The notes under the pieces were generated by a model. The model was not told where the DNA came from. It saw only the letters and a list, made by a program, of their open reading frames with translations, and made no database searches. From a virus: a stretch of DNA of 64,000 nt. The stretch lies in the IMG/VR virus record IMGVR_UViG_3300032307_000797. The stretch is one strand, 5' to 3'. Of the stretch, positions 1-64,000 are shown one piece after another (position 1 is the first letter of the stretch; the number at the start of each line of letters is the position of its first letter). The position numbers were made by a program, and so were the translations under genes.

Positions 1-283
1 AGGACCAATCTTGTATTTCCAAATCGGCATCTAATATAACAGAAATATCATGATATTTTGTCATATGTTTTACCAAAATGAGTTTGTCGTGATAAGATTT
101 TACCGACCTTAAATAAGGAATTACTTTAACAAAGATTGGTGAATATCTTTCCTCGAAATATTTGGGTTTATCGGTTAAAACATAAACGTTATAACCATTA
201 GCAAGAATGTTGTTTAATTTTATTGTTGTTTGTTCAAAATATTTCTCATCACCAAAACATAATATCCCTATTCCAATCCTCAT
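1..283 (-). CDS. Glycosyltransferase-like protein (GT-A type), truncated by the window edge; not in the ORF track
   Basis: Manual translation from ATG at 283 (ATGA overlap with the upstream stop): MRIGIGILCFGDEKY...NVYVLTDKPKYF...SYHDKL...DISVILDADLEI. It has an N-terminal beta strand, a 'YVLTD' motif and a hydrophobic-DAD (DxD) motif. Confidence 0.6.
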   Translation of the reverse strand, partial: MRIGIGILCFGDEKYFEQTTIKLNNILANGYNVYVLTDKPKYFEERYSPIFVKVIPYLRSVKSYHDKLILVKHMTKYHDISVILDADLEIQDWS

Positions 284-1053
284 ATATCAAATCTTGGTTT
301 AAAAATCTCCCAATGTCTTCCTACTTCGGTATCCGAGAGTTGTTTTGAATGAACCATAACAATACCTATTTGACCATTCCACATATAACCGTAACTATCA
401 CTACCCGGACCATAACTATCGGACATACAAGCCCCCCAAGTACCGCTAATACTTCTTATTGAGGGACTTACCGAACCAACTAACGTGGTATCATCAACTA
501 AATTATTATCAATATACATTTTAATGTTGGTATCTTGAACTGCCCATACTAAATAATGCCAGTTTCCGTCATTTATTCCGCCAACAGAACTATCAATTGT
601 TTGCCACGGTGCAGTATAATAAATCATTCTCATGTATCCATTATAAACGGCCGCGGCAAAGTTTACAGGACCACCATTACACCAAGATATTATACCTAAT
701 TGACCACTCGCAGATGTTTTAACCCAAGCGGACACTGTGAATCGTGTTCCGGCATAAAAACCACCACTACTGATGTAAGCAAAATCGTTTACTCCATCAA
801 ATGTAAATTCACCACCTTTGACTTTTGTAAATGACGGTGCTTGTGGTGGGTTAGTAGAATATGTTGTTCCACCTAATGTATAGAAATTCATATCTCGTCC
901 ATTACCACTTAAATCTCTCCAAACGTATCCACCATTTGGATATGAATAATATCTCGCAGCATCGTAATAACATTGAAGTGATTCTGTTACAACACCACTG
1001 ACATTACTGTTGTTATTGATTGAATTATCCGGACCTGTTACTACTGTTGACAT
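280..1053 (-). CDS. LamG/concanavalin A-like lectin domain virion protein
   Basis: Motifs WRDLSGNG, FTFDGVND, FTVSAWVK, DGNWHYLV, MYIDN, WNGQIG. Confidence 0.85.
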   Translation of the reverse strand: MSTVVTGPDNSINNNSNVSGVVTESLQCYYDAARYYSYPNGGYVWRDLSGNGRDMNFYTLGGTTYSTNPPQAPSFTKVKGGEFTFDGVNDFAYISSGGFYAGTRFTVSAWVKTSASGQLGIISWCNGGPVNFAAAVYNGYMRMIYYTAPWQTIDSSVGGINDGNWHYLVWAVQDTNIKMYIDNNLVDDTTLVGSVSPSIRSISGTWGACMSDSYGPGSDSYGYMWNGQIGIVMVHSKQLSDTEVGRHWEIFKPRFDI

Positions 1054-1054
1054 A

Positions 1055-2398
1055 TTATAAATTATAACGACCTCTTATTGTGTTAAAATTAGATTTAACC
1101 TCTTGTTCTGTTAGTGCAGCATTATAAATTCTCATCAAATCTAATTCTCCATTCATTTTTCTACCATCTCCTTGTCCAATTGTTATTGCCGATGAATTTT
1201 GATAAGGAATATTTGTCAAAGTAGTACTATTATGTAGTTCTCCATTTATATAAAGTTTCCAATTATATGAACTATCAAATGTAGCAACTATATGATACCA
1301 TGTTCCATTTGTTATGGTAATTGCCGAACCCAATGTATTTTGACTTGCAGCCTGATTATCATAACAAATCATGGTATATATCTGACCCAAATCATTCGCC
1401 CTCAATCCATAAACCGCGCCGCCACTATAACCTCCTTCTTTTTGGAATAATACGTGGAATCCACCAGATGGTGTACCGGTCGGTTTAAATACCGCCTCTA
1501 AAGTATGGGTGGTTAACATATTCCAACTTGATGCGGGTAAATCAATATAATCATCAGTACCATCAAAAATTATTTTACCGTTTGAATTATATGATACAGT
1601 TGAAGAGTTTATTGATGGAACATTTCTTGTTCTATCAAATAACCCCTGTGTTGAACTTCTTGTAAGTGTGGGACTGAATTTTGTTGGGTGGTCTTTTAAT
1701 TCTAATTGTACATCAGAAATTCTTAAATGATTGCTCGACGCCCCTCCATTATAGAAATAAACGTTACTGTCGGGATTATTCAAATCTCTACTACCTGAAA
1801 CGGTAAATGTGTGGTACATTCTTTCCCATGTATGTGTTCTTGTGTTTATTGTAGTTACAGAACCCGATGATAAACCATCCCAAAAATTCCAATTGTTTGT
1901 TAAGTCCTTACTATAAAAACCAACATTCGCATATTTTGATGTGCTCGTTGTCCATTGTAACCACGATATCGTGTATTTTGAACCGGCGGTCAATCCGTAA
2001 CTACTCCAAGCACTCATGTTTGACCCCAAATACTTTGCTTGCCATGTACCAACAGTGTCGTAAATCTGTACAACAGGTTTTTTTAAATCATTGTCATATA
2101 TCCAATATGCGTGTCTTGCATATTCCCATGCAACACCTGAATTGGCAACACTAATACCTGTATTCAAATAATATGAAATATCACTGTTATCAGTGTTGTA
2201 TACTCTAATTGCTTGTGGATGATTTACCGCAATTGTACCTTGAGCACTTTCGGGCATGTATGATGTATATGTACCATCGATTCTTGGATTTTGATGATAG
2301 ATATAATTTGTTGTTGGTTCACCCGCAAATGATTTTCCATCACTTAAATCGTAGTGAAAAACTAATCCATCTCTTATTATTTTTGGTCCACTACTCAT
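1055..2398 (-). CDS. LamG domain virion protein with inserted carbohydrate-binding-like module
   Basis: GLVFHYD...IFDGTDDYI, NGTWYHIVATFD, LYINGE, NGELDLMRIYNAALT. Confidence 0.85.
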   Translation of the reverse strand: MSSGPKIIRDGLVFHYDLSDGKSFAGEPTTNYIYHQNPRIDGTYTSYMPESAQGTIAVNHPQAIRVYNTDNSDISYYLNTGISVANSGVAWEYARHAYWIYDNDLKKPVVQIYDTVGTWQAKYLGSNMSAWSSYGLTAGSKYTISWLQWTTSTSKYANVGFYSKDLTNNWNFWDGLSSGSVTTINTRTHTWERMYHTFTVSGSRDLNNPDSNVYFYNGGASSNHLRISDVQLELKDHPTKFSPTLTRSSTQGLFDRTRNVPSINSSTVSYNSNGKIIFDGTDDYIDLPASSWNMLTTHTLEAVFKPTGTPSGGFHVLFQKEGGYSGGAVYGLRANDLGQIYTMICYDNQAASQNTLGSAITITNGTWYHIVATFDSSYNWKLYINGELHNSTTLTNIPYQNSSAITIGQGDGRKMNGELDLMRIYNAALTEQEVKSNFNTIRGRYNL

Positions 2399-3564
2399 TA
2401 TAATCCAAATCTTCTTTTTGATGCATTATAGTTTTGGTAAACCTCTTCTGCGGTTAATGCTCTATTATAAATCTTAGCAACGGGGATGTAACCATGAAAA
2501 TTATGTGTATCATCCACGATTGTACCACCATAAGTTCCGATATAGTATGTGGCACTTGGTATTGTGCCCGTTAATGATGCGTTCCACACCTCAACACCAT
2601 TTATATAAGCTCTACTAACACTTCCGTTATAAGTCCCAACTAAGTGTGTCCATTGATTTCTTGGTATTTGTCCATTAGTATTACTTGGTCGTGCCCCTGT
2701 GGATGTTTGAACCGCCCAATGTGAACCAAATGTTGTTCCACCATCTGCAGAATCAAAAATACCCAAATACATACTATTTGTACTTGAGATTACTCCTCCT
2801 CTGATTGTGCCAGGTGTAACCAAATCTTGTGGATTAATCCACGCTTCACATGTAATATAATTCGTTGGTTGGGTAAATGAAGTTAGTTGTATGTAATCAT
2901 TTGTTCCATCGAAATTCAACATTGCATTTGAATCAAATGATGCATTTGCCACGGTCATAACACTTCTCTTGGATAAATCTAAAAGAGCTTGGGTATTTGA
3001 ACGAGTACCGGGGGTAAATGGTGTAAAATGTGATTTTTGTTCAACCTGAACACCCTTTAATTCAAATGTGTGATTATAGGTTGTATAATCATCACCATCT
3101 TGCATGAACCATAAAACTCTGTCGGTATTTGCCGGTGTTGTAATTGTATATGACGCGGTTTGCCAACCATCAATATCCAATATTCCAATCTGAGCGGTGG
3201 TTGGAAAATACGATGTGATATATGAACCTCCGTTATATGGTTGGATTTGATATCTTAATGTTGGTACTCCACTTATTTTTTTAAATCTTACCGAAAAAGT
3301 ATATGTGGTGTTTGGTGATAAACCATAAACCCATTCACTTTGTCTTGTATTTGAATTCACGTCAACAATTCTACAATGATATTCATCTATCATCGTTCTT
3401 GTTCCGATACTACCTTGTCCTGAACCGTCAATACTCCACGCCGATTCCCAACGAGCATCAACAAGATTTGTTGTTGGTTCCCCAACAAAAGACTTTTCAT
3501 TACCTGTGTCGTAATGAAAAACTAAATCTTGTGTTATTGTTTTTGGTCCTCTGTGATGTGACAT
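2398..3564 (-). CDS. LamG domain virion protein with inserted CBM-like module
   Basis: LVFHYD...LNFDGTNDYI, WTHLVGTYNG, YINGV, IYNRALTAEEV; paralogue of 1055..2398. Confidence 0.85.
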   Translation of the reverse strand: MSHHRGPKTITQDLVFHYDTGNEKSFVGEPTTNLVDARWESAWSIDGSGQGSIGTRTMIDEYHCRIVDVNSNTRQSEWVYGLSPNTTYTFSVRFKKISGVPTLRYQIQPYNGGSYITSYFPTTAQIGILDIDGWQTASYTITTPANTDRVLWFMQDGDDYTTYNHTFELKGVQVEQKSHFTPFTPGTRSNTQALLDLSKRSVMTVANASFDSNAMLNFDGTNDYIQLTSFTQPTNYITCEAWINPQDLVTPGTIRGGVISSTNSMYLGIFDSADGGTTFGSHWAVQTSTGARPSNTNGQIPRNQWTHLVGTYNGSVSRAYINGVEVWNASLTGTIPSATYYIGTYGGTIVDDTHNFHGYIPVAKIYNRALTAEEVYQNYNASKRRFGL

Positions 3565-3573
3565 AATATTTTT

Positions 3574-4713
3574 TTATCCTAGATATGCTACTGAGAAATT
3601 ATCATTCGCATCAAATGAGATTGCACCCACGGCAACAACCATTTTAAGAGTATCGCCCGCATTTAATTTACATATTGTACTACCACCTGTATGGTTCATG
3701 GTGGTATTTGCACCAAATTCAATCATTATTTGTGGAGTTCCGGTTGTTCCTCCTGTATTATTTTTAAACACTATAAGTTGAGATATTGTGCCTAAACTAT
3801 TTGAATTTGTTCTTACCACAACATTTACTTGGTATAACCCTGTTATTGGGGCAGTAAATGTACCGTTTGTATTGTTCCAACCACTACCTTGTTGGTAATC
3901 AACATTTAAATAACTACCTGATAGGGTTGTGACGGCACCCATCGGTCCACCCGCACCTGTCACTCTAAATGCCGGTCTGTCAGTCATTACCATCGTACCA
4001 TTTACAGTTAATGAACCTGTTATAATAGTATCACTCGTAACATTAAGAGAACCTGTGATAGTTTGATTACCATTAAATGAGTTTGAACCTGTGGTCGCGA
4101 ATCCCATATCTGTTATAGTATTCCAACTTGCACCAACCCCATCTGTTTGTAAAATTCTTCCATCATATGAAGAACTTATTGCGGGTAAACCTCCACCAAC
4201 TGTTGCGGTTGCGAACCCCGATTGTGCCATAGAAAATGTAATAACGGCAGTATTCTCACTAAACATCTCAATAGATGACGGAATTACCACAAAACCATTA
4301 CTATCATAAACTTGAATTACCGGATATGTTTCACCCAAATTGTGGTTAAAATACCAAGTTGTGGAAGGAGTTGTGACTTCCAATAACTGTGTTGAACCAG
4401 GTACAGATTCGATAGTGAACGCTAATCCCGCATATGAGGATGTAACAGCATATGATGACGAAACAATATTTGTGAGTCCCGAACCGTCACCATTAAAATA
4501 TGATGCGGTAATTGAACCAATTAAATTAATCGAACCCGTGTTAACCGTATTGGTTGAAATCAATTCTTCAATTGATGGTCCGTCTGAACCTGATTTAGCA
4601 AGGAATACCTTACCATCAGTTGTGTTAATTGCTAATTCTCCGAGCAGTAGATTCGAGTTCGTGGGTTTTTGACCCGTAACCGCACTTCTACGCAGTTTGA
4701 CTATTTGAGCCAT
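3574..4713 (-). CDS. Tail fibre/adhesin with Mtd_N-like N-terminus and C-terminal C1q-like domain
   Basis: N-terminus IVKLRRS...LLLGELAINTTDGKVF; C-terminus RPAFRV...GTFTAPITGLYQVNV...LNAGDTL...FSVAYLG. Confidence 0.75.
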   Translation of the reverse strand: MAQIVKLRRSAVTGQKPTNSNLLLGELAINTTDGKVFLAKSGSDGPSIEELISTNTVNTGSINLIGSITASYFNGDGSGLTNIVSSSYAVTSSYAGLAFTIESVPGSTQLLEVTTPSTTWYFNHNLGETYPVIQVYDSNGFVVIPSSIEMFSENTAVITFSMAQSGFATATVGGGLPAISSSYDGRILQTDGVGASWNTITDMGFATTGSNSFNGNQTITGSLNVTSDTIITGSLTVNGTMVMTDRPAFRVTGAGGPMGAVTTLSGSYLNVDYQQGSGWNNTNGTFTAPITGLYQVNVVVRTNSNSLGTISQLIVFKNNTGGTTGTPQIMIEFGANTTMNHTGGSTICKLNAGDTLKMVVAVGAISFDANDNFSVAYLG

Positions 4714-4735
4714 ATCTTTATTTTCCTTCTAAATC

Positions 4736-4767
4736 TTGGTATATACCAAATTATAACCTATATAGGT
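4736..4767. promoter_or_regulatory. Two tandem perfect palindromes in the leader of the C1q fibre gene
   Basis: TTGGTATATACCAA (4736-4749) and ACCTATATAGGT (4756-4767). Confidence 0.5.
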
Positions 4768-4772
4768 CTAAT

Positions 4773-4780
4773 AATAAATA
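4773..4780 (-). promoter_or_regulatory. Putative late promoter (TATTTATT variant)
   Basis: Member of the recurrent TATTTAT(A/T/G) motif upstream of structural genes; sits just after a terminator. Confidence 0.55.
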
Positions 4781-4795
4781 CTTCTTCACGTAAAT

Positions 4796-4822
4796 AAAAA
4801 AACCCCGATTTCTCGGGGTTTT
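4796..4822 (-). terminator. Intrinsic terminator
   Basis: Minus strand AAAACCCCGA-GAAA-TCGGGGTTTTTTT, about 20 nt after the stop of 4843..6825. Confidence 0.85.
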
Positions 4823-4842
4823 AATGTTTGTGTTTGGTTAAG

Positions 4843-6825
4843 TTAGTAAGTACCTCCGTCGATTACGGTTGAGAATACCAAAGCACCGTTTGAATTTTTA
4901 TAACCTAATATTCCATCAAGAACATCAGTAGTTTCAGTTGTTGAAACATAACCAACAACGTTGGTACTATTTCTGAACATAATTGCTGATGATTTTGAGT
5001 TACCGTCAGCACCACCTGAAGAACTTAATGTCACGTTACCAGCAATCAAGGTTGCTCCGTTACTTGCGGTTACTGTAAATTTATTTGTATTGTAAGCCAA
5101 TGTTGTACCGTTATCGGTAAGTAAACTATCTCCGATATTGTTTGGACCTGTTGCCTTTGTAATTGTATTGGTCGTTAAACTAACTTCAGAACCATAAGTT
5201 CCTGCTGTTGTACCAACCAATTTACTTGATTGTCCACTTGATGATACAAACATCCAATAATCACTCTGAGAATCCCAAACAAGTGATGCCGATACCCCTG
5301 AAGAACCCGAATCGATAACTTCAAAACCAGCATATCTTTCAAATGGTGAGTATGCATTTAATCTGATAATATTGTCATCAAGTTCAACAACTGACGATGA
5401 GATATGTACCTGAGTTGCACTACCCAATAGATTTAAATTACCACTAATATTAACATCACCACTGAAACCGGTGTTTCCTGTGATTGTCATTGTACCACCT
5501 GTGATATTTGTTGATACTAAATTTGTTGTAGTTGCACTTGTTGAAACAAATGAAGAGTTGGAACCTAAATCTACTGTTGAAGGTAAACTTACGGTCCATG
5601 TTCTATCTCCTGTTAAGTTTTGTGCACCGCCTGTAACTGTTACTTGGTTTGTTGTTCCTGTAATAGTTAAACTTCTATCAGCTCTAACCGCCCCTGATGT
5701 GGTGGTTGCTTGTGAACTTAAAGTAAATTGATTGAAGGTCGGTGTTGCACCTGTTCTAATATCTTGAGCTAAATCATATTGAACTGTGTTTGTTCCGTTG
5801 TTAAATGATGTGGTTAAACCTTTAGCAGCAACACCAGCAAATGTGATTGTTTCGGTTTTAAGGGATACATCACCTAATGTGGTGGTTGTTCCATCAGAAC
5901 CTGTAACATATAAAGTAGAAACGATTCCTGTTAATTGTGAACCATCACCAATAAATGAACCTGTAAATGCAGATGCACTAACCGCACCCGTAATATTCAT
6001 TGAACCTTGTTGGTGGAATGAACCAGTAATAACAACTTGGTCGGACGATTCATTACCTAATGTTGTATTTCCAATAATTGTTAAATCGTCACCGAAATTA
6101 CTACCATTACCTAGCGTGATTCCCGCAACATATATTGAACCACTGAAGTATCCATTTCTCCATGCTTTACTTGTGGTACCTAAATCGAATGAATTGTTAA
6201 CGTCAGGAATAATAGAAGAAGAAACCTCAGCACCGAATGAGATATAATCGGTATCACCGTCACCAACTATGATATTACCACCCAAAGTGATATTACCATC
6301 GATAACCGCATTACCTGTTAATTTTAAATTTGAACCTGTGATGTTACCTGTGAATTGAGAGTCACCAATCACCGTTAAGTTGTTAGCAACTCTTACGTGT
6401 GAACCTGTCAATGATGTTGTAAAGTTACCGGTACCTCCCGTAACATTTGTTACGTTTGCATTTGTACCTGTTAAACTTGTTACCGTCACATTGGCAATGG
6501 TATTACCTTCAATGTTACCCGTTAAATCAATTTTTCTGTTCCCACCTGAAGCCAATATGAATAATGCTTCGTCAGTTGATGAGTAGAAAGGTGTACCATC
6601 GACAGTTGTACCGTATGAACCAGCACCAATTGTTGGAACGGTGGCTCCCTCATAGATTTTTGAAACGGGTTTATAACCACCAGCGATTTCGTCAGAACCA
6701 ATGAATACCCATGGACCGTTCATCGTTCCAATGGAACCCGTAGCAACGACCATTTCACCAGCTCTAGCGGTAACATCTTTAAGTTGTGTGATACTACCCC
6801 TTCTGTGCTTAATTATTTGTGCCAT
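4843..6825 (-). CDS. Tail fibre-like structural protein
   Basis: N-terminus MAQIIKHRRGS...AGEMVV resembles that of 3574..4713; G/S/T-rich beta repeats; IIPDVNNSFDLGTTSKAWRNGY fibre motif; ends IDGGTY. Confidence 0.75.
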   Translation of the reverse strand: MAQIIKHRRGSITQLKDVTARAGEMVVATGSIGTMNGPWVFIGSDEIAGGYKPVSKIYEGATVPTIGAGSYGTTVDGTPFYSSTDEALFILASGGNRKIDLTGNIEGNTIANVTVTSLTGTNANVTNVTGGTGNFTTSLTGSHVRVANNLTVIGDSQFTGNITGSNLKLTGNAVIDGNITLGGNIIVGDGDTDYISFGAEVSSSIIPDVNNSFDLGTTSKAWRNGYFSGSIYVAGITLGNGSNFGDDLTIIGNTTLGNESSDQVVITGSFHQQGSMNITGAVSASAFTGSFIGDGSQLTGIVSTLYVTGSDGTTTTLGDVSLKTETITFAGVAAKGLTTSFNNGTNTVQYDLAQDIRTGATPTFNQFTLSSQATTTSGAVRADRSLTITGTTNQVTVTGGAQNLTGDRTWTVSLPSTVDLGSNSSFVSTSATTTNLVSTNITGGTMTITGNTGFSGDVNISGNLNLLGSATQVHISSSVVELDDNIIRLNAYSPFERYAGFEVIDSGSSGVSASLVWDSQSDYWMFVSSSGQSSKLVGTTAGTYGSEVSLTTNTITKATGPNNIGDSLLTDNGTTLAYNTNKFTVTASNGATLIAGNVTLSSSGGADGNSKSSAIMFRNSTNVVGYVSTTETTDVLDGILGYKNSNGALVFSTVIDGGTY

Positions 6826-6851
6826 GTTTGTTTATAATTTTTCTTCTTTTA

Positions 6852-6859
6852 TATAAATA
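6852..6859 (-). promoter_or_regulatory. Putative late promoter TATTTATA
   Basis: 27 nt upstream of ATG 6825. Confidence 0.65.
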
Positions 6860-6872
6860 CTTAATTTTTCCT

Positions 6873-7559
6873 TTAAAAGAACCCTCCCAGGTCGATTTCG
6901 GCGTTTGCCGTCGGACTTGAAAGTGTCCCTAAACCAGAGATATTCAATGATGCGGAAATTATTTGTGAATTAATTAAGTTTTCAACGATTTTCATTGCCC
7001 CTGAAACAATTAATGTTTCTGAGTCGGGGTCACCCGTTTGTACTAATATGGTCTTACCCTCAACAATTAAATCACCTTTAATTGTGGTTGCTCCACTAAT
7101 GGTAATCATCGAACCGTCATCGATAATCCTTGAATCCTCAAGGGTATTGCCATTACCATTTAATTTTTGTAGGTGATAAGTTGTACCTGAAGTACTACCC
7201 ATTAAAAAAATAGATTCGGAACCTGAAGGTCCACCAATCCATCTATCATTTGATGAGTCCCATAAAAGACTTCCCGAGACAAGATTTGGAGATGTTGGGT
7301 CGTTTACAATTAAACCCGCCAAAGAACCCGCAATACCATTTAATTCGATGATATTGTCACCTAAACTAATTGTACTTGATTCAATTATTGTGGTGGTTCC
7401 TTGCACCGTAAGATTACCTCCAATAACAAGGGAACCCGATAAATCCAAATTGTTTACATATATCCCTTCTAATGGTGAGGTTTCACTACCCAAAACGACG
7501 GTACTACCCGAAGGTGGAACAGTGTCAATTTGGGTCCAATTAATCTTTTGTAATGCCAT
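6873..7559 (-). CDS. Fibre-associated structural protein
   Basis: Shares the DNII(E/R)LN...AG...SL(L/V)WDS..D.W segment with 4843..6825; ends IDLGGFF. Confidence 0.65.
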   Translation of the reverse strand: MALQKINWTQIDTVPPSGSTVVLGSETSPLEGIYVNNLDLSGSLVIGGNLTVQGTTTIIESSTISLGDNIIELNGIAGSLAGLIVNDPTSPNLVSGSLLWDSSNDRWIGGPSGSESIFLMGSTSGTTYHLQKLNGNGNTLEDSRIIDDGSMITISGATTIKGDLIVEGKTILVQTGDPDSETLIVSGAMKIVENLINSQIISASLNISGLGTLSSPTANAEIDLGGFF

Positions 7560-7578
7560 GTAAAAGTAAAGTCTTTTA

Positions 7579-7586
7579 CATAAATA
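7579..7586 (-). promoter_or_regulatory. Putative late promoter (TATTTATG)
   Basis: 20 nt upstream of ATG 7559, just after a terminator. Confidence 0.55.
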
Positions 7587-7606
7587 TTTTATATTCGTTT
7601 ATGTGC

Positions 7607-7636
7607 AAAAAAAAAGAGGATTTTACTCCTCTTTTT
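7607..7636 (-). terminator. Intrinsic terminator
   Basis: AAAAAGAGGA/TCCTCTTTTT stem overlapping the glutaredoxin stop; T run on the minus strand. Confidence 0.75.
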
Positions 7637-7913
7637 CTTCAATCATGTATTCTTTTATAATATTTATTGCCTCTTCTTCCCCATGAAAATCCCTTGTGGG
7701 ACAGAAAACAGGCCCTGTATTGGTCCCTTCTTGTCTAATAAAGAATGTAGGTAGATAATCTAATTTTGTTTGTTCGAGTACTTGGTCCCATAGTTTTTTA
7801 TTACTGTTGACCTCATATTCTGTAAACGGAATTGATTCTTTACCCAAACGAGTTTTCAAACTTTTACAAGCTCCACAACCATCAAGGGTAAATAGGATTA
7901 GTTTATTAGCCAT
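7623..7913 (-). CDS. Glutaredoxin/NrdH-like redoxin
   Basis: LFTLDGCGAC motif, IPFTEYEV, cis-Pro motif YLPTF. Confidence 0.85.
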   Translation of the reverse strand: MANKLILFTLDGCGACKSLKTRLGKESIPFTEYEVNSNKKLWDQVLEQTKLDYLPTFFIRQEGTNTGPVFCPTRDFHGEEEAINIIKEYMIEEKEE

Positions 7914-8217
7914 TTAATTGAGTTAAGTATTTTTTATAAAAATCATCGGGTTGTGCACCTGCAGATTGACCAATTAATGATGACCCTTCAAAGAACATTA
8001 CGGTCGGTACTGAACGGATACCCATATCCATTGAGAACTCTCTATTGTGGTCAACATTTAACTTGACAAATTTTACATCGGGGTACTGTTCTTCCATTCT
8101 TTCTAATCTTGGTATTAACATCTTACAGGGTCCACACCAATCTGCATAAAAGTCCACTAATAATTTTTCTCCGTGGAGTTTCATTTGTTCTAATTCTTCG
8201 CTTGTTACGTTTTGCAT
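7906..8217 (-). CDS. trxA: Thioredoxin
   Basis: VDFYADWCGPCK, GIRSVPT. Confidence 0.95.
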   Translation of the reverse strand: MQNVTSEELEQMKLHGEKLLVDFYADWCGPCKMLIPRLERMEEQYPDVKFVKLNVDHNREFSMDMGIRSVPTVMFFEGSSLIGQSAGAQPDDFYKKYLTQLNG

Positions 8218-8221
8218 GTTT

Positions 8222-9298
8222 TTAATTATTAAATCCTATTGTTGTTTTATTTTCTGATTTATAGATTTCTTCATCTATATTGTAAATATCCGCTAAAGTC
8301 ATCCCTTTGTCAACCCTTTTTTCTTTTCCGAGGAATTCTAACAGATTATTTGTTTCTTCCACATTCAATTTTTCAAACTTGTGTTCCGCAATCAATCTAC
8401 CCTTACGAAGTAACGCTTGGTCTATTTTTTCACGTTTCATATTGAATGTTGCGATTATTTGGATGTTCAAACAATCACCGAGAATACCGTCGGTTAAGTT
8501 TAAGATGTTTGAGACCCCTACTGATGAACCATTACCCTCTCTATCGGCAATAACTCTCTCAGCATCCTCTACAATCAAGATTGAATTTTTGTGTTCCATA
8601 AGAAATGGAATGATTGCAGGTTCAGATAATGATTCTGCCATTGCCGGTGGGATAAATAAAATTTCCTTATCGGTAATTAATCGAGTAAGGTATTTGATAT
8701 AAGAAGTTTTACCTGTACCCGGGTCGCCATGGAAAAGAATGATACCCTTATCCATCGGCTTGTTTAATCGTTGGATGATGACTTCGTGAATCTTTAAGAA
8801 CTTCTCACCGTAATTCAACTTCAAATCCATATCGGGAACATTCATCTCATACTCTTCAGTATCTAAATGACCCATTTCAGATTTGACCAAGTTGATGCCC
8901 GACTTCTTTATTTCAATCTCAAATTCAGATAACTTGTAATTTTCAGCCAACACTGTTGGTGATTGTTTCAGTGAATCATAATACAAAACCACGTCATAAT
9001 ACATTCCGTGTGTTTTATCGATTGTACTTTTCAAAACAATCATCACACCATCTTTTTTACTTACCATAAGGTGAGTGTTCGATGGTTTATCATAACGTCT
9101 TCCAGTGATAATTAATTCACAATCATTGGTGAATTCTTGACCAATTAAATGAGAATACAATTCTGAACTGTAATTCTTTTTTGAATTAATCATCTTCGAT
9201 GGTAATGTATCGAACATGTGAATAAAATATTGCTCCACCGGCAATTCGTTTCCGTAACCTATCTCGTGTAGTGGGTATTTCTCAGGTAATCTATTCAT
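8222..9298 (-). CDS. AAA+ family ATPase
   Basis: Walker A GDPGTGKT, Walker B ILIVEDAE, ILNLTDG, sensor ATFN, IDQALLRKGR. Confidence 0.9.
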   Translation of the reverse strand: MNRLPEKYPLHEIGYGNELPVEQYFIHMFDTLPSKMINSKKNYSSELYSHLIGQEFTNDCELIITGRRYDKPSNTHLMVSKKDGVMIVLKSTIDKTHGMYYDVVLYYDSLKQSPTVLAENYKLSEFEIEIKKSGINLVKSEMGHLDTEEYEMNVPDMDLKLNYGEKFLKIHEVIIQRLNKPMDKGIILFHGDPGTGKTSYIKYLTRLITDKEILFIPPAMAESLSEPAIIPFLMEHKNSILIVEDAERVIADREGNGSSVGVSNILNLTDGILGDCLNIQIIATFNMKREKIDQALLRKGRLIAEHKFEKLNVEETNNLLEFLGKEKRVDKGMTLADIYNIDEEIYKSENKTTIGFNN

Positions 9299-9300
9299 CT

Positions 9301-9585
9301 CTACTTTAAATAAAAATTTATATTCTTAGGAATGTATTCATAAATTGAATCATCTTCCTTTTCTGCTTCTTTAAATGCTCTTAACGTTATTCGAATCAAT
9401 TCGAATTGTTCTTTTGTTAGTTGTGGTTCTCCCCTCTTTTCATAATTTACCTTGGCAACATCAATTACCAATTCAAAAAACGATTCCTCATCATTATCAC
9501 CAATAAAATAATCCCTTGCCCCTGAATTGTTTTCAAGGTATGTCTTTACGTTTTGTATGTAAACCAGAACATCGGGATGTATCAT
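9301..9585 (-). CDS. Hypothetical protein
   Basis: 94 aa ORF tightly packed in the operon. Confidence 0.75.
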   Translation of the reverse strand: MIHPDVLVYIQNVKTYLENNSGARDYFIGDNDEESFFELVIDVAKVNYEKRGEPQLTKEQFELIRITLRAFKEAEKEDDSIYEYIPKNINFYLK

Positions 9586-9587
9586 TC

Positions 9588-10475
9588 TTAGTAATTCATT
9601 ATTAATAACTCAATTCCTTCATTTTGTGTACCGTCTTTTTTGGAACCTGCAGCTTTTTTAAATGTTCGTGATTCCCATCTGTATCCTCGAGCAAACAACG
9701 ACATTTGTCCATTTTCATCAACTCCATTTGAATATCTTGGGAACCATTCATTTAATTGTGGAAACTCATAGTATGATAAACTAAATTTTCCTTGTGCTGC
9801 TTTCAATGTGTCTGCCAATCTCTTGTGGTCATCAGCATCGAAATCGTGATTGGAATAATAGTTCTCAGTTTTCCAATACGGTGGGTCCATATAGAAATAA
9901 GTTGTTGGTGAATCGTACTTCTCCACAACTTTTTGGAAATCCATATTCTCAACAAAGGTTATCCTTTCAAGATGTGCACGATATTCGGGATGTCTTAGTT
10001 TGTCCATGAATATCAAAACCTTACAACGATATTTCCCCTTGTAATCAGTATAATTTGATGATTCGGGTTTTGAACCTGAGAATACTTGTGTCAACACATA
10101 AACATACTTGGCGGCAGCTTCGAAATTCGGGTCATCACCAATAACAAAATCAGGAGCAAAAACTTCCTTCTGATATTGTTTGAACATCTGTTCGTATTCC
10201 GGTGGTGTTTCCTCCACACCTAATTGTTGACATGGGTATTTTGATAACTCTTCCCATAATCTTTCATAGTGTTTGGCGCATCGAAATAAATTTGTGTTTA
10301 ATTTGTTGAAGTCGTTGTACACCACTGTTTTCAGGTTAGGGTATTTCTTCAAATCCATATTAAAGAACACCCAGAACATTCCTGAGAATCCCTCAACGTA
10401 TGTTTCAATGTCCGTTGGGATGAATGGGACAATCCACTTTCCAATCCGTGCCTTACCACCAATATATGATATCAT
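9588..10475 (-). CDS. DNA adenine methyltransferase (D12/Dam family)
   Basis: SYIGGK, YVEGFSG (motif I variant), VYNDFN, FYMDPPY (motif IV). Confidence 0.92.
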   Translation of the reverse strand: MISYIGGKARIGKWIVPFIPTDIETYVEGFSGMFWVFFNMDLKKYPNLKTVVYNDFNKLNTNLFRCAKHYERLWEELSKYPCQQLGVEETPPEYEQMFKQYQKEVFAPDFVIGDDPNFEAAAKYVYVLTQVFSGSKPESSNYTDYKGKYRCKVLIFMDKLRHPEYRAHLERITFVENMDFQKVVEKYDSPTTYFYMDPPYWKTENYYSNHDFDADDHKRLADTLKAAQGKFSLSYYEFPQLNEWFPRYSNGVDENGQMSLFARGYRWESRTFKKAAGSKKDGTQNEGIELLIMNY

Positions 10476-10512
10476 ATTTAAAAGCTTTCTTAAATGTTAT
10501 GTTGATACATTT

Positions 10513-10530
10513 AAAAATATAAGTAAAAAA
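10513..10530 (-). promoter_or_regulatory. Putative early/middle promoter (T-tract-CTTATATTTT)
   Basis: Recurrent motif upstream of non-structural genes, resembling the Bacteroidota -7 element TAnnTTTG. Confidence 0.5.
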
Positions 10531-10580
10531 AACCGAAAAAAGAAGGGGGTGAGTAAAGTTCTTTACTAACAATTATTTAT

Positions 10581-10591
10581 TTCGTATATTG
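10581..10591 (+). promoter_or_regulatory. Putative early/middle promoter TTCGTATATTG
   Basis: Same motif in plus orientation, just ahead of the only plus-strand genes. Confidence 0.55.
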
Positions 10592-10598
10592 TTTTATT

Positions 10599-10751
10599 AT
10601 GGGATGTTCAGAATGTAAAAAGAAACAAACAATGAAAGAAGAAATGCTTGAGAGTTCTAAATTCGTGAGCAACGCTGTTGTTTGGTTTGTTGTGGTATGG
10701 AGTGGGTTCGCCATTTATGGTATCTATACCCTCATCAGTAAATTAATATGA
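10599..10751 (+). CDS. Small membrane protein with N-terminal CxxC (50 aa; not in the ORF track)
   Basis: MGCSECKKKQTMKEEMLESSKFVSNAVVWFVVVWSGFAIYGIYTLISKLI; its stop overlaps the next ATG (ATGA). Confidence 0.7.
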   Translation: MGCSECKKKQTMKEEMLESSKFVSNAVVWFVVVWSGFAIYGIYTLISKLI

Positions 10752-11386
10752 AAAATGGGAAGTACTTCATAGTTCTTTTTTGTAATAAGAAAAAGATAAA
10801 AATGTTATATCGTTGCCAAAAATTGACAACGGTGTATGAACATTGGCGTGAGTACAAAACCCAAAAACAACCTCGATTTTTAAAAATACAAGGAGGAAAG
10901 CGAAAACAAGAGTTAGTTTATGAACTTGCACTAATCTTTCCTAACAATAGGTGGTCAACCAAAACATTCGTTAGAGATAGTTTAGGTAGAACCATTGAAG
11001 CAAAAATGGAAGATGAGAAATTCCGCATCAAAGAGATTATTCCTTATTGGAAGGAGGAGTTGATTTACGATTTCCAAAAGAAAGAACACGTCAGATATCA
11101 CATAATGTTAGAAGAAATTATGGGTATCAGTGAGATAGGACAAATTTTTACTTTAAATAATAAACTATTTGTTCAAAATGAAAACGACATCCGTTTATAT
11201 GGTAATAAAAACATAAAGGATGCGGAAAGATTATTCGATTTAGTGAGGGAAGACCTACTAAAAAAGAAAAAGAGTAACTTCATCTTTGTTAAGGATGTTA
11301 CCACCGCACAAAGGAAATTACTCTATACTTTATTGGAGTCAAAAGGGTTTAAGAGGACCGAACTTTTTCGTCATTACTCTTATTAA
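10748..11386 (+). CDS. Hypothetical basic protein
   Basis: 212 aa; no long competing minus-strand ORF; translationally coupled to 10599..10751. Confidence 0.8.
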   Translation: MKNGKYFIVLFCNKKKIKMLYRCQKLTTVYEHWREYKTQKQPRFLKIQGGKRKQELVYELALIFPNNRWSTKTFVRDSLGRTIEAKMEDEKFRIKEIIPYWKEELIYDFQKKEHVRYHIMLEEIMGISEIGQIFTLNNKLFVQNENDIRLYGNKNIKDAERLFDLVREDLLKKKKSNFIFVKDVTTAQRKLLYTLLESKGFKRTELFRHYSY

Positions 11387-11606
11387 AAACAATATCAACT
11401 TCACCTAACTTTATTGTAAACGTCTTACCGGCAGAAGTTGCTCGTCTGTTTTGTTTTTTACAGATATAATCGTAAACTTTTTGATATTCTGATTCGGGAA
11501 CTTCAAGCACGATGGTGCTCGAATCTGATTTAAGATTTAATTTTTCAACTAAGTCACTAATAATTGCCAGTTGGTTTAATAAATCACCCTTTTTTTCCAT
11601 AACCAA
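11349..11606 (-). CDS. Hypothetical protein
   Basis: 85 aa (start possibly MEKK); convergent overlap with the plus-strand gene. Confidence 0.65.
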   Translation of the reverse strand: MVMEKKGDLLNQLAIISDLVEKLNLKSDSSTIVLEVPESEYQKVYDYICKKQNRRATSAGKTFTIKLGEVDIVFNKSNDEKVRSS

Positions 11607-11796
11607 ATATCTTCAATATCTTTTTAAATATACTCGTTTTTTCCTTTTCGGGAACTTTAAACATTTCTTCTTTATTGAGTTGCTTGATTTCGTCAATCAT
11701 CCTCCTCTTGTGATTCGCTATCTCCTTCTGGTCCTTCTCCGTTTCCTTCTTCAACCAATTTAATCCCTGTTGGAGATTCTTGTTCTGTTTTTGCAT
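11584..11796 (-). CDS. Hypothetical Lys-rich coiled-coil protein
   Basis: 70 aa; fills the gap to the next gene; overlaps the upstream gene by 104 nt. Confidence 0.6.
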   Translation of the reverse strand: MQKQNKNLQQGLNWLKKETEKDQKEIANHKRRMIDEIKQLNKEEMFKVPEKEKTSIFKKILKIFGYGKKG

Positions 11797-12154
11797 TTTC
11801 GATAAAACTTAGGTCTTTTAATTTATCCAAAGATTCGTGTTGGAATAAGATTTGTAGTTCCTTGATTTTTGCCTGTAACAAACGTTCCTTTTCCTCCATC
11901 TCTTTGTTTGTTTCAATCACATCTTTTGCACACGCAAACGCGGTTTCATATCCTGTATATGTCGCTTGGGCAATGATTGATAAAAGAGTGAACTTCTCGT
12001 TCTTATCCTGTACTTTAAATTTTATTGACTTGTATGGTGCAACGATTTGTTCAAACTTCCATGTGATTGGTAGTTTAATGTCCAAACTTACGTTACTGTC
12101 GATTTCTCTTAGAGAGAAAAAATATGGTCTTAGATGTTTTATTGATTCAAACAC
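11693..12154 (-). CDS. Hypothetical protein
   Basis: 153 aa, GTG start, coiled coil and acidic tail. Confidence 0.75.
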   Translation of the reverse strand: MFESIKHLRPYFFSLREIDSNVSLDIKLPITWKFEQIVAPYKSIKFKVQDKNEKFTLLSIIAQATYTGYETAFACAKDVIETNKEMEEKERLLQAKIKELQILFQHESLDKLKDLSFIENAKTEQESPTGIKLVEEGNGEGPEGDSESQEEDD

Positions 12155-12158
12155 GTTC

Positions 12159-12338
12159 TTAAATTATTATATATGTTATTATATATGAAATAGCAAGGTA
12201 AATGAAGACCTCTTTAACAGAGTTCACCTCCATTGGTTGTGGTTCTTCCTGAAATAGTTTTACAATAAACTCAATGACAAATCTTAAAGTGAACACTAAT
12301 GACAGGATGAACAAAAAAAGTTTAATTTGTTCAATCAT
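12159..12338 (-). CDS. Small two-TM membrane protein (59 aa; not in the ORF track)
   Basis: MIEQIKLFLFILSLVFTLRFVIEFIVKLFQEEPQPMEVNSVKEVFIYLAISYIITYIII; fills the gap between its neighbours. Confidence 0.7.
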   Translation of the reverse strand: MIEQIKLFLFILSLVFTLRFVIEFIVKLFQEEPQPMEVNSVKEVFIYLAISYIITYIII

Positions 12339-12510
12339 GTCGTTTAATCTCCTCTAATATTTCTTTTCTGTAGTTAGCAATGAGTGTTTTGATTTCTTGT
12401 GCATATTTTCTTGCACGGATTGAAGCACTCCTATTCCCCTTTTCATACACTTTAGTGGTATCTACAGACATTTTCTCCACCAAGTCTTTTATTTTCTTTA
12501 GTGTTTCCAT
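12331..12510 (-). CDS. Histone H1-like (Hc1 family) nucleoid protein (59 aa; not in the ORF track)
   Basis: METLKKIKDLVEKMSVDTTKVYEKGNRSASIRARKYAQEIKTLIANYRKEILEEIKRHD; the KGNxxAxxRARK signature matches Hc1-family proteins. Confidence 0.75.
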   Translation of the reverse strand: METLKKIKDLVEKMSVDTTKVYEKGNRSASIRARKYAQEIKTLIANYRKEILEEIKRHD

Positions 12511-12530
12511 AATTATTCCGTTTTTATTAT

Positions 12531-12547
12531 TAATATACGGAAAAAAA
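12531..12547 (-). promoter_or_regulatory. Putative early/middle promoter
   Basis: Minus strand TTTTTTTCCGTATATTA, about 20 nt upstream of the Hc1-like gene. Confidence 0.55.
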
Positions 12548-12548
12548 T

Positions 12549-13016
12549 CTACTTTTTCAAGTTTTGCTCTAACAATTTATAAACTTCGGTGAGCATGTCA
12601 AGTTCAGACCTTGACTTTCGGTGTTTGAAATCGAATAGTTTAAAAAAGTATTCCCCGATTCTTGGGTTACCCTCATCCATTTTGACACTATAATATGCCT
12701 CATGGAAGAAGTTCCAAAAATACTCGTAATGGCTTCCCTTTTCTTTGAAATAGATTTTTTCTTTGGAGAAATTAGATAGGATTCTATCCCAACACCAATT
12801 GAAGTGATTGTGTTGGTCAATTTCCTTATATAGGACATCGGTACCTAAAAAGGTGGTGTCCACCAATTCATATAATGATGATAGGAAATCGTAAAAAAGT
12901 TCTATTTTTTCACGATGTATATTATATGCTCTGTACCAAACGTCGATTTGATGTCTGTATTTTTCAGTGGCTTGCGACTCCATATATTCTTCTCTCTTTT
13001 CCATATCCCTTATCAT
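12549..13016 (-). CDS. Hypothetical protein
   Basis: 155 aa aromatic-rich ORF preceded by the CTTATATTTT motif. Confidence 0.8.
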   Translation of the reverse strand: MIRDMEKREEYMESQATEKYRHQIDVWYRAYNIHREKIELFYDFLSSLYELVDTTFLGTDVLYKEIDQHNHFNWCWDRILSNFSKEKIYFKEKGSHYEYFWNFFHEAYYSVKMDEGNPRIGEYFFKLFDFKHRKSRSELDMLTEVYKLLEQNLKK

Positions 13017-13054
13017 ATTGAAAATATAAGGAAAGAAAAGGACAAAAAGAAGAA

Positions 13055-14314
13055 TTACTGAGTTCTTTCGTCGTATCCTAAAATTTTCTTCATTCTCTTG
13101 ATTTCTTCCTCAAGAACTGAAGACATACTAGGTTTTTCAGATTCGTTAACCACGTTAACTTTCTCAGGTTCTTTCCAACTGTGACCCCAACTAACTTGAG
13201 GTTCTTTAGAAATCTTCTTAGCCTTTCTTTCAGTTTTTACTTTGATTTTCTTTCCTGTTTCTGTTTTAACAACATTCGCAGCATCTTGAGAATTACCCAT
13301 AGTTGAGTCCCCCTCCAATGCTTTCTTTAATCTTTCTTTGAATCTTTCAGATGGTTCGTAATCGTAGTTTAAATCTTCAAGTCCACCACCTCTATAATCT
13401 TCGATATTTTCATTTTCTTCGTCAGTTGTTCTCTGAGCTACGGTTTCTCCTTTACCAATTGCTTTAGGAAACTCAGGATTATCGTTACCGTTAAATGATG
13501 AAACATCTTTTAATTTTTTCTCAACATCATTCATATGTGATTTAGATTCTTCACCAGAACCTTTTTGTGCTTTCTTAGTAATCTCTAAACCCGGTACCGC
13601 TTCGTTTACCATTTTGGAAATTAAAGAAACCAATTCACTTTCTGTAAGTCTTAAAGTGTTTCCTGTTGATTCGTTCATAGGTGAACCACACTCAGAACAC
13701 ATACCTTCCTCATTTAACATAGAACCACATTCATTACAAGAACCCATTCCTTCAGAAACATCTTCTTTCTTACCTGCTCTTAAATCAGCTAAGTCGTCAG
13801 CACCAATGTCACCGTCTTTGTCAACGTCAAGTTTATGTTGGTCTCCGGTAAGTTCTTCTTCCATCTCACCACACTCAGCACACATTTCCTCTTCTTCAAG
13901 TTGTTTGTAACACTCGTCAACATTATAAGTTTCTTCTCCAACTTTAAATTCTTTTAGACCCTTTTCTTTAGCATCTAAAACGGCTTGTGCCAAATTCTTA
14001 ACCTTTACAGTCTTTTTTTCCATGGTTTTTGTTTCTTTAACTTCAAGTTCTTCTCCTAAATCTTCCATTTTATCAATCATTTCTGAATAGGAGTTATATT
14101 TTGTTTTTTCTATTATGAATTCTTTTTCAGGATGTTTTTTCTTATAAATATTCAAATGTGCCATTGCATCATCCTCAGTCTTAAAAGTATCAACGGGTTC
14201 TCCCTCACATGTGATGTGAAAAACCTCGTGACCTTCTTCTCCTTCCTTTAGAATGGTATTTCTTACCTCGTCTGCCAAGGACTCATTAATAATATTTTGA
14301 ATATCTGAAATCAT
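13055..14314 (-). CDS. Acidic putative head-associated protein with EF-hand-like and CxxC motifs
   Basis: DVDKDGDIGADD loop; CAECG, CNECG and CSECG; LRLTESEL and LEEEIKRMKKILGY segments; late motif upstream. Confidence 0.7.
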   Translation of the reverse strand: MISDIQNIINESLADEVRNTILKEGEEGHEVFHITCEGEPVDTFKTEDDAMAHLNIYKKKHPEKEFIIEKTKYNSYSEMIDKMEDLGEELEVKETKTMEKKTVKVKNLAQAVLDAKEKGLKEFKVGEETYNVDECYKQLEEEEMCAECGEMEEELTGDQHKLDVDKDGDIGADDLADLRAGKKEDVSEGMGSCNECGSMLNEEGMCSECGSPMNESTGNTLRLTESELVSLISKMVNEAVPGLEITKKAQKGSGEESKSHMNDVEKKLKDVSSFNGNDNPEFPKAIGKGETVAQRTTDEENENIEDYRGGGLEDLNYDYEPSERFKERLKKALEGDSTMGNSQDAANVVKTETGKKIKVKTERKAKKISKEPQVSWGHSWKEPEKVNVVNESEKPSMSSVLEEEIKRMKKILGYDERTQ

Positions 14315-14315
14315 C

Positions 14316-15116
14316 TTACTTTATAAATATCTTGTTTATCTCATTTAATACTACTTTCTCCATTTCTGAATATGGAATACCGTAAGTTTTTGATGCGTTC
14401 TCGATAGCTTCTTTAAGACCCGCAATCTCCAATTGTTCAATTGCTTTGATGTCACCCTGATTACAATAGGGAAATTTCTTACACTTATCTTTAATTTTAA
14501 TAAAGATTCCACCGGGTCCACCGTACTTCGGGAATTTTTTATCCTTAACTGCCCTACTCTTTTTAATACTATCGGGACCACTAATCTTTAATGGATTTTT
14601 ACTCCCATCACCAAAAGGAACGTCATAAGCACCTGATGCATCTGCTGCCATCGCCTCCTTTAAATTGTGGATAATATCGATTTTTCTTTTAATCGGTTGT
14701 GAACTAAGTGCTGCAACAAAAGAACCTGCAGAATCCGCACCCATTGATTCGTTTGCCTCAATCTTACTTAGTTTGTCATAGTATTTTGGGTCCTCAGATA
14801 AATGGTCCATAGCAATTTCTTTTGCCATGGATTCATCTTTTGTATGTTCCTTCTCGACTTTAATCCCTTTATCTAACTGTTTTTTCAAGAACTTAACCAT
14901 ATCATCAATATGGTAATATCCTTTCTTGTCATGTTTCTTCGCGATATCTTCTAAAGACATCTTATCAGAAAGACCGCCTTTTAATTTTTCTTCGTCAACT
15001 TTTTTCTTACCCTGACAATGTGCTCTTTGTGAAAAACCTTTTGGGTTCGAGCAATCAATGGAGTCTTTATATTTTTGTGACCACTTTTCTTCTACGTATT
15101 TTCTAACGTTTAACAT
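14316..15116 (-). CDS. DUF5661-like domain protein
   Basis: QLDKGIKVEKEHT...AKEIAMDHLSEDPKYYDKL; also KWSQKYKDSIDCSNPKGFSQRAHC. Confidence 0.7.
   Translation of the reverse strand: MLNVRKYVEEKWSQKYKDSIDCSNPKGFSQRAHCQGKKKVDEEKLKGGLSDKMSLEDIAKKHDKKGYYHIDDMVKFLKKQLDKGIKVEKEHTKDESMAKEIAMDHLSEDPKYYDKLSKIEANESMGADSAGSFVAALSSQPIKRKIDIIHNLKEAMAADASGAYDVPFGDGSKNPLKISGPDSIKKSRAVKDKKFPKYGGPGGIFIKIKDKCKKFPYCNQGDIKAIEQLEIAGLKEAIENASKTYGIPYSEMEKVVLNEINKIFIK
14322..14329 (-). promoter_or_regulatory. Putative late promoter TATTTATA
   Basis: 8 nt upstream of ATG 14314. Confidence 0.6.
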
Positions 15117-15355
15117 TACTTAACACTTTTTAAGGATGTCTCCCAGAATGATTTACGTTGCCATAATGTTTTAAACAATTCGACAACCACCTTAGTGGAG
15201 AGGTCAACAATTTTATCGTCGATATTTCGAGTACCAAGTTCCTTTTGAATCATTTTAACCACAATGTTATGTGCTTGCGTGGTCTCAAGGAAATCTTTCA
15301 TCTCTTTCCTTGAAATTCTCTCAATCTCTTTAATATCTGCGTTAGTTAGTGCCAT
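15116..15355 (-). CDS. Hypothetical protein
   Basis: 79 aa, coupled to its neighbours. Confidence 0.75.
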   Translation of the reverse strand: MALTNADIKEIERISRKEMKDFLETTQAHNIVVKMIQKELGTRNIDDKIVDLSTKVVVELFKTLWQRKSFWETSLKSVK

Positions 15356-15356
15356 A

Positions 15357-15914
15357 TTACGTTGTTCTTCTATCTCTTAACATTGGTTCCATTGCTGAGA
15401 TAAATGTTGGTTTAAACTTAACTAGTTTATCAAACATTTCTAATGTCTCATTTTCAATTGGTAACATGTCTGAATTAATATATAAACCGCTTTCGTTTCC
15501 TGCAATCATTACAAAATTGATATCTAAATCGGTGATTGACCCATCTAATCTAATTTGTTGTTCGTCAATCGTAAAACCCGGATTTAAATCCGATAATTGA
15601 GCAACTTGTTGTCTGAATGAATCGATTAACTGACTGATACTGTTTTTCTCGTCATCTTTTAGTTTTGTGTCCTCTTGGTCGGTTGAGATTAATTTTACCT
15701 CAACTTCATTAACTACCTCAACATTATCAAATTTCTCTTGGTATGATTCAGGACTTGGAACGTCATCTCCCGGTTCTGAAGGTTGTGGTTCTGATGGTTG
15801 CACGTCTTCAGTTAAGATTGACGTATTCTTGGATAGTTTTGATTCATTAAGGTTTCTCATTGTACTGAGCATTCCCTTAATCTCATCATAAGCTGTTTGT
15901 TTCTTTGTATTCAT
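15357..15914 (-). CDS. Hypothetical acidic protein
   Basis: 185 aa; TATTTATA at 15957-15964 upstream. Confidence 0.75.
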   Translation of the reverse strand: MNTKKQTAYDEIKGMLSTMRNLNESKLSKNTSILTEDVQPSEPQPSEPGDDVPSPESYQEKFDNVEVVNEVEVKLISTDQEDTKLKDDEKNSISQLIDSFRQQVAQLSDLNPGFTIDEQQIRLDGSITDLDINFVMIAGNESGLYINSDMLPIENETLEMFDKLVKFKPTFISAMEPMLRDRRTT

Positions 15915-16509
15915 CTTTTAAAAATATTCTAAAATTAAACGAAGGGTTTATATCTGTATAAATATTTGAAAAATTGGATTTACAGACAACTCCGTGGAAT
16001 TTTAAGACATTTTCCAAATATCCTTGGGATGGTACGGTTTGGTAGGGGATATCATGAGTATCGCATAGATACTCACACAACTTAGTAATTGACTCCATTT
16101 GGGAATCACTGTATCTGTCCCAGAAGTAATAATTTCTCCAATTACGAGCAAATGGTTCTGACCTATATGGGTCCCCAATCCAATTATTCATGAATCCCGT
16201 TATAGTATTCTTATGTAACCAACCGAGATTCTCTATAGCAATTTTGATGAATTGTTTGTCAATTTTAGGTTCATCAAAAGTATTCGAATAGTGTTTAGTA
16301 TCGAATAGTTGATATATGGTACCTAATTTGGTGATAACAAAGTGTGGGACTTCGTCGTACTTGCCGTTTCTTCTGTGTCTAATTTTATTTAAAAAATCAT
16401 CGGCTCTACGTCCCGTATCGTATAAGAATATTTGTGTTTTCTTGGATTTCCTCTTAGTAATATTAAGAGTTTTACTATCTAAACCTTCTACGTTGTGTAT
16501 TTCCAACAT
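15886..16509 (-). CDS. N-acetylmuramoyl-L-alanine amidase (Amidase_2/PGRP fold), probably catalytically degenerate
   Basis: PHFVI...GTIYQL, IAIENLG, YSDSQMESI...L, TDINPSF; the expected Zn-binding His positions read LYDT and VCKS. Confidence 0.75.
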   Translation of the reverse strand: MLEIHNVEGLDSKTLNITKRKSKKTQIFLYDTGRRADDFLNKIRHRRNGKYDEVPHFVITKLGTIYQLFDTKHYSNTFDEPKIDKQFIKIAIENLGWLHKNTITGFMNNWIGDPYRSEPFARNWRNYYFWDRYSDSQMESITKLCEYLCDTHDIPYQTVPSQGYLENVLKFHGVVCKSNFSNIYTDINPSFNFRIFLKDEYKETNSL

Positions 16510-16684
16510 TCCTCGTTATAATTTTTCTCATCGGGGCTTGTCTAATTGTTGGTGTTTCATCAATCGTTTGTTCCCCCGTATTATCGTCACTTTCCCAATA
16601 AATTGAATCACTATTAGTAGAAACCTCTTCTTCCAAACCATAATTTGGAGTATCTTGATTGGAGGGGACTTCTGCTTCTACTAC
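16475..16684 (-). other. -1 frame extension (69 codons) of the 16681..18030 membrane protein after the A10G slippery run
   Basis: GAA AAA AAA AAG TAG; the -1 frame reads VVEAEVPSNQDTPNYGLEEEVSTNSDSIYWESDDNTGEQTIDETPTIRQAPMRKIITRNVGNTQRRRFR*. Confidence 0.65.
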
Positions 16685-18030
16685 TTTTTTTTTTCTTCCT
16701 CAGATTCATCCGTCGGAAGTGGTGTTTCAATTATTTCTGATGTTGGTTCTTCAATTATCGGTGTTGGTTCAATTTCTACGGGCTCCTCGATAACCTCATC
16801 AACCGGTTCTTCTATTTCCTCAACAATCGGTGTTGGGGTTGGTTCAGGGGTTTGTATTTGATTAAGAGCGTTGTCCAACTCTTCGGTATATTCAAACCCA
16901 TATGGTTTTTCAGGTTCGTTAATTTCTTCTTCAATAACAGGGGTCGGAGTCTCAACAATTTCTTCATTAACTATTAGTGTGGGAGTTTCCATAATTTCCT
17001 CCTCAATTACAGGAGTTGGGGTCTCGATAACTTCTTCAACAACAATCGGTGTTTCAGTTATTTCGACAATATTTTCCTCTGTTATGAAACCATCATATCC
17101 ATCTAATGCAACTTCTTCAGGAACCACATCAACTTGTGGCGTTTCGATTACAGGTTGTTCTTCCGTCTTTACATCATCGGTTGAGTATCCGTAATCCTCT
17201 CTTTCTTCATATTGTTCTTTAATTGAATCAAGAGTTTCATTTGTTATTTGCGGCGTATTGTTGTTATCGGTAAGGTCCCAAAAATTCTCATTGATTATTT
17301 TCATGAACTCTTCGGGAACATCTTTAGTTGAGATGTTAAATTCCTCTTTAACTTTTGGAGTTTCTTCAGGGGTGGATTGTGGTGTCTTGTTTAATAACTT
17401 TTCAAGTGCCATTAAATCTTCTTCAGACAAACGGATTCTTGATACTTCCCCCACAATATCTTTAGCGTCAACAGTTGGGATTTCTTCTTTGATTGGTTCC
17501 TCAACCACATTATCGTTTGATTGAACGATATTTTCTTTTATCGGTTCATTTGACGATATTTCTTTATTCTCCTGTGTGAATTTAACTAACATGTGAAGGA
17601 ATGATAACGAAATTAACGGTAACATACCTCCCGAGAAAAATGCAAGGAATCTTTTATGTCCCACCAAATCTGTTGGCTCCACACCAATGAATTCAATTAG
17701 TGGTGAAACAAGTTCGACCCATGAAGTAAATGATGGACTATTGATGTCAATGTATGAATATGCAAAATAGATATTACCAATAAATTGTACCAAGGTCACA
17801 ATACCAAATGGGAAGTAAACCTTCTTACCCATATTTGCCGAAATTGCGGCAAGTGCTGATAAAGCAGCAATCTCAACACCAATGGAAAGGTATACCGCCC
17901 AAGTTAATGGGTTAGATATACCATACCATTTAGTAACGTGTGAAATCGATACAATTGCGACAGTTATAATCGGAATTAAAAATGCCGATATAATAAGTGT
18001 CTTGTAATTTCTATTAAACCAATTCTTCAT
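16681..18030 (-). CDS. Multi-pass membrane protein with long acidic E/P/T-rich tail
   Basis: About 4 hydrophobic helices in the first 150 aa; ETPTPVIEEEI-type repeats. Confidence 0.85.
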   Translation of the reverse strand: MKNWFNRNYKTLIISAFLIPIITVAIVSISHVTKWYGISNPLTWAVYLSIGVEIAALSALAAISANMGKKVYFPFGIVTLVQFIGNIYFAYSYIDINSPSFTSWVELVSPLIEFIGVEPTDLVGHKRFLAFFSGGMLPLISLSFLHMLVKFTQENKEISSNEPIKENIVQSNDNVVEEPIKEEIPTVDAKDIVGEVSRIRLSEEDLMALEKLLNKTPQSTPEETPKVKEEFNISTKDVPEEFMKIINENFWDLTDNNNTPQITNETLDSIKEQYEEREDYGYSTDDVKTEEQPVIETPQVDVVPEEVALDGYDGFITEENIVEITETPIVVEEVIETPTPVIEEEIMETPTLIVNEEIVETPTPVIEEEINEPEKPYGFEYTEELDNALNQIQTPEPTPTPIVEEIEEPVDEVIEEPVEIEPTPIIEEPTSEIIETPLPTDESEEEKKK

Positions 18031-18317
18031 TAATTCAACTTACCTTCTAATGTCTTTATTTCATTGTCGATTTGAGTTTGTCTGTTGACATCTAAGATTT
18101 TTCTATCTGTTGATTGAATCATTCTCTTCTCTGCCTTCAAACCTTCAATCTGTAAACGAAGATTTAACTCTTCTTTTGTGTAGGTGGAATCTTTAATCGT
18201 TTGAACTTCTTTTCTCATTTTAGATAGTTCTCTTCCATCACCACAGCTCTTGAAAAACCCAAGTAGGGCAATAGCAAGAACAATTACTGTAAAGTTATTT
18301 TGTACGAACTTTTTCAT
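18030..18317 (-). CDS. Membrane-anchored or lipoprotein-like coiled-coil protein (spanin-like?)
   Basis: Hydrophobic N-terminus ending FFKSCG, then coiled coil; late motif at 18330-18337. Confidence 0.6.
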   Translation of the reverse strand: MKKFVQNNFTVIVLAIALLGFFKSCGDGRELSKMRKEVQTIKDSTYTKEELNLRLQIEGLKAEKRMIQSTDRKILDVNRQTQIDNEIKTLEGKLN

Positions 18318-18328
18318 AATTTTTTATT

Positions 18329-19138
18329 TTATAAATAGTTTAGTAATCCATAACTATCGTTTCTCAGCTTTTTAAGTGCCTTGTCACGTAGTTGTCTGAT
18401 TCGTTCTTTGGTACATCCAAATTGTTCTCCAAGGTCCTCGAGATTCATCTCCACTCCCGTCAAACCATATGATTTTTCAATAATCACTTTTTCTCTATCA
18501 TCTAAGATTGACAACATCATATCAACTCTCTTCTTTACCTCAGCAGGAGTATTGAGTAGTGCTTCAGGGTCATCAGCGTCTCTATTAATGATAATGTCAA
18601 TTAGAGTATCTCCCTCTTCATTGATTTCATCACTTAGGTTTACACAGTGAGGTAAAACAAACTCTCGGCCAGTATCATCGTAGTTAATGAAGAATTGGTC
18701 ATCCTTTGGTTGTTCATTTTTCTGTTTCTTCTGATTTTCCTGAATGATGTTTGATGGTAACCGAATCATTCTAGCATTCTCGTTTAAAGATGCCATGATT
18801 GATTGTTTCACCCACCACACTGCATAGGAAATAAATTTAAACCCACTTTTGGGGTCAAATCTTTCTGCTGCTTTCATAAGACCAATATTACCCTCAGATA
18901 TCAAATCCATGATATCCATACCTTGTCCTTGGTATAATTTGGCAACGGTGATTACAAAACGAAGATTACCCACAACGAGTTCGTCGAGTAACTTCTGTTT
19001 TTCTGTTTTGGTAATGTCTTTTCGGATTAACTCCTTAAAAATCTCATCTTGTCTTTCGTGTGAGATTACCTTGATTTTACGGATGTCTTTGATGTACTGT
19101 TGTATCTCCTCCGTATTAATGAGAATAGATTTTGCCAT
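18329..19138 (-). CDS. RNA polymerase sigma-70 factor, Bacteroidota SigA-like
   Basis: NLRFVITVAK, DLISEGNIGLMKAAERFD...GFKFISYAVWW, IRLP, region 4 TKERIRQLRDKALKKLR. Confidence 0.95.
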   Translation of the reverse strand: MAKSILINTEEIQQYIKDIRKIKVISHERQDEIFKELIRKDITKTEKQKLLDELVVGNLRFVITVAKLYQGQGMDIMDLISEGNIGLMKAAERFDPKSGFKFISYAVWWVKQSIMASLNENARMIRLPSNIIQENQKKQKNEQPKDDQFFINYDDTGREFVLPHCVNLSDEINEEGDTLIDIIINRDADDPEALLNTPAEVKKRVDMMLSILDDREKVIIEKSYGLTGVEMNLEDLGEQFGCTKERIRQLRDKALKKLRNDSYGLLNYL

Positions 19139-19180
19139 TATATAGTTGTTTCGGTTTACTATAAAGGTAACAAAAATATT

Positions 19181-19645
19181 CTAATTTTCAAAGTTATCCA
19201 AGAACTTTTTTTCATCCTCGGTTAAACTTTCAATACCGTACTGTTCAATCTTCTCTAAAATGACATCAAGGTCTAAGTCAGAAGTCATGACTCTATCCTC
19301 CGCAACATCCTGTTTTTCGTACTCTATACGTAATGATGTGCGGTCTTCTTTAGGTTTGAAAATAAAATCTTTCATCTGCACCGGTAAATTGGCGCTGTAG
19401 ATAGATTCTTTCTCAAAAAGAAAATAAAACTTCACAATATCACTAGTTAGGATACTGTGAAGTTCTTCAGATAATTCTCTTCGAGCCAAATCTGACTCAA
19501 ATATAACAATTATATTTTTATTATTTTCAATAACAAAACGAACCGATTTAACTGCGGGACTGTTACCGAGGATTTCGGAACAAAAAAAATCTACATCCTC
19601 ATGGTCTTCAAATATTCCGTATAAAAATAATAAAAATGTCTTCAC
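19181..19645 (-). CDS. Hypothetical protein with DUF6576-like C-terminus
   Basis: DLDVILEKIEQYGIESLTEDEKKFL. Confidence 0.7.
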   Translation of the reverse strand: MKTFLLFLYGIFEDHEDVDFFCSEILGNSPAVKSVRFVIENNKNIIVIFESDLARRELSEELHSILTSDIVKFYFLFEKESIYSANLPVQMKDFIFKPKEDRTSLRIEYEKQDVAEDRVMTSDLDLDVILEKIEQYGIESLTEDEKKFLDNFEN

Positions 19646-19647
19646 TA

Positions 19648-20076
19648 TTACTTAATAATTAATAAGGTTGTTAAAGCTAAAATTGCGGTACCACCAAGGA
19701 AACTCTTGAATTTGTTTTTTACTTTTTCCTTCTTGAGTTGAAGTTCTACCGACTTCGTATAATTTTCTAAAACCCCAAACTTTTGTTCATGTGCAACAAT
19801 GATAGTTTTGTAATTTTCTTCCTTTTGTTGCATGGTTACGATTACACTATCCTTCAATGCAACTTTCTCTTCTAATTTAGAAATTTCTTCGTTTGCTAAT
19901 TTTAGTTCTGCCATTGCGGAATCACCTTTTAGAAGGTCTTGTGCGATTTTCTTAAAGGTTGAGACAGGTAAACATTTTACCGGTTCAGGAGTTGGTTCTT
20001 TCTTACTTGTATCTGTCTGAGAAAAAGCCGTCAAGCTCAGGTTCAGTAAAATTGCCAGCGCGATTAATTTTTTCAT
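19648..20076 (-). CDS. Exported coiled-coil protein with C-terminal TM (spanin-like?)
   Basis: Signal peptide MKKLIALAILLNLSLTAFS|Q, coiled coil, C-terminal hydrophobic helix. Confidence 0.7.
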   Translation of the reverse strand: MKKLIALAILLNLSLTAFSQTDTSKKEPTPEPVKCLPVSTFKKIAQDLLKGDSAMAELKLANEEISKLEEKVALKDSVIVTMQQKEENYKTIIVAHEQKFGVLENYTKSVELQLKKEKVKNKFKSFLGGTAILALTTLLIIK

Positions 20077-20395
20077 GATAAATTTCTTTTACAACTGTTT
20101 TTTGTCCTTTTATCTTGTCAATGTCTTTATCGACCTCAACAATCTCTTCGTTAATACCATCGATTTTATCATCCAAAATTTGTTGATTTTTGTTCATTTC
20201 CATAATCAACACATTTAATGAATCAATCTTAGCTTTCTCCTCTACTGACATATTCATTTTCGGAGTTAAAACGAACATCATCCAATACAATACAAATAAA
20301 CCAAACAATACTGAAAGGATTATTTTGTAATGTTTTACTACAAAAGAACCCGTGTTTTTTAGGTTCTCAGAAGCGTTTTTTACTTTGTCATTCAT
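20003..20395 (-). CDS. Single-TM coiled-coil protein (i-spanin-like?)
   Basis: N-proximal TM helix then coiled coil; overlaps the next gene by 74 nt. Confidence 0.7.
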   Translation of the reverse strand: MNDKVKNASENLKNTGSFVVKHYKIILSVLFGLFVLYWMMFVLTPKMNMSVEEKAKIDSLNVLIMEMNKNQQILDDKIDGINEEIVEVDKDIDKIKGQKTVVKEIYHEKINRAGNFTEPELDGFFSDRYK

Positions 20396-20408
20396 AATTT
20401 TATTTTAT

Positions 20409-20416
20409 TATAAATA
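20409..20416 (-). promoter_or_regulatory. Putative late promoter TATTTATA
   Basis: 14 nt upstream of ATG 20395, immediately after the clpP terminator. Confidence 0.65.
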
Positions 20417-20420
20417 TGAC

Positions 20421-20444
20421 AAAAGGGGGTTAATTCACCCCCTT
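20421..20444 (-). terminator. Intrinsic terminator after clpP
   Basis: Minus strand AAGGGGGT-GAATTA-ACCCCCTTTT. Confidence 0.8.
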
Positions 20445-20447
20445 AAA

Positions 20448-21110
20448 TTACTTCTTCTTACGGACAATCTCGTCGATAATACCATAGTTTAGAGCATCTT
20501 CAGCAGATAACCAAAGGTCTCGAGACGCGTCATTTTTGACTTGTTCTGCGGATTTTCCACAATACCCACCAAGTAATTCAAAAAGGATATCGTTCAGTTT
20601 TTTCCACTCAACCATATCAATTTCTGCATCTTGGATATTACCTCTGAAACCACCTGAAGATTGGTGTAACATCGTTCTTGAGAAACGAAGTGAACATCTC
20701 TTACCCTTAGTACCTGCACCAAGTAGGATAGAACCCATTGATGCAGCCATTCCTGTGTTAACCGTTCTAATATCTGAATTGATGTAATCCATAACATCAA
20801 CCATAGATAAACCTGATTTAACTGAACCACCGGGACTGTCGATATGCATGGTGATATCGTTGTTATCAATACTATCCAAGAACATAAGTTGTGCTTGAAC
20901 AACTGTTGACATTGAATCGTTCACCTCACCGGCAACCCATATGATTCTTTCCATCATCAAACGTGAGAACACATCCATTGCGGTCACATTAAGTTGTCTC
21001 TCCTCAAGGATATATGGTGTCATACTATCTTCAATACGTTGATTGTAGTAGTGTAAATTCATTCCGCTAATACCTCTGTCCTTAGCAAATAATTTGAAAT
21101 CTCTATTCAT
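20448..21110 (-). CDS. clpP: ATP-dependent Clp protease proteolytic subunit
   Basis: MDVFSRLMMERII, IDSPGGSV, GMAASMGS (catalytic Ser), MLHQ (His), RDLWLSAEDALNYGIID. Confidence 0.97.
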   Translation of the reverse strand: MNRDFKLFAKDRGISGMNLHYYNQRIEDSMTPYILEERQLNVTAMDVFSRLMMERIIWVAGEVNDSMSTVVQAQLMFLDSIDNNDITMHIDSPGGSVKSGLSMVDVMDYINSDIRTVNTGMAASMGSILLGAGTKGKRCSLRFSRTMLHQSSGGFRGNIQDAEIDMVEWKKLNDILFELLGGYCGKSAEQVKNDASRDLWLSAEDALNYGIIDEIVRKKK

Positions 21111-21148
21111 GTGTATGGTTTTTTTAAAAATACGAAAATTATGTCTTA

Positions 21149-23491
21149 TTACGAAATCTTGGGTGTGATAAAATCGATTGAACTTACGTTATCCTCTTTC
21201 TTAACCATCACCAAATTATCAGACCAGTTTCTGATTAATGTGTTGTGTGAGATAACAAAGATGTGGTCAAAGTATGATTTAATCTTTTTGAAGAACTCTC
21301 CAACCATTTCCAAGTTTTCATCGGCAATTTTACCGAACACTTCATCCATTACCACAATGTTTGGTTTAGGTAATGATGAAATTTTACTCAGTACACTTCT
21401 AAGTGCCAATGATGAGATTGTTCTCTCATATCCTGAACCTGAATTCAATGGTTTAACCACCCTTGTCTCAGTATCAATCATTACAAATTCTACTTCGTTC
21501 TTCTCAGTTACATTCAACTCTAAGATAAAGTAACAACTATCAACCAATAAACGATAAAGCTCCTGATTGATAAGTGGAACCATATTCTTTAAGATGACTT
21601 TTGAAATACCATTCTTACCAAACACAGTTAGATACACTTTAAAGATTGCTTGTGCTTCATTCTCCGCTTTAATTTTCTTGATTAAATCCTGATTGATTTT
21701 AATCTTGTCATTTAAAACGATGATATTACTCTTTAATCTTTCAATACTTGTATTGGTCACACGGATGTTTGCATTTGCCGTTTCAATCTGAGTTTTCAAA
21801 GCAGTAATCTCAGAATCGATTCTTACGTTCTCGTCCAATCTCTGTTTGTTACGGTCATAGTTATCCAACTTAACTTGGATTTTGTCGATTTCCGTTTGTT
21901 TTTGCTCCGCTTCAAGTTCGTATCGTGCCTTCTTTAATTTGTTCTTCTCATACTCATCGTACTCTCTTTTCAAATTTGAAAACACTTTTTCTCGTTCATT
22001 TACTTCGGTAAGTTTGTTTTCATTTTGTTTTTGAATTTCTTTGAGTTTTACAATCTCATCTTTAATCTTATTGATTTCCTCAGTGTGGTCAACTTGGTCC
22101 AATGCGCGATTACAAGTTGGGCAGATAGAACCTTTTTCTAATTGTTCTACCAGATTTTCTTGTCTTCTAATTGTATCAGCATTAACTCGACCTTCAACGA
22201 TTATTCCGTTTACCTCTGATTTAACCTTTTCGTGGTCTTCTTCAAGATAATATTGTGAAGGTTCTTTTACGTCCACCAAATTAGCGGCACTTACCGACGT
22301 ATTCTTTGCGTTGGTGAGTGTCTCAATGTCCCTTCTTAATTGGTCGGGATTTGTTCTAATAAGTTCTTGGTCAATATCGTTGTTCCTCCTTCTTAAAGCA
22401 TCTTCCTTTTTAGATTCGAGTTCTTTAAGACTTGTTTCGTTTGTCTTTAATATCCCCTCTTGGGTTATGATTTGATTTTCAGAATCTGTGATTTGTTCTG
22501 TAAAGGTTTCAATCTCCGTTTCCAACTGAATGGTGTTGTATTGGTTAGAAACGAGTTTCTTACTCCATTCACTTTGTATGTTTTTACAAATCTCTTCTTT
22601 TTGTTTTAGTGTTTCTAAACCTAAGAACTTGGTTAAGATTTGACCTCTCGCAGTTGGTTTGGATTCTATCAATTCCTCCAAGTTATATCCGGTGGTTAAG
22701 ATGGTTGATAAGAAATCTTCTTTATCACCAATAGCGGATGATATGAATACTTCTGTTTCTCTTCTTTGTTCACCATTTAAGTTCTCAACTGTACCATCAG
22801 GATTTACTCTATAGAATTCAAGAGAGTTAGTTACATTGTAATCTCCACTCTTGGTTTTCTTACGTACACACTTTCTTTCAATAACATAATCATCACCATC
22901 AATTGTTACATAACCTTTTACGTGTATTGTATCAACATCAGTGAATCTATTGAATATCTCAATATTAGTTTTTGTCTTTGTTGTTTCATTAAAAAATAGG
23001 AACATCAACAAGTCCACAGTTGCGGTTGATTTACCACCAAAATTCTTGGGTGTTGATTCCACCACAGTAATACCGGGTAAATCTGTAAAATCAATTACAT
23101 TGTTTTCGCCATAAGATAAAAAGTTAGAGAACTCAATTTTCTTAACATACCATTTGTTATATCTAACCTTACTACCACTCTTACTCAATAAATCCTCGTT
23201 AACTTTATTATCAAGTTTGTCAATACGGTCCCAACTAATGTCAATACCATTCTCTTCGATGAATTCTTTCATCAAAGTTTTTTGGTAATCGAAATCTGAA
23301 ATATTCTCAGCAATATCCAATGACTTTAATTTGGTTTGTTCCGTATTTGAAACAACCTTCGTTACAATTTGAACATGCTTAGTGTTATACTTCTTTTGGA
23401 AGTACGATTTAACTCTACTGATTTTCTCTGAGGTAAAATTCTCAGGTGTGTCTTGCCAAGTGACCTTGATGTATGGATTAACGTATGCCAT
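21149..23491 (-). CDS. SbcC/Rad50 (gp46-like) recombination ATPase with N-terminal extension
   Basis: KKIEFSNFLSYG near aa 117, NFGGKST, zinc hook CPTC, signature SGSGYE, Walker B VVMDEVFG, ISH. Confidence 0.92.
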   Translation of the reverse strand: MAYVNPYIKVTWQDTPENFTSEKISRVKSYFQKKYNTKHVQIVTKVVSNTEQTKLKSLDIAENISDFDYQKTLMKEFIEENGIDISWDRIDKLDNKVNEDLLSKSGSKVRYNKWYVKKIEFSNFLSYGENNVIDFTDLPGITVVESTPKNFGGKSTATVDLLMFLFFNETTKTKTNIEIFNRFTDVDTIHVKGYVTIDGDDYVIERKCVRKKTKSGDYNVTNSLEFYRVNPDGTVENLNGEQRRETEVFISSAIGDKEDFLSTILTTGYNLEELIESKPTARGQILTKFLGLETLKQKEEICKNIQSEWSKKLVSNQYNTIQLETEIETFTEQITDSENQIITQEGILKTNETSLKELESKKEDALRRRNNDIDQELIRTNPDQLRRDIETLTNAKNTSVSAANLVDVKEPSQYYLEEDHEKVKSEVNGIIVEGRVNADTIRRQENLVEQLEKGSICPTCNRALDQVDHTEEINKIKDEIVKLKEIQKQNENKLTEVNEREKVFSNLKREYDEYEKNKLKKARYELEAEQKQTEIDKIQVKLDNYDRNKQRLDENVRIDSEITALKTQIETANANIRVTNTSIERLKSNIIVLNDKIKINQDLIKKIKAENEAQAIFKVYLTVFGKNGISKVILKNMVPLINQELYRLLVDSCYFILELNVTEKNEVEFVMIDTETRVVKPLNSGSGYERTISSLALRSVLSKISSLPKPNIVVMDEVFGKIADENLEMVGEFFKKIKSYFDHIFVISHNTLIRNWSDNLVMVKKEDNVSSIDFITPKIS

Positions 23492-24009
23492 TATTTCTTT
23501 TTCTTTTGTAAAACCCAGTTGTTTTCAACTAAGTCATAGGTTTGTACATCTTTTTCTTTGAAGGACATCCATCTTTCAACTTCGGTGCTGTTGTTTGGTT
23601 GGAATGTCGTCCACATGATTTTGTTTCTGTTTTTTACTGTTGTTGGTTTTATCACAATCGCCTGTGTAAAATCTTTGTTGGTACGAATAAACAAATTTTT
23701 TTTCTTATTTGGTAATAAAACTTCATTTATTTTATCATACCAGTATTTTGTCTTTCTGATTGGGATGTTTATTGTTCTGACTCCAAGATTACTAATTAAA
23801 GAATACTTTTCGTTGGACCAAAAGTCACCTTCCCATCCACCACCTTCCATTTCGGCTCCGAAATTGGGGTCATCAGGACTAATAAGGTCAATTGCCGTCT
23901 TATTTGGGTGTGAAATAAATTCGTAACCGAATACTTCTTTACTAAACTTGATACCGAATTCTCTAACAGGTGTGTCATCAAAATTTCTTCTAATAAAAGC
24001 CATTAACAA
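23491..24009 (-). CDS. Hypothetical protein, possible PD-(D/E)XK-like nuclease
   Basis: AIDLI...GAEMEGG.W pattern; basic; the ORF is solid but the function is weak. Confidence 0.5.
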   Translation of the reverse strand: MLMAFIRRNFDDTPVREFGIKFSKEVFGYEFISHPNKTAIDLISPDDPNFGAEMEGGGWEGDFWSNEKYSLISNLGVRTINIPIRKTKYWYDKINEVLLPNKKKNLFIRTNKDFTQAIVIKPTTVKNRNKIMWTTFQPNNSTEVERWMSFKEKDVQTYDLVENNWVLQKKKK

Positions 24010-24037
24010 TAAAATATACTATCCACTCTTAGGTGGT

Positions 24038-24346
24038 TTATTTGAGTCTGCTCTCTTCGAAGAACTCAATTATGGCGTTTATCGCCCAAACTGCACCCGC
24101 AGTAAACATTCCGTCAAAGAAAATTGCCGGTAACCAGTGTATCCCATATGATGTTGTCAATCCACCTAAGAAAATTGACATAAAGAAACCAACCCAAGTA
24201 GATGTACACAAAGTACAACTAATCAATTCTCCAAAGAATTTTGATTTAGTTTTAATCCATTGTCGTTGGTTCTCAAAAATGGAACCCCAAACTAAAATCG
24301 ATGTCATTCCATATCCAATGAATGACCATAAAATAATTGATGCCAT
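24038..24346 (-). CDS. DUF1360-like membrane protein
   Basis: GELISCTLCTSTWVGF motif between TM helices. Confidence 0.75.
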   Translation of the reverse strand: MASIILWSFIGYGMTSILVWGSIFENQRQWIKTKSKFFGELISCTLCTSTWVGFFMSIFLGGLTTSYGIHWLPAIFFDGMFTAGAVWAINAIIEFFEESRLK

Positions 24347-24360
24347 ATAAAAACGTTTTA

Positions 24361-24381
24361 TAAAAATATACGAAAAAAAAA
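24361..24381 (-). promoter_or_regulatory. Putative early/middle promoter
   Basis: Minus strand TTTTTTTTTCGTATATTTTTA. Confidence 0.6.
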
Positions 24382-24394
24382 TGATGATTCCAAA

Positions 24395-25000
24395 TTAATC
24401 ATCATACAGTGATGACATATCACTATTACGCATCATTCTACCTTTTTTACCAAACGCTTCGAGAGATTTTGTGATTGTGTCGAGTTGTTCCTTTAGATTT
24501 TTATTCTCTTCGGATAAACGATTTATTTCATCGTTATTGATTACTTCTTTAATCACCTCAACAGGTACCTGAACTTCCTTTATGATTTCAACGGGTACCT
24601 CGACTTTAACTTCTTTAATTACTTCTTTGGTTATTACTTGAGTTTTGCCCTTGATTTCAATTGGGACTTCTTTAACCACTTCAACGGGGACCTCTTTAAT
24701 AACTTCTTTAATGATTTCGACGGGAACTTCTTTGACAACCTCTTTGATAACTTCGACAGGTACTTCAACCTTTTTCTCCACGATTTTTTCAACCTCTTTA
24801 ATAATCTCTTTTTCAACTATAATTTCCTTTTCAATTATTTTAGGTTCCGATTTTGCACCTGTCGGTGTCTCCCCAAACTTCAATAACGAAAACCCCCTAT
24901 CGAAAACTTGTTTAGCAAGTTTCTCGGGGTCTTTAATTTCATTCAGTTCACAATACTGAAGAAACTCGTTATCTAACGTTAAGGAGGTTTTCTTCTTCAT
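24395..25000 (-). CDS. VPVE(V/I)IKE repeat protein
   Basis: About 100 aa of KEV(P)VE(V/I)IKE repeats followed by coiled coil. Confidence 0.8.
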   Translation of the reverse strand: MKKKTSLTLDNEFLQYCELNEIKDPEKLAKQVFDRGFSLLKFGETPTGAKSEPKIIEKEIIVEKEIIKEVEKIVEKKVEVPVEVIKEVVKEVPVEIIKEVIKEVPVEVVKEVPIEIKGKTQVITKEVIKEVKVEVPVEIIKEVQVPVEVIKEVINNDEINRLSEENKNLKEQLDTITKSLEAFGKKGRMMRNSDMSSLYDD

Positions 25001-25772
25001 TTTCTATGTCTGAGATATCAGATATTGAGAAGTGTAAAAATGGTTGTTCGTTCTTTATGTCATGAGTGGTGTATTCATTTGTTTCCACATCGTACATACC
25101 ATATCCATGGTAGTTTACCGTTTCACCAAAGTTTTGTTGGATTAGTGAACCAATCATAACCGCTTTACCTCCACCGGGTAATTCAAACATTTGTCTTTTA
25201 TGGATATCACCACAAAGAAGTAAATCCAAATCAACAAAGTTTAATGGTGAGAACGCATTATCAAATTCAAATCCCAAATCGGTTGATAAACCTTGAATTG
25301 GTCCATGGAATAACCCAACGTAAAATCCTTCTCCTTTGGTGTATTCAGGTTTTTGATTATGTTCATATAAGGAGTATACTACCCAATTGATATTGTCGTC
25401 TTCATATACACCACTGTTTTTATAGTACTTGATATCCTCATGGTTTAATAATTCAACCACGGGAGTAATACTATCTAAACGTTGTACGTTATTTTCCAAG
25501 AAATCGTGGTTACCGGGAATGATAACTACCTTACCAATAATATCCGCAAGTTCTTTAATGAACCAAGAGGTTAACATCATTTGTTCATTAGAGATATTAA
25601 TCTTTTGATGCGCAATGTCACCAGCGATTACCACTCTTATCTCACGATAATCATAATCCAAAACTTGTTTCTTTAAATCCTCTAAAAGCAATTCAAATTG
25701 TCTTCTGTACATATCATGATACTGATAGGTACGAATGTGTAAATCGGCAATGTGTATAATTTTTTTTATCAT
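24969..25772 (-). CDS. SbcD/Mre11 (gp47-like) metallophosphoesterase nuclease, short form
   Basis: IHIADLH, IAGDIAH, PGNHD, LFHG, GDIH, GSLIQQNFGE. Confidence 0.92.
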   Translation of the reverse strand: MIKKIIHIADLHIRTYQYHDMYRRQFELLLEDLKKQVLDYDYREIRVVIAGDIAHQKINISNEQMMLTSWFIKELADIIGKVVIIPGNHDFLENNVQRLDSITPVVELLNHEDIKYYKNSGVYEDDNINWVVYSLYEHNQKPEYTKGEGFYVGLFHGPIQGLSTDLGFEFDNAFSPLNFVDLDLLLCGDIHKRQMFELPGGGKAVMIGSLIQQNFGETVNYHGYGMYDVETNEYTTHDIKNEQPFLHFSISDISDIENEEENLLNVR

Positions 25773-26641
25773 TTCTTCATGTATTTTTTAATGTCCATTT
25801 TTAAAATTGCTTGGGTAACTTCATACGGTACTTTATATTCTTCAAATGTACCATCATCTTTTAATAATACAACAACACAACCTAATAATTTTAAATCACT
25901 AAATTTTGTACCTTGTAACATCTTCGTTAATAGTTTACCATATAATGGTAATTGTAAGTAATAGTGACCAAGTGCAGTGTCGTGATAATTCTCAAATGGG
26001 TGTAACATTCTACCAGTGTATGGTTGAATTTTAAAATTTTTTGGTTGATTTGTTTTCCAATCAGTAATCACAATTCCGAAACCATCTTGTAGTTTATTCA
26101 TCATCAACCAAATCTTATCAGGTTGCCCTGTGTAACCCAATTCAGGGTCACCTAACACCATTTCGGTGTCAAGTAAGATTGCGTTTCTTTCAACCATTAA
26201 ATCAAGAAATTTACTTCCCGCTTCAATCATCTTATCACTCTTAACAATCTGAGTATGGTCACATTCAAAGATGGGTTCCCTCACATCTTTATATGAACCA
26301 TAACGAGCAATTGTTTCTGTCTCCAACAAATAGTGAACTCTACTACCCATGTTGGTCGAGTATTCGCCTGACTTCTTCCATTGTTCAAGAAGTGCTTGTT
26401 GTTTCTCCACATTTCCTTTCGACATCTCCAATGCTTTACCTTCGGCATCAAATGGGGTGTAGAAATTTTTTATGACTTTTGAAACCGATGGAAAGTTATT
26501 TCTTAATTTTCCATCTGTGTCCCTCATATAATATATGTGGTCCTCCTCAATGAAGGTTAATTCAAGTTCCTGTCTCTTAACGTCAAGTACTTCTCTTATT
26601 TCTTCTGAAATTTTCGCTAAATCCATTATATTTTTAATCAA
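25769..26641 (-). CDS. PD-(D/E)XK (RecB/Cas4-like) exonuclease
   Basis: PSVSKVI, GSRVH, GQPD, ITDWKT, YYLQLPLY. Confidence 0.85.
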   Translation of the reverse strand: MIKNIMDLAKISEEIREVLDVKRQELELTFIEEDHIYYMRDTDGKLRNNFPSVSKVIKNFYTPFDAEGKALEMSKGNVEKQQALLEQWKKSGEYSTNMGSRVHYLLETETIARYGSYKDVREPIFECDHTQIVKSDKMIEAGSKFLDLMVERNAILLDTEMVLGDPELGYTGQPDKIWLMMNKLQDGFGIVITDWKTNQPKNFKIQPYTGRMLHPFENYHDTALGHYYLQLPLYGKLLTKMLQGTKFSDLKLLGCVVVLLKDDGTFEEYKVPYEVTQAILKMDIKKYMKK

Positions 26642-27575
26642 GTTTAAATTCTGGGTAATCGTCTAATTTCCCCTGTAAATCCGCAATATCCTTATCTTTC
26701 GGTAATCTAACCACACTAATTTTACCCATTAACTTACCACAGTTAATTTTGTGATATAAACGCTCGGTATCATCCCACGCATCACCATCCAAAATTATTG
26801 TCACGTCCTTAGCAGTTTCATATATCTTTTTGAACAATAAATCACTGATATATTTTCCCAACATTGGAATTGAATTTGGTAAGAATATTGAATCAAATAC
26901 ACCCTCAACCAAGTATATTTTTTTGTCCCATTCTAATAGGTGTTCATTCCAAATTATTGTTTCTTTTTGTACATCGGGATTCTTATACTTCATCTTAGTT
27001 CTCGACAAATATGAACGAGCAATGAAGTAATTTACTTTACCATTTATGTCATATGACGGTATTATGATTCTGTTTGCGTATGGTCCGTCATAACAAAAAC
27101 CAATGTTGTACTTACGAATTAAATCCTCGCCGATGTTTCTACTTTTTAAGTAGTTCATTGCTTGTCTGTAATGGTGAGTAAGTTTTAATCCTGCACTTGC
27201 TTGTAGTATTGGAATGAACTCTTTTGGGAGTTTCACATCTTTCTTCGGTGCGGGTCCACCAAATTCTTGGTCATCGGGTCTTAATAGTTCATAACGTTTA
27301 AGATGTTTAGGTAATCCATACTTCTTTATTAGTTTGTATAGCGACCCGTGGGTTTCATGAGTTTCGGCACATGACCAACATTTATATACCCCTCTAATGT
27401 AGTTAACTTCTAGGTTTCCTTTTCCGTCACCGGTGTCTAAACCCTTAATGTCATATGAACAAACAGGACAGTCAAAAGATATCTGACCCTTATAATCATT
27501 ATGCATTCGGTAGTCACCGAGGATATCCTCAATTATCTCAACTATTGGTTCATATTCCACAGAAACTACTGACAT
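26634..27575 (-). CDS. DNA primase (Zn finger plus TOPRIM)
   Basis: CPVC...CWSC; YLKSRNI; NRIIIPSY; LVEGVFD; ILDGD; KDIAD. Confidence 0.92.
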   Translation of the reverse strand: MSVVSVEYEPIVEIIEDILGDYRMHNDYKGQISFDCPVCSYDIKGLDTGDGKGNLEVNYIRGVYKCWSCAETHETHGSLYKLIKKYGLPKHLKRYELLRPDDQEFGGPAPKKDVKLPKEFIPILQASAGLKLTHHYRQAMNYLKSRNIGEDLIRKYNIGFCYDGPYANRIIIPSYDINGKVNYFIARSYLSRTKMKYKNPDVQKETIIWNEHLLEWDKKIYLVEGVFDSIFLPNSIPMLGKYISDLLFKKIYETAKDVTIILDGDAWDDTERLYHKINCGKLMGKISVVRLPKDKDIADLQGKLDDYPEFKLD

Positions 27576-27619
27576 ATGGATTAATATAAGAAATAAAAAT
27601 CAAAAAACCAAATGAGCAT

Positions 27620-27690
27620 AAAAAAGGACGGAGGTCACACCACAACCCCCGTCCGTACCAACCACGTATATTACTATACGTCCCGTACAT
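27620..27690 (-). ncRNA. Structured intergenic RNA element ending in an intrinsic terminator (candidate small RNA or attenuator)
   Basis: Hairpin ACGTATA-GTAA-TATACGT flanked by GTAC/GTAC, then GGACGGGGGT...ACCTCCGTCC-TTTTTT; GC-rich island in an AT-rich spacer. Confidence 0.45.
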
Positions 27691-27720
27691 TTATAATAAT
27701 AACTAAAAAAACTTTAAAAA

Positions 27721-28329
27721 TCAATCTTTTGTTACAGATTTGTTCATATTAACAAATCCAATAACCGCAGTTGCAGCATCACTCATATCATAATTCTCCT
27801 TTTTAAGAGCACCGGTCTTACCGTATAACCACTTTACTTCAGGACAAACCGCGTTAACGTGTTCCCAAATAACATGTTTTTTATCAATATCTTTTGGTAA
27901 TCCACCAAATAGAACATTTTTACCTTTATCATTTTTACCCACCAACGAAGGGAATGCAAATTTTCTAGCATTGTATGTGGAGATAAAGGTTGGTAGGACA
28001 CCTAACACATCGTAACACGCTCTAAGAATGAGTGTATTATATCTTAAAAGAGTTCCAACCGTGTAAATGTTATTTGATTGTAGCAACGGTTCTTCAATTA
28101 CCACTTTGGTAATTCCAATGTCTTTGTAACTCTCCAAGTGTTTTTTAAATCCATCCGCCTTTTTAATAAGTTCTTCAATCTTATCCTCAGGTTGTGGTTT
28201 AATCTTTGGAGAGAAATGGGTCAATTCTAATAATTTAGAAGATGAGATATCAAATAAAGCAAACCCTATGGTTTTTGTTGATATATCCAAGCCCAAAATC
28301 TTTGGGGCATTTTTTAATTTTATACTCAT
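27721..28329 (-). CDS. RuvC-like Holliday junction resolvase
   Basis: ILGLDISTKTIGFA, VVIEEP, YDMSDA. Confidence 0.85.
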   Translation of the reverse strand: MSIKLKNAPKILGLDISTKTIGFALFDISSSKLLELTHFSPKIKPQPEDKIEELIKKADGFKKHLESYKDIGITKVVIEEPLLQSNNIYTVGTLLRYNTLILRACYDVLGVLPTFISTYNARKFAFPSLVGKNDKGKNVLFGGLPKDIDKKHVIWEHVNAVCPEVKWLYGKTGALKKENYDMSDAATAVIGFVNMNKSVTKD

Positions 28330-28368
28330 ATAAAAATATATAAGGAATATTCTGGAAAATGTAAAGCT

Positions 28369-30516
28369 TTAGAAATCCAGATTTACAGAAAATACTTGTG
28401 TACCCGTTCTTTTAACAGGATTTGCGGTTTTTGCTACCACCAATACTTCTTTATTACTATTCAATAATGCAACCTCTGTAATTCTTTTGTCCATACCTGT
28501 TACATAGGTTGGATTCTGACTTACATTGAATTGTGAAGTGGGAAGGTTAACCAAGAAACTCATTCTTTCAATATCGGTAGCTCTTACTAATCTGATACTA
28601 CCGGGGAATGGTTGTTCATCACCGAATTGTGGTAATGAAGATGGTTCGTCAGGAACACTGCCCAAGAATGTTTCAATATCATATGGTGTTGCCCCTGTAT
28701 ACATCGGATTTGTAATAATAATTGAATTCGCAGTTAAATCTGATGGGTCAATCAATTGTCCGACTGTATGACCTGAAATGTATGGTGTGTAATCAATTAA
28801 TTTCCAACCATCATGTGTTGGTAATTCATTTGTATCGGTAATCTGAATTAATACTTGGAATTGGTTCGCAATGTGTCCTTCTACCGCACCTGTGCATAGA
28901 TTACTATTTTCCATGAATGGGAAACTACCATCTTCAAAATTGATATACAATTGTGATGGACGAACTAAACATGGGTCGTCTGCTGCAACTTCAACTTTTG
29001 AATAATAGTTACAAGGTAATCCGTTTAATGCAGTGTCACCGGTGTAATTAAACATGTATGTTACCCATACAGTTTGACCTGATGTTGTTCCTGTAAAGAA
29101 TGATTGTGATGCACTTACATCACTTGGAATCAATGCAACTTTAGGTGCCGGTAATGTATATTTTCTATTTGATTTATAATCAAGTATAGCAACCAACTCT
29201 TGGTCATCAAATACTACAGTTTTATTATTTACGAATACTTTACCAACTCTATAACCTTGTTCATCTAAAAGATATCTAAACTTTAAAAGTTGGTTTGCGT
29301 TTTTCAATGATTTCATGAAATAATCGGTGGTATCCATGGTAAACATTGCACCAATAGTTGTCCCTGTATTTCTATGATATTGTACAAATGGAATGTATAC
29401 CTCAAAATAATCTAAATCAGTAATTGAATTCTCATCAATGTCTTCTAACAAAGCTTCACCAATTACATTATTTGTACTGATGTAATCATCGTACTTGAAA
29501 AATCTTTCAGGGTCATTTTTTAAATCACCTAATTCAGAGTAGTGAATGATTGCGATAGTTCTTTGTTCTTCAGGGGTAACAATAATTTGTTCGTCAAATG
29601 AATTATAGTAAGATGTAACACCGGTGATTGTTCCACCCGTTGTGTTTACCCAAGTTTGTCCACTCGATGTTGTGTAACCCAAGAATTGTTTTGTTGATAC
29701 GTGTTTGTTTGATGTAAAACCGGTTAAGTTCTCATCAGATGATGGAACATCAAAACCAATTGGTTTTTTATCCCAAACAATATTCATTGCCCATGAATTA
29801 AGTTGTTGAGATGGGTCAATTTCTTCAGGTTTACAATTTGAATTTAATGGGGAAACAGGATATTCATTTTCACATGAATTACATATCACTTGAGCATTTC
29901 CACTACAACCTGAGAAATTTGGTAGATTTCTATCTACAGTAATGGTATTACCACTAACACTCATTACTTGATAAATTAAACTTGATGATTGTCCCGATAT
30001 AACAGGGTGAAGTGGGTCAGTACCATTGAATGTAGTAAACGCCACTGTGATAAATTCACAATCATTAAAACTAGCACCTGTTAGTACCACTAATGAAGTG
30101 GTTCCTGTGATTCCTGATAATGGAATCAACTGTGTTGTACATTCAATTGTTGTTCCTGTACATTCAACCGCATCGTATTCTTTGTAATCAGAAACAAAAC
30201 CCGCAGGTCCCATTACATTTCTAAGAGTTTCTGTTGTTGATACTTCTACAGGAATACCATATGTGGTTGAACCACTTGTTGAATCTAATTGATATGGGTA
30301 TTTTACTCCACCTTCTTTATCAAAAGGTGAAAAAACTGACTGATGAGGTACACCAGCCAAACCCGTTAATCCTGTAAATGGTGAAGTGTAATCAAATTCG
30401 GAATCTCCGATTTGGAAATAAGAGATAACAAAATTACCCTTAGCGATAGAATTTCTACCCTTTTGGGTTATTCTCGCCGATAAAAACTCCGAATTATTAT
30501 TACTTAGAAAACTCAT
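28369..30516 (-). CDS. Baseplate/tail-fibre attachment structural protein
   Basis: N-terminus ARITQKGR...FQIGDSE and C-terminus ITEVALLN...VVAK (split gpH-N-like anchor); late motif upstream. Confidence 0.7.
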   Translation of the reverse strand: MSFLSNNNSEFLSARITQKGRNSIAKGNFVISYFQIGDSEFDYTSPFTGLTGLAGVPHQSVFSPFDKEGGVKYPYQLDSTSGSTTYGIPVEVSTTETLRNVMGPAGFVSDYKEYDAVECTGTTIECTTQLIPLSGITGTTSLVVLTGASFNDCEFITVAFTTFNGTDPLHPVISGQSSSLIYQVMSVSGNTITVDRNLPNFSGCSGNAQVICNSCENEYPVSPLNSNCKPEEIDPSQQLNSWAMNIVWDKKPIGFDVPSSDENLTGFTSNKHVSTKQFLGYTTSSGQTWVNTTGGTITGVTSYYNSFDEQIIVTPEEQRTIAIIHYSELGDLKNDPERFFKYDDYISTNNVIGEALLEDIDENSITDLDYFEVYIPFVQYHRNTGTTIGAMFTMDTTDYFMKSLKNANQLLKFRYLLDEQGYRVGKVFVNNKTVVFDDQELVAILDYKSNRKYTLPAPKVALIPSDVSASQSFFTGTTSGQTVWVTYMFNYTGDTALNGLPCNYYSKVEVAADDPCLVRPSQLYINFEDGSFPFMENSNLCTGAVEGHIANQFQVLIQITDTNELPTHDGWKLIDYTPYISGHTVGQLIDPSDLTANSIIITNPMYTGATPYDIETFLGSVPDEPSSLPQFGDEQPFPGSIRLVRATDIERMSFLVNLPTSQFNVSQNPTYVTGMDKRITEVALLNSNKEVLVVAKTANPVKRTGTQVFSVNLDF

Positions 30517-30520
30517 ATTA

Positions 30521-30528
30521 TATAAATA
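30521..30528 (-). promoter_or_regulatory. Putative late promoter TATTTATA
   Basis: 5 nt upstream of ATG 30516. Confidence 0.65.
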
Positions 30529-30543
30529 CCTTTATTTCATTTA

Positions 30544-31452
30544 TTAACAAGGACCACCTAAAGCACAAACGAATGTAACTGATGAACCTCCTGAATTATA
30601 TATATTTGGATTTACACCAGGTTGGTAAGTGAAATCTCCAGTGAACGGTTTTGTGAATGTAGGTCCCTCATAAATTGCCGTGGATTCATCTAATAAATCT
30701 GTAACATCACATGTGGTGTATACAGTTTGTATTGTACTTCCTTCACAAAAACAAATTCCTCCTTGACAGAAACCGGTAGTACAAACCGCAACAGTCCATT
30801 CTCTAAATGCACATGTTTCTGTTGGGGTCGGGGTGGTGGTTAATGTCGGGGTTGAAGTTGAAGTTATTGTTGGTGTGGGCGTTGCAGTTGCACTTGAACA
30901 ACCTGAAGAGATTACTGAAACACTTATATCACACGATGCCGTTGGGGTACTACATGAACATAAATCTAATACCTCACCATTTGGAAAAGCAGGGGTTCCA
31001 TATCCGAAATATGTTGCTTGTTCTGACATTGGTGTACCATCGCAATCGGTCCATACCAATGGTTCTCCACAATTATTATTAAATGTTATTCTATACGTAT
31101 CACACTCACAAGCGGAAGGTGCCGATGTGGTAGGTGTGTTAGTTGGTGTGCTTGTGAGTGTCGGGGTTGGTGTGTTTGTGGAAACAGGAACATAATTACA
31201 ACAATCATCCAAGTTTACTCTGAATATTTGTTCACAACATCCAATGCAAACCATTTTAACAAATATTTCCATTAATGTTGGGTCAATTCCCGTAATATTA
31301 ATTGTACCACCTGTCACTGACGTAAATGACGTTGTTCCGGCAATAGAATTCTCACTTGTTCCAGTAAAAACAGAACAATTGGTATAATCTGAACCTGAAT
31401 TTAAATTAATTAATACACCTTTTGGTGTTACTGTGTCGTTTACGCAACTCAT
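30544..31452 (-). CDS. Cys-rich, Thr-Pro-linker virion protein
   Basis: Three Cys-rich modules separated by TPTPT linkers. Confidence 0.75.
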   Translation of the reverse strand: MSCVNDTVTPKGVLINLNSGSDYTNCSVFTGTSENSIAGTTSFTSVTGGTINITGIDPTLMEIFVKMVCIGCCEQIFRVNLDDCCNYVPVSTNTPTPTLTSTPTNTPTTSAPSACECDTYRITFNNNCGEPLVWTDCDGTPMSEQATYFGYGTPAFPNGEVLDLCSCSTPTASCDISVSVISSGCSSATATPTPTITSTSTPTLTTTPTPTETCAFREWTVAVCTTGFCQGGICFCEGSTIQTVYTTCDVTDLLDESTAIYEGPTFTKPFTGDFTYQPGVNPNIYNSGGSSVTFVCALGGPC

Positions 31453-31502
31453 TGTTTACATAATATATCCAATAAATATTATATTGTAAATTTTATATTC
31501 AA

Positions 31503-33146
31503 TTAACTACACTCCCCATTAGAAGTACATGGTACTAAACCTAACACAACAGAAGAACTACTAGGTACGGTCTGAAGTCCACTAATTAATACGTAATATG
31601 AAGATATTGATTGTGCACAAGGCCCTAAAACTGTTCCATACATACCTAATGTGTAAATTTGAGATTGACCCGAACAATCTATGTATTGGATATATAGATT
31701 TCCATCATCAGAGTTACCATAATCGGCCTCAGTGTAATCTATGTTCATACAATAACATTCCGTTGGTGGAGGTCCTTGTGGACATTGGCAATCAACACAT
31801 GGGTCAGAACCAGCTTGAGTAATTGAACACAAATCACTAATTATCGTATGTGTACAGAATGAATAAACACTACCTCCAATTACATTGTATATAGTTGGGT
31901 TATTAGTTGCACAATCAATATATTCAATTTCACAATCTTCTTGTCCCTCACTATTATCGGCTGTGTAACAATAAATCGTTGGTGCCAATGTTGCCGTTAG
32001 TGTTGGGGTTGGAGTCGGTAAACATTCATACAAACCGCATTCACCCATTATAGTTAAGAATCCGTAACTACCCGATATTGTACCCGGAATTACACAAATT
32101 CCTTGACCCGGTCCGACACTAACATTTATTTGTTCAACACCATTACAGTCAGTGTAATTAATCCCTGTGTATGTTTCACTGTTGTTGTTGTAATATTCTA
32201 TACATTCGCCACAAGGCGTAGTTGTTGGTGTTGGTGCTACCGATTCTGAACTTGTTAGAGTTAGGGTTAATGTTGGTGTCAATGTTGGAGTTACTGTTGG
32301 TGTTGTGGTACTTGTAACTGTAGGTGTTGGGGTAGGGGTACTACAACCTCCACATGGTTCATTTGCTGCCACCCATAGGACACAATCAACTGATGAATTA
32401 TCGCAATAAGTTGCTTCAACACCTAGTGAACCCTCTAACGCACAAAGAATATATGTTTGTTGCCCATTTCCCGCTGCAGTAATAATCTGATTATTACCTT
32501 CACAATCCACATATGTGACATCATGAGATATTGTGTAATAGTTTGTAATTTCATACATATAACAACATAAAGTTGTTGGGGTAGGTGTTGGAGTTGGGGT
32601 ATTAGTTTCTCCCGCAGTTGTCGTTAACGTTTGAGTAGACGTACTCGTAACCGTTGGTGTTGGAGTTGACGTTTCCCCTGCGGTTGCGGTTAATGTAGGT
32701 GTACTTGTTAATGTTGGAGTTGATGTACTCGTCAACGTAGGTGTATTGGTACTTGTAACGGTTGGGGTTGGGGTAGGTGTTGATGTTTCTGCAGCCGTTG
32801 ATGTTAATGTTGGGGTATTTGTTGGTGTTGGTGTTACCCCCGCAACAACACAATCATTACATCTTAAATCAACCAAAACCACTTGGTATCCACCTTGTAA
32901 TTTTGGTGTTGAGCCAGGTACTGAATTAACATGTCCATCACAATGTTCAATAAATAAATAAACATGAGTATATGAACTATCAACATCCAAATCAACAGTG
33001 TGACCTGATATTGATGAGGATGATACCGTTTCAACAAAAGTTGCATTATCAATGTCATAGGTAACACCTGTATAAATGTCATAAGACGTACATGGAGTTG
33101 AACCCGTAAAACTTGATATTGTAACTTGATATTGTGAACTTGGCAT
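31503..33146 (-). CDS. Cys-rich, Thr-Pro-linker virion protein with repeated Y.DC modules
   Basis: Four C.(Y)...Y(V/T/I)DC.G...C modules joined by TP stalks. Confidence 0.8.
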   Translation of the reverse strand: MPSSQYQVTISSFTGSTPCTSYDIYTGVTYDIDNATFVETVSSSSISGHTVDLDVDSSYTHVYLFIEHCDGHVNSVPGSTPKLQGGYQVVLVDLRCNDCVVAGVTPTPTNTPTLTSTAAETSTPTPTPTVTSTNTPTLTSTSTPTLTSTPTLTATAGETSTPTPTVTSTSTQTLTTTAGETNTPTPTPTPTTLCCYMYEITNYYTISHDVTYVDCEGNNQIITAAGNGQQTYILCALEGSLGVEATYCDNSSVDCVLWVAANEPCGGCSTPTPTPTVTSTTTPTVTPTLTPTLTLTLTSSESVAPTPTTTPCGECIEYYNNNSETYTGINYTDCNGVEQINVSVGPGQGICVIPGTISGSYGFLTIMGECGLYECLPTPTPTLTATLAPTIYCYTADNSEGQEDCEIEYIDCATNNPTIYNVIGGSVYSFCTHTIISDLCSITQAGSDPCVDCQCPQGPPPTECYCMNIDYTEADYGNSDDGNLYIQYIDCSGQSQIYTLGMYGTVLGPCAQSISSYYVLISGLQTVPSSSSVVLGLVPCTSNGECS

Positions 33147-33174
33147 CTATCTTAAATATAAAAAATATTGTTTA

Positions 33175-34239
33175 TTATGGACAGTTATATGAATCTAAAA
33201 TTTCACCATTTGATGCAATTTGAAATGCTCTTTTTGGTCCGACCCCACCTTCAGTTAATGCAACCCATAAACCACCTCCATTGGTTGGCGTTGCGGGGTA
33301 CGAATCATATATTATTTCACCATTATTAAGTGTGGATAATGTTTTACCCGGTGCGGCAAAATATCCTCTAATTGTAAGATATGTTGAACACGCTGTTGAA
33401 GCATCTGATGCGTCTACGGATGTTTTACCTAATAAAGTAAGAGGTTGTTGCGTTGCTGTTGGTGTTCTTGTTAGTGTCGGGGTAGGTGTTGGTGTTCTTG
33501 TTAATGTTCTTGTTACTGTTTGAGTAGGTGTTTGTGTTGGTGTTGGGATACAATCCTCTTCAGATGTACATATACCTCCTACTGTCTCAGTTATATATCC
33601 TGCCGGTAAACTTCCCTTTACAAATGGAGCGTCTGTTCCATATTGATAAGTTATATTAGATGTATTTGTTGTACAAATGAATACTCTAACACCACCAAGA
33701 TAGTATTCAAAAGTTAATTGGTCATATTCAACACTTATCATCGTACTACCGGTAATTGGATAATACATAACTTTTATATCTCTACCATATACGTCTTGTA
33801 AAATTGCACTGAAGAGGTAAATCTCAACACAGTCACCTTCAGGTGATGCTGTTAACGTAGGTGTTAATGTCGGAGTAGATGTCGGAGTAGCTGTTGGTGT
33901 GGATGTTGCTACCGTCGTTGATGTTGGGGTTGGGGTTGGTGCATCAACGCAAACCACATCTACGCTAAAACAAATTGTGTCATAACATGGGAACGCCTTA
34001 CTGTCGTGAGTATAGATATTTTTAATGATGTAACGACCAGTGGTTTCATCGGTCATTTTAATCCAATATTGTGTATCAAATGTTAAACCTGTTAATTCAA
34101 TCGTTGTGGCGGTTAAACCTGTACCATACAGTGTGAATGTTGTGTTATCATACTCAGGCCAAGGATTTGAACCACTCTTATATCTTATAGAATAAGGTCC
34201 ATCCGAAACTATATCATATATTCTTACATTTAATCCCAT
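33175..34239 (-). CDS. Thr-Pro-linker modular virion protein
   Basis: FN3-like N-terminus (LTGLTFDTQYWIK) and two TP linkers. Confidence 0.75.
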   Translation of the reverse strand: MGLNVRIYDIVSDGPYSIRYKSGSNPWPEYDNTTFTLYGTGLTATTIELTGLTFDTQYWIKMTDETTGRYIIKNIYTHDSKAFPCYDTICFSVDVVCVDAPTPTPTSTTVATSTPTATPTSTPTLTPTLTASPEGDCVEIYLFSAILQDVYGRDIKVMYYPITGSTMISVEYDQLTFEYYLGGVRVFICTTNTSNITYQYGTDAPFVKGSLPAGYITETVGGICTSEEDCIPTPTQTPTQTVTRTLTRTPTPTPTLTRTPTATQQPLTLLGKTSVDASDASTACSTYLTIRGYFAAPGKTLSTLNNGEIIYDSYPATPTNGGGLWVALTEGGVGPKRAFQIASNGEILDSYNCP

Positions 34240-34246
34240 GTTATTT

Positions 34247-34254
34247 TATAAATA
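34247..34254 (-). promoter_or_regulatory. Putative late promoter TATTTATA
   Basis: 8 nt upstream of ATG 34239. Confidence 0.65.
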
Positions 34255-34266
34255 TTTTAAATCATT

Positions 34267-37200
34267 TTACATGTTACCTAATACACACCAATATCCGAAG
34301 CTAGAAATACATCCAAAGGTATCTGTCGGACATGGTTTTTGTAATCCCGGATGGTATGGACTTGTTGCCGTATTGTAACAACACGCATTATCACCAGGTG
34401 TTCCCGTACAATAGTTGTAACTTGAGTATACAGGAGTACTTACGTGAACTCTAATCTCATTATAAAGTGATAAATCTCGGATATCCACCCTTATGGTGTA
34501 ATAATTACCACTGATTGGGTTAGGGATATCGTACACACCGAAACTACAATCTCCATTAATACCATGACCAACCGCTACTCTAATATTACTTGATGGTGTA
34601 CCAGCATTTATATACCTAAATGACAACATATAACTGTATGATTTAGATGGTATAGTATCGGTTGTTTGTTGGGCGGTTGATGGTTTATTTGAGAACACTG
34701 GTGCCGCACCTGAAGTACCGTAATAACAATCAACTAAGTAAGATTCCCACTCAGTTAAGTTCTGATAAAGAGCATTACCCGTTGTACCTGCAATACTTTC
34801 ATATATTGTGAATGTGGTGTTTATGTTAGCAGCACAATTACAATCAGCCGTTGGTGTCGGTGTAGGTGTAGTTGTACGTGTTAACGTAGGTGTTGTTGTT
34901 CTTGTAGGTGTAACCGTTGGAGTTCTCGTTGGAGTACTCGTTGGAGTTCTCGTTGGAGTTTTAGTTACCGTTAATGTCGGTGTTTGAGTTAATGTCGGTG
35001 TGCTTGTAGATGTTTGAGTTGGTGTTGGGGTATTTTCAGCATTCACACAATCGTTTACTGTGTTACACTGCCCGCCAGAAACAAACGGTATTCTACATAT
35101 AATTTCTTCATCATTTTCCACGCAAACAGGGGTCGAATAGGAACCTGTGTCACTTACACAAATAAATGAGGTATATGTTCCATTACCATTATCCTTCGTT
35201 ATTAAACTAGTTATTGGTTCCCTAACAATATCGCCTCCATCACAAACACTATATCTAACCGATATTCCGACTAAAGTGTCCAAATCTTGTTCACTGTATG
35301 TTATACTGTAACATGTACAATCCGCCGGCAGTGTAGGTGTAGGTGTAGGTGTGCTTGTTGATGTTAATGTTGGGGTAGGTGTTGGACAATCGCAAGGAGT
35401 TGTTCCATCAAAATAATTTACCCAATTCAAACTACCTTCAAACGCATATAAACTATCGGTTTGAATACAATCTTCTATAATATAAATTCCTTGTTCAGTA
35501 TACAATCTCGATTTTTCACCACCACAACATGTTAGGTATGCAATATTAGCACCATCGGGACCCACCTCAAAAATCACATCCTGATAACATGCCGCTAAAA
35601 CAGTTTGCGTCATTGTTAATGTAGGAGTCGCGGTACTTGTTAAAGTAGGTGTTTCAGTCAATGTTGGTGTATTGGTGGCGGTTAATGTTGGAGTACTTGT
35701 CGACGTTAACGTTGGTGTTTGGGTTAATGTCGGAGTATTCGTAGCGGTTAACGTAGGAGTCTCCGTTTGTGTCGGTGTATTCGTAGCGGTTAACGTAGGT
35801 GTGTTAGTTGCAGTACTCGTACTTGTTAAAGTAGGTGTATTTGAGGCGGTTAATGTTGGAGTCTCAGTTAACGTTGGTGTATTCGTTGCAGTAAGGGTCG
35901 GTGTCTCTGTCGACGTGCTAGTACTTGTTAATGTTGGCGTATTCGTTGCAGTCAACGTCGGTGTATTAGTCGCCGTTAACGTCGGAGTATTAGTTGCCGT
36001 TAATGTAGGAGTTTCCGTTGAGGTACTTGTGCTCGTTAATGTAGGAGTATTAGTCGCCGTTAATGTCGGTGTATTCGTTGCTGTTAATGTAGGTGTTTGA
36101 GTGGCAGTTAACGTTGGTGTCTCAGTTAACGTTGGGGTATTCGTGGCTGTGAGGGTTGGGGTATTCGTTGCAGTACTCGTACTCGTTAATGTAGGAGTAT
36201 TCGTTGCAGTAAGGGTTGGTGTCTCCGTAGAAGTACTTGTACTTGTCAGAGTTGGAGTATTAGTGGCGGTCAATGTCGGTGTTTGAGTTGCGGTTAACGT
36301 AGGGGTTTGGGTCGCAGTCAATGTCGGAGTTTGAGTCGCAGTTAATGTTGGAGTTGGTGTTGGGGTAGGACATTCAGTTTCACTTGACGCATACGCCAAT
36401 CCACTACCATTATTTTCAACCACAAATACTGTGTTTGTACTTGCAGGATTCACATAGAATACCGTTGCACTTGAATTAGTGAGTGTTTGTAGTTCTGCAA
36501 TTGTCCAAGGATTAGTTGCATTGTTATCTTCATATAATATCTCACCCACAGATAGATTATCCTGAGCATAAATCGTTAATGAATTTCTACATCCACATGC
36601 CTCCACCAACGAAATATCAATACAGTAAATCGCACCATCTAAAACATTAGTTAATGTTGGTGTTTGAGTTGCAGTTAATGTTGGCGTTTCTGTTGAGGTA
36701 CTTGTACTTGTTAAAGTTGGTGTGTTAGTTGCGGTTAACGTTGGGGTACTCGTTGCGGTTAGAGTTGGTGTTTCCGTAGAAGTACTGGTACTTGTTAACG
36801 TCGGTGTCTGAGTCGCACTCATTGTTGGTGTCTCAGTTAACGTTGGTGTGTTAGTTGGTGTTAAAGTTGGTGTCTCAGTCAATGTTGGCGTATTCGTTGC
36901 AGTTAACGTCGGAGTTTCAGTCAGCGTCGGAGTATTAGTCGCTGTTAATGTTGGTGTTTCCGTTAATGTTGGAGTATTGGTACTTGTTAAAGTTGGGGTC
37001 TCAGTTAACGTTGACGTATTTGTTGGTGACGGAGTTGGTGTACTCGTTTCACCAGCTGTCGGAGTCAATGTAGGAGTTTCGGTTAATGTTGGTGTACTAG
37101 TACTTGTTACCGTTGGTGTATTGGTTGCAGTTAACGTCGGGGTCTCGGTCGATGTCAATGTCGGAGTCTCAGTTAACGTTGGCGTATTTGTTGCCGTTAA

Positions 37201-40200
37201 CGTAGGTGTTTCCGTTGATGTTACTGTTGTTGTATTTGTAGGAGTTACTGTTGGTGTTTCAGTTAACGTTGGAGTTGGTGTCGATGTTTCACCCGCAGTT
37301 GCAGTTAGTGTTGGGGTACTTGTTTCAGTTAATGTTGGAGTACTCGTTGACGTAACTGTCGGTGTAGGTGTAGGTGATGGACACTCATATGTATCACACA
37401 CCGGTAAACTCGCAAAATCGTGAATTGTCATGATTACACCATTAACGATTTCTACAACATATATTGGATAAGTGTTTTCTCCATTTGGAGTGTATACGTA
37501 GTTACCTGTTTGTGTTGATGGGAAATAAGTTGGTCCCGCACCATATAATTGTGTACCCGGATTAATTCCTGCAGATGAGTAATAGTATACACTACTTCCT
37601 GCGTAATTCCAGTTCGGGTGCGTTATAATATATTCCCAATCACACTTAACCTCCTCAACTGTTTTTGTTGTCCAATTTGTTGTTATAGTATCACAAACTC
37701 GACCTTCAAACCATAAGTTAACATTCACATCAGGAGTGCCCGCACCGCTTGGTGTACTTGTTAAAGTTGGTGTCTCAGTCAATGTTGGTGTATTCGTTGT
37801 AGTTAACGTCGGAGTTTCCGTTTGTGTTGGAGTATTTGTGGCGGTTGTTGTTGGGGTACTCGTAGGAATTGTTGAATTTTCACATTGAGTACATCCCGTA
37901 AACTGACCTTGTTGGAAATAGTTTGTTAAACTTAAAGTATTATCCCCACTCCACACACGATTTGGTGTACCTGAGGTTTGACCAATTGCATGGTAACAAA
38001 TACCCGAGTCGTCAGTAACAGTGTACGAATACCAGTTAATTGATGGACCTATCGTATATGGCATATATTCAAGAGGTAGACTCATTGAGTATATTGGATT
38101 GTATGGGTCTGTACAAAGAGCCAATGATGCAATAAATGTTGCACCTGAAGTCGATGTTAAAGTAGGTGTTGCGGTACTTGTAACCGTTGGTGTCGATGTT
38201 GACGTAACTGTTGGTGTTTGAGTTGGAACATCGGTACTTGTTGCCGTTAATGTCGGTGTCTGAGTCGCAGTTAACGTAGGTGTACTTGTTGGTACATCAG
38301 TCGATGTGTTCGTTGGTGTCTGAGTTATCGTCTCTGTCGGAGTATTTGTACTTGTAACCGTAGGTGTACTTGTCGAAGTAACCGTCGGTGTTGGGGTTAA
38401 TGTAGTTGTACTTGTCGGAGTAGGTGTCGGAGTTGCTCCCGGTTCACATACAAATGGAGATTCTTCTAAATCCTCATCTGTCGGTACATCTGAACAATGT
38501 ACAGGGTCAACATAATATTGTCCTAATTTGAAATCAATATTAGGATGTTTATCATATTGATGCTTCATCAATAATTGATGGTTATCATTACCATCAAAAA
38601 CAATCATGAATTCATCCGTTAATGGTGAGCCATCTTTTTCTACATTTAAATTAAAATATAATCCCGTATCACAGTAATTTAAATCAACATTTAATACTTC
38701 GATTGGGAAACCGTATTGATTAATTAAGAAATCACCCTTATCATATAGTTCTTCAGGGTGGTCGCAACATGGTTCAATAAAATCAGTTGGTCTTATTTGT
38801 AATTCTTCAGGGAATCTATCATCAAAATGATATGTACCATTTGTTACACCACCAAAATCTTCAATAAATTTATTTGTATAAACACGTAATTGTGTTGTTG
38901 GTAAAACTTCAAATACTTCGATATCACCGGTTGTTGTTTCTCCCGTAATAACATTCTTCTTAACTGAACCTAAACATTCAATATCCGTAACTAATAATTT
39001 TGAATATTCGTATGTAAATGAATATCCGTTTTGTGATGCATCTTGGAATTGTTGGTTTGTTAATCCCGAACATGGTAGATAATCTGCACTTAAAATGTAT
39101 TCACCAACTTGTAGTTGATAAACTGTTTTTTCAGTGATTGTTCCACCTGAAATATAAGTTTCGATATCACCACTTGTCGTCGTACTATCGATTGTTAATC
39201 CTGAAGATACAACCAATACAATTGAACTATCCTTTAAACCGTAATTAAAGTTTGATTTATATTCGACTTTTGGTTGTATTGTGTATCCTGTATAATTGTC
39301 ACAGAATGTTGCTCCCGAAATAACAGAAATAGTATTTCCTGTTGAACCTTGGTAACCTTCTATTACAAAAATTTCTGTGTGACTTTTCCCACTTGGTACG
39401 GGGCATGGGTCATGTTCAACTTTCGCTTGTAAACCTTCGATTTTGAATTTAACTTCATTGTTGGCCGCGTCGATGATATTGAAATCAATTACATCATATT
39501 CCGTAACACCCGTTAATTTAAATTTACAATCATAACCGGCAACTTTTTCAATATAAACATCAGCATTCTGACTGTGTCCACTTGTACAATTTGCATAAAT
39601 GTAGAACGGCCATGTGTGATTTTTCTGAACCCCAAATTGTGCTCCGATAATATCAATATAGATATCCGATACCATAACACATCCCGCAGGTTCTTCACAG
39701 TAGTATTCACCATCACCACTAACCTCAACACTTAATCTATCGTTAACTTTTGTTGTTCTATAATCGGCCTCGAATCTATAATCGAAATAATCTTTAACAG
39801 AACAATCTCCAATACCATATTTTATTGATGAGAATTTAATTATCTCTTCACCGTCTTCATTGGTGAAGATTTCATAATTAACAACCGCAACAGTTTCTGT
39901 ACTATATGAATGTCCCGTTGCACCTGTAAATGGAGCGTATGGTTCGTAACCTGCCGTGTATCTTGTGATTGTTATTGAATCAATTAATTCACTTAATGCA
40001 CTTAACCATAGTTCCTTAATTTTAACAATATCAGGTTCTAAATAATCTTTGTAATCACAAATAAGTGCCAAATTAACAGGGTCATTATCTGTTAAATCAG
40101 TACAACCCGTCATTGGGAATGGGTTGAATAGTTGTGCACTGTTTGTGGTGTTTGTTGTACCACTAACAACAACTGTCATCCCATCGGTTAAATCAGAATA

Positions 40201-42699
40201 ATCCGGTCCACCGTAAATAACTCCATCGATTTCAATTATTGGATAGTATGTTACTCCTGTTAGATTAATTAATCCTCTAAAGTTTGTTTCTTCCCCAAGT
40301 AATGTTTCAAGGTCTTCTTCAATCGCGGTTTCAAAATCGGGATATAAATCCTCAATAAACTCCATTGGTTGGCAATCAAACACGTATGGATACTTCGGTC
40401 TTCCGAAAAGATTGTTTTCAATTAAATTACCACCAGTCCACAGAGTTGTAGCCGGAACTAACTGTTCCACTAATTGTACCCAATAAGGACTGATTTTATT
40501 TACGAACTCAGCAGAATCAATAAATGTAAATGGAGTGAATCCACTCTGAGCCATGTAATCACGATAGATATCCTCAAGAACGATATAGTTCTTTTTATAT
40601 CTAATTGTGTGTGAATTCTTTATTACTTTATGTATAAAAGTATCGACGAACTGAGCAAACGTAATACCTGTTTGTGGTGTCAATAAATTAGTTGAACCAA
40701 AAGAAATTTCTAAATCTCTACTCTTTCTGAAGATATCATAATTGATTGCATTTGATGGGGAAATATGAATATTAATGTTCTTTCTATTCAATATTAATGA
40801 TGAACCATCCTCAACATCGTGAGCTTTTAAATTATCAATTTCCGCTTGTAATCCGTAACCTGTATCTAAACCCGGTAATGTTCTAAACACATCAAAATAA
40901 TCCTCACCATATGTGTAAGATTTATTTTTTGTTTTAATTGTTTTTGTTCTACCAGTTAAAACCGAATTCTCGTCATCTAAAATTGTTGGTGAACGGTGGT
41001 CCAAAGTAATATCGTACCAACCCGCACCTTTTTCAAAGAATATTTCTTCACTTTCACTGAACGCCCTTCTTGGTAAACCTGTATCGGGGTCAACAGGGAA
41101 ACCATCTCTATCAAAAGTAGTTGTTCCTGTTACAGTAATTGTATTGTACGTATATCCTGAAGTATCGAAACTTGCAGAAATATATGTTTTCTCACCAGCA
41201 ATTACGTCGTATATATCTTGTTCCAAATCAGAACTTGCAGGCATCGAAGTAACTTTGTACACATATTCATTAATCTTAATTAATGGTTCAGGTGCACCTA
41301 AGAATTTTAAGAAGAATTCAACAGACGCTCTCGTACCTTTTGATTTAAAGATGTACGCAAGATTCACCATTAATCTTCTATAGAATTCATTTTCAGCATC
41401 CATTTGGTTGAATCCTGTAGAAACTCCTTGGTATGTTGAGGAAAGACGAGTGTACATCGCTTCCTCCAATGATTTTTCATCAAATAGATTTGTGGTTGAC
41501 AAACCAAGATTCTCTGAAAGGTTTTTTAATAAAATATCCGGTAGGTTATTGATACCATCATAACTTACATTTCTCATGTAAGCAATGTTATCAATGTACT
41601 TCTTTACTGAGTCAAAACTTTGACCGTATAATTGGAAGACACTCTGTGTTCTTTGGTCGTCAGTATCAAATTCAAATAACTGTGGAGAAGCCAAAAATCT
41701 AACCATTAAGTTAGATTTGTATCCATCAATTTGGTCAGATATGTCTTTTAGATTTTGAATATAAGATTCATACTCAAGACCACTTATTTGTATGTTCCAC
41801 CCATCACTTAATAATGGCCAACTATATTCTACGTTCTGTAATGTTGTTCTTGAACCATCAGTACTTTCTTGCGGTACTTGAAACGCAGAAGTATATATTG
41901 GGGTTGATTCTCTATTCAAAAGAGATTCTTCAACATCATCTAATCCCGCGAAGAATTCCTCAACAACACCATTATTTGGTCTGATAAGGAAATTATCCGA
42001 GTATGTTGTTGCACCACTAAATGGATTACCAATGACAACAAAAACCAACTCATTAGATGAGTTTGGTTCATTATATTGGATAATTGGGTAACTTTCATCA
42101 TTAACAAACAAAACATACTTGTTATATGATGAATAAAAATTTCTGAGTTCGTTTTCAGTTGTTGGTTTTATTACCGTATTTGGTTCAACTAATGATATAT
42201 CAAATGGATTGAACAACTTAGATGATTGAACATATAATGTCGTTCTGTTTAAACTAAAATCATGTGATATATTGTAAGCAGAAAATATGTTATTACCAAT
42301 CGGGGTATCCGCAACAATTGATATTGCTCCGGGGAACTTTTTAATAATACGAGTAATAGAAACTAAAATTCTATCTTTCAAAGAACCGAACATTGATTTG
42401 TCCGCATTTCTTTTATTACTCTTAAAACGTATTGTACTTTTTCTTTGAGAACCTCCACCGGTTGATGATTGTGTGGTCGTTACTGCCGAATCTTCTTTTT
42501 TAATGGTATCAAGAGTTAAAAATTCAGAGAACGGATTGTTTCTAAATGTTTTAGCATCTTTTTCAGGAATGGTTTTATCAATATCAAAACTTGTGTTGGC
42601 AAGAGCAGGACTACCCGTAGTGATTTGTCTTCCAACTAAATTATCACTAAATGTTTCTGCTCCGCTAGCCGCCTGACTTGGTACCTTTCTTCTTGCCAT
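34267..42699 (-). CDS. Giant baseplate wedge-anchored protein (2810 aa) with mucin-like TP stalks and Cys-rich modules
   Basis: LPDILL...IFKSKGTRASVEFFLKFLG (gp7/P2 gpI-like wedge motif); the C-terminal half alternates TPT repeats and small Cys domains. Confidence 0.8.
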   Translation of the reverse strand: MARRKVPSQAASGAETFSDNLVGRQITTGSPALANTSFDIDKTIPEKDAKTFRNNPFSEFLTLDTIKKEDSAVTTTQSSTGGGSQRKSTIRFKSNKRNADKSMFGSLKDRILVSITRIIKKFPGAISIVADTPIGNNIFSAYNISHDFSLNRTTLYVQSSKLFNPFDISLVEPNTVIKPTTENELRNFYSSYNKYVLFVNDESYPIIQYNEPNSSNELVFVVIGNPFSGATTYSDNFLIRPNNGVVEEFFAGLDDVEESLLNRESTPIYTSAFQVPQESTDGSRTTLQNVEYSWPLLSDGWNIQISGLEYESYIQNLKDISDQIDGYKSNLMVRFLASPQLFEFDTDDQRTQSVFQLYGQSFDSVKKYIDNIAYMRNVSYDGINNLPDILLKNLSENLGLSTTNLFDEKSLEEAMYTRLSSTYQGVSTGFNQMDAENEFYRRLMVNLAYIFKSKGTRASVEFFLKFLGAPEPLIKINEYVYKVTSMPASSDLEQDIYDVIAGEKTYISASFDTSGYTYNTITVTGTTTFDRDGFPVDPDTGLPRRAFSESEEIFFEKGAGWYDITLDHRSPTILDDENSVLTGRTKTIKTKNKSYTYGEDYFDVFRTLPGLDTGYGLQAEIDNLKAHDVEDGSSLILNRKNINIHISPSNAINYDIFRKSRDLEISFGSTNLLTPQTGITFAQFVDTFIHKVIKNSHTIRYKKNYIVLEDIYRDYMAQSGFTPFTFIDSAEFVNKISPYWVQLVEQLVPATTLWTGGNLIENNLFGRPKYPYVFDCQPMEFIEDLYPDFETAIEEDLETLLGEETNFRGLINLTGVTYYPIIEIDGVIYGGPDYSDLTDGMTVVVSGTTNTTNSAQLFNPFPMTGCTDLTDNDPVNLALICDYKDYLEPDIVKIKELWLSALSELIDSITITRYTAGYEPYAPFTGATGHSYSTETVAVVNYEIFTNEDGEEIIKFSSIKYGIGDCSVKDYFDYRFEADYRTTKVNDRLSVEVSGDGEYYCEEPAGCVMVSDIYIDIIGAQFGVQKNHTWPFYIYANCTSGHSQNADVYIEKVAGYDCKFKLTGVTEYDVIDFNIIDAANNEVKFKIEGLQAKVEHDPCPVPSGKSHTEIFVIEGYQGSTGNTISVISGATFCDNYTGYTIQPKVEYKSNFNYGLKDSSIVLVVSSGLTIDSTTTSGDIETYISGGTITEKTVYQLQVGEYILSADYLPCSGLTNQQFQDASQNGYSFTYEYSKLLVTDIECLGSVKKNVITGETTTGDIEVFEVLPTTQLRVYTNKFIEDFGGVTNGTYHFDDRFPEELQIRPTDFIEPCCDHPEELYDKGDFLINQYGFPIEVLNVDLNYCDTGLYFNLNVEKDGSPLTDEFMIVFDGNDNHQLLMKHQYDKHPNIDFKLGQYYVDPVHCSDVPTDEDLEESPFVCEPGATPTPTPTSTTTLTPTPTVTSTSTPTVTSTNTPTETITQTPTNTSTDVPTSTPTLTATQTPTLTATSTDVPTQTPTVTSTSTPTVTSTATPTLTSTSGATFIASLALCTDPYNPIYSMSLPLEYMPYTIGPSINWYSYTVTDDSGICYHAIGQTSGTPNRVWSGDNTLSLTNYFQQGQFTGCTQCENSTIPTSTPTTTATNTPTQTETPTLTTTNTPTLTETPTLTSTPSGAGTPDVNVNLWFEGRVCDTITTNWTTKTVEEVKCDWEYIITHPNWNYAGSSVYYYSSAGINPGTQLYGAGPTYFPSTQTGNYVYTPNGENTYPIYVVEIVNGVIMTIHDFASLPVCDTYECPSPTPTPTVTSTSTPTLTETSTPTLTATAGETSTPTPTLTETPTVTPTNTTTVTSTETPTLTATNTPTLTETPTLTSTETPTLTATNTPTVTSTSTPTLTETPTLTPTAGETSTPTPSPTNTSTLTETPTLTSTNTPTLTETPTLTATNTPTLTETPTLTATNTPTLTETPTLTPTNTPTLTETPTMSATQTPTLTSTSTSTETPTLTATSTPTLTATNTPTLTSTSTSTETPTLTATQTPTLTNVLDGAIYCIDISLVEACGCRNSLTIYAQDNLSVGEILYEDNNATNPWTIAELQTLTNSSATVFYVNPASTNTVFVVENNGSGLAYASSETECPTPTPTPTLTATQTPTLTATQTPTLTATQTPTLTATNTPTLTSTSTSTETPTLTATNTPTLTSTSTATNTPTLTATNTPTLTETPTLTATQTPTLTATNTPTLTATNTPTLTSTSTSTETPTLTATNTPTLTATNTPTLTATNTPTLTSTSTSTETPTLTATNTPTLTETPTLTASNTPTLTSTSTATNTPTLTATNTPTQTETPTLTATNTPTLTQTPTLTSTSTPTLTATNTPTLTETPTLTSTATPTLTMTQTVLAACYQDVIFEVGPDGANIAYLTCCGGEKSRLYTEQGIYIIEDCIQTDSLYAFEGSLNWVNYFDGTTPCDCPTPTPTLTSTSTPTPTPTLPADCTCYSITYSEQDLDTLVGISVRYSVCDGGDIVREPITSLITKDNGNGTYTSFICVSDTGSYSTPVCVENDEEIICRIPFVSGGQCNTVNDCVNAENTPTPTQTSTSTPTLTQTPTLTVTKTPTRTPTSTPTRTPTVTPTRTTTPTLTRTTTPTPTPTADCNCAANINTTFTIYESIAGTTGNALYQNLTEWESYLVDCYYGTSGAAPVFSNKPSTAQQTTDTIPSKSYSYMLSFRYINAGTPSSNIRVAVGHGINGDCSFGVYDIPNPISGNYYTIRVDIRDLSLYNEIRVHVSTPVYSSYNYCTGTPGDNACCYNTATSPYHPGLQKPCPTDTFGCISSFGYWCVLGNM
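35612..37378 (-). repeat. Two long coding Thr-Pro repeat blocks (about 35612-36368 and 36648-37378)
   Basis: Units TPTLTE, TPTLTAT(N/Q) and TPTLTSTSTSTE, with variable synonymous codons. Confidence 0.9.
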
Positions 42700-43616
42700 T
42701 ATTCGGTAATAGTATCAAAGTTTAATGTTTCATCTATGTCAGTTCTTTCTTCACGTACTTCGTATAGAGTTTCGTTAAACTCATCCTTAACCTCGTAAAG
42801 ATTGTACTGTCTGTATATGTTATTATTGTTATCGTAAATTGTGTATATACCTTGAGAAACGGCTTTACTTTGATTACCATACAATGCGTGTGCAAGTGTA
42901 GTTGTGTCATGTTCTACCATTTCAATCTCAATTGTTGTTGGGTTGAAGTAGGTATTTGTTAAAATAATTTTTTGTGACGGCGTACCGATAAATGGAACCG
43001 TATTTGGTTTGTTTGACGGTGCCGATGATGGTGTTACCGTCAAAAACATCAAATTCGTTGCTTGTTCACTATATTGATAACGAATCGCCTTTTGTGATGT
43101 ACTTGTTAAGTTTGAAACTATCGGAGTACAATAGAATGAAGAAGTTACAACTCTATAAAAATTGGAAATCTTCTTATTGTCAGATGTGTTGATATATTCA
43201 ACTCTGTATCCGACCAACCCTTGTGGGGTAAACTTATTTCTATCAGCCGCAGGTACATTACTTAAATCAATAACTAAACCTCTTACAGAAGGTAATGAAG
43301 CCAAAATACCACAATCAGTAATTGTTGTACGAATCTGTTTTGGTCTTATGTGTAAGGTATAAATCCCCAATTCTGAGAAATCTCCTGAAGCCAACTTTAA
43401 ATTGTACATACCACCCAAAATTTCCACATCGGGTGCCGCTGTGTCATCTGTGGTATCTGCATTATGAAAAACCGGAGTTAAAATATCACTCGGACTCAAT
43501 CTTTTTAATGTTGCAGTTGCGTCACTTGTTCTTCCTGAAACGTAGTGGTAATAGATTTCCACATCTTCAGGAGAAACATCCGCGGGTCTAATAATTCCGT
43601 AACTACCTACTGCCAT
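42699..43616 (-). CDS. Structural protein (baseplate region)
   Basis: 305 aa; late motif at 43628-43635; coupled to the giant gene. Confidence 0.7.
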   Translation of the reverse strand: MAVGSYGIIRPADVSPEDVEIYYHYVSGRTSDATATLKRLSPSDILTPVFHNADTTDDTAAPDVEILGGMYNLKLASGDFSELGIYTLHIRPKQIRTTITDCGILASLPSVRGLVIDLSNVPAADRNKFTPQGLVGYRVEYINTSDNKKISNFYRVVTSSFYCTPIVSNLTSTSQKAIRYQYSEQATNLMFLTVTPSSAPSNKPNTVPFIGTPSQKIILTNTYFNPTTIEIEMVEHDTTTLAHALYGNQSKAVSQGIYTIYDNNNNIYRQYNLYEVKDEFNETLYEVREERTDIDETLNFDTITE

Positions 43617-43641
43617 GATTTTTTATTAATAAATATAAATT

Positions 43642-44754
43642 TTATTGTTTTCTTATTTTAAAATATCCATTTACATAGATATCTAATTCACCTGTGTTAT
43701 CGATTTCTCCTAATCTTAATGTTTTTTCTAATACCCCTTGTTTACCTCTTTCAACGAATATGTCCGAGAAAATAGTTGGTTCGTCAATAAACCCTAAGAA
43801 ATGTTCGTTCCTCGTAATTGCGAAGTTCATCACCTCTTCTTTTGTGAAACCTGAGGTACTACCTGTAATAGTGGTCACTCCGTCCTCAAAATCACGATAA
43901 TATAAATTATCAATAGTATATGCACTGTACGATATACCTGAAGTTGTTCCCGTAGTTACACCTGAATAAGTGTTGGAACCGTAAAGTTTCTTTTCGTCGA
44001 TTCTACTCTTACCAATTGCCGCATATGTAAATGTGGTATTTCCCGTGGTTCCTGTAGTTGCATACTCTAAATCATTTAAATAATTTAAAGTTTGACCAGT
44101 GATTGTTGAGTATGGTATTGTAAATCCACTAAACGTACCTAAAGGGTCAGATACCGTCGTGTTTGACGGTACCGTTACCTGTTTTTCTAATTTAAAATCT
44201 AACCATGGAGTACTCAATGATATTGATATCGTTTTAACTCCTGTTGAACCGTAAGTTTTTGTTACAGAATTTAAAGTAGTTCCTGTGTGGGTAGTTAATG
44301 TACTTGTGGTTGAATCTCCCCAATCTACGGTGAAATTTACCGTATGGATTTCAGATACTTTACTAGCATCAACGGTGTTATAAACCTGAACGGTATTTCC
44401 TGTTTGGGTATATGAAAAATTACATATTTGTTCAACTTGTTCAATATTACCATCGAACCCAACCATAACTCCCATTTCATCCACAGATGATTCTAAGAAC
44501 AATGGAACGTCATAACTACCCATTGCGTCGGATTGTGTGATAGATGACCATGTCGACCCTAACCACTCGTAATAACCCGTAGGAACACTACCGGTGACGT
44601 TATAAACCACATCACCAACTGATGGTGGTAATGTTGTCGAACCCGACCATGGAACCCAATTCCCGAAATAATCATACCAATACTCTCCTGTTAGTGAGTG
44701 TAATCTCACATTAGATATGTTTTTTCTTAATATTTTATATGTGTTTTTTTCCAT
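43642..44754 (-). CDS. Structural protein with PKD-like segment
   Basis: FTVDWGD...KTY...GVKTISI. Confidence 0.7.
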   Translation of the reverse strand: MEKNTYKILRKNISNVRLHSLTGEYWYDYFGNWVPWSGSTTLPPSVGDVVYNVTGSVPTGYYEWLGSTWSSITQSDAMGSYDVPLFLESSVDEMGVMVGFDGNIEQVEQICNFSYTQTGNTVQVYNTVDASKVSEIHTVNFTVDWGDSTTSTLTTHTGTTLNSVTKTYGSTGVKTISISLSTPWLDFKLEKQVTVPSNTTVSDPLGTFSGFTIPYSTITGQTLNYLNDLEYATTGTTGNTTFTYAAIGKSRIDEKKLYGSNTYSGVTTGTTSGISYSAYTIDNLYYRDFEDGVTTITGSTSGFTKEEVMNFAITRNEHFLGFIDEPTIFSDIFVERGKQGVLEKTLRLGEIDNTGELDIYVNGYFKIRKQ

Positions 44755-45605
44755 TATAAAAACTTTTCATAAAATACTATTGGGTCATTAGTTTCTCCGA
44801 TTCTTGAACCAACAGAACCATTAAATCTGAAAACTTGATATGAATAATCTGACCTATCAATAACCACCTTATAATACATATCATTTTCTTCTACGATAAT
44901 ATCATTTGGGGTTTTTGTTTTATTTGTAAAATCGAATACTTCTGCCGTTTTTGCGTTGTAAAACTTTGCCGTCATGTAAAATGTGTTACCCGTCAATGTT
45001 GTTTCATCAAAGGGAGTATCATCACCGAACCAGAAGAAGTACATATTTTCTTTATTTCTATAATTTGAACCCATGAATACAGGAAAATATATGTAATCAT
45101 TTAGAGAAACTGTACCCCCACTTGTAGTTCCGGTATAAAAAACTTTCTCACCGATTGGTAATGCCAAATTTTTAGCAAAAACCATTCTTCTATTTATACT
45201 TGTTGGTGCCTCATCATTCGGGGTTTTATAAAACTCTAATCTGAAAAAACTTTCAGTAGATTGTTTTAACATTAACGCATTTTCTTGTAATGTTATATCC
45301 ATTAATTGGTAATCCTGTTCATAGGTTACACCTGTAATAATTGGATTTGCCGGATTTGAAGTGTTGTAGTCGTAGTTACCGAAATAGAAATAAAACCATA
45401 TATCAGTTTGTGTAAATCCTGTTGTGTTCGTGTACGGTTTGTGGATATATCTTACTGTTTCATAATTCTCCGTTGGGTTAATGATTTCATAAAGAATTTC
45501 CTTTTCCATCATTTCCGCATTCTCCGTCCACCCCAAATCAGATTTGAATGAGTGTGTTGGGTTAACAACGATATTTTGGTCGGTATTTTGTCTTAATATT
45601 TCCAC
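44754..45605 (-). CDS. Structural protein (baseplate region)
   Basis: 283 aa in the late operon. Confidence 0.7.
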   Translation of the reverse strand: MEILRQNTDQNIVVNPTHSFKSDLGWTENAEMMEKEILYEIINPTENYETVRYIHKPYTNTTGFTQTDIWFYFYFGNYDYNTSNPANPIITGVTYEQDYQLMDITLQENALMLKQSTESFFRLEFYKTPNDEAPTSINRRMVFAKNLALPIGEKVFYTGTTSGGTVSLNDYIYFPVFMGSNYRNKENMYFFWFGDDTPFDETTLTGNTFYMTAKFYNAKTAEVFDFTNKTKTPNDIIVEENDMYYKVVIDRSDYSYQVFRFNGSVGSRIGETNDPIVFYEKFL

Positions 45606-45606
45606 G

Positions 45607-47349
45607 TTAACACTTAAATCTTTTTACTATCTTAATTCCGTCTTGTTTATTTGTGTATTGTTGTTCATTACGTAAATAGAAATTAATATCATTCTTTACA
45701 TAATGTATGTTGTTTATAAATGGGTAACTTGTGCCAAAACCTTCGGGGTCAATAAACCCATGGTCATATAAATCTCTCCATTTCCACAATAACTCGTCCT
45801 CAAAGTATTTTGCGTTTTGTGGTAATCCATATACTTGACTTGTATTTGAAGATTCAACATATGGCGATAACTGTCTTAGTTTTACCCTATGATGTGGTTG
45901 ATAGTATAAACCTACCATATTATCAACAGACGCACCTGAGAAGGTTGCCGAATCATCTTGGTCGTGGTCAAAAATTGTGGTGGGTGATGTTATCTTATGG
46001 TACGCTTCACTAACCACTCTTTCCTTTAATTCTGATTTATTATATTCAATAAATGCACCGTTAAGAGTGGTTCCTGTTGTAATGGTTCCTCCCGAAATAA
46101 ACGTTGTTCCTGACTTTGTGAATGAACCATATGGTACGGTAGTTTCTACTGATGTTGTACCACTAAAATGTTGGTCAATCCATGTGTCATGGAAATTAAA
46201 TTTATAACCAACTTTATATGGGTAATCAAAATATCCATTTTTGTTTTTGAATACAACTGAAACATAAACATCTGTTGGTAAGTACCCAAGGTTGTTGGTT
46301 AATCCCGTTAATGTAAACGGCTCTTTGAAATCATAAATCAACGATTCCATTCTATTTCTAACCACTAACACATCATTATCACCAACACTATTTTCAAATA
46401 CCAATTTTCTTTCGTTTTCCCATATAGATGATTCAAATCCAATCTTATCAAGGATGAACGCATCTCCCATGGTTATCACTTTATGTTTATGAACATAGTA
46501 TGTTGATATGGTCTCATCTAATCTGTTTCTATTAATACATCTTTTACCAAAAACTACCGTCGATAATGTGGTGCCCGATGGTATTTCAGATTTACTAATT
46601 TCTAACACATAATTTTCAGAATTATATAATTCACTTCCAACCGAAACAACTGAGAATGTTCTACCGGATTGTGGTACCGTGTTATTTAATGTACCACCCG
46701 AAATCACCACATACTCACCCCTACTAATACCGTGTTCAACAGGACTCGTTAAGAAGTACGATGATTTGTTTTCTGTAACTCTAAACGGTATTCCATCACC
46801 CGCAGTAAAACTATAAACAGTATTACCACTTAACGTGTATTTCATCGGGTGAGACGAGTCACCTGAATAAACATATGATAAACAGATATTCCAATTATGG
46901 AATGGTGCCGTGATTGGGGTTATTTCAATGTGGTCAGTTTGACCCGTAATAACAATATTTTGAGTGAATGCCGATAACACACTTGTTGATGTCGGGTCAT
47001 TAGTTTCCCTTACAACATCATCTCTTAAAAACGCAAATTCATTGTATGGTAAAAATCCATCAAATCTATTACCATCATCATACACCAAATATAAATTCTT
47101 TTTTAGTGGTTGGTATCCTGTTGTACCACTATAAAGGTTTCTAAAAACCATTTTAAGTTTTCCATGAATCTTATAATGAGGACTTTCATTTCTTTCTTTA
47201 GCAAAAAGAATTGATGTGTCTAATAGAATAGTTCTATCACCTTCTCTGAGCAAATTTTTAGATTCATCTAAATTTATTTTTAGATTTAAATCTTCATCAA
47301 TTGCTCCGAAGAATTTTTTAGATGGTAATATGAGTCTTTTCTTTTCCAT
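45607..47349 (-). CDS. Structural protein (baseplate region)
   Basis: 580 aa; TSPVEHGISRGEYV motif. Confidence 0.7.
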   Translation of the reverse strand: MEKKRLILPSKKFFGAIDEDLNLKINLDESKNLLREGDRTILLDTSILFAKERNESPHYKIHGKLKMVFRNLYSGTTGYQPLKKNLYLVYDDGNRFDGFLPYNEFAFLRDDVVRETNDPTSTSVLSAFTQNIVITGQTDHIEITPITAPFHNWNICLSYVYSGDSSHPMKYTLSGNTVYSFTAGDGIPFRVTENKSSYFLTSPVEHGISRGEYVVISGGTLNNTVPQSGRTFSVVSVGSELYNSENYVLEISKSEIPSGTTLSTVVFGKRCINRNRLDETISTYYVHKHKVITMGDAFILDKIGFESSIWENERKLVFENSVGDNDVLVVRNRMESLIYDFKEPFTLTGLTNNLGYLPTDVYVSVVFKNKNGYFDYPYKVGYKFNFHDTWIDQHFSGTTSVETTVPYGSFTKSGTTFISGGTITTGTTLNGAFIEYNKSELKERVVSEAYHKITSPTTIFDHDQDDSATFSGASVDNMVGLYYQPHHRVKLRQLSPYVESSNTSQVYGLPQNAKYFEDELLWKWRDLYDHGFIDPEGFGTSYPFINNIHYVKNDINFYLRNEQQYTNKQDGIKIVKRFKC

Positions 47350-50300
47350 TATTCAGCTGGTGGGAACGCCCCTAAAGGACCAAAACGTTTTATGAATTTA
47401 TCAACACCTGTGTTACCCGGTCTTAATCCAAAATAGAATTGGAATGGGGTCGATAATATTTGTTTATTACCCGAATAGTAATCTTGTGTTTTTCTTATTA
47501 TAAAATCCATTGTACTATCCCAAGTCAATGAATGCCACGTACCCGCGGTACCGTATCTTGTATACAGTATACCCGACGTTGGGGTTGTTACAGTTCCACC
47601 GGTTACCCACAAATACGTAAAGCCAGGATATTGAGTATCATATGACGTGTGATTATCTGTTACAGAATCTTCAACAACATCAAATTCAACTGCGTTTGTT
47701 ACATTTAAACCACTGATTGATAAGCCACTAAAAGTGTATGTCATCGGTAACAATAAATAAGGGTCAGATGGGTCATTTGTACCACCTGTTAATGTATAAC
47801 CATAAGTCATTCCTTGTAATGGTTGACTTTCAATCAATGTATAATCCCAAGATTGGTCGTCCTTTGTTGCATCGTTATATGGACCAAATCCCGGACCTCC
47901 TTTATCCCATAAAAAGAAAGGAACTTCTTGGGAAGCTTCAGTTAATCTACCCGGTTCATTTAAACATGCACGGACTCTTTGACCATCGTTATCAAATTCC
48001 ATGGTAATTGGTGTCGGTCCCCATACTGTTGTCCCACTTTTAAAAACCGTAGGATATGTTTCGGGGTCAAGAATTTGATAAGAGTAACCCAAATATTTTG
48101 GACTCTGTAAATTAAATTCTTCAATACCAACTTCATTATTAATTGATATTAATTGAAGTATGTCTCCGTCTAAAACTTTTCTACCAAATCCTGATTGTTG
48201 GAATCCATCGTTGTCAAAAAATTCATTCAAACTAAAGTTTTCGTCTGCCTCGGTATCCATTCTATAGTTAATAACTAACCCAAGTAATTCCCCAAAACTT
48301 TGGAATGATGATGGACCAATTGACCTTACAACTGAACAATTAGGGTCAAGTGCGGGGTCTGTACATATTTCTTTAATAAATTCATCTCTCGGACCTAAAT
48401 CAACCATTGTTGTTGGGTGCCCTAATCTTTTTTGATTTGTTGAGTATGTTTCGCCTTGGAATACACCGAATGCAGATGATTTAGTTGAACGATAATAGAA
48501 ACGTTTCACCTCATCCCCACTAGTTGTTTCTTTGACTTTATAATAAAGTAAGTCTTCACAATAATTTGTTCGAGCATAATTTAAATCGAGAGCTTCTTCA
48601 TCATCCCATCTAACCTTTGCCTTGAATTGGAAAAAATATAATGAACCACTTAACCAATTATCGATATAACCGTAGTTTACAATTCCTCCACAGAACATTG
48701 TTCCTACTCTTTTTCTTCTTCTATATTCTTTTAGTATTGAGAATATTCTACCAACACTTTGTGAGCCAGGAAGAAAATAGAATACTCCGTTACTGAATTC
48801 ACTATAAGCCCTACCTCCAGTGTCTGCCGGAGTATTTGGTGAATATGTGTCACCAGCATAAGATGTTGGTAATCCGTATTCATTATTGTTTGATAATCTG
48901 GTTGCAGTAACATCCATTCCCGCGGTGTACGTTGAGGATGGGGTTCTACCTGTTCCTATATAATACGTCTCAACTATATTTTCATTGTATGGTATATCAT
49001 ATAATTCACATCCTTCCTCTAATTGAGTCGTGACTGATAATGGATTTTCAACTTCGTTTACGTCTCTAATTTCACAATCATATACTTGTGAATCACTAAA
49101 TAAACCTTCAGGGTCTTGGAATGTTAATGTGTATCCCGTACAGATTGGGTTTAATGGGTCGGTAGTGTCATAATCAACAACGATACTAAATCCAGTATCC
49201 CCTGAACTTGTTATTGGGGTCAGAGGAACAATTGTGGTAGTTCCACCCGATGTTGTGTGTGTTAAAACATAGTTCGCCTGATTATTAACAAAATCTTGAG
49301 CACTTGTACATTGGTCAGTATTCCATATTAATGTTGCACCACTACATGTACCTCCGGTATATGGGTTAGTACTATAATAAACATCACTACCTACAATTAA
49401 ATTTCTATTTCCTTCATCACTACTACCAGTAATGTCAATAGTACCAACTTCACAATAATCAAGTTCACTTACCTCACCCTGTGAAGTACCAAATTCACTA
49501 TCACCATTACATTCTTCACATTCAGGATAGTTTATTAAGTATAATTTTCTTTGAGTCGCATCTTGGAATCTATATGCCCCTTTTCTGATTGTTCTTGCCA
49601 ATCTTCTAATTGGCCAGAAATCCACAGCATCCGCCAAACTATGTAGAAAATACGCAACCACATTTGTTAAGAAAAATGTGAATAGATTAATTAAGTGTTC
49701 AAATAATAATAAAACATCCGCGATTAATAATTGGAATGTATAATTTTTAAATCCAAAATTAACGGGTGGAGTTAATGAACTTCCCGCACAATCTTCTTCT
49801 TCTGAAGGTACCAATTCTTTTAAACCTAAGAATCTATCTTTTGTAAATGAATCCCCTTTAAAATATGAACCTTGGAAAGATGATACCGTGTAAACTTTGT
49901 TATAATTTAATCTATAGAAATAATCTTCGGGATAATAAAACCCATCAGTGTTACTCAAAATATAATTCTCAACCGCATGTGAAGGATAATCATCATAGTT
50001 TGTTGAGAACGCGTATGATGCGTCTACATTATTTGAATATTCTCTGATATTAGGGACTAAATAATCGGCATTTGCACGTACTCTTTCCAATCCTTCATCA
50101 GATAAACTAAATCTAAATCTATAACATGCTGAAGTTGGAATACCCTTATTTGGGTCATTGGTGTATTCATTTTCACCAAACTCGTTGGTGTATAAATAAT
50201 CCATATTCATTGTTACAGGAACAATGAATGAACCATCCTCGTCAATATCCTCATTAAGTTCTACTTGTTCAAGAATTGGTCTATATTCTTCGTCTTTTCT

Positions 50301-51191
50301 ACTTGAGAATCGTATTGCTTCTACCTTACCTGTTTTAGTAACAAGGTCACATTTACGACCCATTTTTCTTCTTGGTGTACAGTTCTTGTTTACCGAACTT
50401 TTACCAGTGTCGGTGAATGTTCCACCAATAACATATGCCTTAGGTTCAATCCTTACCCCTTTACTTGACAAATCAAAGTCAGTTCTTGTGATTCCAATCT
50501 CACATAAATCTTCATTACCCCAAAATGGGTAAACTTCTATAGTTTGATTGAATGAAACAATTTGTGGTAATGCGTCGAGGTCTTCTGATGTTTTAAAAGT
50601 GTATTCGTTTTTGAATTGGTCGACACCCATACCTTGACGAATAAAATCGTCAGGTCTTAATGAAAAACAACCAATATCGGAAAGGTCAACATCAACATGA
50701 ATTGTTTGGGTGCCGAGCGGTACTCCCCAAATCATGAAATCACCCGCATCATTTGTTTTTGCGGTGTACTTGTAATATTTTTCGTAAACCTCAAGAATCT
50801 CTTCTCGAGTTAAAACGTCTTTTTGGTCAGGAAATGTACCTGTCGGAGCATGTCCTCCGTGTTGTTTTCTTGAGGGTAAGAGATTATACCTGTGTCCTGT
50901 GTCATTTTTATCGGTTACCGATGTAAATGGATATAATTGAGAAACAATAGGGTCTTCACTATCAGTTTCAGTTAAAGGAACAAATATTGAAATTCTTGCA
51001 TTTGGTACTCCAAATCCGTTGTTAACAGAAATTCTACCGACAACTACCCCATAATCGGAGCACATTGATGTATAAACATCCGTTTGGGTGAATTTTAATG
51101 ATAAAATTTCCAATAAGTCATAATCCTGTTTTAACTCGACTGTGACTTTTTGGTCCCTACCAATATTTGTACTTATTCTGTGTTTCTGCAT
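47349..51191 (-). CDS. Large structural protein (1280 aa) with N-terminal beta-sandwich
   Basis: GVVVGRI...GVPNARISIF...AKTNDAGDFMIWGVPLG; internal hydrophobic helix near aa 490-525. Confidence 0.75.
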   Translation of the reverse strand: MQKHRISTNIGRDQKVTVELKQDYDLLEILSLKFTQTDVYTSMCSDYGVVVGRISVNNGFGVPNARISIFVPLTETDSEDPIVSQLYPFTSVTDKNDTGHRYNLLPSRKQHGGHAPTGTFPDQKDVLTREEILEVYEKYYKYTAKTNDAGDFMIWGVPLGTQTIHVDVDLSDIGCFSLRPDDFIRQGMGVDQFKNEYTFKTSEDLDALPQIVSFNQTIEVYPFWGNEDLCEIGITRTDFDLSSKGVRIEPKAYVIGGTFTDTGKSSVNKNCTPRRKMGRKCDLVTKTGKVEAIRFSSRKDEEYRPILEQVELNEDIDEDGSFIVPVTMNMDYLYTNEFGENEYTNDPNKGIPTSACYRFRFSLSDEGLERVRANADYLVPNIREYSNNVDASYAFSTNYDDYPSHAVENYILSNTDGFYYPEDYFYRLNYNKVYTVSSFQGSYFKGDSFTKDRFLGLKELVPSEEEDCAGSSLTPPVNFGFKNYTFQLLIADVLLLFEHLINLFTFFLTNVVAYFLHSLADAVDFWPIRRLARTIRKGAYRFQDATQRKLYLINYPECEECNGDSEFGTSQGEVSELDYCEVGTIDITGSSDEGNRNLIVGSDVYYSTNPYTGGTCSGATLIWNTDQCTSAQDFVNNQANYVLTHTTSGGTTTIVPLTPITSSGDTGFSIVVDYDTTDPLNPICTGYTLTFQDPEGLFSDSQVYDCEIRDVNEVENPLSVTTQLEEGCELYDIPYNENIVETYYIGTGRTPSSTYTAGMDVTATRLSNNNEYGLPTSYAGDTYSPNTPADTGGRAYSEFSNGVFYFLPGSQSVGRIFSILKEYRRRKRVGTMFCGGIVNYGYIDNWLSGSLYFFQFKAKVRWDDEEALDLNYARTNYCEDLLYYKVKETTSGDEVKRFYYRSTKSSAFGVFQGETYSTNQKRLGHPTTMVDLGPRDEFIKEICTDPALDPNCSVVRSIGPSSFQSFGELLGLVINYRMDTEADENFSLNEFFDNDGFQQSGFGRKVLDGDILQLISINNEVGIEEFNLQSPKYLGYSYQILDPETYPTVFKSGTTVWGPTPITMEFDNDGQRVRACLNEPGRLTEASQEVPFFLWDKGGPGFGPYNDATKDDQSWDYTLIESQPLQGMTYGYTLTGGTNDPSDPYLLLPMTYTFSGLSISGLNVTNAVEFDVVEDSVTDNHTSYDTQYPGFTYLWVTGGTVTTPTSGILYTRYGTAGTWHSLTWDSTMDFIIRKTQDYYSGNKQILSTPFQFYFGLRPGNTGVDKFIKRFGPLGAFPPAE

Positions 51192-51201
51192 ACCTTACCT
51201 A

Positions 51202-51209
51202 TATAAATA
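51202..51209 (-). promoter_or_regulatory. Putative late promoter TATTTATA within an inverted repeat
   Basis: 11 nt upstream of ATG 51191; ATAAATAG-AAAT-CTATTTAT at 51203-51222. Confidence 0.65.
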
Positions 51210-51249
51210 GAAATCTATTTATTTTCTTAAAAAATACAGAAAATAAAAA

Positions 51250-53082
51250 TTAGAATGTAGTCGAACCGAGAGTTTTGACTCTTATTTTGATATCTTTATT
51301 CGGGAATCGTATTTGGAAAATCTGATTAGATTTCATGTATACCGTCATGTCAGATTGTAAGATTTCCTTAGTTGCAGGGTCAGAATAAGATTGTGCAACT
51401 TCGGCACTTGAATACTCACCACCGGTTAAGTTGAAAACTCGTACATCAACAACGTTCACGACCCCATTTACTTGTCCGATTAATCTATTTAAATCACCAA
51501 CAAGAAGTGGGTCTCCCATCTTTCTTTTTTCAATCGCAAAATATTCAACAATGTCTTCAATAGAGGTTTTAATGATTTCAGTTTGATTACCGTTTTTATC
51601 AATAACCAAATCAATCTCAAGTCCCATATCAATTACTTGTCCACTTTCAATATCCACATAATCGTTAATCATACGATATTCGGACAAGTAGTTAAGGATA
51701 TTATTTTTTAGGGTTGTCGACACGGTATCTGAAAGATTACCATTTTCGTCATATGATAACAATTTGATTTTTACCTTGTTATCTTCCTCCATCACATTAA
51801 CCTTAGCCGGCGCACCATATGTTGACGGCATCGTCTCAATCAATGATTTATAATCGTTCAATGTCACCGCTCTGTTTTGTGCTGCGAAATTGTAAGCAAT
51901 CATGTTTCTTATTTCATCGATTGATGGTTGGTCCGCTCCACCGATTGCCGGTGTTATGTTGGTAACAATCAATGATTGATTTACTTGTGAATTAATTGAT
52001 GAGTTAGGACCGTTTAATACGAAATCAACGTCATCAATACTTGTAACGACATTCACACCTAAATTACTGTCCTTACCACCACCAATACGATATTTGATGA
52101 ATACAGTTGTACCCACCTTAGGTAATGCACCTAATGACATGTTATTTAAATAGGTCCCTAAGTTTACTTTTAGTGAACCATTCATGTAATCGTCAAGATT
52201 ATCCATTGGGTCCACATTACCACTACCAAATGTTACTGAGAAATAACCTTCAGGTGTATATTCTGTGATGAATTTATTGGCAACTGAAATATATTTTCCC
52301 GCCCTAAAATTATCCTTATCGGATGCGTTAGTTGGGTCCTGAACAAATACTTTATCTTGAATTAATGATTTAACTTCATACCATTTATTTGTTGGGTCCA
52401 AGAATTCAGAGTTTGTTGGGTTACCCGCAAATGATGTACCATCTTTATGGATAACCGAAGTAATACCTAAAACATTTTGTTCAGGTAAATAAAGTTTTAA
52501 GAATGGTTTTTGGTCAAGTTCAGTAATAACTTTTCTAAAGATTCTTGTTACACCGTTTACCACCGCTTCTCTTTTGGTAATGGTATATGATATCAAACGA
52601 TTGTTCCCATCGAAATTAGGAATCTTTAATCTATTGGGTTCACCTTTACTATTGAAAGGGTTAGCAAAATCAATGTCTTCAATTGTTTCAAATGATTGTC
52701 CACCACCACTAACTTGTGCACCTGCTTTGATTGTTCCTAAATAACGTTCATCTTCTTTATCACCTCTAACGGGTACATTAATACTAAAATCACATAGTGC
52801 AACTGAAGGTCTTGTACCGGGTAATCTAATACCATATGTTTTAGCAATATGGAAAAGAGATTGTCTTTGTTGAGCAAAATCCAACATTGTTTCTTGCCAA
52901 ACTCTATCAATATGATAATGTAAGTTATCGGTAACCGCCGCGTTTAAATCCAATAGTACAGAATAAATCGATGCGTCATTAGTATTCTTTACTAAATCGG
53001 GATAGTATTCTTTTGTTAGATTAACTAATTCCTGTCTTAATCCCGCAAAATCTCTCGTTGCGTATGATATCTTTTTAGCCAT
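51250..53082 (-). CDS. Baseplate wedge subunit (T4 gp6/Baseplate_J-like)
   Basis: SYATRDF, LDLNAAVTDNLHYHID, VTFGSG, YRIGGG..SN, AIGGAD, AQNRAVTLNDY. Confidence 0.9.
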   Translation of the reverse strand: MAKKISYATRDFAGLRQELVNLTKEYYPDLVKNTNDASIYSVLLDLNAAVTDNLHYHIDRVWQETMLDFAQQRQSLFHIAKTYGIRLPGTRPSVALCDFSINVPVRGDKEDERYLGTIKAGAQVSGGGQSFETIEDIDFANPFNSKGEPNRLKIPNFDGNNRLISYTITKREAVVNGVTRIFRKVITELDQKPFLKLYLPEQNVLGITSVIHKDGTSFAGNPTNSEFLDPTNKWYEVKSLIQDKVFVQDPTNASDKDNFRAGKYISVANKFITEYTPEGYFSVTFGSGNVDPMDNLDDYMNGSLKVNLGTYLNNMSLGALPKVGTTVFIKYRIGGGKDSNLGVNVVTSIDDVDFVLNGPNSSINSQVNQSLIVTNITPAIGGADQPSIDEIRNMIAYNFAAQNRAVTLNDYKSLIETMPSTYGAPAKVNVMEEDNKVKIKLLSYDENGNLSDTVSTTLKNNILNYLSEYRMINDYVDIESGQVIDMGLEIDLVIDKNGNQTEIIKTSIEDIVEYFAIEKRKMGDPLLVGDLNRLIGQVNGVVNVVDVRVFNLTGGEYSSAEVAQSYSDPATKEILQSDMTVYMKSNQIFQIRFPNKDIKIRVKTLGSTTF

Positions 53083-53083
53083 A

Positions 53084-53536
53084 TTATATGTTAATAATTA
53101 TAAAATCTGACGAACTAAATGGTTCATTATTAATTTCGTAATCGAGTCTAACTTTTGCGGTGTATGGTTTGGTTGAACTGTCAGATACTCTAAATAATCT
53201 CGCATCGTCCTCCTCACTTACACTCCTTGGTTCCTCGTCATCTTGGTCCGCCGCAGTAATTCTAATCGATGTTATATCTAAATTTGGAATGTATTTTTTT
53301 ACCGTAGTTCTAATTTCATCCTCAATCATTTGAAATGTAACTGCGTCGTTTGGTTCAAAAATAAATTCATATAACCTTGTACCAAAATCAGGTAGATAAT
53401 AACGTGTACCTCTTCTGGTCAAAATAAGGTGCAATAGATTCGCCCTAATTTCCCTGTCAGGAGCTTCTGTCATCTCAAGGAAATTACCCTTTCTACTAAT
53501 TCTAAATGGATAATCTATACCATATGTTGTTGCCAT
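53084..53536 (-). CDS. Baseplate wedge protein gp25-like
   Basis: GIDYPF, IRANLLHLILTRRGTRYYLPDFGTRLYEFIFEP. Confidence 0.92.
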   Translation of the reverse strand: MATTYGIDYPFRISRKGNFLEMTEAPDREIRANLLHLILTRRGTRYYLPDFGTRLYEFIFEPNDAVTFQMIEDEIRTTVKKYIPNLDITSIRITAADQDDEEPRSVSEEDDARLFRVSDSSTKPYTAKVRLDYEINNEPFSSSDFIIINI

Positions 53537-53539
53537 ATC

Positions 53540-53574
53540 AATAAATATAAAGAAACTCGGAATACATATAAATA
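53540..53574 (-). promoter_or_regulatory. Two late-motif copies (53540-53547 and 53567-53574) starting the baseplate operon
   Basis: TATTTATT and TATTTATA directly after the nrdA terminator. Confidence 0.6.
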
Positions 53575-53600
53575 AAAAATCCCGACCTAAGCCGGGATTA
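53574..53600 (-). terminator. Intrinsic terminator after nrdA
   Basis: Minus strand ATCCCGGC-TTAG-GTCGGGAT-TTTTT. Confidence 0.85.
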
Positions 53601-53621
53601 TTACAATAATTCTATTTTATC

Positions 53622-56051
53622 TTATGAACCACAACCCTCACATTCGAATGGAGAATCCGTGGGTCTCGACATTGTAACCATTTCCATTAATTTCATCTCT
53701 TCGGATGTGTCTTGTATGAAATTGTTAGTTGTAGGTACTTCTATCGCCTCTGAAATAGGTTTAACTGTGGAAGTATCGATTCCCAACCCTTTTAATGGGT
53801 CAACCGCCGCTCTTGTTCTTAGGTAGTACATACCCGTTTTCAAACCAAGTTTCCAACCATAAAGATGTGCTGCCAATACCTTTTGTTTAGATGCATTATC
53901 AATGAATAAATTCAATGATTGTGATTGGTCAATGAAGATTGAACGGTTAGCAGCCATAGTTAAGATTCTCTTCTGTGACATTTCCCATACGGTCTTGAAT
54001 ACTTCTTTGATGTCTGTTGGGATTTCAGGAATATTCTGAACTGAACCGTTTTCCATAATCAACTTTTTCTTAATATCGTCAGACCATATTTTTCTTTCAA
54101 GTAATACCTTAACTAAGTGTTTGTTTACAACAATAAATTCACCACCAAGAGTTCTTCTTGAAAATAAATTAGAAGTGAATGGTTCAAACGCTTCGTTATT
54201 ACCTAAAATTTGTGCGGTTGATGCTGTTGGCATTGGTGCAACTAATAATGAGTTTCTAACACCGAATTTTACAACCTCTTTTCTTAGAGATTTCCAATCC
54301 CATCTACCGCTCATATCCTTATCGGTCTTACCCCATAATTGATATTGGAAAGTACCTTCAGAAAGTGGTGAACCGTTAAAGGTCTCATATGCTCCGTTTT
54401 CTTTAGCAACATCTTTTGATGATGACAATGCCGCGAAATAAATTGTTTCGAAAATATCTGTTTGTAATTTATCGGCGTTTTCGCTTTCAAATGGTAGTGA
54501 CAACATACAGAATACATCGGCCAAACCTTGAACACCTAAACCAACAGGTCTGTGTCTCATATTTGAACGTTTTGTTTCTTCAGTTGGGTAGAAGTTCAAA
54601 TCAATTACATTATTCAAATTTTGTACAACTTGATATGTGTACTCATACAATAACTCGTGACTGAATTCTCCGTCCACTACATATTTTGGTAATGCAATTG
54701 ACGCAAGGTTACAAACCGCTTGTTCCTCAGGACTTGAGTACTCAATAATTTCAGTACATAGGTTTGAAGATTTAATTGTACCAATATTCTTTTGGTTTGA
54801 TTTGTAGTTCGCCGCATCCTTATACAACATATAAGGGGTACCTGTTTCGATTTGAGCGGTTAAGATTGCATCCATCAATTTTCTCGCCTTTACAACTCTA
54901 CGTGCTCTACCTTCTTGTTCATATTGTTCATATAAACGAGTAAACGCTTTGTCTTCAGGGGTATCATAGATGTCGGATAATCCTGGAGCTTCGTCAGGTG
55001 AGAATAATGACCAATCTCCGTCACTCTCAACTCTTTGCATAAATAAATCAGGTGTCCACATAGCTAAGAACAAATCTCTTGCTCTCATTTCTTCTTTACC
55101 GTGATTCTTTCTCAAATCGATGAATTCAAATACATCTGAGTGCCATGGTTCAAGATAAACAGCAAAAGAACCTTTTCTTTTACCACCTTGGTTAATCCAA
55201 CGAGCAACTTCATTATATGTTTTCATCATTGGGAGGAGTCCGTCAGATTCTCCGCCCGTTCCTTTAATATATGAACCTTTGGCTCTTACATCGTGAACGT
55301 GTAATCCAATACCACCGGCCCATTTAGAAATCTTAGCAACGTCTTTGATAGTATCAAATAAACCATCAATATCGTCACCCTTGTTTCCAATTAAGAAACA
55401 AGAAGACATCTGTGGACGACGAGTTCCCGCATTGAACAATGTTGGAGTTGCATGGGTATAGAAGTGTTGTGATAAATCATCATAGATTCTCAACGCCATT
55501 TCTAAGTTACCATTACAAATACCAACAGCAACTCTCATGTACATGTACTGAGGTCTCTCAACAATTCGTTTACCAATTTTTAAAAGATACGAACGCTCAA
55601 GAGTTTTAAATCCAAAATAATCGAAATCTAAATCACGTTCTTGTCTAATGGCACCATCAAGTGCCTCTCTATTTTGATGAACAAACTTAGCAACTTCGTC
55701 ATCAATTAATGATGATTCCTTACCTGTTTTTGGTTCATTAAATGAGTGTAATTCTTTAATTGCTTGTGAGAATTTTTTTGGTGTTGTCTTGTGTAGATTG
55801 GATACCGCTAAACGTCCTGCTAATTTTGCATAATCAGGATGTGTGGTAACCAAAGATGCTGCAGTTTCTGCAGCCAAAATATCAAGTTCAACAGTTGAAA
55901 TACCATCGTAAATTCCCTGTGTTACTTTAAGTGTGACCAATGTTGGGTCAACATATTCAATATCCAAATCATCACAGAAGTATTGCATTCTTCTTGTGAT
56001 TTTGTCATATCTCATCTCCTCGAGGGAGCCATCTCTCTTCTTTACTTTCAT
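53622..56051 (-). CDS. nrdA: Ribonucleoside-diphosphate reductase class Ia alpha subunit
   Basis: ATP-cone VKKRDG, ATPTLFNAG, SSCF, SNLCTEI, VCNLAS, PMPTAST, GLKTGMYYLR, C-terminal CEGC. Confidence 0.98.
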   Translation of the reverse strand: MKVKKRDGSLEEMRYDKITRRMQYFCDDLDIEYVDPTLVTLKVTQGIYDGISTVELDILAAETAASLVTTHPDYAKLAGRLAVSNLHKTTPKKFSQAIKELHSFNEPKTGKESSLIDDEVAKFVHQNREALDGAIRQERDLDFDYFGFKTLERSYLLKIGKRIVERPQYMYMRVAVGICNGNLEMALRIYDDLSQHFYTHATPTLFNAGTRRPQMSSCFLIGNKGDDIDGLFDTIKDVAKISKWAGGIGLHVHDVRAKGSYIKGTGGESDGLLPMMKTYNEVARWINQGGKRKGSFAVYLEPWHSDVFEFIDLRKNHGKEEMRARDLFLAMWTPDLFMQRVESDGDWSLFSPDEAPGLSDIYDTPEDKAFTRLYEQYEQEGRARRVVKARKLMDAILTAQIETGTPYMLYKDAANYKSNQKNIGTIKSSNLCTEIIEYSSPEEQAVCNLASIALPKYVVDGEFSHELLYEYTYQVVQNLNNVIDLNFYPTEETKRSNMRHRPVGLGVQGLADVFCMLSLPFESENADKLQTDIFETIYFAALSSSKDVAKENGAYETFNGSPLSEGTFQYQLWGKTDKDMSGRWDWKSLRKEVVKFGVRNSLLVAPMPTASTAQILGNNEAFEPFTSNLFSRRTLGGEFIVVNKHLVKVLLERKIWSDDIKKKLIMENGSVQNIPEIPTDIKEVFKTVWEMSQKRILTMAANRSIFIDQSQSLNLFIDNASKQKVLAAHLYGWKLGLKTGMYYLRTRAAVDPLKGLGIDTSTVKPISEAIEVPTTNNFIQDTSEEMKLMEMVTMSRPTDSPFECEGCGS

Positions 56052-56064
56052 GTTGTTTGATTAA

Positions 56065-57039
56065 TTAAAAATCGATATCATCAATATTAGTTATGTCTTC
56101 AATTGAAGAATTGGTAGCTACTCCCGCTTTTTGGTATTCTGCAACTCTTTTCTCAAAGAAATTGGTTTTACCTTGAATTGCGATATTCTCCATAAAATCA
56201 AATGGGTTGTTAGAGTTGTAAACTTTAGAAACACCAAGTGACATTAACAATCTATCTGTAACAAATTCTAAGTATTGAGCCATAAGGTCTGAATTCATAC
56301 CAATCAAACGAACCGGTAATGCCTCAAGAATGAATTCCTTTTCAATCTCCAAAGCCCCGCAGATAATCTCTTTAATTTTTGCTTGAGTTAGTTTTTTCTG
56401 AATGTGATTGTTATGTAAATGACATGCAAAATCACAGTGCATTCCTTCATCACGTGAAATGAGCTCATTTGAGAAGGTTAAACCTGGCATTAAACCACGT
56501 TTTTTGAGCCAGAAAATGGAACAGAATGAGCCAGAAAAGAAAATACCTTCAACCGCAGCAAATGCAATAAGTCGTTCAACGAATGAGTCAGAGTTAATCC
56601 ACTTGATTGCCCATTCCGCTTTCTTCTTGATAGCGGGTACTGTCTCAATTGCGTTGAACAAACGATTTTGTTCTTCCTTATCTTTGATGTAAGTGTCAAT
56701 CAAAAGTGAGTATGTTTCACTATGAATGTTTTCCATCATGATTTGGAAACCATAAAACATTTTAGCTTCGGTATATTGAACTTCATTAACAAAGTTCATC
56801 GCTAAGTTTTCATTTACAATACCATCAGAAGCCGCGAAGAACGCCAACACATGTTTTACAAAGTGTTGTTCGTCTTCATTTAACTTATTGTCCCAATCAT
56901 TAATATCTTGGGCTAAGTCGATTTCTTCTGCGGTCCAAAAACACGCTTCCTGTTGTTTGTAAAGTTTCCAAATATCGTGGTGTTCGATTGGGAAGAGGAC
57001 AAAACGTCCCGGATTTTCTTGTAAAATCTTTTCTTTCAT
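56065..57039 (-). CDS. nrdB: Ribonucleoside-diphosphate reductase beta subunit
   Basis: [50 protein letters not shown]. Confidence 0.98.
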
Positions 57040-57059
57040 GGTCTAATAAAGTTTTTTGA

Positions 57060-58433
57060 TTAACGGTTTAACAGTTCCTGTCTTTTCTTGAACATTTCTG
57101 CTGCCCTGTTTGAATTTGTTTTGACTTTTTCTTCTTGATGTCCAAGAAGTGTTGTTTGTGTTTCGGTATCGATAACTAAGAATTTGTTATCAAACTTACA
57201 GTTGTTCCAAATGATACCATCTTGACCAATACGTGATTTAAGTAAGGTCATTGTTGCTAAGTTGTGCTCTTTTTGTTCAAGAGTCTTACCAACAGATAAA
57301 ACTACGTGACCAATTTGTGCCTTTTTGATTGAGCCGCCCATTTGGTCAGTTGTAACAACCTCAGAAGAGATTGATTCTCTGTTACCCTGAGTTGCCGTCC
57401 AAATGGCAATATCAAACTCACCCGTCATTGCTTCTAAACTTCTCATTACAGAACCTTCACCTTTCCACTCTTCACCGAAATTACTTCTTTCAGGTGAGAT
57501 ACAATCAACGTAATCGATAACTAAAAGGTCAATCTTTTTACCGTCTGAAATGTGTTTTCTAATTCTTGATTTGATTTCAGAAATAGTAACAGAATCACTT
57601 GGTAATTTAACAATGTTTAACGAACCCTCACTTGTTGTTTGGATTTCCTCAACCATTCTTTTAACCTCTTCTTTTCTATCGGGTTGTTCATCAGGTTCAA
57701 TTCCTGTCCAAAGAGTGAAGTGTTTCTTTTTGATGTTTGACGGATTGTCTTCAAAAAAGATTTGAAGTACGTTGAAGTTACAGTTATAAGCGGTGTTAGA
57801 GAATAAGGTTAACAAAGTTGTTTTACCTGTACCGGTTGGTGCAAGTACAACTCCGAGTTCTCCTCTACCTAAACCACCTTTTAGAACACTGTCAACACCA
57901 TTAATTCCCGTAGGAATAGCTTGACGATTGTCTTTTTCAAGTGCAGCATCAATATCGTGAAACACGTCCATTGATTCCTCGAGAGGAAGACCCACCTGTA
58001 ACGCCTTCTGAATGATACCTTCAATTGTTGGGTACTCATGGAATGCACCGTTGTCAATAATAGAATTGATTTTTTTTAATTCTTTTCTGAGATTCTGTTG
58101 TTTACAGAAATTCAACGCCTCATCTTTTACTAATGAAGGGTCTTGGGTGTTCTCTTTAATCGCTTCAAGTGTGTCCAAGTGGATTCTAGCACTATCCTGT
58201 GAACCCATTTCCGAAGTAATTTTAAGTGCCAAACTATCGTAGTTCGGCACCTTAGAATACTTTTTATAATATTCTTTAATGTGTTCGGAGATGAACCTAA
58301 AAGAAACGTTATCAAAGTACTTGTTCTCGATTACATCAATGATTTGCTCACCGTATTTCTTGTCTTCAATAATTGCCTTCAATAGGGCTTGTTGGAATGA
58401 TGTTCCGAGTGTTCCAAAGTTCTTTTCGCTCAT
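57060..58433 (-). CDS. Replicative DnaB-like helicase (gp41)
   Basis: GGLGRGELGVVLAPTGTGKT, VIDYVD, WTATQGNR, LKSRIG. Confidence 0.93.
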   Translation of the reverse strand: MSEKNFGTLGTSFQQALLKAIIEDKKYGEQIIDVIENKYFDNVSFRFISEHIKEYYKKYSKVPNYDSLALKITSEMGSQDSARIHLDTLEAIKENTQDPSLVKDEALNFCKQQNLRKELKKINSIIDNGAFHEYPTIEGIIQKALQVGLPLEESMDVFHDIDAALEKDNRQAIPTGINGVDSVLKGGLGRGELGVVLAPTGTGKTTLLTLFSNTAYNCNFNVLQIFFEDNPSNIKKKHFTLWTGIEPDEQPDRKEEVKRMVEEIQTTSEGSLNIVKLPSDSVTISEIKSRIRKHISDGKKIDLLVIDYVDCISPERSNFGEEWKGEGSVMRSLEAMTGEFDIAIWTATQGNRESISSEVVTTDQMGGSIKKAQIGHVVLSVGKTLEQKEHNLATMTLLKSRIGQDGIIWNNCKFDNKFLVIDTETQTTLLGHQEEKVKTNSNRAAEMFKKRQELLNR

Positions 58434-58447
58434 TGTTTATTTTTTTC

Positions 58448-58891
58448 TTATAGTTGATATGTTAAGTAAGTTGTTTCCAATTCTCTTGAAGATAAAATGG
58501 TGGTTAAGTCCGCCAAGTATCTTTTCAGATGGGGACGAATGTCTACCGTGTATCTTACCTTTGGATGGAAAGTATACGCGGGAAACACTCTTTGAATAAA
58601 TACATCGTCCCCCATCTTAATTTCAAGCAAAAAGTTTTCTTTTTCCCCTTCTTCCAAGGGTTCTGCACTGTCCAAACCGTAAAAATATTCACGATTTTCG
58701 TAAAGATAATCCGAAGTTTTTATTTTCAAATCATCAAAAATTTCGCCACAAATTTCTTTTACATAATAATGTAAATCCATCGAGCGACGAGCTTTAGGGT
58801 TGTGTCCTTTAACGTTGAAATAACGCTGAACGACGATGTTTCCTTCAAGAGTTAAAAGGAATTCGAATTTAGTTAAATCTTGATTAGTCAT
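58448..58891 (-). CDS. Hypothetical protein in the replication operon
   Basis: 147 aa between the exonuclease and helicase genes. Confidence 0.8.
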   Translation of the reverse strand: MTNQDLTKFEFLLTLEGNIVVQRYFNVKGHNPKARRSMDLHYYVKEICGEIFDDLKIKTSDYLYENREYFYGLDSAEPLEEGEKENFLLEIKMGDDVFIQRVFPAYTFHPKVRYTVDIRPHLKRYLADLTTILSSRELETTYLTYQL

Positions 58892-59906
58892 TGGTTTTAA
58901 TTTTAATAATCTTTTTATTTTTTTCTTTTCTGGTTAATCTGAGGAATGGATTAAGGAAGTTAATCCAAGCATCATCTGATTTAGGGAGCAGAAGGAATAT
59001 TCCATCCTCCATCATCATCTTCATAGTATTCTTATATGACCGTCCTTCGGGGTCTAGGGGGTCGGTTATTAAAGAGTTTATTGACTCCTTCGCCTCGTCT
59101 GTTAAGAACGGGTCATCAAGACTTACAATTCTATTGTTTACATCGAAAAACTCCTCACCAAGAACTCCATATTTGGTCACTCCTGTGAGCAAATTGGTTA
59201 CAAGACGATTATCCTTATCTTCTTCAAAAAGGTCGTTAAAACGTCCTCTAATGAATTCTATGGTGAGTGGTTCGGTACGTAGTTCGGGTACCATTGTGAG
59301 TAATCTTCTAACACCTAAGTTTTTAATACCTGCGATGTTGTCGGATGGGTCTCCACATAACATTTTGACCAATTTGATATTTTCGATTCTAATCTCTTCG
59401 TGGTCATAAACAAACATATCGTTGGGTTGATACAGTTTACTATGTGAAGGATTAAACAATTTGGTATTTTCAGATACGAGTTGGGTTAGGTCTCCGTCGG
59501 ATGAATAAATAATAATATTCTCCTTTTTTGAATTTTGACTATAATATGCAACAGCATCATCTGTTTCACAATAATCATATTCACCTTGTCTCACAAACAA
59601 CTCCTCGAGATATTGTTTTACCCTGTTTCGTTGCTGTCCGTATGCGTGAACTTGTTCTTCGGTTCTAACCCGTTCTCTTCTATTTTCTTTGTATTGATGG
59701 TAATATCTCTTGCGAGATGATGAACCTTCTTTTCCATCCCAAAAAACAACTACTTTGTCTAATCTATGAGTCTCAATCGCTCTGCGTAGGGTATTGATAA
59801 AGTGGTATAACCCACCAATGTGATTACCCTTATGAAAGTGATTTTTGAGTCCAAAAAAACCGATGGTTAACAAGTTGTCACCATCGACCAATAAAACATT
59901 AGACAT
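58884..59906 (-). CDS. 5'-3' exonuclease/flap endonuclease (T4 RNase H-like)
   Basis: LLVDGDN, VFWDG, YKENR, ETDD, SSDGDLTQL, GDPSDNIAGI. Confidence 0.93.
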   Translation of the reverse strand: MSNVLLVDGDNLLTIGFFGLKNHFHKGNHIGGLYHFINTLRRAIETHRLDKVVVFWDGKEGSSSRKRYYHQYKENRRERVRTEEQVHAYGQQRNRVKQYLEELFVRQGEYDYCETDDAVAYYSQNSKKENIIIYSSDGDLTQLVSENTKLFNPSHSKLYQPNDMFVYDHEEIRIENIKLVKMLCGDPSDNIAGIKNLGVRRLLTMVPELRTEPLTIEFIRGRFNDLFEEDKDNRLVTNLLTGVTKYGVLGEEFFDVNNRIVSLDDPFLTDEAKESINSLITDPLDPEGRSYKNTMKMMMEDGIFLLLPKSDDAWINFLNPFLRLTRKEKNKKIIKIKTND

Positions 59907-59935
59907 TTCGTCTTTTACAATTATTCGTTAAACAA

Positions 59936-60967
59936 TCAATCTTCAGTATCCTCTTCTACTATCGGTTCAAATTTGATATCTGTTACACTTGATACCGTTT
60001 CACCGAATAGTTTACTAACATAATCAAGATGTTCTTTAATGTAAAGTTCTCTTGATGTTTTTTCTTCTGCCGACTCCTTTGCTTTCATGAACCCATGAGG
60101 AGTGACCATAATCTTACCATCACCAAACTGAATACCGTTTACGTGATTCTTCATCACAGTAATCTTACTTCTTGTTGCGATAGTAATGGTTCTTTTGTTT
60201 CTTGTGATTGGAATTTTGGTTGTGCCAGCGTTTTTCTCATTACCAAAACGGAACACCAATGTTGAGTTCAACCAAACAGATTCTCCACCTTTAGCTTTGA
60301 TTTTTGGTTGTTCGTATGGGTTACTTGGTAATTCAACCCATGGTTGGTTTACAATCACAAGTGTATTTGTGTGAGGTTTATCAGACCTTCTTGAACCTGA
60401 GATACGTTGGTTGATACCCATACCAATTTTATCTGATAGAACAGATGCGTTGTGTTGTTTACCACCTTTACCTTCCCAAGTCATCTTACATGGAACTGAA
60501 CCAACAGAATCCCATAGGAACAATAAATCGTAAGGGATATCACCTTTTTCCTGAGCATCCATCATTTCATTGATGAAGTCGGTAATTTGTTCGATGTATT
60601 CAAAATCATTTCTGAAAATGAAATTACCCGTAAATGTGATTTCACCTGTTGATGGGTCAACTTCTTCTTCTACGGGAATACCCATAATATTAGCGTGTTC
60701 AAAATTGAACTTCTGTTCAGTAATGATGAACACGGGAAGAATGTCCTTTTTAATGGCATCAGCAGCAGCCGCTAACAATGCGGTAGTTTTACCCGTATCA
60801 GAGTGACCCAAGAACATATTGATATGTCCAAGAGCAGGACCCGGTAAACCCGTCGCATCCAAAAACGCATCACCTAAATCCAAAAACCTATCGGGTTTGT
60901 AGGTCATTTTACTTGAGTACTTGGATGTTATACTCGAAATTGAAAAATCTTTTTTCTTAATTGCCAT
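59936..60967 (-). CDS. uvsX: RecA/UvsX recombinase
   Basis: GHSDTGKTT, FIITEQK, LWDSVGS, IVNQPW, KGG, KNHVNG. Confidence 0.88.
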   Translation of the reverse strand: MAIKKKDFSISSITSKYSSKMTYKPDRFLDLGDAFLDATGLPGPALGHINMFLGHSDTGKTTALLAAAADAIKKDILPVFIITEQKFNFEHANIMGIPVEEEVDPSTGEITFTGNFIFRNDFEYIEQITDFINEMMDAQEKGDIPYDLLFLWDSVGSVPCKMTWEGKGGKQHNASVLSDKIGMGINQRISGSRRSDKPHTNTLVIVNQPWVELPSNPYEQPKIKAKGGESVWLNSTLVFRFGNEKNAGTTKIPITRNKRTITIATRSKITVMKNHVNGIQFGDGKIMVTPHGFMKAKESAEEKTSRELYIKEHLDYVSKLFGETVSSVTDIKFEPIVEEDTED

Positions 60968-60980
60968 ATTGATATTTTTT

Positions 60981-61033
60981 AAAAAGGAACACCCTCAAGG
61001 ACAAAATGTCCAAGAGAGTGTCCTTGAGGTTTT
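60981..61033 (-). terminator. Terminator/antiterminator-like structure between SSB and uvsX
   Basis: Overlapping inverted repeats with two mutually exclusive folds (see finding). Confidence 0.6.
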
Positions 61034-61891
61034 TTAGAACGGTAAATCGTCGTCAGTGGCGTCTTCTGCCTGAGGGTCAACCACAGGAGTTGAAGGTGTA
61101 ACATTTACAGGAGGTGACATCAATGTGGTTTCTTCTTCTGAATTAGAAACCCATTTTTTATTTTCTGAATCCCATTTTGGAACTTCACCTTTAGCAATCA
61201 TTTCCAAATACTCTTCAGGTTTCTTAGAGTAAACATCAGACCACGTCAATTCATCATTAACCCAAGTTTGTGCAACACTACTATCAGTATGTAGTGGTGA
61301 AGCATCTTCAGGGATGATAGATGTGATTGTGGTGTACTCACGACCATTACCTGCTTTAGTTAAACCTAAAGTAATGATAAGGTCACGACCTGTGTTCATT
61401 TCAGTAATATCACCTTTGTTTTTGAATAGTGGGAAGATTTTATCGAGAACTCCCTCACCTTTACTGTTGTGTTTAAAACGCCAGAATTTAACACCATCCT
61501 GTTCGTTTTCTCTATCGATAACTTTTACAATGTAAAATTTACGAGCTCTGTACTGACGAGCAAGAACCTTATCGGATTCCAAACCTGTCATCTGAAGTGC
61601 ATCATATACCTCATTTAAAGGTGAACGCTTACCTTCTTGTTTAGGGTCGTAAAGTTTTACCCAATTTCCATCAACTTGTACTTCATGGAAATACGCCTCT
61701 TTAAAAGGAGAGGTACCATCTGTCGTAGGTAGGATACGAATACGTTTCTCACCACTACGAGCACCTTTCGGTAGAAGTGTAGTAAAATACTTCTTTAATC
61801 GGTCTTCTTGCGAAACCTTGTTAGCATTGTTGCCGCCAGCGGCTTGTTTGTTCTTTTCGTACTGTGCCAGTACTGCATCAAATGTGGACAT
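61034..61891 (-). CDS. Single-stranded DNA-binding protein (gp32-like)
   Basis: RIRILP...PF...FH, YIVKVIDR, GRDLII, acidic C-terminus DDDLPF. Confidence 0.88.
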   Translation of the reverse strand: MSTFDAVLAQYEKNKQAAGGNNANKVSQEDRLKKYFTTLLPKGARSGEKRIRILPTTDGTSPFKEAYFHEVQVDGNWVKLYDPKQEGKRSPLNEVYDALQMTGLESDKVLARQYRARKFYIVKVIDRENEQDGVKFWRFKHNSKGEGVLDKIFPLFKNKGDITEMNTGRDLIITLGLTKAGNGREYTTITSIIPEDASPLHTDSSVAQTWVNDELTWSDVYSKKPEEYLEMIAKGEVPKWDSENKKWVSNSEEETTLMSPPVNVTPSTPVVDPQAEDATDDDLPF

Positions 61892-61918
61892 AAATCTTAA
61901 TTTTAAGTTGTTATATAT

Positions 61919-61936
61919 AAAGTATACGAAAAAAAA
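61919..61936 (-). promoter_or_regulatory. Putative early/middle promoter of the replication operon
   Basis: Minus strand T-tract-CGTATACTTT. Confidence 0.55.
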
Positions 61937-61956
61937 ACCGGATTAAAAAATCCGGT
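61929..61956 (-). terminator. Intrinsic terminator
   Basis: Minus strand ACCGGATT-TTTT-AATCCGGT followed by a long T run. Confidence 0.8.
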
Positions 61957-61988
61957 CTTAAAGTTTTTCAAAAAAGTTTCGAGGAGTC

Positions 61989-62363
61989 TTACTCTAATGT
62001 TAAAAGATACAAAAGTTTATTCAATAAACCAAGCATCTCATCCTTTAAATTCAATAAATCAGTATCTCTCTTAGGGTCCAAATCTTCGGTAAACTCAATT
62101 ATTGCATCAATACAAACCGAAACCATATCTTTTGGATTCATTTCGGATAAGTTTATAAGTTTTATATTATTAGTTTCATCATCCAATACAAACCTTCCAT
62201 ATTTACCCATAGAAATCTCAACAAACTCGTCGATTAAATCTGAAAGTTCGTCGTGTGCCTTACCAAACGCTTTGTGTCGAGCAAGACCTTTAGTTTGCCA
62301 ATGGTTGATTTTTAATTGTAATTGTAAACCTAATAAAAAATTTACTTTAGAAGCTAAATTCAT
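61989..62363 (-). CDS. Ferritin/Dps-like four-helix protein (DUF5856-like)
   Basis: KINHWQT...RHKAFG...DLIDEFVE...LNKLLYLLTLE. Confidence 0.8.
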   Translation of the reverse strand: MNLASKVNFLLGLQLQLKINHWQTKGLARHKAFGKAHDELSDLIDEFVEISMGKYGRFVLDDETNNIKLINLSEMNPKDMVSVCIDAIIEFTEDLDPKRDTDLLNLKDEMLGLLNKLLYLLTLE

Positions 62364-62991
62364 CTTGTTCTTCGTCTTGTGGGTTGAATGTGTCTCTTAT
62401 TGTTTCTTGTGAGTAGTTTTGAATATCGTCCTTAGTTAATACATACTCATTCTTACCACTCGCTCTCATCTCTCCTTGCTTTTGTGCAAAGAATTGTTGA
62501 GGGTTTTGGTTGAATGGGTATGAATCTAATGAACGCATCTGTAATCTTTCTTCAGGAGTTGGTTCTTTAACTTGTTCAATCTTACTACCTAACTCGTCGA
62601 TTTTAGCCATTACCATATCCATGCTAGATAACTTCTGCTCCAAATCATTTAATTTGGTGAATACATCATCCATTTTAGTGATTACTCCCTGATGTTCACC
62701 CTTAGTGTCATCAAGGTCATTCTTAATAGATTTTGTCATGTTAACTAAATCGGTAATATCCAATTCTTCGACATCTGATTCCGCAGGTGCCGCTTCAGGT
62801 GCGGGTGCCCCCATTTCAGGTGCCCCTCCTTCAGGTGCTGGTGGTAATTCTCCTGCCGGTGGTTCAATACCAGGTTCAGCCGGAGCTTCGGGAGCCGGAG
62901 GTAACTCTTGCTCGTTCATTAATTTTCTCGCGTACTTATTGATTTGGTTAAAACGAGCAACCTCTTCTAAGAGTTTCTTTTCCAATTCCAT
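62347..62991 (-). CDS. Acidic Pro-rich coiled-coil protein (putative head/scaffold-associated)
   Basis: LLEEVARFNQINKY N-terminus, PAPE repeats, coiled coil. Confidence 0.75.
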   Translation of the reverse strand: MELEKKLLEEVARFNQINKYARKLMNEQELPPAPEAPAEPGIEPPAGELPPAPEGGAPEMGAPAPEAAPAESDVEELDITDLVNMTKSIKNDLDDTKGEHQGVITKMDDVFTKLNDLEQKLSSMDMVMAKIDELGSKIEQVKEPTPEERLQMRSLDSYPFNQNPQQFFAQKQGEMRASGKNEYVLTKDDIQNYSQETIRDTFNPQDEEQDEFSF

Positions 62992-62995
62992 AGTT

Positions 62996-63199
62996 TTAAT
63001 CTTGTAATAATTGTCTTCCGTCTTCGGTTATGAATTTTTTATTTATTCTTTCAACAATACCATCCTTACTTCTGATGATATAACATTCACCAGTACGTAA
63101 GTCACACTCTTCTCTCTCCATACCATCGTTAGAAACGTTCTTTACGTTCTTCGGTGCCATGTAGTTGTTAAGTGCACTATTTAATTTTTCGTTATTCAT
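62996..63199 (-). CDS. Small hypothetical protein (start revised to MNNEK at 63199)
   Basis: ECDLRTGEC motif; TATTTATA at 63212-63219 lies inside the longer ORF call and just upstream of ATG 63199. Confidence 0.7.
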   Translation of the reverse strand: MNNEKLNSALNNYMAPKNVKNVSNDGMEREECDLRTGECYIIRSKDGIVERINKKFITEDGRQLLQD

Positions 63200-63210
63200 A
63201 GTATTTTCTT

Positions 63211-63408
63211 TTATAAATATCCAAGAAATGGTAAAATCCATGAAAAAACTACCGCTCTTATTAATAAATAACTAATACAGGAAATATTCAACTGCCACAT
63301 AATCATGGTGATTTCGTCAATAATACTTTCTATTGGGTGTTTCCTCACATAGAAGTATCTAAAAAGGACAACCCACATTAAAATGTTAAGAAATGCGGTT
63401 AATGTCAT
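63211..63408 (-). CDS. Possible small two-TM protein
   Basis: ATGA coupling to the upstream stop; two hydrophobic segments. Confidence 0.45.
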   Translation of the reverse strand: MTLTAFLNILMWVVLFRYFYVRKHPIESIIDEITMIMWQLNISCISYLLIRAVVFSWILPFLGYL

Positions 63409-64000
63409 GACATCTTAAAGTATATCACTTCACCTTCGTGAATACCTAACTCTGACATTAATGCCGGTGACATACCCATTCCATATCCATCAACCTTCGG
63501 TCCCACTGAAATCGGTCCCTGTACGGATAATGGTCCAAGATTACTATCTAATTGATAACTAGGACTTAGGGTCAATGTTTTACCGTTCTTTGGGTTTTTA
63601 AATTGAGTGGTTGCAGTTCTAATTTTAGATGCATTGGCTGTACTAAGTTGAAATCTAACATTATAGAACTTCATACTCGAACCACTAACATCTGACCATT
63701 TAATACCTTCTGCAACATTAAATGTGGTCCCACTCTCAATTGGGTATTTTTCTCCGCCCATCTTAACAACAATCGCTCTTAACCAAGTTTCACCATTATT
63801 ATCAATCTTTTGAATGGATGGTTCATTATTATATCCATTATACGGTACCCCAAACTCGGTGATACCAACTTTGGGTGATGATTTAGTAATGTCTTCTCCC
63901 GATACGGTAACCGAACCCATATCCGTCGTATATGATACACCGTTGTAAACCACGGGTTTTTGTGTATCGGTTTTAGTTGATTCTTGTTGTTTCAATATCG
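63405..64000 (-). CDS. C-terminal part of a larger protein (5' truncated); ends in an RlpA/double-psi-barrel-like motif
   Basis: Frame open to the window edge; GMGMSPALMSELGIHEGEVIYF. Confidence 0.6.
   Translation of the reverse strand, partial: ILKQQESTKTDTQKPVVYNGVSYTTDMGSVTVSGEDITKSSPKVGITEFGVPYNGYNNEPSIQKIDNNGETWLRAIVVKMGGEKYPIESGTTFNVAEGIKWSDVSGSSMKFYNVRFQLSTANASKIRTATTQFKNPKNGKTLTLSPSYQLDSNLGPLSVQGPISVGPKVDGYGMGMSPALMSELGIHEGEVIYFKMS

What the first reader, a model, noticed from the sequence alone, without database searches (positions are those of the whole stretch)
16475..16700. Probable -1 frameshift or slippage extending an acidic membrane protein
Seen: 16681..18030 ends GAA AAA AAA AAG TAG TAG (ten A then G, containing A_AAA_AAG). 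The -1 frame stays open for 69 codons to 16475 and continues the same acidic E/T/P composition (VVEAEVP...IDETPTI). It ends in a basic tail (TQRRRFR) and fills the otherwise empty 170 nt gap, overlapping the amidase start. Known: A_AAA_AAG is a highly shift-prone bacterial heptamer (dnaX, IS elements), and runs of 9 or more A also cause RNA polymerase slippage. Inference: two isoforms of about 449 and 518 aa. This lies outside the usual tail-chaperone context for phage frameshifts.
Basis: partly seen in the sequence, partly recalled or inferred. Interest (0 to 1): 0.75.

Follow-up and report, generated by a model that had tools for sequence, protein, structure and literature searches.

The report
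Poly-A slip site, three protein tails
A run of ten A's, preceded by a small RNA hairpin, at the end of a membrane-protein gene of an uncultured giant lake phage is a conserved slip site that lets one gene make a short protein and two longer versions with different tails, most likely because RNA polymerase stutters on the run.

Summary
ORF 16681..18030 (-) ends in A10-G-TAG-TAG, and the -1 frame stays open to 16475.

It is neither an error nor chance. Of 120 homologue clusters, 109 stop right after the same E/L-K-K-K/N. In 97 related loci (67 distinct sequences) the run is A10 (54), A9 (7) or A11 (6). In every one the -1 frame carries a 34-152-codon extension, nearly always ending in the family's basic tail. 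That tail is in frame in a few lineages and in distant, shorter homologues.

Two things are new relative to the finding:
- An RNA hairpin abuts the run in most lineages, and its stem covaries.
- The +1 frame is also coding in about two thirds of lineages. Selection acts on the +1 frame for the first 22-35 codons and on the -1 frame after that.

mRNA with A10, A11 or A12 (or A9) would therefore give 449-, 518- and roughly 472-aa forms.

Best reading: programmed recoding (about 0.9), most likely hairpin-assisted transcriptional slippage (about 0.6). Ribosomal frameshifting is not excluded. The protein's function is unknown.

Other agents of this scan reached similar conclusions on related phage genomes. 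I found no publication on it.

The parts
16681..18030 (-). Zero-frame ORF, 449 aa (short isoform). It has an N-terminal 4-TM domain, a small conserved helical region, and a long acidic Glu/Thr/Pro-rich linker predicted to be disordered, ending E-E-E-K-K-K.
   Evidence: 2658 homologues with E<=1e-3, all from viral or metagenomic sources. AF2 model of the in-frame homologue P0044: helices 2-36, 41-64, 72-91, 99-114, 122-165 and 193-238, with the rest below pLDDT 50.
17566..18030 (-). Conserved 4-TM domain (residues 1-155). By the positive-inside rule both the N and C termini face the cytoplasm (inference).
   Evidence: Most invariant columns of alignments A1 and A6 lie here. It is shared with shorter homologues of 204-276 aa that have no A-run and carry an in-frame basic tail.
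17392..17466 (-). Conserved cytoplasmic helical motif (residues 189-213). Some sources record weak PF08681 (TacA1-like) hits for this region.
   Evidence: Invariant columns A189-L213. Precomputed PF08681 hits. pLDDT 72-84 in the model.
16695..16719 (-). RNA hairpin directly 5' of the run. The outer stem is CUUCC/GGAAG, with an inner 4-bp stem and a UGAA loop. Its 3' base abuts the first A of the run.
   Evidence: -7.9 kcal/mol; 0 of 63 control positions in the same gene are as stable; 6th percentile of synonymous recodings. Equivalent hairpins with different, covarying stems occur in most related lineages.
16685..16694 (-). A10 slippery run (T10 on the + strand), the recoding site.
   Evidence: The only invariant nucleotide block in a 22-lineage alignment. 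Run length is 9-11 in all 67 distinct shifted sequences.
16678..16683 (-). Tandem zero-frame stops, TAG TAG, 1 nt after the run.
   Evidence: In relatives the zero-frame stop begins 0-12 nt after the run, and within 4 nt in 63 of 67.
16614..16685 (-). +1-frame tail of 23 codons plus stop (P0122). It is basic and carries the conserved K-L-W-F-G motif. It would be read from mRNA with A9 or A12, giving a form of about 472 aa.
   Evidence: A conserved +1 peptide occurs in 34 of 51 distinct shifted lineages. In this segment the synonymous share of single-nucleotide codon differences is 49-63% in the +1 frame, against 17-31% (-1) and 8-21% (0).
16475..16684 (-). -1-frame extension of 69 codons plus stop. 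It would be read from mRNA with A11, giving the 518-aa long isoform. It carries the conserved N-Y-G-L-E and I-Y-W-E motifs and the terminal basic tail.
   Evidence: The same tail is in frame in P0025, P0041, P0044, P0083, P0086, L022 and L098. Downstream of the +1 stop, the synonymous share in the -1 frame is 0.75-0.76 in three groups.
16475..16509 (-). 35-nt overlap between the end of the long isoform and the start of the Amidase_2-like gene. It is a possible site of translational coupling.
   Evidence: The same 35-nt overlap appears in the gene calls of L067, L068, L069, L150 and L151. There is no Shine-Dalgarno signal in this phage.
15886..16509 (-). Downstream gene: Amidase_2-like protein, 207 aa.
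   Evidence: PF01510 E=8.9e-9; phrog_1493 endolysin E=0.003.
18030..19138 (-). Upstream context in the same orientation: a 95-aa protein (18030-18317, its stop overlapping the start of the membrane-protein gene) and a sigma-70 r2/r4 protein (18329-19138).
   Evidence: The gene order DUF6576 - sigma - ~95 aa - this gene - Amidase_2 is kept in relatives. No terminator-like site lies between these genes.

Best explanation
This is a programmed recoding site. The gene encodes a phage inner-membrane protein with four TM helices and a cytoplasmic, acidic, disordered C-terminal half. Near its 3' end lies a module that resembles an intrinsic terminator with A's in place of U's: a nascent-RNA hairpin directly followed by 9-11 A's, which is about the length of the RNA:DNA hybrid. 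I propose that the hairpin forms at the upstream edge of an all-A:T hybrid, lets the transcript slip, and that RNA polymerase adds (or drops) A's. Ordinary translation of the mixed mRNAs would then give three proteins with the same first ~449 residues. A10 gives the short form, which stops at once. A11 gives the 518-aa form, with an acidic extension and a conserved basic tail. A12 or A9 gives a form of about 472 aa with a short basic tail. The long form's reading frame runs 35 nt into the next gene (Amidase_2-like), so slippage may also set that gene's translation by coupling. Shown here: conservation of the run, the hairpin with its covariation, and selection on both alternative frames. Inferred: that the slip happens at transcription, its direction and efficiency, the coupling, and everything about function.
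For: Conservation:
- 109 of 120 homologue clusters stop 0-3 codons after E/L-K-K-K/N.
- In 97 loci (67 distinct sequences) the run is A10 (54), A9 (7) or A11 (6), never shorter. It starts at two different codon positions, is followed by T, C or G, and sits between otherwise unalignable flanks.
- The shifted state is ancestral. In-frame lineages are few, scattered and nested within shifted ones.
- 13 identical contigs from different samples all have A10.

Both alternative frames are coding:
- The synonymous share is 49-63% in the +1 frame up to its stop, then 0.75-0.76 in the -1 frame in three of five groups (0.54 and 0.40 in the other two).
- The basic tail is in frame in 7 lineages and in distant homologues.
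- Mapping by mRNA run length (n short, n+1 long, n+2 third tail) also holds for lineages whose DNA has A11 or A10+C. This fits a series of added A's.

Hairpin:
- Its 3' end lies within 0-2 nt of the run. Mean energy is -5.7 kcal/mol, against -0.8 at control positions and -1.8 after synonymous recoding.
- 37 of 54 sequences fall at or below the 5th percentile of positional controls.
- Covariation: 100% and 95% of cells paired in A7 and A4, with 3 and 2 pairs changed on both sides. In a gapless stack of 13 sequences, 8 of 10 pairs show double changes, and slid controls pair at only 22-52%.
- It is weaker in in-frame lineages (mean about -2 against -5.9; Mann-Whitney p=0.0014).

Against a dnaX-type ribosomal signal:
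- No conserved downstream structure; several lineages have about 0 kcal/mol in the 70 nt downstream.
- No Shine-Dalgarno usage in this phage.

The phage's own terminators are a hairpin plus T9, so its polymerase responds to hairpin-homopolymer signals.

Precedents: slippage is efficient at runs of 9 A/T; Thermus dnaX adds one or more A's; a stem-loop 5'-adjacent to a 10-nt motif drives slippage in Roseiflexus IS630; tssM1 has A11 just before its stop.
Against: - There are no RNA or protein data, and the host and polymerase are unknown.
- Every run of 9 or more A's contains an in-phase A_AAA_AAA heptamer, so ribosomal -1 shifting (and -2/+1 shifting or sliding) remains possible and may contribute.
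- The hairpins are modest (-4 to -12 kcal/mol). They are weak (weaker than -4 kcal/mol) or absent in 11 of 50 distinct shifted sequences.
- The window's own hairpin is only at the 6th percentile of synonymous recodings.
- In the one studied stem-loop case (Roseiflexus) the outcome is a deletion, whereas the long isoform here needs an insertion.
- The link between hairpin loss and the in-frame state rests on only 4 phylogenetically independent pairs and is not significant.
- The third (+1) tail is missing in about a third of lineages.
Confidence: 0.6

Rival explanations
1. Programmed ribosomal frameshifting. Ribosomes slip -1 on A_AAA_AAA or A_AAA_AAG within the run (and +1/-2, or slide, to reach the third frame), while the mRNA is a faithful A10 copy.
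For: An in-phase slippery heptamer is present in every lineage. A zero-frame stop follows within 0-4 codons, as at some shifty-stop sites. Ribosome sliding and frameshifting on runs of A are documented (PMC5009743; PMC4363877, listed).
Against: - Seven A's would suffice, yet no lineage has fewer than 9.
- There is no conserved 3' stem-loop or pseudoknot.
- There is no conserved Shine-Dalgarno-like stimulator, and the phage shows no SD usage.
- The conserved hairpin abuts the run, so it would be unwound inside the ribosome during the shift. Upstream hairpins are reported to attenuate -1 shifting (from memory, not checked here).
- Two alternative frames are used, which an insertion series explains more simply.
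Confidence: 0.25
2. DNA-level phase variation. The homopolymer changes length during replication, so subpopulations of phage carry A10, A11 or A12 and each makes one isoform.
For: Homopolymers of 10 are mutable. Two lineages (L150, L151) carry A11 in frame.
Against: - 13 identical contigs from different samples, and all close relatives at 92-98% identity, keep A10.
- The A11 in-frame state is itself stable across two lineages whose proteins are 83% identical.
- The other in-frame lineages differ by an added C, not by run length.
- The state maps cleanly onto the tree.
- A covarying RNA hairpin has no role in this model.
- Minor variants within samples could not be examined.
Confidence: 0.05
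3. Artefact or decay: a homopolymer sequencing or assembly error, or a gene truncated by a frameshift mutation whose downstream remnant is no longer translated.
For: Homopolymers are error-prone, and no reads were available here.
Against: The same state appears in 97 loci from JGI, ENA, NCBI and Logan assemblies. There is strong purifying selection on both downstream frames. Neither extension has a start codon of its own near the run. The run and hairpin are conserved while the flanks diverge.
Confidence: 0.02

Closest known systems
Citrobacter rodentium tssM1 and Yersinia pseudotuberculosis tssM (T6SS) transcriptional frameshifting (PMC4256274)
   Same: An inner-membrane protein gene whose stop codon is directly preceded by a poly-A run (A11 there). 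RNA polymerase adds A's, giving a truncated and a full-length variant, and both forms and their ratio matter.
   Different: That case is a bacterial gene; this is a phage gene. No stimulatory hairpin is described in the tssM abstract. Two variants are made there, against probably three here. Here the state is ancestral and conserved across a large, deeply diverged family rather than being a rescue in a few species. Transcript data exist for tssM and not for this gene.
Thermus thermophilus dnaX (tau/gamma) slippage on a run of nine (as described in PMC5009743)
   Same: A homopolymeric run of 9 or more. The mRNAs are heterogeneous, with one or several extra A's in diminishing proportion, and standard translation gives products with different C-termini.
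   Different: In dnaX the shifted frames merely terminate early. Here both alternative frames encode conserved peptides, and a conserved hairpin abuts the run.
Roseiflexus IS630 stem-loop-dependent transcriptional slippage (Penno et al., as described in PMC5009743)
   Same: A nascent-RNA stem-loop lies immediately 5' of a 10-nt slippage motif. Its geometry matches the 9-10-bp hybrid and it resembles intrinsic terminators.
   Different: The motif there is heteropolymeric (T5C5) and gives only a one-base deletion. Here it is a homopolymer, and the main conserved product needs an insertion. The hairpins here are AT-rich and weaker.
Shigella spa13/spa32 (as described in PMC5009743)
   Same: Slippage gives a C-terminally extended product. 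The end of its coding sequence overlaps the start of the next gene, and slippage affects that gene's expression.
   Different: Coupling here is only inferred from a conserved 35-nt overlap and the lack of a Shine-Dalgarno signal. The gene families are unrelated.
Paramyxovirus P/V/W editing (own knowledge; partly covered in PMC5009743)
   Same: Polymerase stuttering at one site gives three proteins with a common N-terminal part and three C-termini, one from each frame.
   Different: That is an RNA virus with an RNA-dependent polymerase and G insertions. It has no evolutionary relation to this case.
E. coli dnaX and IS-element -1 programmed ribosomal frameshifting; phage tail-chaperone G/GT frameshift
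   Same: A slippery A-rich heptamer near the end of an ORF, giving two products with a shared N-terminus.
   Different: The stimulators that define those sites (an upstream SD, a 3' stem-loop or pseudoknot) are not conserved here. The gene is not a tail chaperone, and the run is always 9-11 nt long.

Membership tests
Programmed transcriptional slippage at a homopolymer (dnaX-Thermus / tssM type) | Run of about 9 or more identical A or T at the frame junction | tested here: met
   A10 in the window. A9-A11 in all 67 distinct shifted relatives, never shorter.
Programmed transcriptional slippage at a homopolymer (dnaX-Thermus / tssM type) | The alternative frame encodes a conserved, selected product | tested here: met
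   Both the -1 and +1 frames show purifying selection in their own segments. The tail is in frame in some lineages.
Programmed transcriptional slippage at a homopolymer (dnaX-Thermus / tssM type) | mRNA population heterogeneous in run length while the DNA is uniform | not testable with these tools
   No transcript or read data are available. DNA consensus sequences are uniform among close relatives.
Stem-loop-stimulated slippage (Roseiflexus IS630 type) | Nascent-RNA stem-loop immediately 5' of the slippage motif | tested here: met
   A hairpin ends 0-2 nt from the run. 37 of 54 sequences are at or below the 5th percentile of positional controls, and the stem covaries.
Stem-loop-stimulated slippage (Roseiflexus IS630 type) | Heteropolymeric motif giving a unidirectional one-base deletion | tested here: not met
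   The motif here is a homopolymer. The long conserved product needs +1 nt (or -2 nt).
dnaX-type -1 programmed ribosomal frameshift | In-phase X_XXY_YYZ heptamer | tested here: met
   A_AAA_AAG in the window. A_AAA_AAA is in phase in every lineage.
dnaX-type -1 programmed ribosomal frameshift | Conserved 3' stimulatory stem-loop or pseudoknot | tested here: not met
   Mean z of -0.9 for the 70 nt downstream. Several lineages have 0 to -3 kcal/mol. There is no conserved block in alignment A2.
dnaX-type -1 programmed ribosomal frameshift | Upstream Shine-Dalgarno-like stimulator | tested here: not met
   GAGG is present in the window's clade only and is replaced by unrelated sequence elsewhere. 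There is no SD signal upstream of 49 ORF starts.
Phase-variable (contingency) homopolymer | Run length differs among otherwise near-identical genomes | tested here: not met
   13 identical contigs and relatives at 92-98% identity all have A10. Variation within samples was not testable.
Holin / antiholin pair | Small membrane protein with a charged C-terminus next to an active endolysin, with two isoforms that have opposing roles | tested here: inconclusive
   In favour: 4 TM helices, basic C-terminal tails, and a position next to an Amidase_2-like gene. Against: 449-518 aa is very large, there is no holin family hit, and the catalytic status of the amidase was not verified.

The most novel reading that the evidence does not exclude
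A terminator-like module (a nascent-RNA hairpin abutting a 9-11-nt A run) makes a bacterial-type RNA polymerase add 0, 1 or 2 A's in a fixed proportion. One phage gene would then yield three membrane-protein isoforms with tails from all three frames, like paramyxovirus P/V/W. The long isoform's translation would also gate the overlapping Amidase_2-like gene. The module is conserved across a large clade of uncultured freshwater jumbo phages whose hosts do not use Shine-Dalgarno sequences. This would be the first widely conserved case of hairpin-assisted homopolymer slippage with triple-frame use in a DNA phage.
Probability: 0.45. Interest if true: 0.8.

Novelty: new variant of a known kind. Interest (0 to 1): 0.7.

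Why it matters
Recoding in tailed phages is known almost only from tail-chaperone and a few capsid genes, and it is attributed to the ribosome. This site matters for four reasons.
- It lies in a different gene class, a large membrane protein next to a sigma factor and an amidase-like gene.
- It is kept across a large, deeply diverged family of uncultured phage lineages.
- It combines a homopolymer with a covarying upstream hairpin. Very few stimulators of transcriptional slippage are known (PMC5009743), so the many natural stem variants found here amount to a ready-made mutational series for testing how a nascent hairpin affects hybrid slippage.
- Gene callers truncate this protein in over 90% of database entries and miss both alternative tails, so the family is systematically mis-annotated.

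Tried and rejected
- DNA similarity to 50,697 phage records gave no match. A protein search of the same set gave only the N-terminal domain at 34% identity in an unannotated 462-kb uncultured phage, so no cultured relative or annotation is available.
- PHROGs, Pfam, the PDB sequence search and the protein atlas gave no informative family. Weak Sigma_reg_N and TacA1 hits were not pursued.
- The AF2 model of the in-frame homologue had pLDDT 51, and a fold search gave nothing above the helical-bundle noise (Z<=7.4).
- Covariance model R1, built from one hairpin type, was too sequence-specific, and its alignment A5 mixes spurious hits. It was not used for pair counts.
- MAFFT alignment A3 put gaps into the stems, so I used subgroup alignments A4 and A7 and a gapless stack instead.
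- My first hairpin statistic did not actually force the last base to pair (seen). It was redone.
- I first read the in-frame lineages as giving the short form after adding one A. That was a frame mix-up. The correct mapping is +1 A for the third tail and +2 A (or -1 A) for the short form.
- I looked for further recoding sites at other runs of 9 or more A's in two ~288-kb relatives. About half of the runs were examined (the first 15 hits per genome plus all runs of 10 or more). All of these are intergenic or in frame.
- No tRNA genes were found in the window.
- The amidase-like protein gave no PDB sequence hit.
Full report
**Observation**

On the minus strand, ORF 16681..18030 (449 aa, P0001) ends GAA GAA AAA AAA AAG TAG TAG, with A10 at 16685-16694. 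The -1 frame stays open for 69 more codons to 16475 and ends in a basic tail. It overlaps the start of the next gene by 35 nt. That gene is an Amidase_2-like protein (PF01510, E=8.9e-9). A10 is the longest homopolymer in the 64-kb window.

The setting is a large uncultured phage:
- A ClpP-like protease, a sigma-70 r2/r4 protein and the amidase-like gene lie in one orientation.
- The protein's own cluster lies on a 318-kb contig.
- There is no DNA match to known phages.
- The only protein match in that collection is a 34%-identical N-terminal domain in an unannotated 462-kb uncultured phage.

**The site is conserved**

A protein search gave 2658 relatives. Of the 120 best cluster representatives, 109 stop within 0-3 residues after E/L-K-K-K/N, 5 run on to the same basic tail as the window's -1 frame, and 6 look truncated.

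I fetched DNA for 66 viral and 80 metagenomic loci, plus the in-frame cases. In 97 loci (67 distinct sequences):
- The run is A10 (54), A9 (7) or A11 (6).
- It starts at codon position 2 (50) or position 3 (17).
- It is followed by T (40), C (15) or G (12).
- The zero-frame stop begins 0-12 nt after the run.
- In every case the -1 frame carries an open extension of 34-152 codons (median 79), nearly always ending in the family's basic tail.

In a 22-lineage nucleotide alignment the run is the only invariant block.

Thirteen identical contigs from different samples all have A10.

More distant homologues (204-276 aa) have the 4-TM domain, a short linker and a basic tail in one frame, with no run.

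On a tree of the N-terminal domain, the seven in-frame sequences (L022, L067/L069, L068, L098, L150, L151) are scattered and nested among shifted ones (6 changes). The shifted state is therefore ancestral for this clade and has been maintained. The in-frame lineages differ by A11, or by an extra C after A10, and all keep the run.

**Both alternative frames are coding**

A note from another agent of this scan prompted me to look at the +1 frame. It is open for 23-38 codons in 34 of 51 distinct shifted lineages. It encodes basic peptides with conserved motifs, in the window P0122 at 16614-16685.

| Segment | +1 frame | -1 frame | 0 frame |
|---|---|---|---|
| Run end to +1 stop (five groups) | 49-63% | 17-31% | 8-21% |
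| After +1 stop, before the overlap with the next gene | n/a | 0.75, 0.75, 0.76 (and 0.54, 0.40) | n/a |

Values are the synonymous share of single-nucleotide codon differences. In the first segment the third position of the +1 frame is the most variable. In the second segment the third position of the -1 frame is the most variable.

So an mRNA with n A's gives the short form, n+1 gives the long form, and n+2 (or n-1) gives the third tail. The same mapping holds in lineages whose DNA has A11 or A10+C, with the default product shifted accordingly.

**A hairpin abuts the run**

Folding the upstream 45 nt showed a hairpin whose 3' arm ends at the first A in most lineages, with different stem sequences in different clades. 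I then used a statistic that forces the base 0-2 nt before the run to pair.

| Set | Mean energy (kcal/mol) |
|---|---|
| 54 distinct upstream sequences | -5.7 |
| Control positions in the same genes | -0.8 |
| After synonymous recoding | -1.8 |

- 37 of 54 lie at or below the 5th percentile of positional controls, and 28 of 54 at or below the 5th percentile of synonymous recodings.
- The window's hairpin (16695-16719) has -7.9 kcal/mol. None of 63 control positions is as low, and it is at the 6th percentile of synonymous recodings.
- Pair counts on two gapless subgroup alignments gave 100% and 95% of cells paired, with 3 and 2 pairs changed on both sides. Slid controls paired at 10-63%.
- A gapless stack of all 13 sequences of the 24-nt class gave 95% paired, with double changes at 8 of 10 pairs.
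- In-frame lineages have weaker hairpins (0, 0, 0, -1.5, -4.0, -4.3, -4.3, against a mean of -5.9; p=0.0014). With only 4 independent pairs this is suggestive, not shown.

No downstream structure is conserved. There is no Shine-Dalgarno signal upstream of 49 ORF starts. That pattern fits a Bacteroidota-like host, but this is inference only.

The phage's own intrinsic terminators are a hairpin plus T9.

**Mechanism**

Four features point to transcriptional slippage assisted by a nascent hairpin:
- a minimum run length of 9;
- a hairpin abutting a run as long as the RNA:DNA hybrid;
- the use of two alternative frames;
- the absence of ribosomal stimulators.

The review PMC5009743 gives the precedents. 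Slippage is efficient at runs of 9. Thermus dnaX adds one or more A's in diminishing proportion. In Roseiflexus IS630, a stem-loop 5'-adjacent to a 10-nt motif melts the upstream hybrid. Shigella spa13 slippage affects the overlapping spa32. tssM1 of Citrobacter has A11 directly before its stop and makes two required length variants.

From what I recall of terminator models, a hairpin that pulls a homopolymeric transcript back by one register would lead to one extra A, which is the direction needed for the long form. This step is inference.

Ribosomal shifting on the in-phase A_AAA_AAA heptamers cannot be excluded and may add to the effect.

**Function**

The function is unknown.
- The N-terminal 155 residues form four TM helices, probably with both ends in the cytoplasm.
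- A small conserved helical region follows.
- The rest, including both tails, is predicted to be disordered.
- No family or fold match was informative.
- The conserved 35-nt overlap with the amidase-like gene, in a phage without Shine-Dalgarno sites, suggests translational coupling to the long form.
- A role in lysis timing or in anchoring the amidase-like protein is possible but untested.

**Novelty**

Four literature searches found no description of this family or site.

Other agents of this scan reported the same family's site in other genomes, including the hairpin and the second tail. I re-derived both claims from sequence data here.

Noticed in passing
window 7607-7640, 24373-24410, 61929-61960 (read on the minus strand): The three A9 runs on the + strand are the U-tracts of minus-strand intrinsic terminators, each a hairpin followed by T9. 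Two of them share the same few bases after the T-run. So the polymerase transcribing this phage responds to hairpin-plus-homopolymer signals.
   Followed up: partly
window, 22 nt upstream of 49 ORF starts of 120 aa or more: There is no Shine-Dalgarno signal. G is about 10% at every position from -20 to -1, and the region is A/T-rich. This is as expected for phages of Bacteroidota-like hosts.
   Followed up: partly
window 15886-16509 (-): The Amidase_2-like protein reads L-Y-D-T where, as far as I recall, the family has its first zinc-binding His motif. The same motif is kept in relatives. No PDB sequence hit was found, so the catalytic status is unverified.
   Followed up: partly
L097:2680-2830 and L106:2600-2750: In one small lineage (A11) the -1 extension is only 34 codons. 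It ends before the basic tail, 4 nt upstream of the amidase-like start. This is a natural variant without the tail and without the overlap.
   Followed up: no
window 17392-17466 (-); P0018, P0033, P0042-P0047 and others: Some sources record weak PF08681 (TacA1, ribbon-helix-helix antitoxin) hits on the conserved R-x-R-L-S-E-E-D-L helix after the TM domain. Distant homologues give weak Sigma_reg_N hits (E=0.04). Both are below threshold, but the gene sits beside a sigma factor.
   Followed up: no
L022:3983-5563: This in-frame homologue has two A10 runs in the same gene, one at the usual site and one about 540 nt upstream, both in frame.
   Followed up: no
G001 (L012's 288-kb record) and G002 (L026's 287-kb record): About 22 and 30 runs of A/T of 9 or more per genome. 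About half were examined (the first 15 hits per genome plus all runs of 10 or more), and nearly all of these are intergenic. A few A9 runs lie in frame inside long ORFs (for example L166, L168, L161) with no frame break.
   Followed up: partly

Follow-up and report, generated by a model that had tools for sequence, protein, structure and literature searches.

The 64,000-nucleotide window of viral DNA analysed here raises the question of why several of its virion proteins are peppered with the short pattern [ST]-G-x-[ST], and whether anything reads it. The initial annotation took the pattern for the sequon of a phage protein-glycosylation system. All of the features of the window described below are on the minus strand.

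The motif was counted as the share of [ST]G dipeptides followed by x[ST], and the counts were compared with per-protein shuffles. The richest carrier is a 715-aa virion protein of unassigned fold (28369..30516), for which no family was matched in Pfam or PHROG, and which has the motif at 19 of 24 sites (expected 1.9, z 12.8). The carriers of the baseplate module include a 580-aa multi-domain protein (45607..47349), with 13/14 (expected 1.2, z 11.1), a 283-aa protein (44754..45605), with 5/5 (expected 0.34, z 8.3), and a 370-aa protein (43642..44754), with 12/17 (expected 2.2, z 6.8). The 1280-aa baseplate protein (47349..51191) has 13/24 (z 5.9), clustered at residues 581-760 (48912..49451), where all 8 sites carry the motif, and at residues 1041-1280 (4/8). 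A giant 2810-aa protein (34267..42699) has the motif at 23 of 38 sites in its N-terminal 1610 residues (37870..42699; z 10.3) and at none of 9, against 7.3 expected (z -2.9), in the Thr/Pro-rich C-terminal 1200 residues (34267..37869), which consist of Thr/Pro-rich stalks and Cys-rich modules; the motif is thus domain-specific and not a by-product of Ser/Thr richness.

The Baseplate_J/gp6-like wedge protein (51250..53082), which serves as an internal negative control, has 0/4, and a second negative control, the ribonucleotide reductase large subunit NrdA (53622..56051), has 0/5; both are at background, as are all of the window's enzymes. None of the remaining ORFs of the window is above z 1.8, including the S/T/G-rich LamG (Laminin_G_3) fibre-like genes (280..7559), with 0/6, 1/8, 0/5, 3/15, 9/31 and 3/9. 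The hand counts of the initial annotation (19/24, 13/14, 5/5 and 12/17 in the carriers, 0/5 in NrdA and 0/4 in the gp6-like protein) were reproduced exactly, and the shuffles of the window's ORFs gave z values of 6-13 in five consecutive virion proteins unrelated in sequence. The per-protein shuffles, together with the LamG fibres at background and the motif-free Thr/Pro-rich stalk, rule out a compositional artefact. The motif had also been called virion-specific, which is too broad, as only a subset of the virion proteins, and only certain of their domains, carry it.

When some 48,000 three-residue patterns were scanned without bias, TG.T and SG.T came out as the top two (p 1e-20 and 7e-17), which rules out a cherry-picked motif, and the two flanks of the Gly are coupled (odds ratio 14, p 1e-18). 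The encoding by varied codons noted earlier was borne out, with ACN, TCN and AGT used for position 1 and all four GGN codons for the Gly, and the five other reading frames have almost no instances; both observations place the signal at the protein level. The codons vary at each of the three fixed positions, and a DNA-level signal is excluded by this variety and by the near-empty other frames. The earlier view of a short linear signal selected in the proteins is supported. The carriers had been described as unrelated structural proteins; in an all-against-all BLAST the best pairwise E value was 0.008, spanning 54-65 residues, in agreement with that description, and a single repeated fold or paralogy among the carriers is rejected at the sequence level. 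The sites had likewise been described as scattered and not tandem, which applies to most of them, but not to the adjacent doubles and triples that were also found (TGTTSGQT, SGVTTGTTSGIS, TGSTSGFT and TGTTSGGT). In some orthologues of the 283-aa protein, the double tag TGTTSGGT is shorter by between 4 and 7 residues, roughly the length of a single tag or longer.

As for residue preferences, Thr is about as frequent as Ser at position 1 (33:29), Gly alone is tolerated at the middle position, and Thr is favoured over Ser at position 4 (52:10). At both flanks of the Gly, Asn and Asp, which commonly replace Ser and Thr in capping turns, are depleted to 0.17x, so the hydroxyl itself seems to be important. 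Position -1 is hydrophobic at 61% of the sites, Ser/Thr at 23% and charged at 6%; position +4 is hydrophobic as well, and charged residues are underrepresented all the way from -3 to +7. The residues listed after the motif Thr are S, I, V, L, G, T and F, with Trp absent, and Gly is found at +3 in one of 84 sites (0.16x).

The carriers of the motif belong to an abundant clade of uncultured giant (jumbo) freshwater phages; neither DNA nor protein searches of 50,697 phage records gave a match to the phage. The motif exists, is under selection at the protein level and is confined to a single clade and, within it, to particular proteins and domains. Orthologues of the 715-aa protein in the relatives G001 and G002 remain enriched (18/26 and 15/20), and the carriers in relatives also include several other large virion proteins and the outer part of the tail sheath, with 9/12 motifs in residues 120-301 of the G001 sheath, outside its conserved C-terminal core.

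Motif counts are 0-4 in distant homologues of the 580-aa protein, and homologues of all five families in the clades L106, L107 and L125 are at background, with the exception of the 370-aa family, which is mildly enriched (5/10). These include homologues of the 1280-aa protein with 39-45% identity (3/20 in L125, 1/18 in L107 and 3/19 in L106), and the giant protein also has unenriched homologues in the far clades L125 (2114 aa, 3/17) and L106 (974 aa, 3/13). In T4, the baseplate, sheath, fibre and head proteins have a total of 20/118, against 16.4 expected, which rules out a general trait of contractile-tail virions. Because the homologues in sister and distant clades, as well as T4, lack the motif, it is not a property of the folds. 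In the tree of the 580-aa family, the motif-rich state corresponds to one clade (SH-aLRT 99), the outgroups nearest to it are intermediate in motif count and the sister clade has 0-1, a topology from which the motif-rich state appears to have arisen once.

The 580-aa family, which was used to build the tree, to follow site turnover and to model the structure, has 49 motif columns in its alignment, of which 4 are kept in at least 90% of the sequences. Each sequence has 9-17 motifs (12.4±1.7), where 1.2 would be expected. Similarly, the 44 orthologues of the 370-aa family have 33 motif columns, 5 of them kept in at least 90%, and 10.8±1.6 motifs per sequence. Individual sites thus turn over while the count per protein is held. 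Several sites of the 580-aa family sit in clade-specific loop insertions, and the Y-[ST]-G-x-[ST]-x-Y site (residues 73-79), in a short strand, is conserved even in motif-poor clades. The motif Gly is conserved no more than other Gly, and the motif Ser/Thr are conserved at 77-81%, compared with 63-70% for other Ser/Thr, a modest difference that weighs against an acceptor function.

The AlphaFold model of the 580-aa protein reached a pLDDT of 87.2 after distant homologues were added (32 close sequences alone gave 41.6), and of its 13 sites, two are in hairpin turns, four at the C-terminal ends of strands, four in loops and three where a strand starts. Loops and strand ends are thus the predicted places of the motif, and its contexts are mixed; with at least four kinds of context in the model, the motif is tied to no single repeated fold or regular turn, as had been anticipated. 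Residues 184-279 form a small beta-barrel of a generic kind (VIA-align, best Z 7.5). The PDB yielded no match, either to the model with Foldseek or to the family profile by sequence.

The model gives some weight to a structural explanation, a real contender, somewhat less probable than the acceptor signal proposed below, in which nothing reads the motif and [ST]-G-x-T is a favourable way of ending one strand or helix and starting the next. The Gly would break the first element and the Thr would start the next strand or cap the next helix, and the lineage would have fixed the motif many times, as it stabilises uncharged surface loops. All 13 modelled sites are at a strand-loop boundary or in a loop, their surroundings are hydrophobic at -1 and +4 and poor in charge, Thr exceeds Ser at position 4 as it does at strand starts, the one site conserved across all clades is in a short strand, and TGGT is the unit of a tandem beta-repeat in a far relative. 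The best precedent is the Asp-box (S-x-D-x-G-x-T-W), a hairpin motif of unrelated folds with Ser and Asp upstream, Trp after the Thr and always the same hairpin type, which resembles the present motif as a short G-x-T-hydrophobic element recurring in unrelated folds. Unlike in the Asp-box, however, the residue two places before the Gly is mostly hydrophobic or Thr (6% charged), Asp before G.[ST] is at 0.17x and the contexts are mixed. Moreover, homologues of the same fold in other clades, and T4, manage without the motif, and the four or more kinds of context correspond to no single turn type. Asn and Asp, normal substitutes for Ser and Thr in capping turns, are strongly depleted, the sites turn over while their number per protein stays ten-fold above expectation, and the LamG fibres, which are beta-rich and S/T/G-rich in the same phage, are at background.

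Turnover with a stable copy number fits any selection for motif density, not modification alone, and would also be expected of a non-covalent recognition element, that is, a docking site for an assembly chaperone or decoration protein, or an array of hydroxyls binding host polysaccharide or other surfaces. The confinement of the motif to a fixed set of virion proteins and domains, and its position in loops, agree with such a role, which is nevertheless improbable: 10-20 dispersed copies per protein on many proteins would be odd for a chaperone signal, the LamG fibres, which are of the receptor-binding type, are without the motif, and no candidate partner was found. The strict need for a hydroxyl at both flanks suits any O-linked modification, including phosphorylation, sulfation or acylation by another phage enzyme or a host enzyme, but a non-sugar group of this kind is likewise improbable. 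The preference for Thr over Ser at position 4 (52:10) is unlike that of most Ser/Thr kinases, which prefer Ser, and glycosyltransferases are the most numerous modifying enzymes in the relatives.

Here it is tentatively proposed, with somewhat less than even confidence, that [ST]-G-x-T, with Ser less favoured than Thr at the last position, is an acceptor signal, short, linear and peculiar to the clade, and that it most probably serves O-glycosylation by a phage enzyme. In favour of this are the strength and specificity of the motif, its absence from the same folds elsewhere, its apparently single origin, the turnover of sites at a stable count, the mixed structural contexts and the glycosyltransferase genes of the relatives. 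The signal would sit on exposed loops and strand ends in a particular group of virion proteins, namely four from the baseplate module, the 715-aa protein and, in its N-terminal half, the giant protein. Its reader would most likely be a soluble phage enzyme that acts in the cytoplasm, on folded or assembling proteins, and attaches a group to one of the two hydroxyl residues of the motif. The leading candidate for the modification would be O-glycosylation by a phage glycosyltransferase, and accessory sugar genes, which differ between relatives, may elongate or vary the glycan. The covalent modification, its sugar nature, the modified residue and the acting enzyme are all putative. A bolder and more doubtful version is that the clade runs its own cytoplasmic protein O-glycosylation, with a sequon [ST]-G-x-T gained once and 10-20 sequons in the loops of each of about 12 tail, baseplate and sheath proteins, forming a programmable sugar coat whose composition would vary with the accessory sugar-gene clusters. 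The distalmost LamG fibres and the Thr/Pro-rich stalks, the most exposed parts, are without motif enrichment, which weighs against the acceptor reading.

Regarding candidate enzymes, the relatives G001-G003 have 5-9 matches to PF00535 (GT2-type), and two GT2-like genes are core among the relatives, one present in 5/5 records and the other in 4/5, with the sole miss in a 75%-complete record. One core glycosyltransferase resembles GtrB-type enzymes, which alter host surface sugars. G001 has its core GT2-like genes at 70 kb and 265 kb and its baseplate module at 186-212 kb; in the window, no transferase was found between 28369 and 53536 with Pfam and PHROG, and none is adjacent to the enriched genes. 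The lack of a glycosyltransferase adjoining these genes and the GtrB likeness of one core enzyme also weigh against an acceptor site. The homologue search with the 259-aa transferase listed only relatives with at least 70% identity, and far-clade queries in IMG/VR gave no relatives or fragments of at most 46 kb. These fragments have no match to the 259-aa transferase, a negative that carries no weight. G001 also has an accessory cluster with UDP-galactopyranose mutase, GT1, GT2 and a methyltransferase, which is rejected as the common reader because it is absent from G002 and G003, which keep the motif. Glyco_transf_9 (PF01075), expected of a GT9/BAHT-type reader, was not found in five relatives (61-93% complete), with matches in the control genomes.

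The enzyme favoured by the initial annotation, encoded at 1..283, is a weak candidate, of which the window holds only the 94-residue C-terminal part (2..283), with no Pfam or PHROG match. Its 239-aa homologue in G001 has no match in Pfam, PHROG or NCBIfam, and has ESM-Atlas look-alikes of GT-A fold (GT8/GT6-like, TM 0.66-0.68); by these look-alikes alone, the fragment is the sole hint of a glycosyltransferase in the window. The gene has no counterpart in G002, although G002 keeps the motif.

The proposed virion O-glycosylation has a parallel in the mycobacteriophages Che8, Corndog and Myrna, in which phage glycosyltransferases reportedly modify virion structural proteins in the cytoplasm; the capsid and tail-tube subunits are said to carry the sites in C-terminal extensions rich in Ser and Thr, and the transferase genes to adjoin the structural genes. 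The likeness is in the phage glycosyltransferase genes of the relatives' genomes, and we infer the modification here from sequence. Unlike in the mycobacteriophages, a defined four-residue motif is dispersed over loops of at least 10 tail and baseplate proteins, and the transferase genes are not beside the carrier genes, in the window or in G001. The N-glycosylation sequon N-x-[ST] also has a free middle position, a hydroxyl residue two places after the key residue and a preference for Thr. As in viral glycan shields, the present motif shows lineage-specific gain and turnover in surface loops at a maintained number, which is an analogy only, as there is no Asn, no oligosaccharyltransferase and a different compartment. 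The Bacteroidota sequon D-[ST]-[AILVMT], which is periplasmic and host-encoded and needs Asp before the Ser/Thr, is similar as a three- to four-residue signal on many unrelated proteins, but here position -1 is hydrophobic or Thr, the first Ser/Thr must be followed by Gly, and the flanks are depleted of Asp. The difference from this sequon pointed out earlier therefore holds, with Asp before Ser/Thr-Gly not favoured and flanking Asp/Asn at 0.17x. The eukaryotic glycosaminoglycan site S-G-x-G, with acidic residues close by, differs as well, given the single Gly at +3 in 84 sites (0.16x) and the depletion of charged residues from -3 to +7.

The BAHT enzymes (TibC, AAH) hyperglycosylate TibA/AIDA-I, with a cytoplasmic enzyme acting at many sites of a folded, beta-rich surface protein (PMC4358343). 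In TibA the modified Ser-313 is in N-S-G-G, where a Gly comes after the Ser, and its loop reaches into the enzyme, which is a GT-B/GT9-like dodecamer equipped with an iron finger (PMC4358343). BAHT modifies Ser and not Thr, its second mapped site is T-S-A-A, and a Thr at +3 is not required (PMC4358343). The present motif also has Ser/Thr followed by Gly in loops. The BAHT acceptor is a Ser ahead of a small residue, in beta-helix loops; here Thr matches Ser in frequency at position 1 (33:29), and the model of the 580-aa protein is not a beta-helix.

Literature searches found no report of an [ST]-G-x-[ST] motif. If it does serve as an acceptor, bacteriophage virion modification would have its first defined sequon, readable straight from sequence in thousands of metagenomic contigs. 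It would also allow tests of which phage transferase has proteins, and not DNA or host glycans, as its substrate, of the effect of a sugar coat on a phage particle in lake water (resistance to proteases or grazing, stickiness, or masking of the tail until the fibres engage), and of the use of short tags to glyco-engineer phage particles. If it is purely structural, one clade rewriting the loops of many unrelated proteins would be an unusual convergent loop design, and a caution for sequon-hunting by eye. Against an acceptor reading, the tetrapeptide is clearly structural elsewhere: the site at residues 73-79 of the 580-aa family is shared with motif-poor clades, and a far relative has both a tandem TGGTYSNGT...TNNTGGTF repeat and a SprB-domain protein with SGGT.

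The window is a piece of the genome of an uncultured jumbo phage; searches with its DNA and its proteins gave no match in 50,697 deposited phage records. Hundreds of relatives were found in IMG/VR, on contigs of up to 310 kb, and the 158-223 kb region of one of these (G001, 310 kb) is collinear with the window. The minus strand carries a UvsX-like gene and a DnaB-type helicase, the large subunit of ribonucleotide reductase (NrdA, 53622..56051) and a baseplate module with a 150-aa protein (53084..53536), whose syntenic counterparts in relatives bear the GPW_gp25 domain, and a Baseplate_J/gp6-like protein (51250..53082). On the baseplate side, the order on the same strand is that of the 1280-aa (47349..51191), 580-aa (45607..47349), 283-aa (44754..45605), 370-aa (43642..44754) and 305-aa proteins, followed by a giant protein of 2810 aa (34267..42699), three Thr-rich proteins and a 715-aa protein (28369..30516). 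No convincing Pfam or PHROG family was found for the 1280-, 580-, 283-, 370-, 305- and 715-aa proteins. The structural genes are interrupted by replication and repair genes, with an SbcC-like nuclease subunit (21149..23491), a D12-class N6-adenine DNA methyltransferase (9588..10475) and an AAA ATPase (8222..9298), all on the minus strand, between the 715-aa gene and the LamG fibre-like gene set (280..7559, minus strand).

The tetrapeptide [ST]-G-x-[ST] was compared with 1000-2000 residue shuffles of each protein, and it is strongly enriched in the 715-aa (z 12.8), 580-aa (z 11.1), 283-aa (z 8.3), 370-aa (z 6.8) and 1280-aa proteins (z 5.9), the last having the motif at 8/8 of the [ST]G sites in residues 581-760. 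It is also enriched in residues 1-1610 of the giant protein (23 of 38 sites, z 10.3). The Thr/Pro-rich C-terminal 1200 aa of the same protein (34267..37869), which include Cys modules, have the motif at none of nine sites, with 7.3 expected (z -2.9); the absence may reflect avoidance, or this half may have another surface chemistry. All remaining ORFs of the window are at background, including the S/T/G-rich LamG genes. The hand counts of the initial annotation were matched exactly on recount, and its negative controls hold as well (NrdA, 0/5; gp6-like protein, 0/4). Among the five shorter carriers, pairwise comparison gave no significant similarity. A weak local similarity (E 0.008) joins residues 79-132 of the 283-aa protein to residues 673-737 of the 1280-aa protein, around a common D/N-P-x-N-P-I-x-TG-x-T; judging from sequence, these two proteins may have a small domain in common.

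The motif behaves as a unit, with Ser/Thr at -1 and +2 of the Gly being coupled (odds ratio 14, p 1e-18), and with Asn and Asp depleted to 0.17x at both Gly flanks. In the middle position Gly alone works, with no substitute residue, while position 1 holds Thr (33) or Ser (29) and position 4 mostly Thr (52, with Ser 10). When about 48,000 three-residue patterns were scanned without bias, TG.T (29 occurrences, 2.6 expected) and SG.T (23 occurrences, 2.0 expected) came out on top, with all others far behind. Because the codons of the motif are varied and the other reading frames are empty, the signal is at the protein level. Its surroundings include Thr at -2 and hydrophobic residues at -1 and +4, charges being scarce from -3 to +7, and side-by-side double tags (TGTTSGxT) were found in three different proteins.

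Whole-genome scans of G001 and a second relative, G002 (288 kb), showed enrichment limited to about a dozen virion proteins: besides the tail sheath, these are the orthologues of the window carriers and a few further proteins of very large size. The approximately 250 non-carrier ORFs of each genome have no coupling of the Gly flanks (odds ratios 1.2 in G001 and 0.9 in G002). Among non-carrier ORFs with z<2, G002 had 55 motifs against 85.9 expected, and G001 had 101 against 104; the shortfall in G002 could reflect either mild avoidance in genes that do not encode virion proteins or the way in which the z<2 threshold selects ORFs. All five window families have homologues in three far clades, where they are at background except for the 370-aa family with its mildly raised count (5/10). 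For the 580-aa protein, distant homologues at 25-35% identity carry 0-4 motifs. The baseplate, sheath, short fibre, whisker and head proteins of T4 have in total 20 motifs at 118 [ST]G sites, with 16.4 expected. The folds themselves do not account for the motif. When the 580-aa family was placed on a maximum-likelihood tree (quick search), the motif-rich state, with 9-17 per protein, corresponded to one clade (SH-aLRT 99); the sister clade has 0-1 motifs, and the next outgroups are intermediate (3-6), as are their neighbours, with one intermediate member (P0123) lying on a 236-kb contig. In a far-clade contig (L106:20672-21808), the start of a 4605-aa protein has the motif at 20/26 [ST]G sites in a tandem V-TGGT-YSNGT-x6-TNN-TGGT-F-x-V-TGF; there the tetrapeptide is a building block of a regular beta-repeat, and the baseplate proteins of that clade are without the scattered motif.

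The 580-aa protein, modelled confidently by AlphaFold with distant homologues included (pLDDT 87.2, pTM 0.83), has no structural match for the fold as a whole, nor for the part outside residues 184-279, which form a generic six-stranded small beta-barrel. At a generic level (Z 6-7.5), this barrel is similar to a domain of gpJ, the tail-tip protein of lambda, as well as to FAD-binding and elongation-factor domain II barrels. The 13 motifs of the model lie at strand C-terminal ends (four), in loops (four), at strand starts (three) and in hairpin turns (two), so every one is at a boundary or in a loop, and they share no single regular turn. In the G001 sheath, 9 of the 12 motifs are within residues 120-301, outside the C-terminal core (571-943) that sheath families match; by analogy with T4 gp18, we take these residues to be the outer part of the sheath. 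The motif flanks in a 1602-aa protein of G001 look helical from their residues (e.g., TGGT-ATLKEMI-SGGT).

Within the rich clade, the motifs of the 580-aa family are spread across 49 alignment columns, of which only 4 persist in 90% or more of the sequences, and the number per sequence is steady (12.4±1.7, with 1.2 expected). In well-kept sites the Gly is fixed, Ser and Thr are exchanged at positions 1 and 4, and position 3 is free, as at residue 174, where SGGT, SGNT, TGNT, TGGT, TGST or SGAT was found in 54/54 sequences. Aligned to distant homologues, some sites sit on pre-existing Gly turns (e.g., TGLT against [SNE]-G-L-x-D) and others are inside short clade-specific loop insertions. The double tag of the 283-aa protein is shorter by 4 to 7 residues in some orthologues. 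One segment of the 580-aa protein, Y-[ST]-G-x-[ST]-x-Y (residues 73-79), is modelled as a short strand and is kept across nearly all distant homologues, including those of motif-poor clades; its role, structural or functional, is probably old and separate from that of the clade-specific tags.

Taken together, the strict hydroxyl-Gly-x-hydroxyl pattern, the single-clade origin, the restriction to certain proteins and domains, the placement in loops and the turnover with a kept number fit the expectation for a short linear signal with a trans-acting reader. The initial annotation had taken the motif as a candidate sequon for phage protein glycosylation; because of these features and of the closest analogies, here it is tentatively proposed, as the first-ranked reading, that the motif is an acceptor of O-modification, most likely for sugar. 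These analogies are the sequons of viral glycan shields, the cytoplasmic multi-site O-glycosylation of TibA, one modified Ser of which stands in an N-S-G-G stretch and so precedes Gly (PMC4358343), and the virion glycosylation of mycobacteriophages, as pointed to by reference 80 in PMC12582341. A purely structural loop style is a serious rival, judged only somewhat less likely. Gly and Ser/Thr are natural at every motif site, single sites are conserved only modestly, and the most exposed fibres and stalks are without the motif, all of which would suit such a style, as would the far relative in which the tetrapeptide is repeated as a structural unit. The conservation of Y-[ST]-G-x-[ST]-x-Y in other clades likewise implies that the tetrapeptide has a structural use too. 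Non-covalent recognition, or modifications of other kinds, share what probability remains beside O-modification and loop style.

For an O-modification acceptor, candidate enzymes were sought in the relatives. The sequence at 1..283, which had been put forward as a candidate transferase, covers the end of a gene; for the G001 homologue of this gene, look-alikes of the GT-A glycosyltransferase (GT) fold were found in the ESM Atlas only. The gene is missing from G002, which makes it an unlikely common reader of the motif. An enzyme of the GT9 or autotransporter heptosyltransferase (TibC/AAH) type was not found with PF01075 in five relatives, which are 61-93% complete. G001 has an accessory sugar cluster (107470..114576; L094:12470-19576) with two GT1-like genes, two GT2 genes, a methyltransferase and UDP-galactopyranose mutase (E 1e-73), the latter implying galactofuranose-containing glycans; the mutase is absent from G002 and a third relative, G003, and BLAST gave no counterpart in G002 for any gene of the cluster. 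G001, G002 and G003 have 5-9 GT2-type matches per genome, and two GT2-like genes are core. A weak 259-aa GT2, from a family of >3000 members whose best 120 listed are all at least 70% identical, is present in 4/5 records, the one without it being 75% complete, and a canonical 245-aa GT2, whose nearest phage families are GtrB-like, is present in 5/5.
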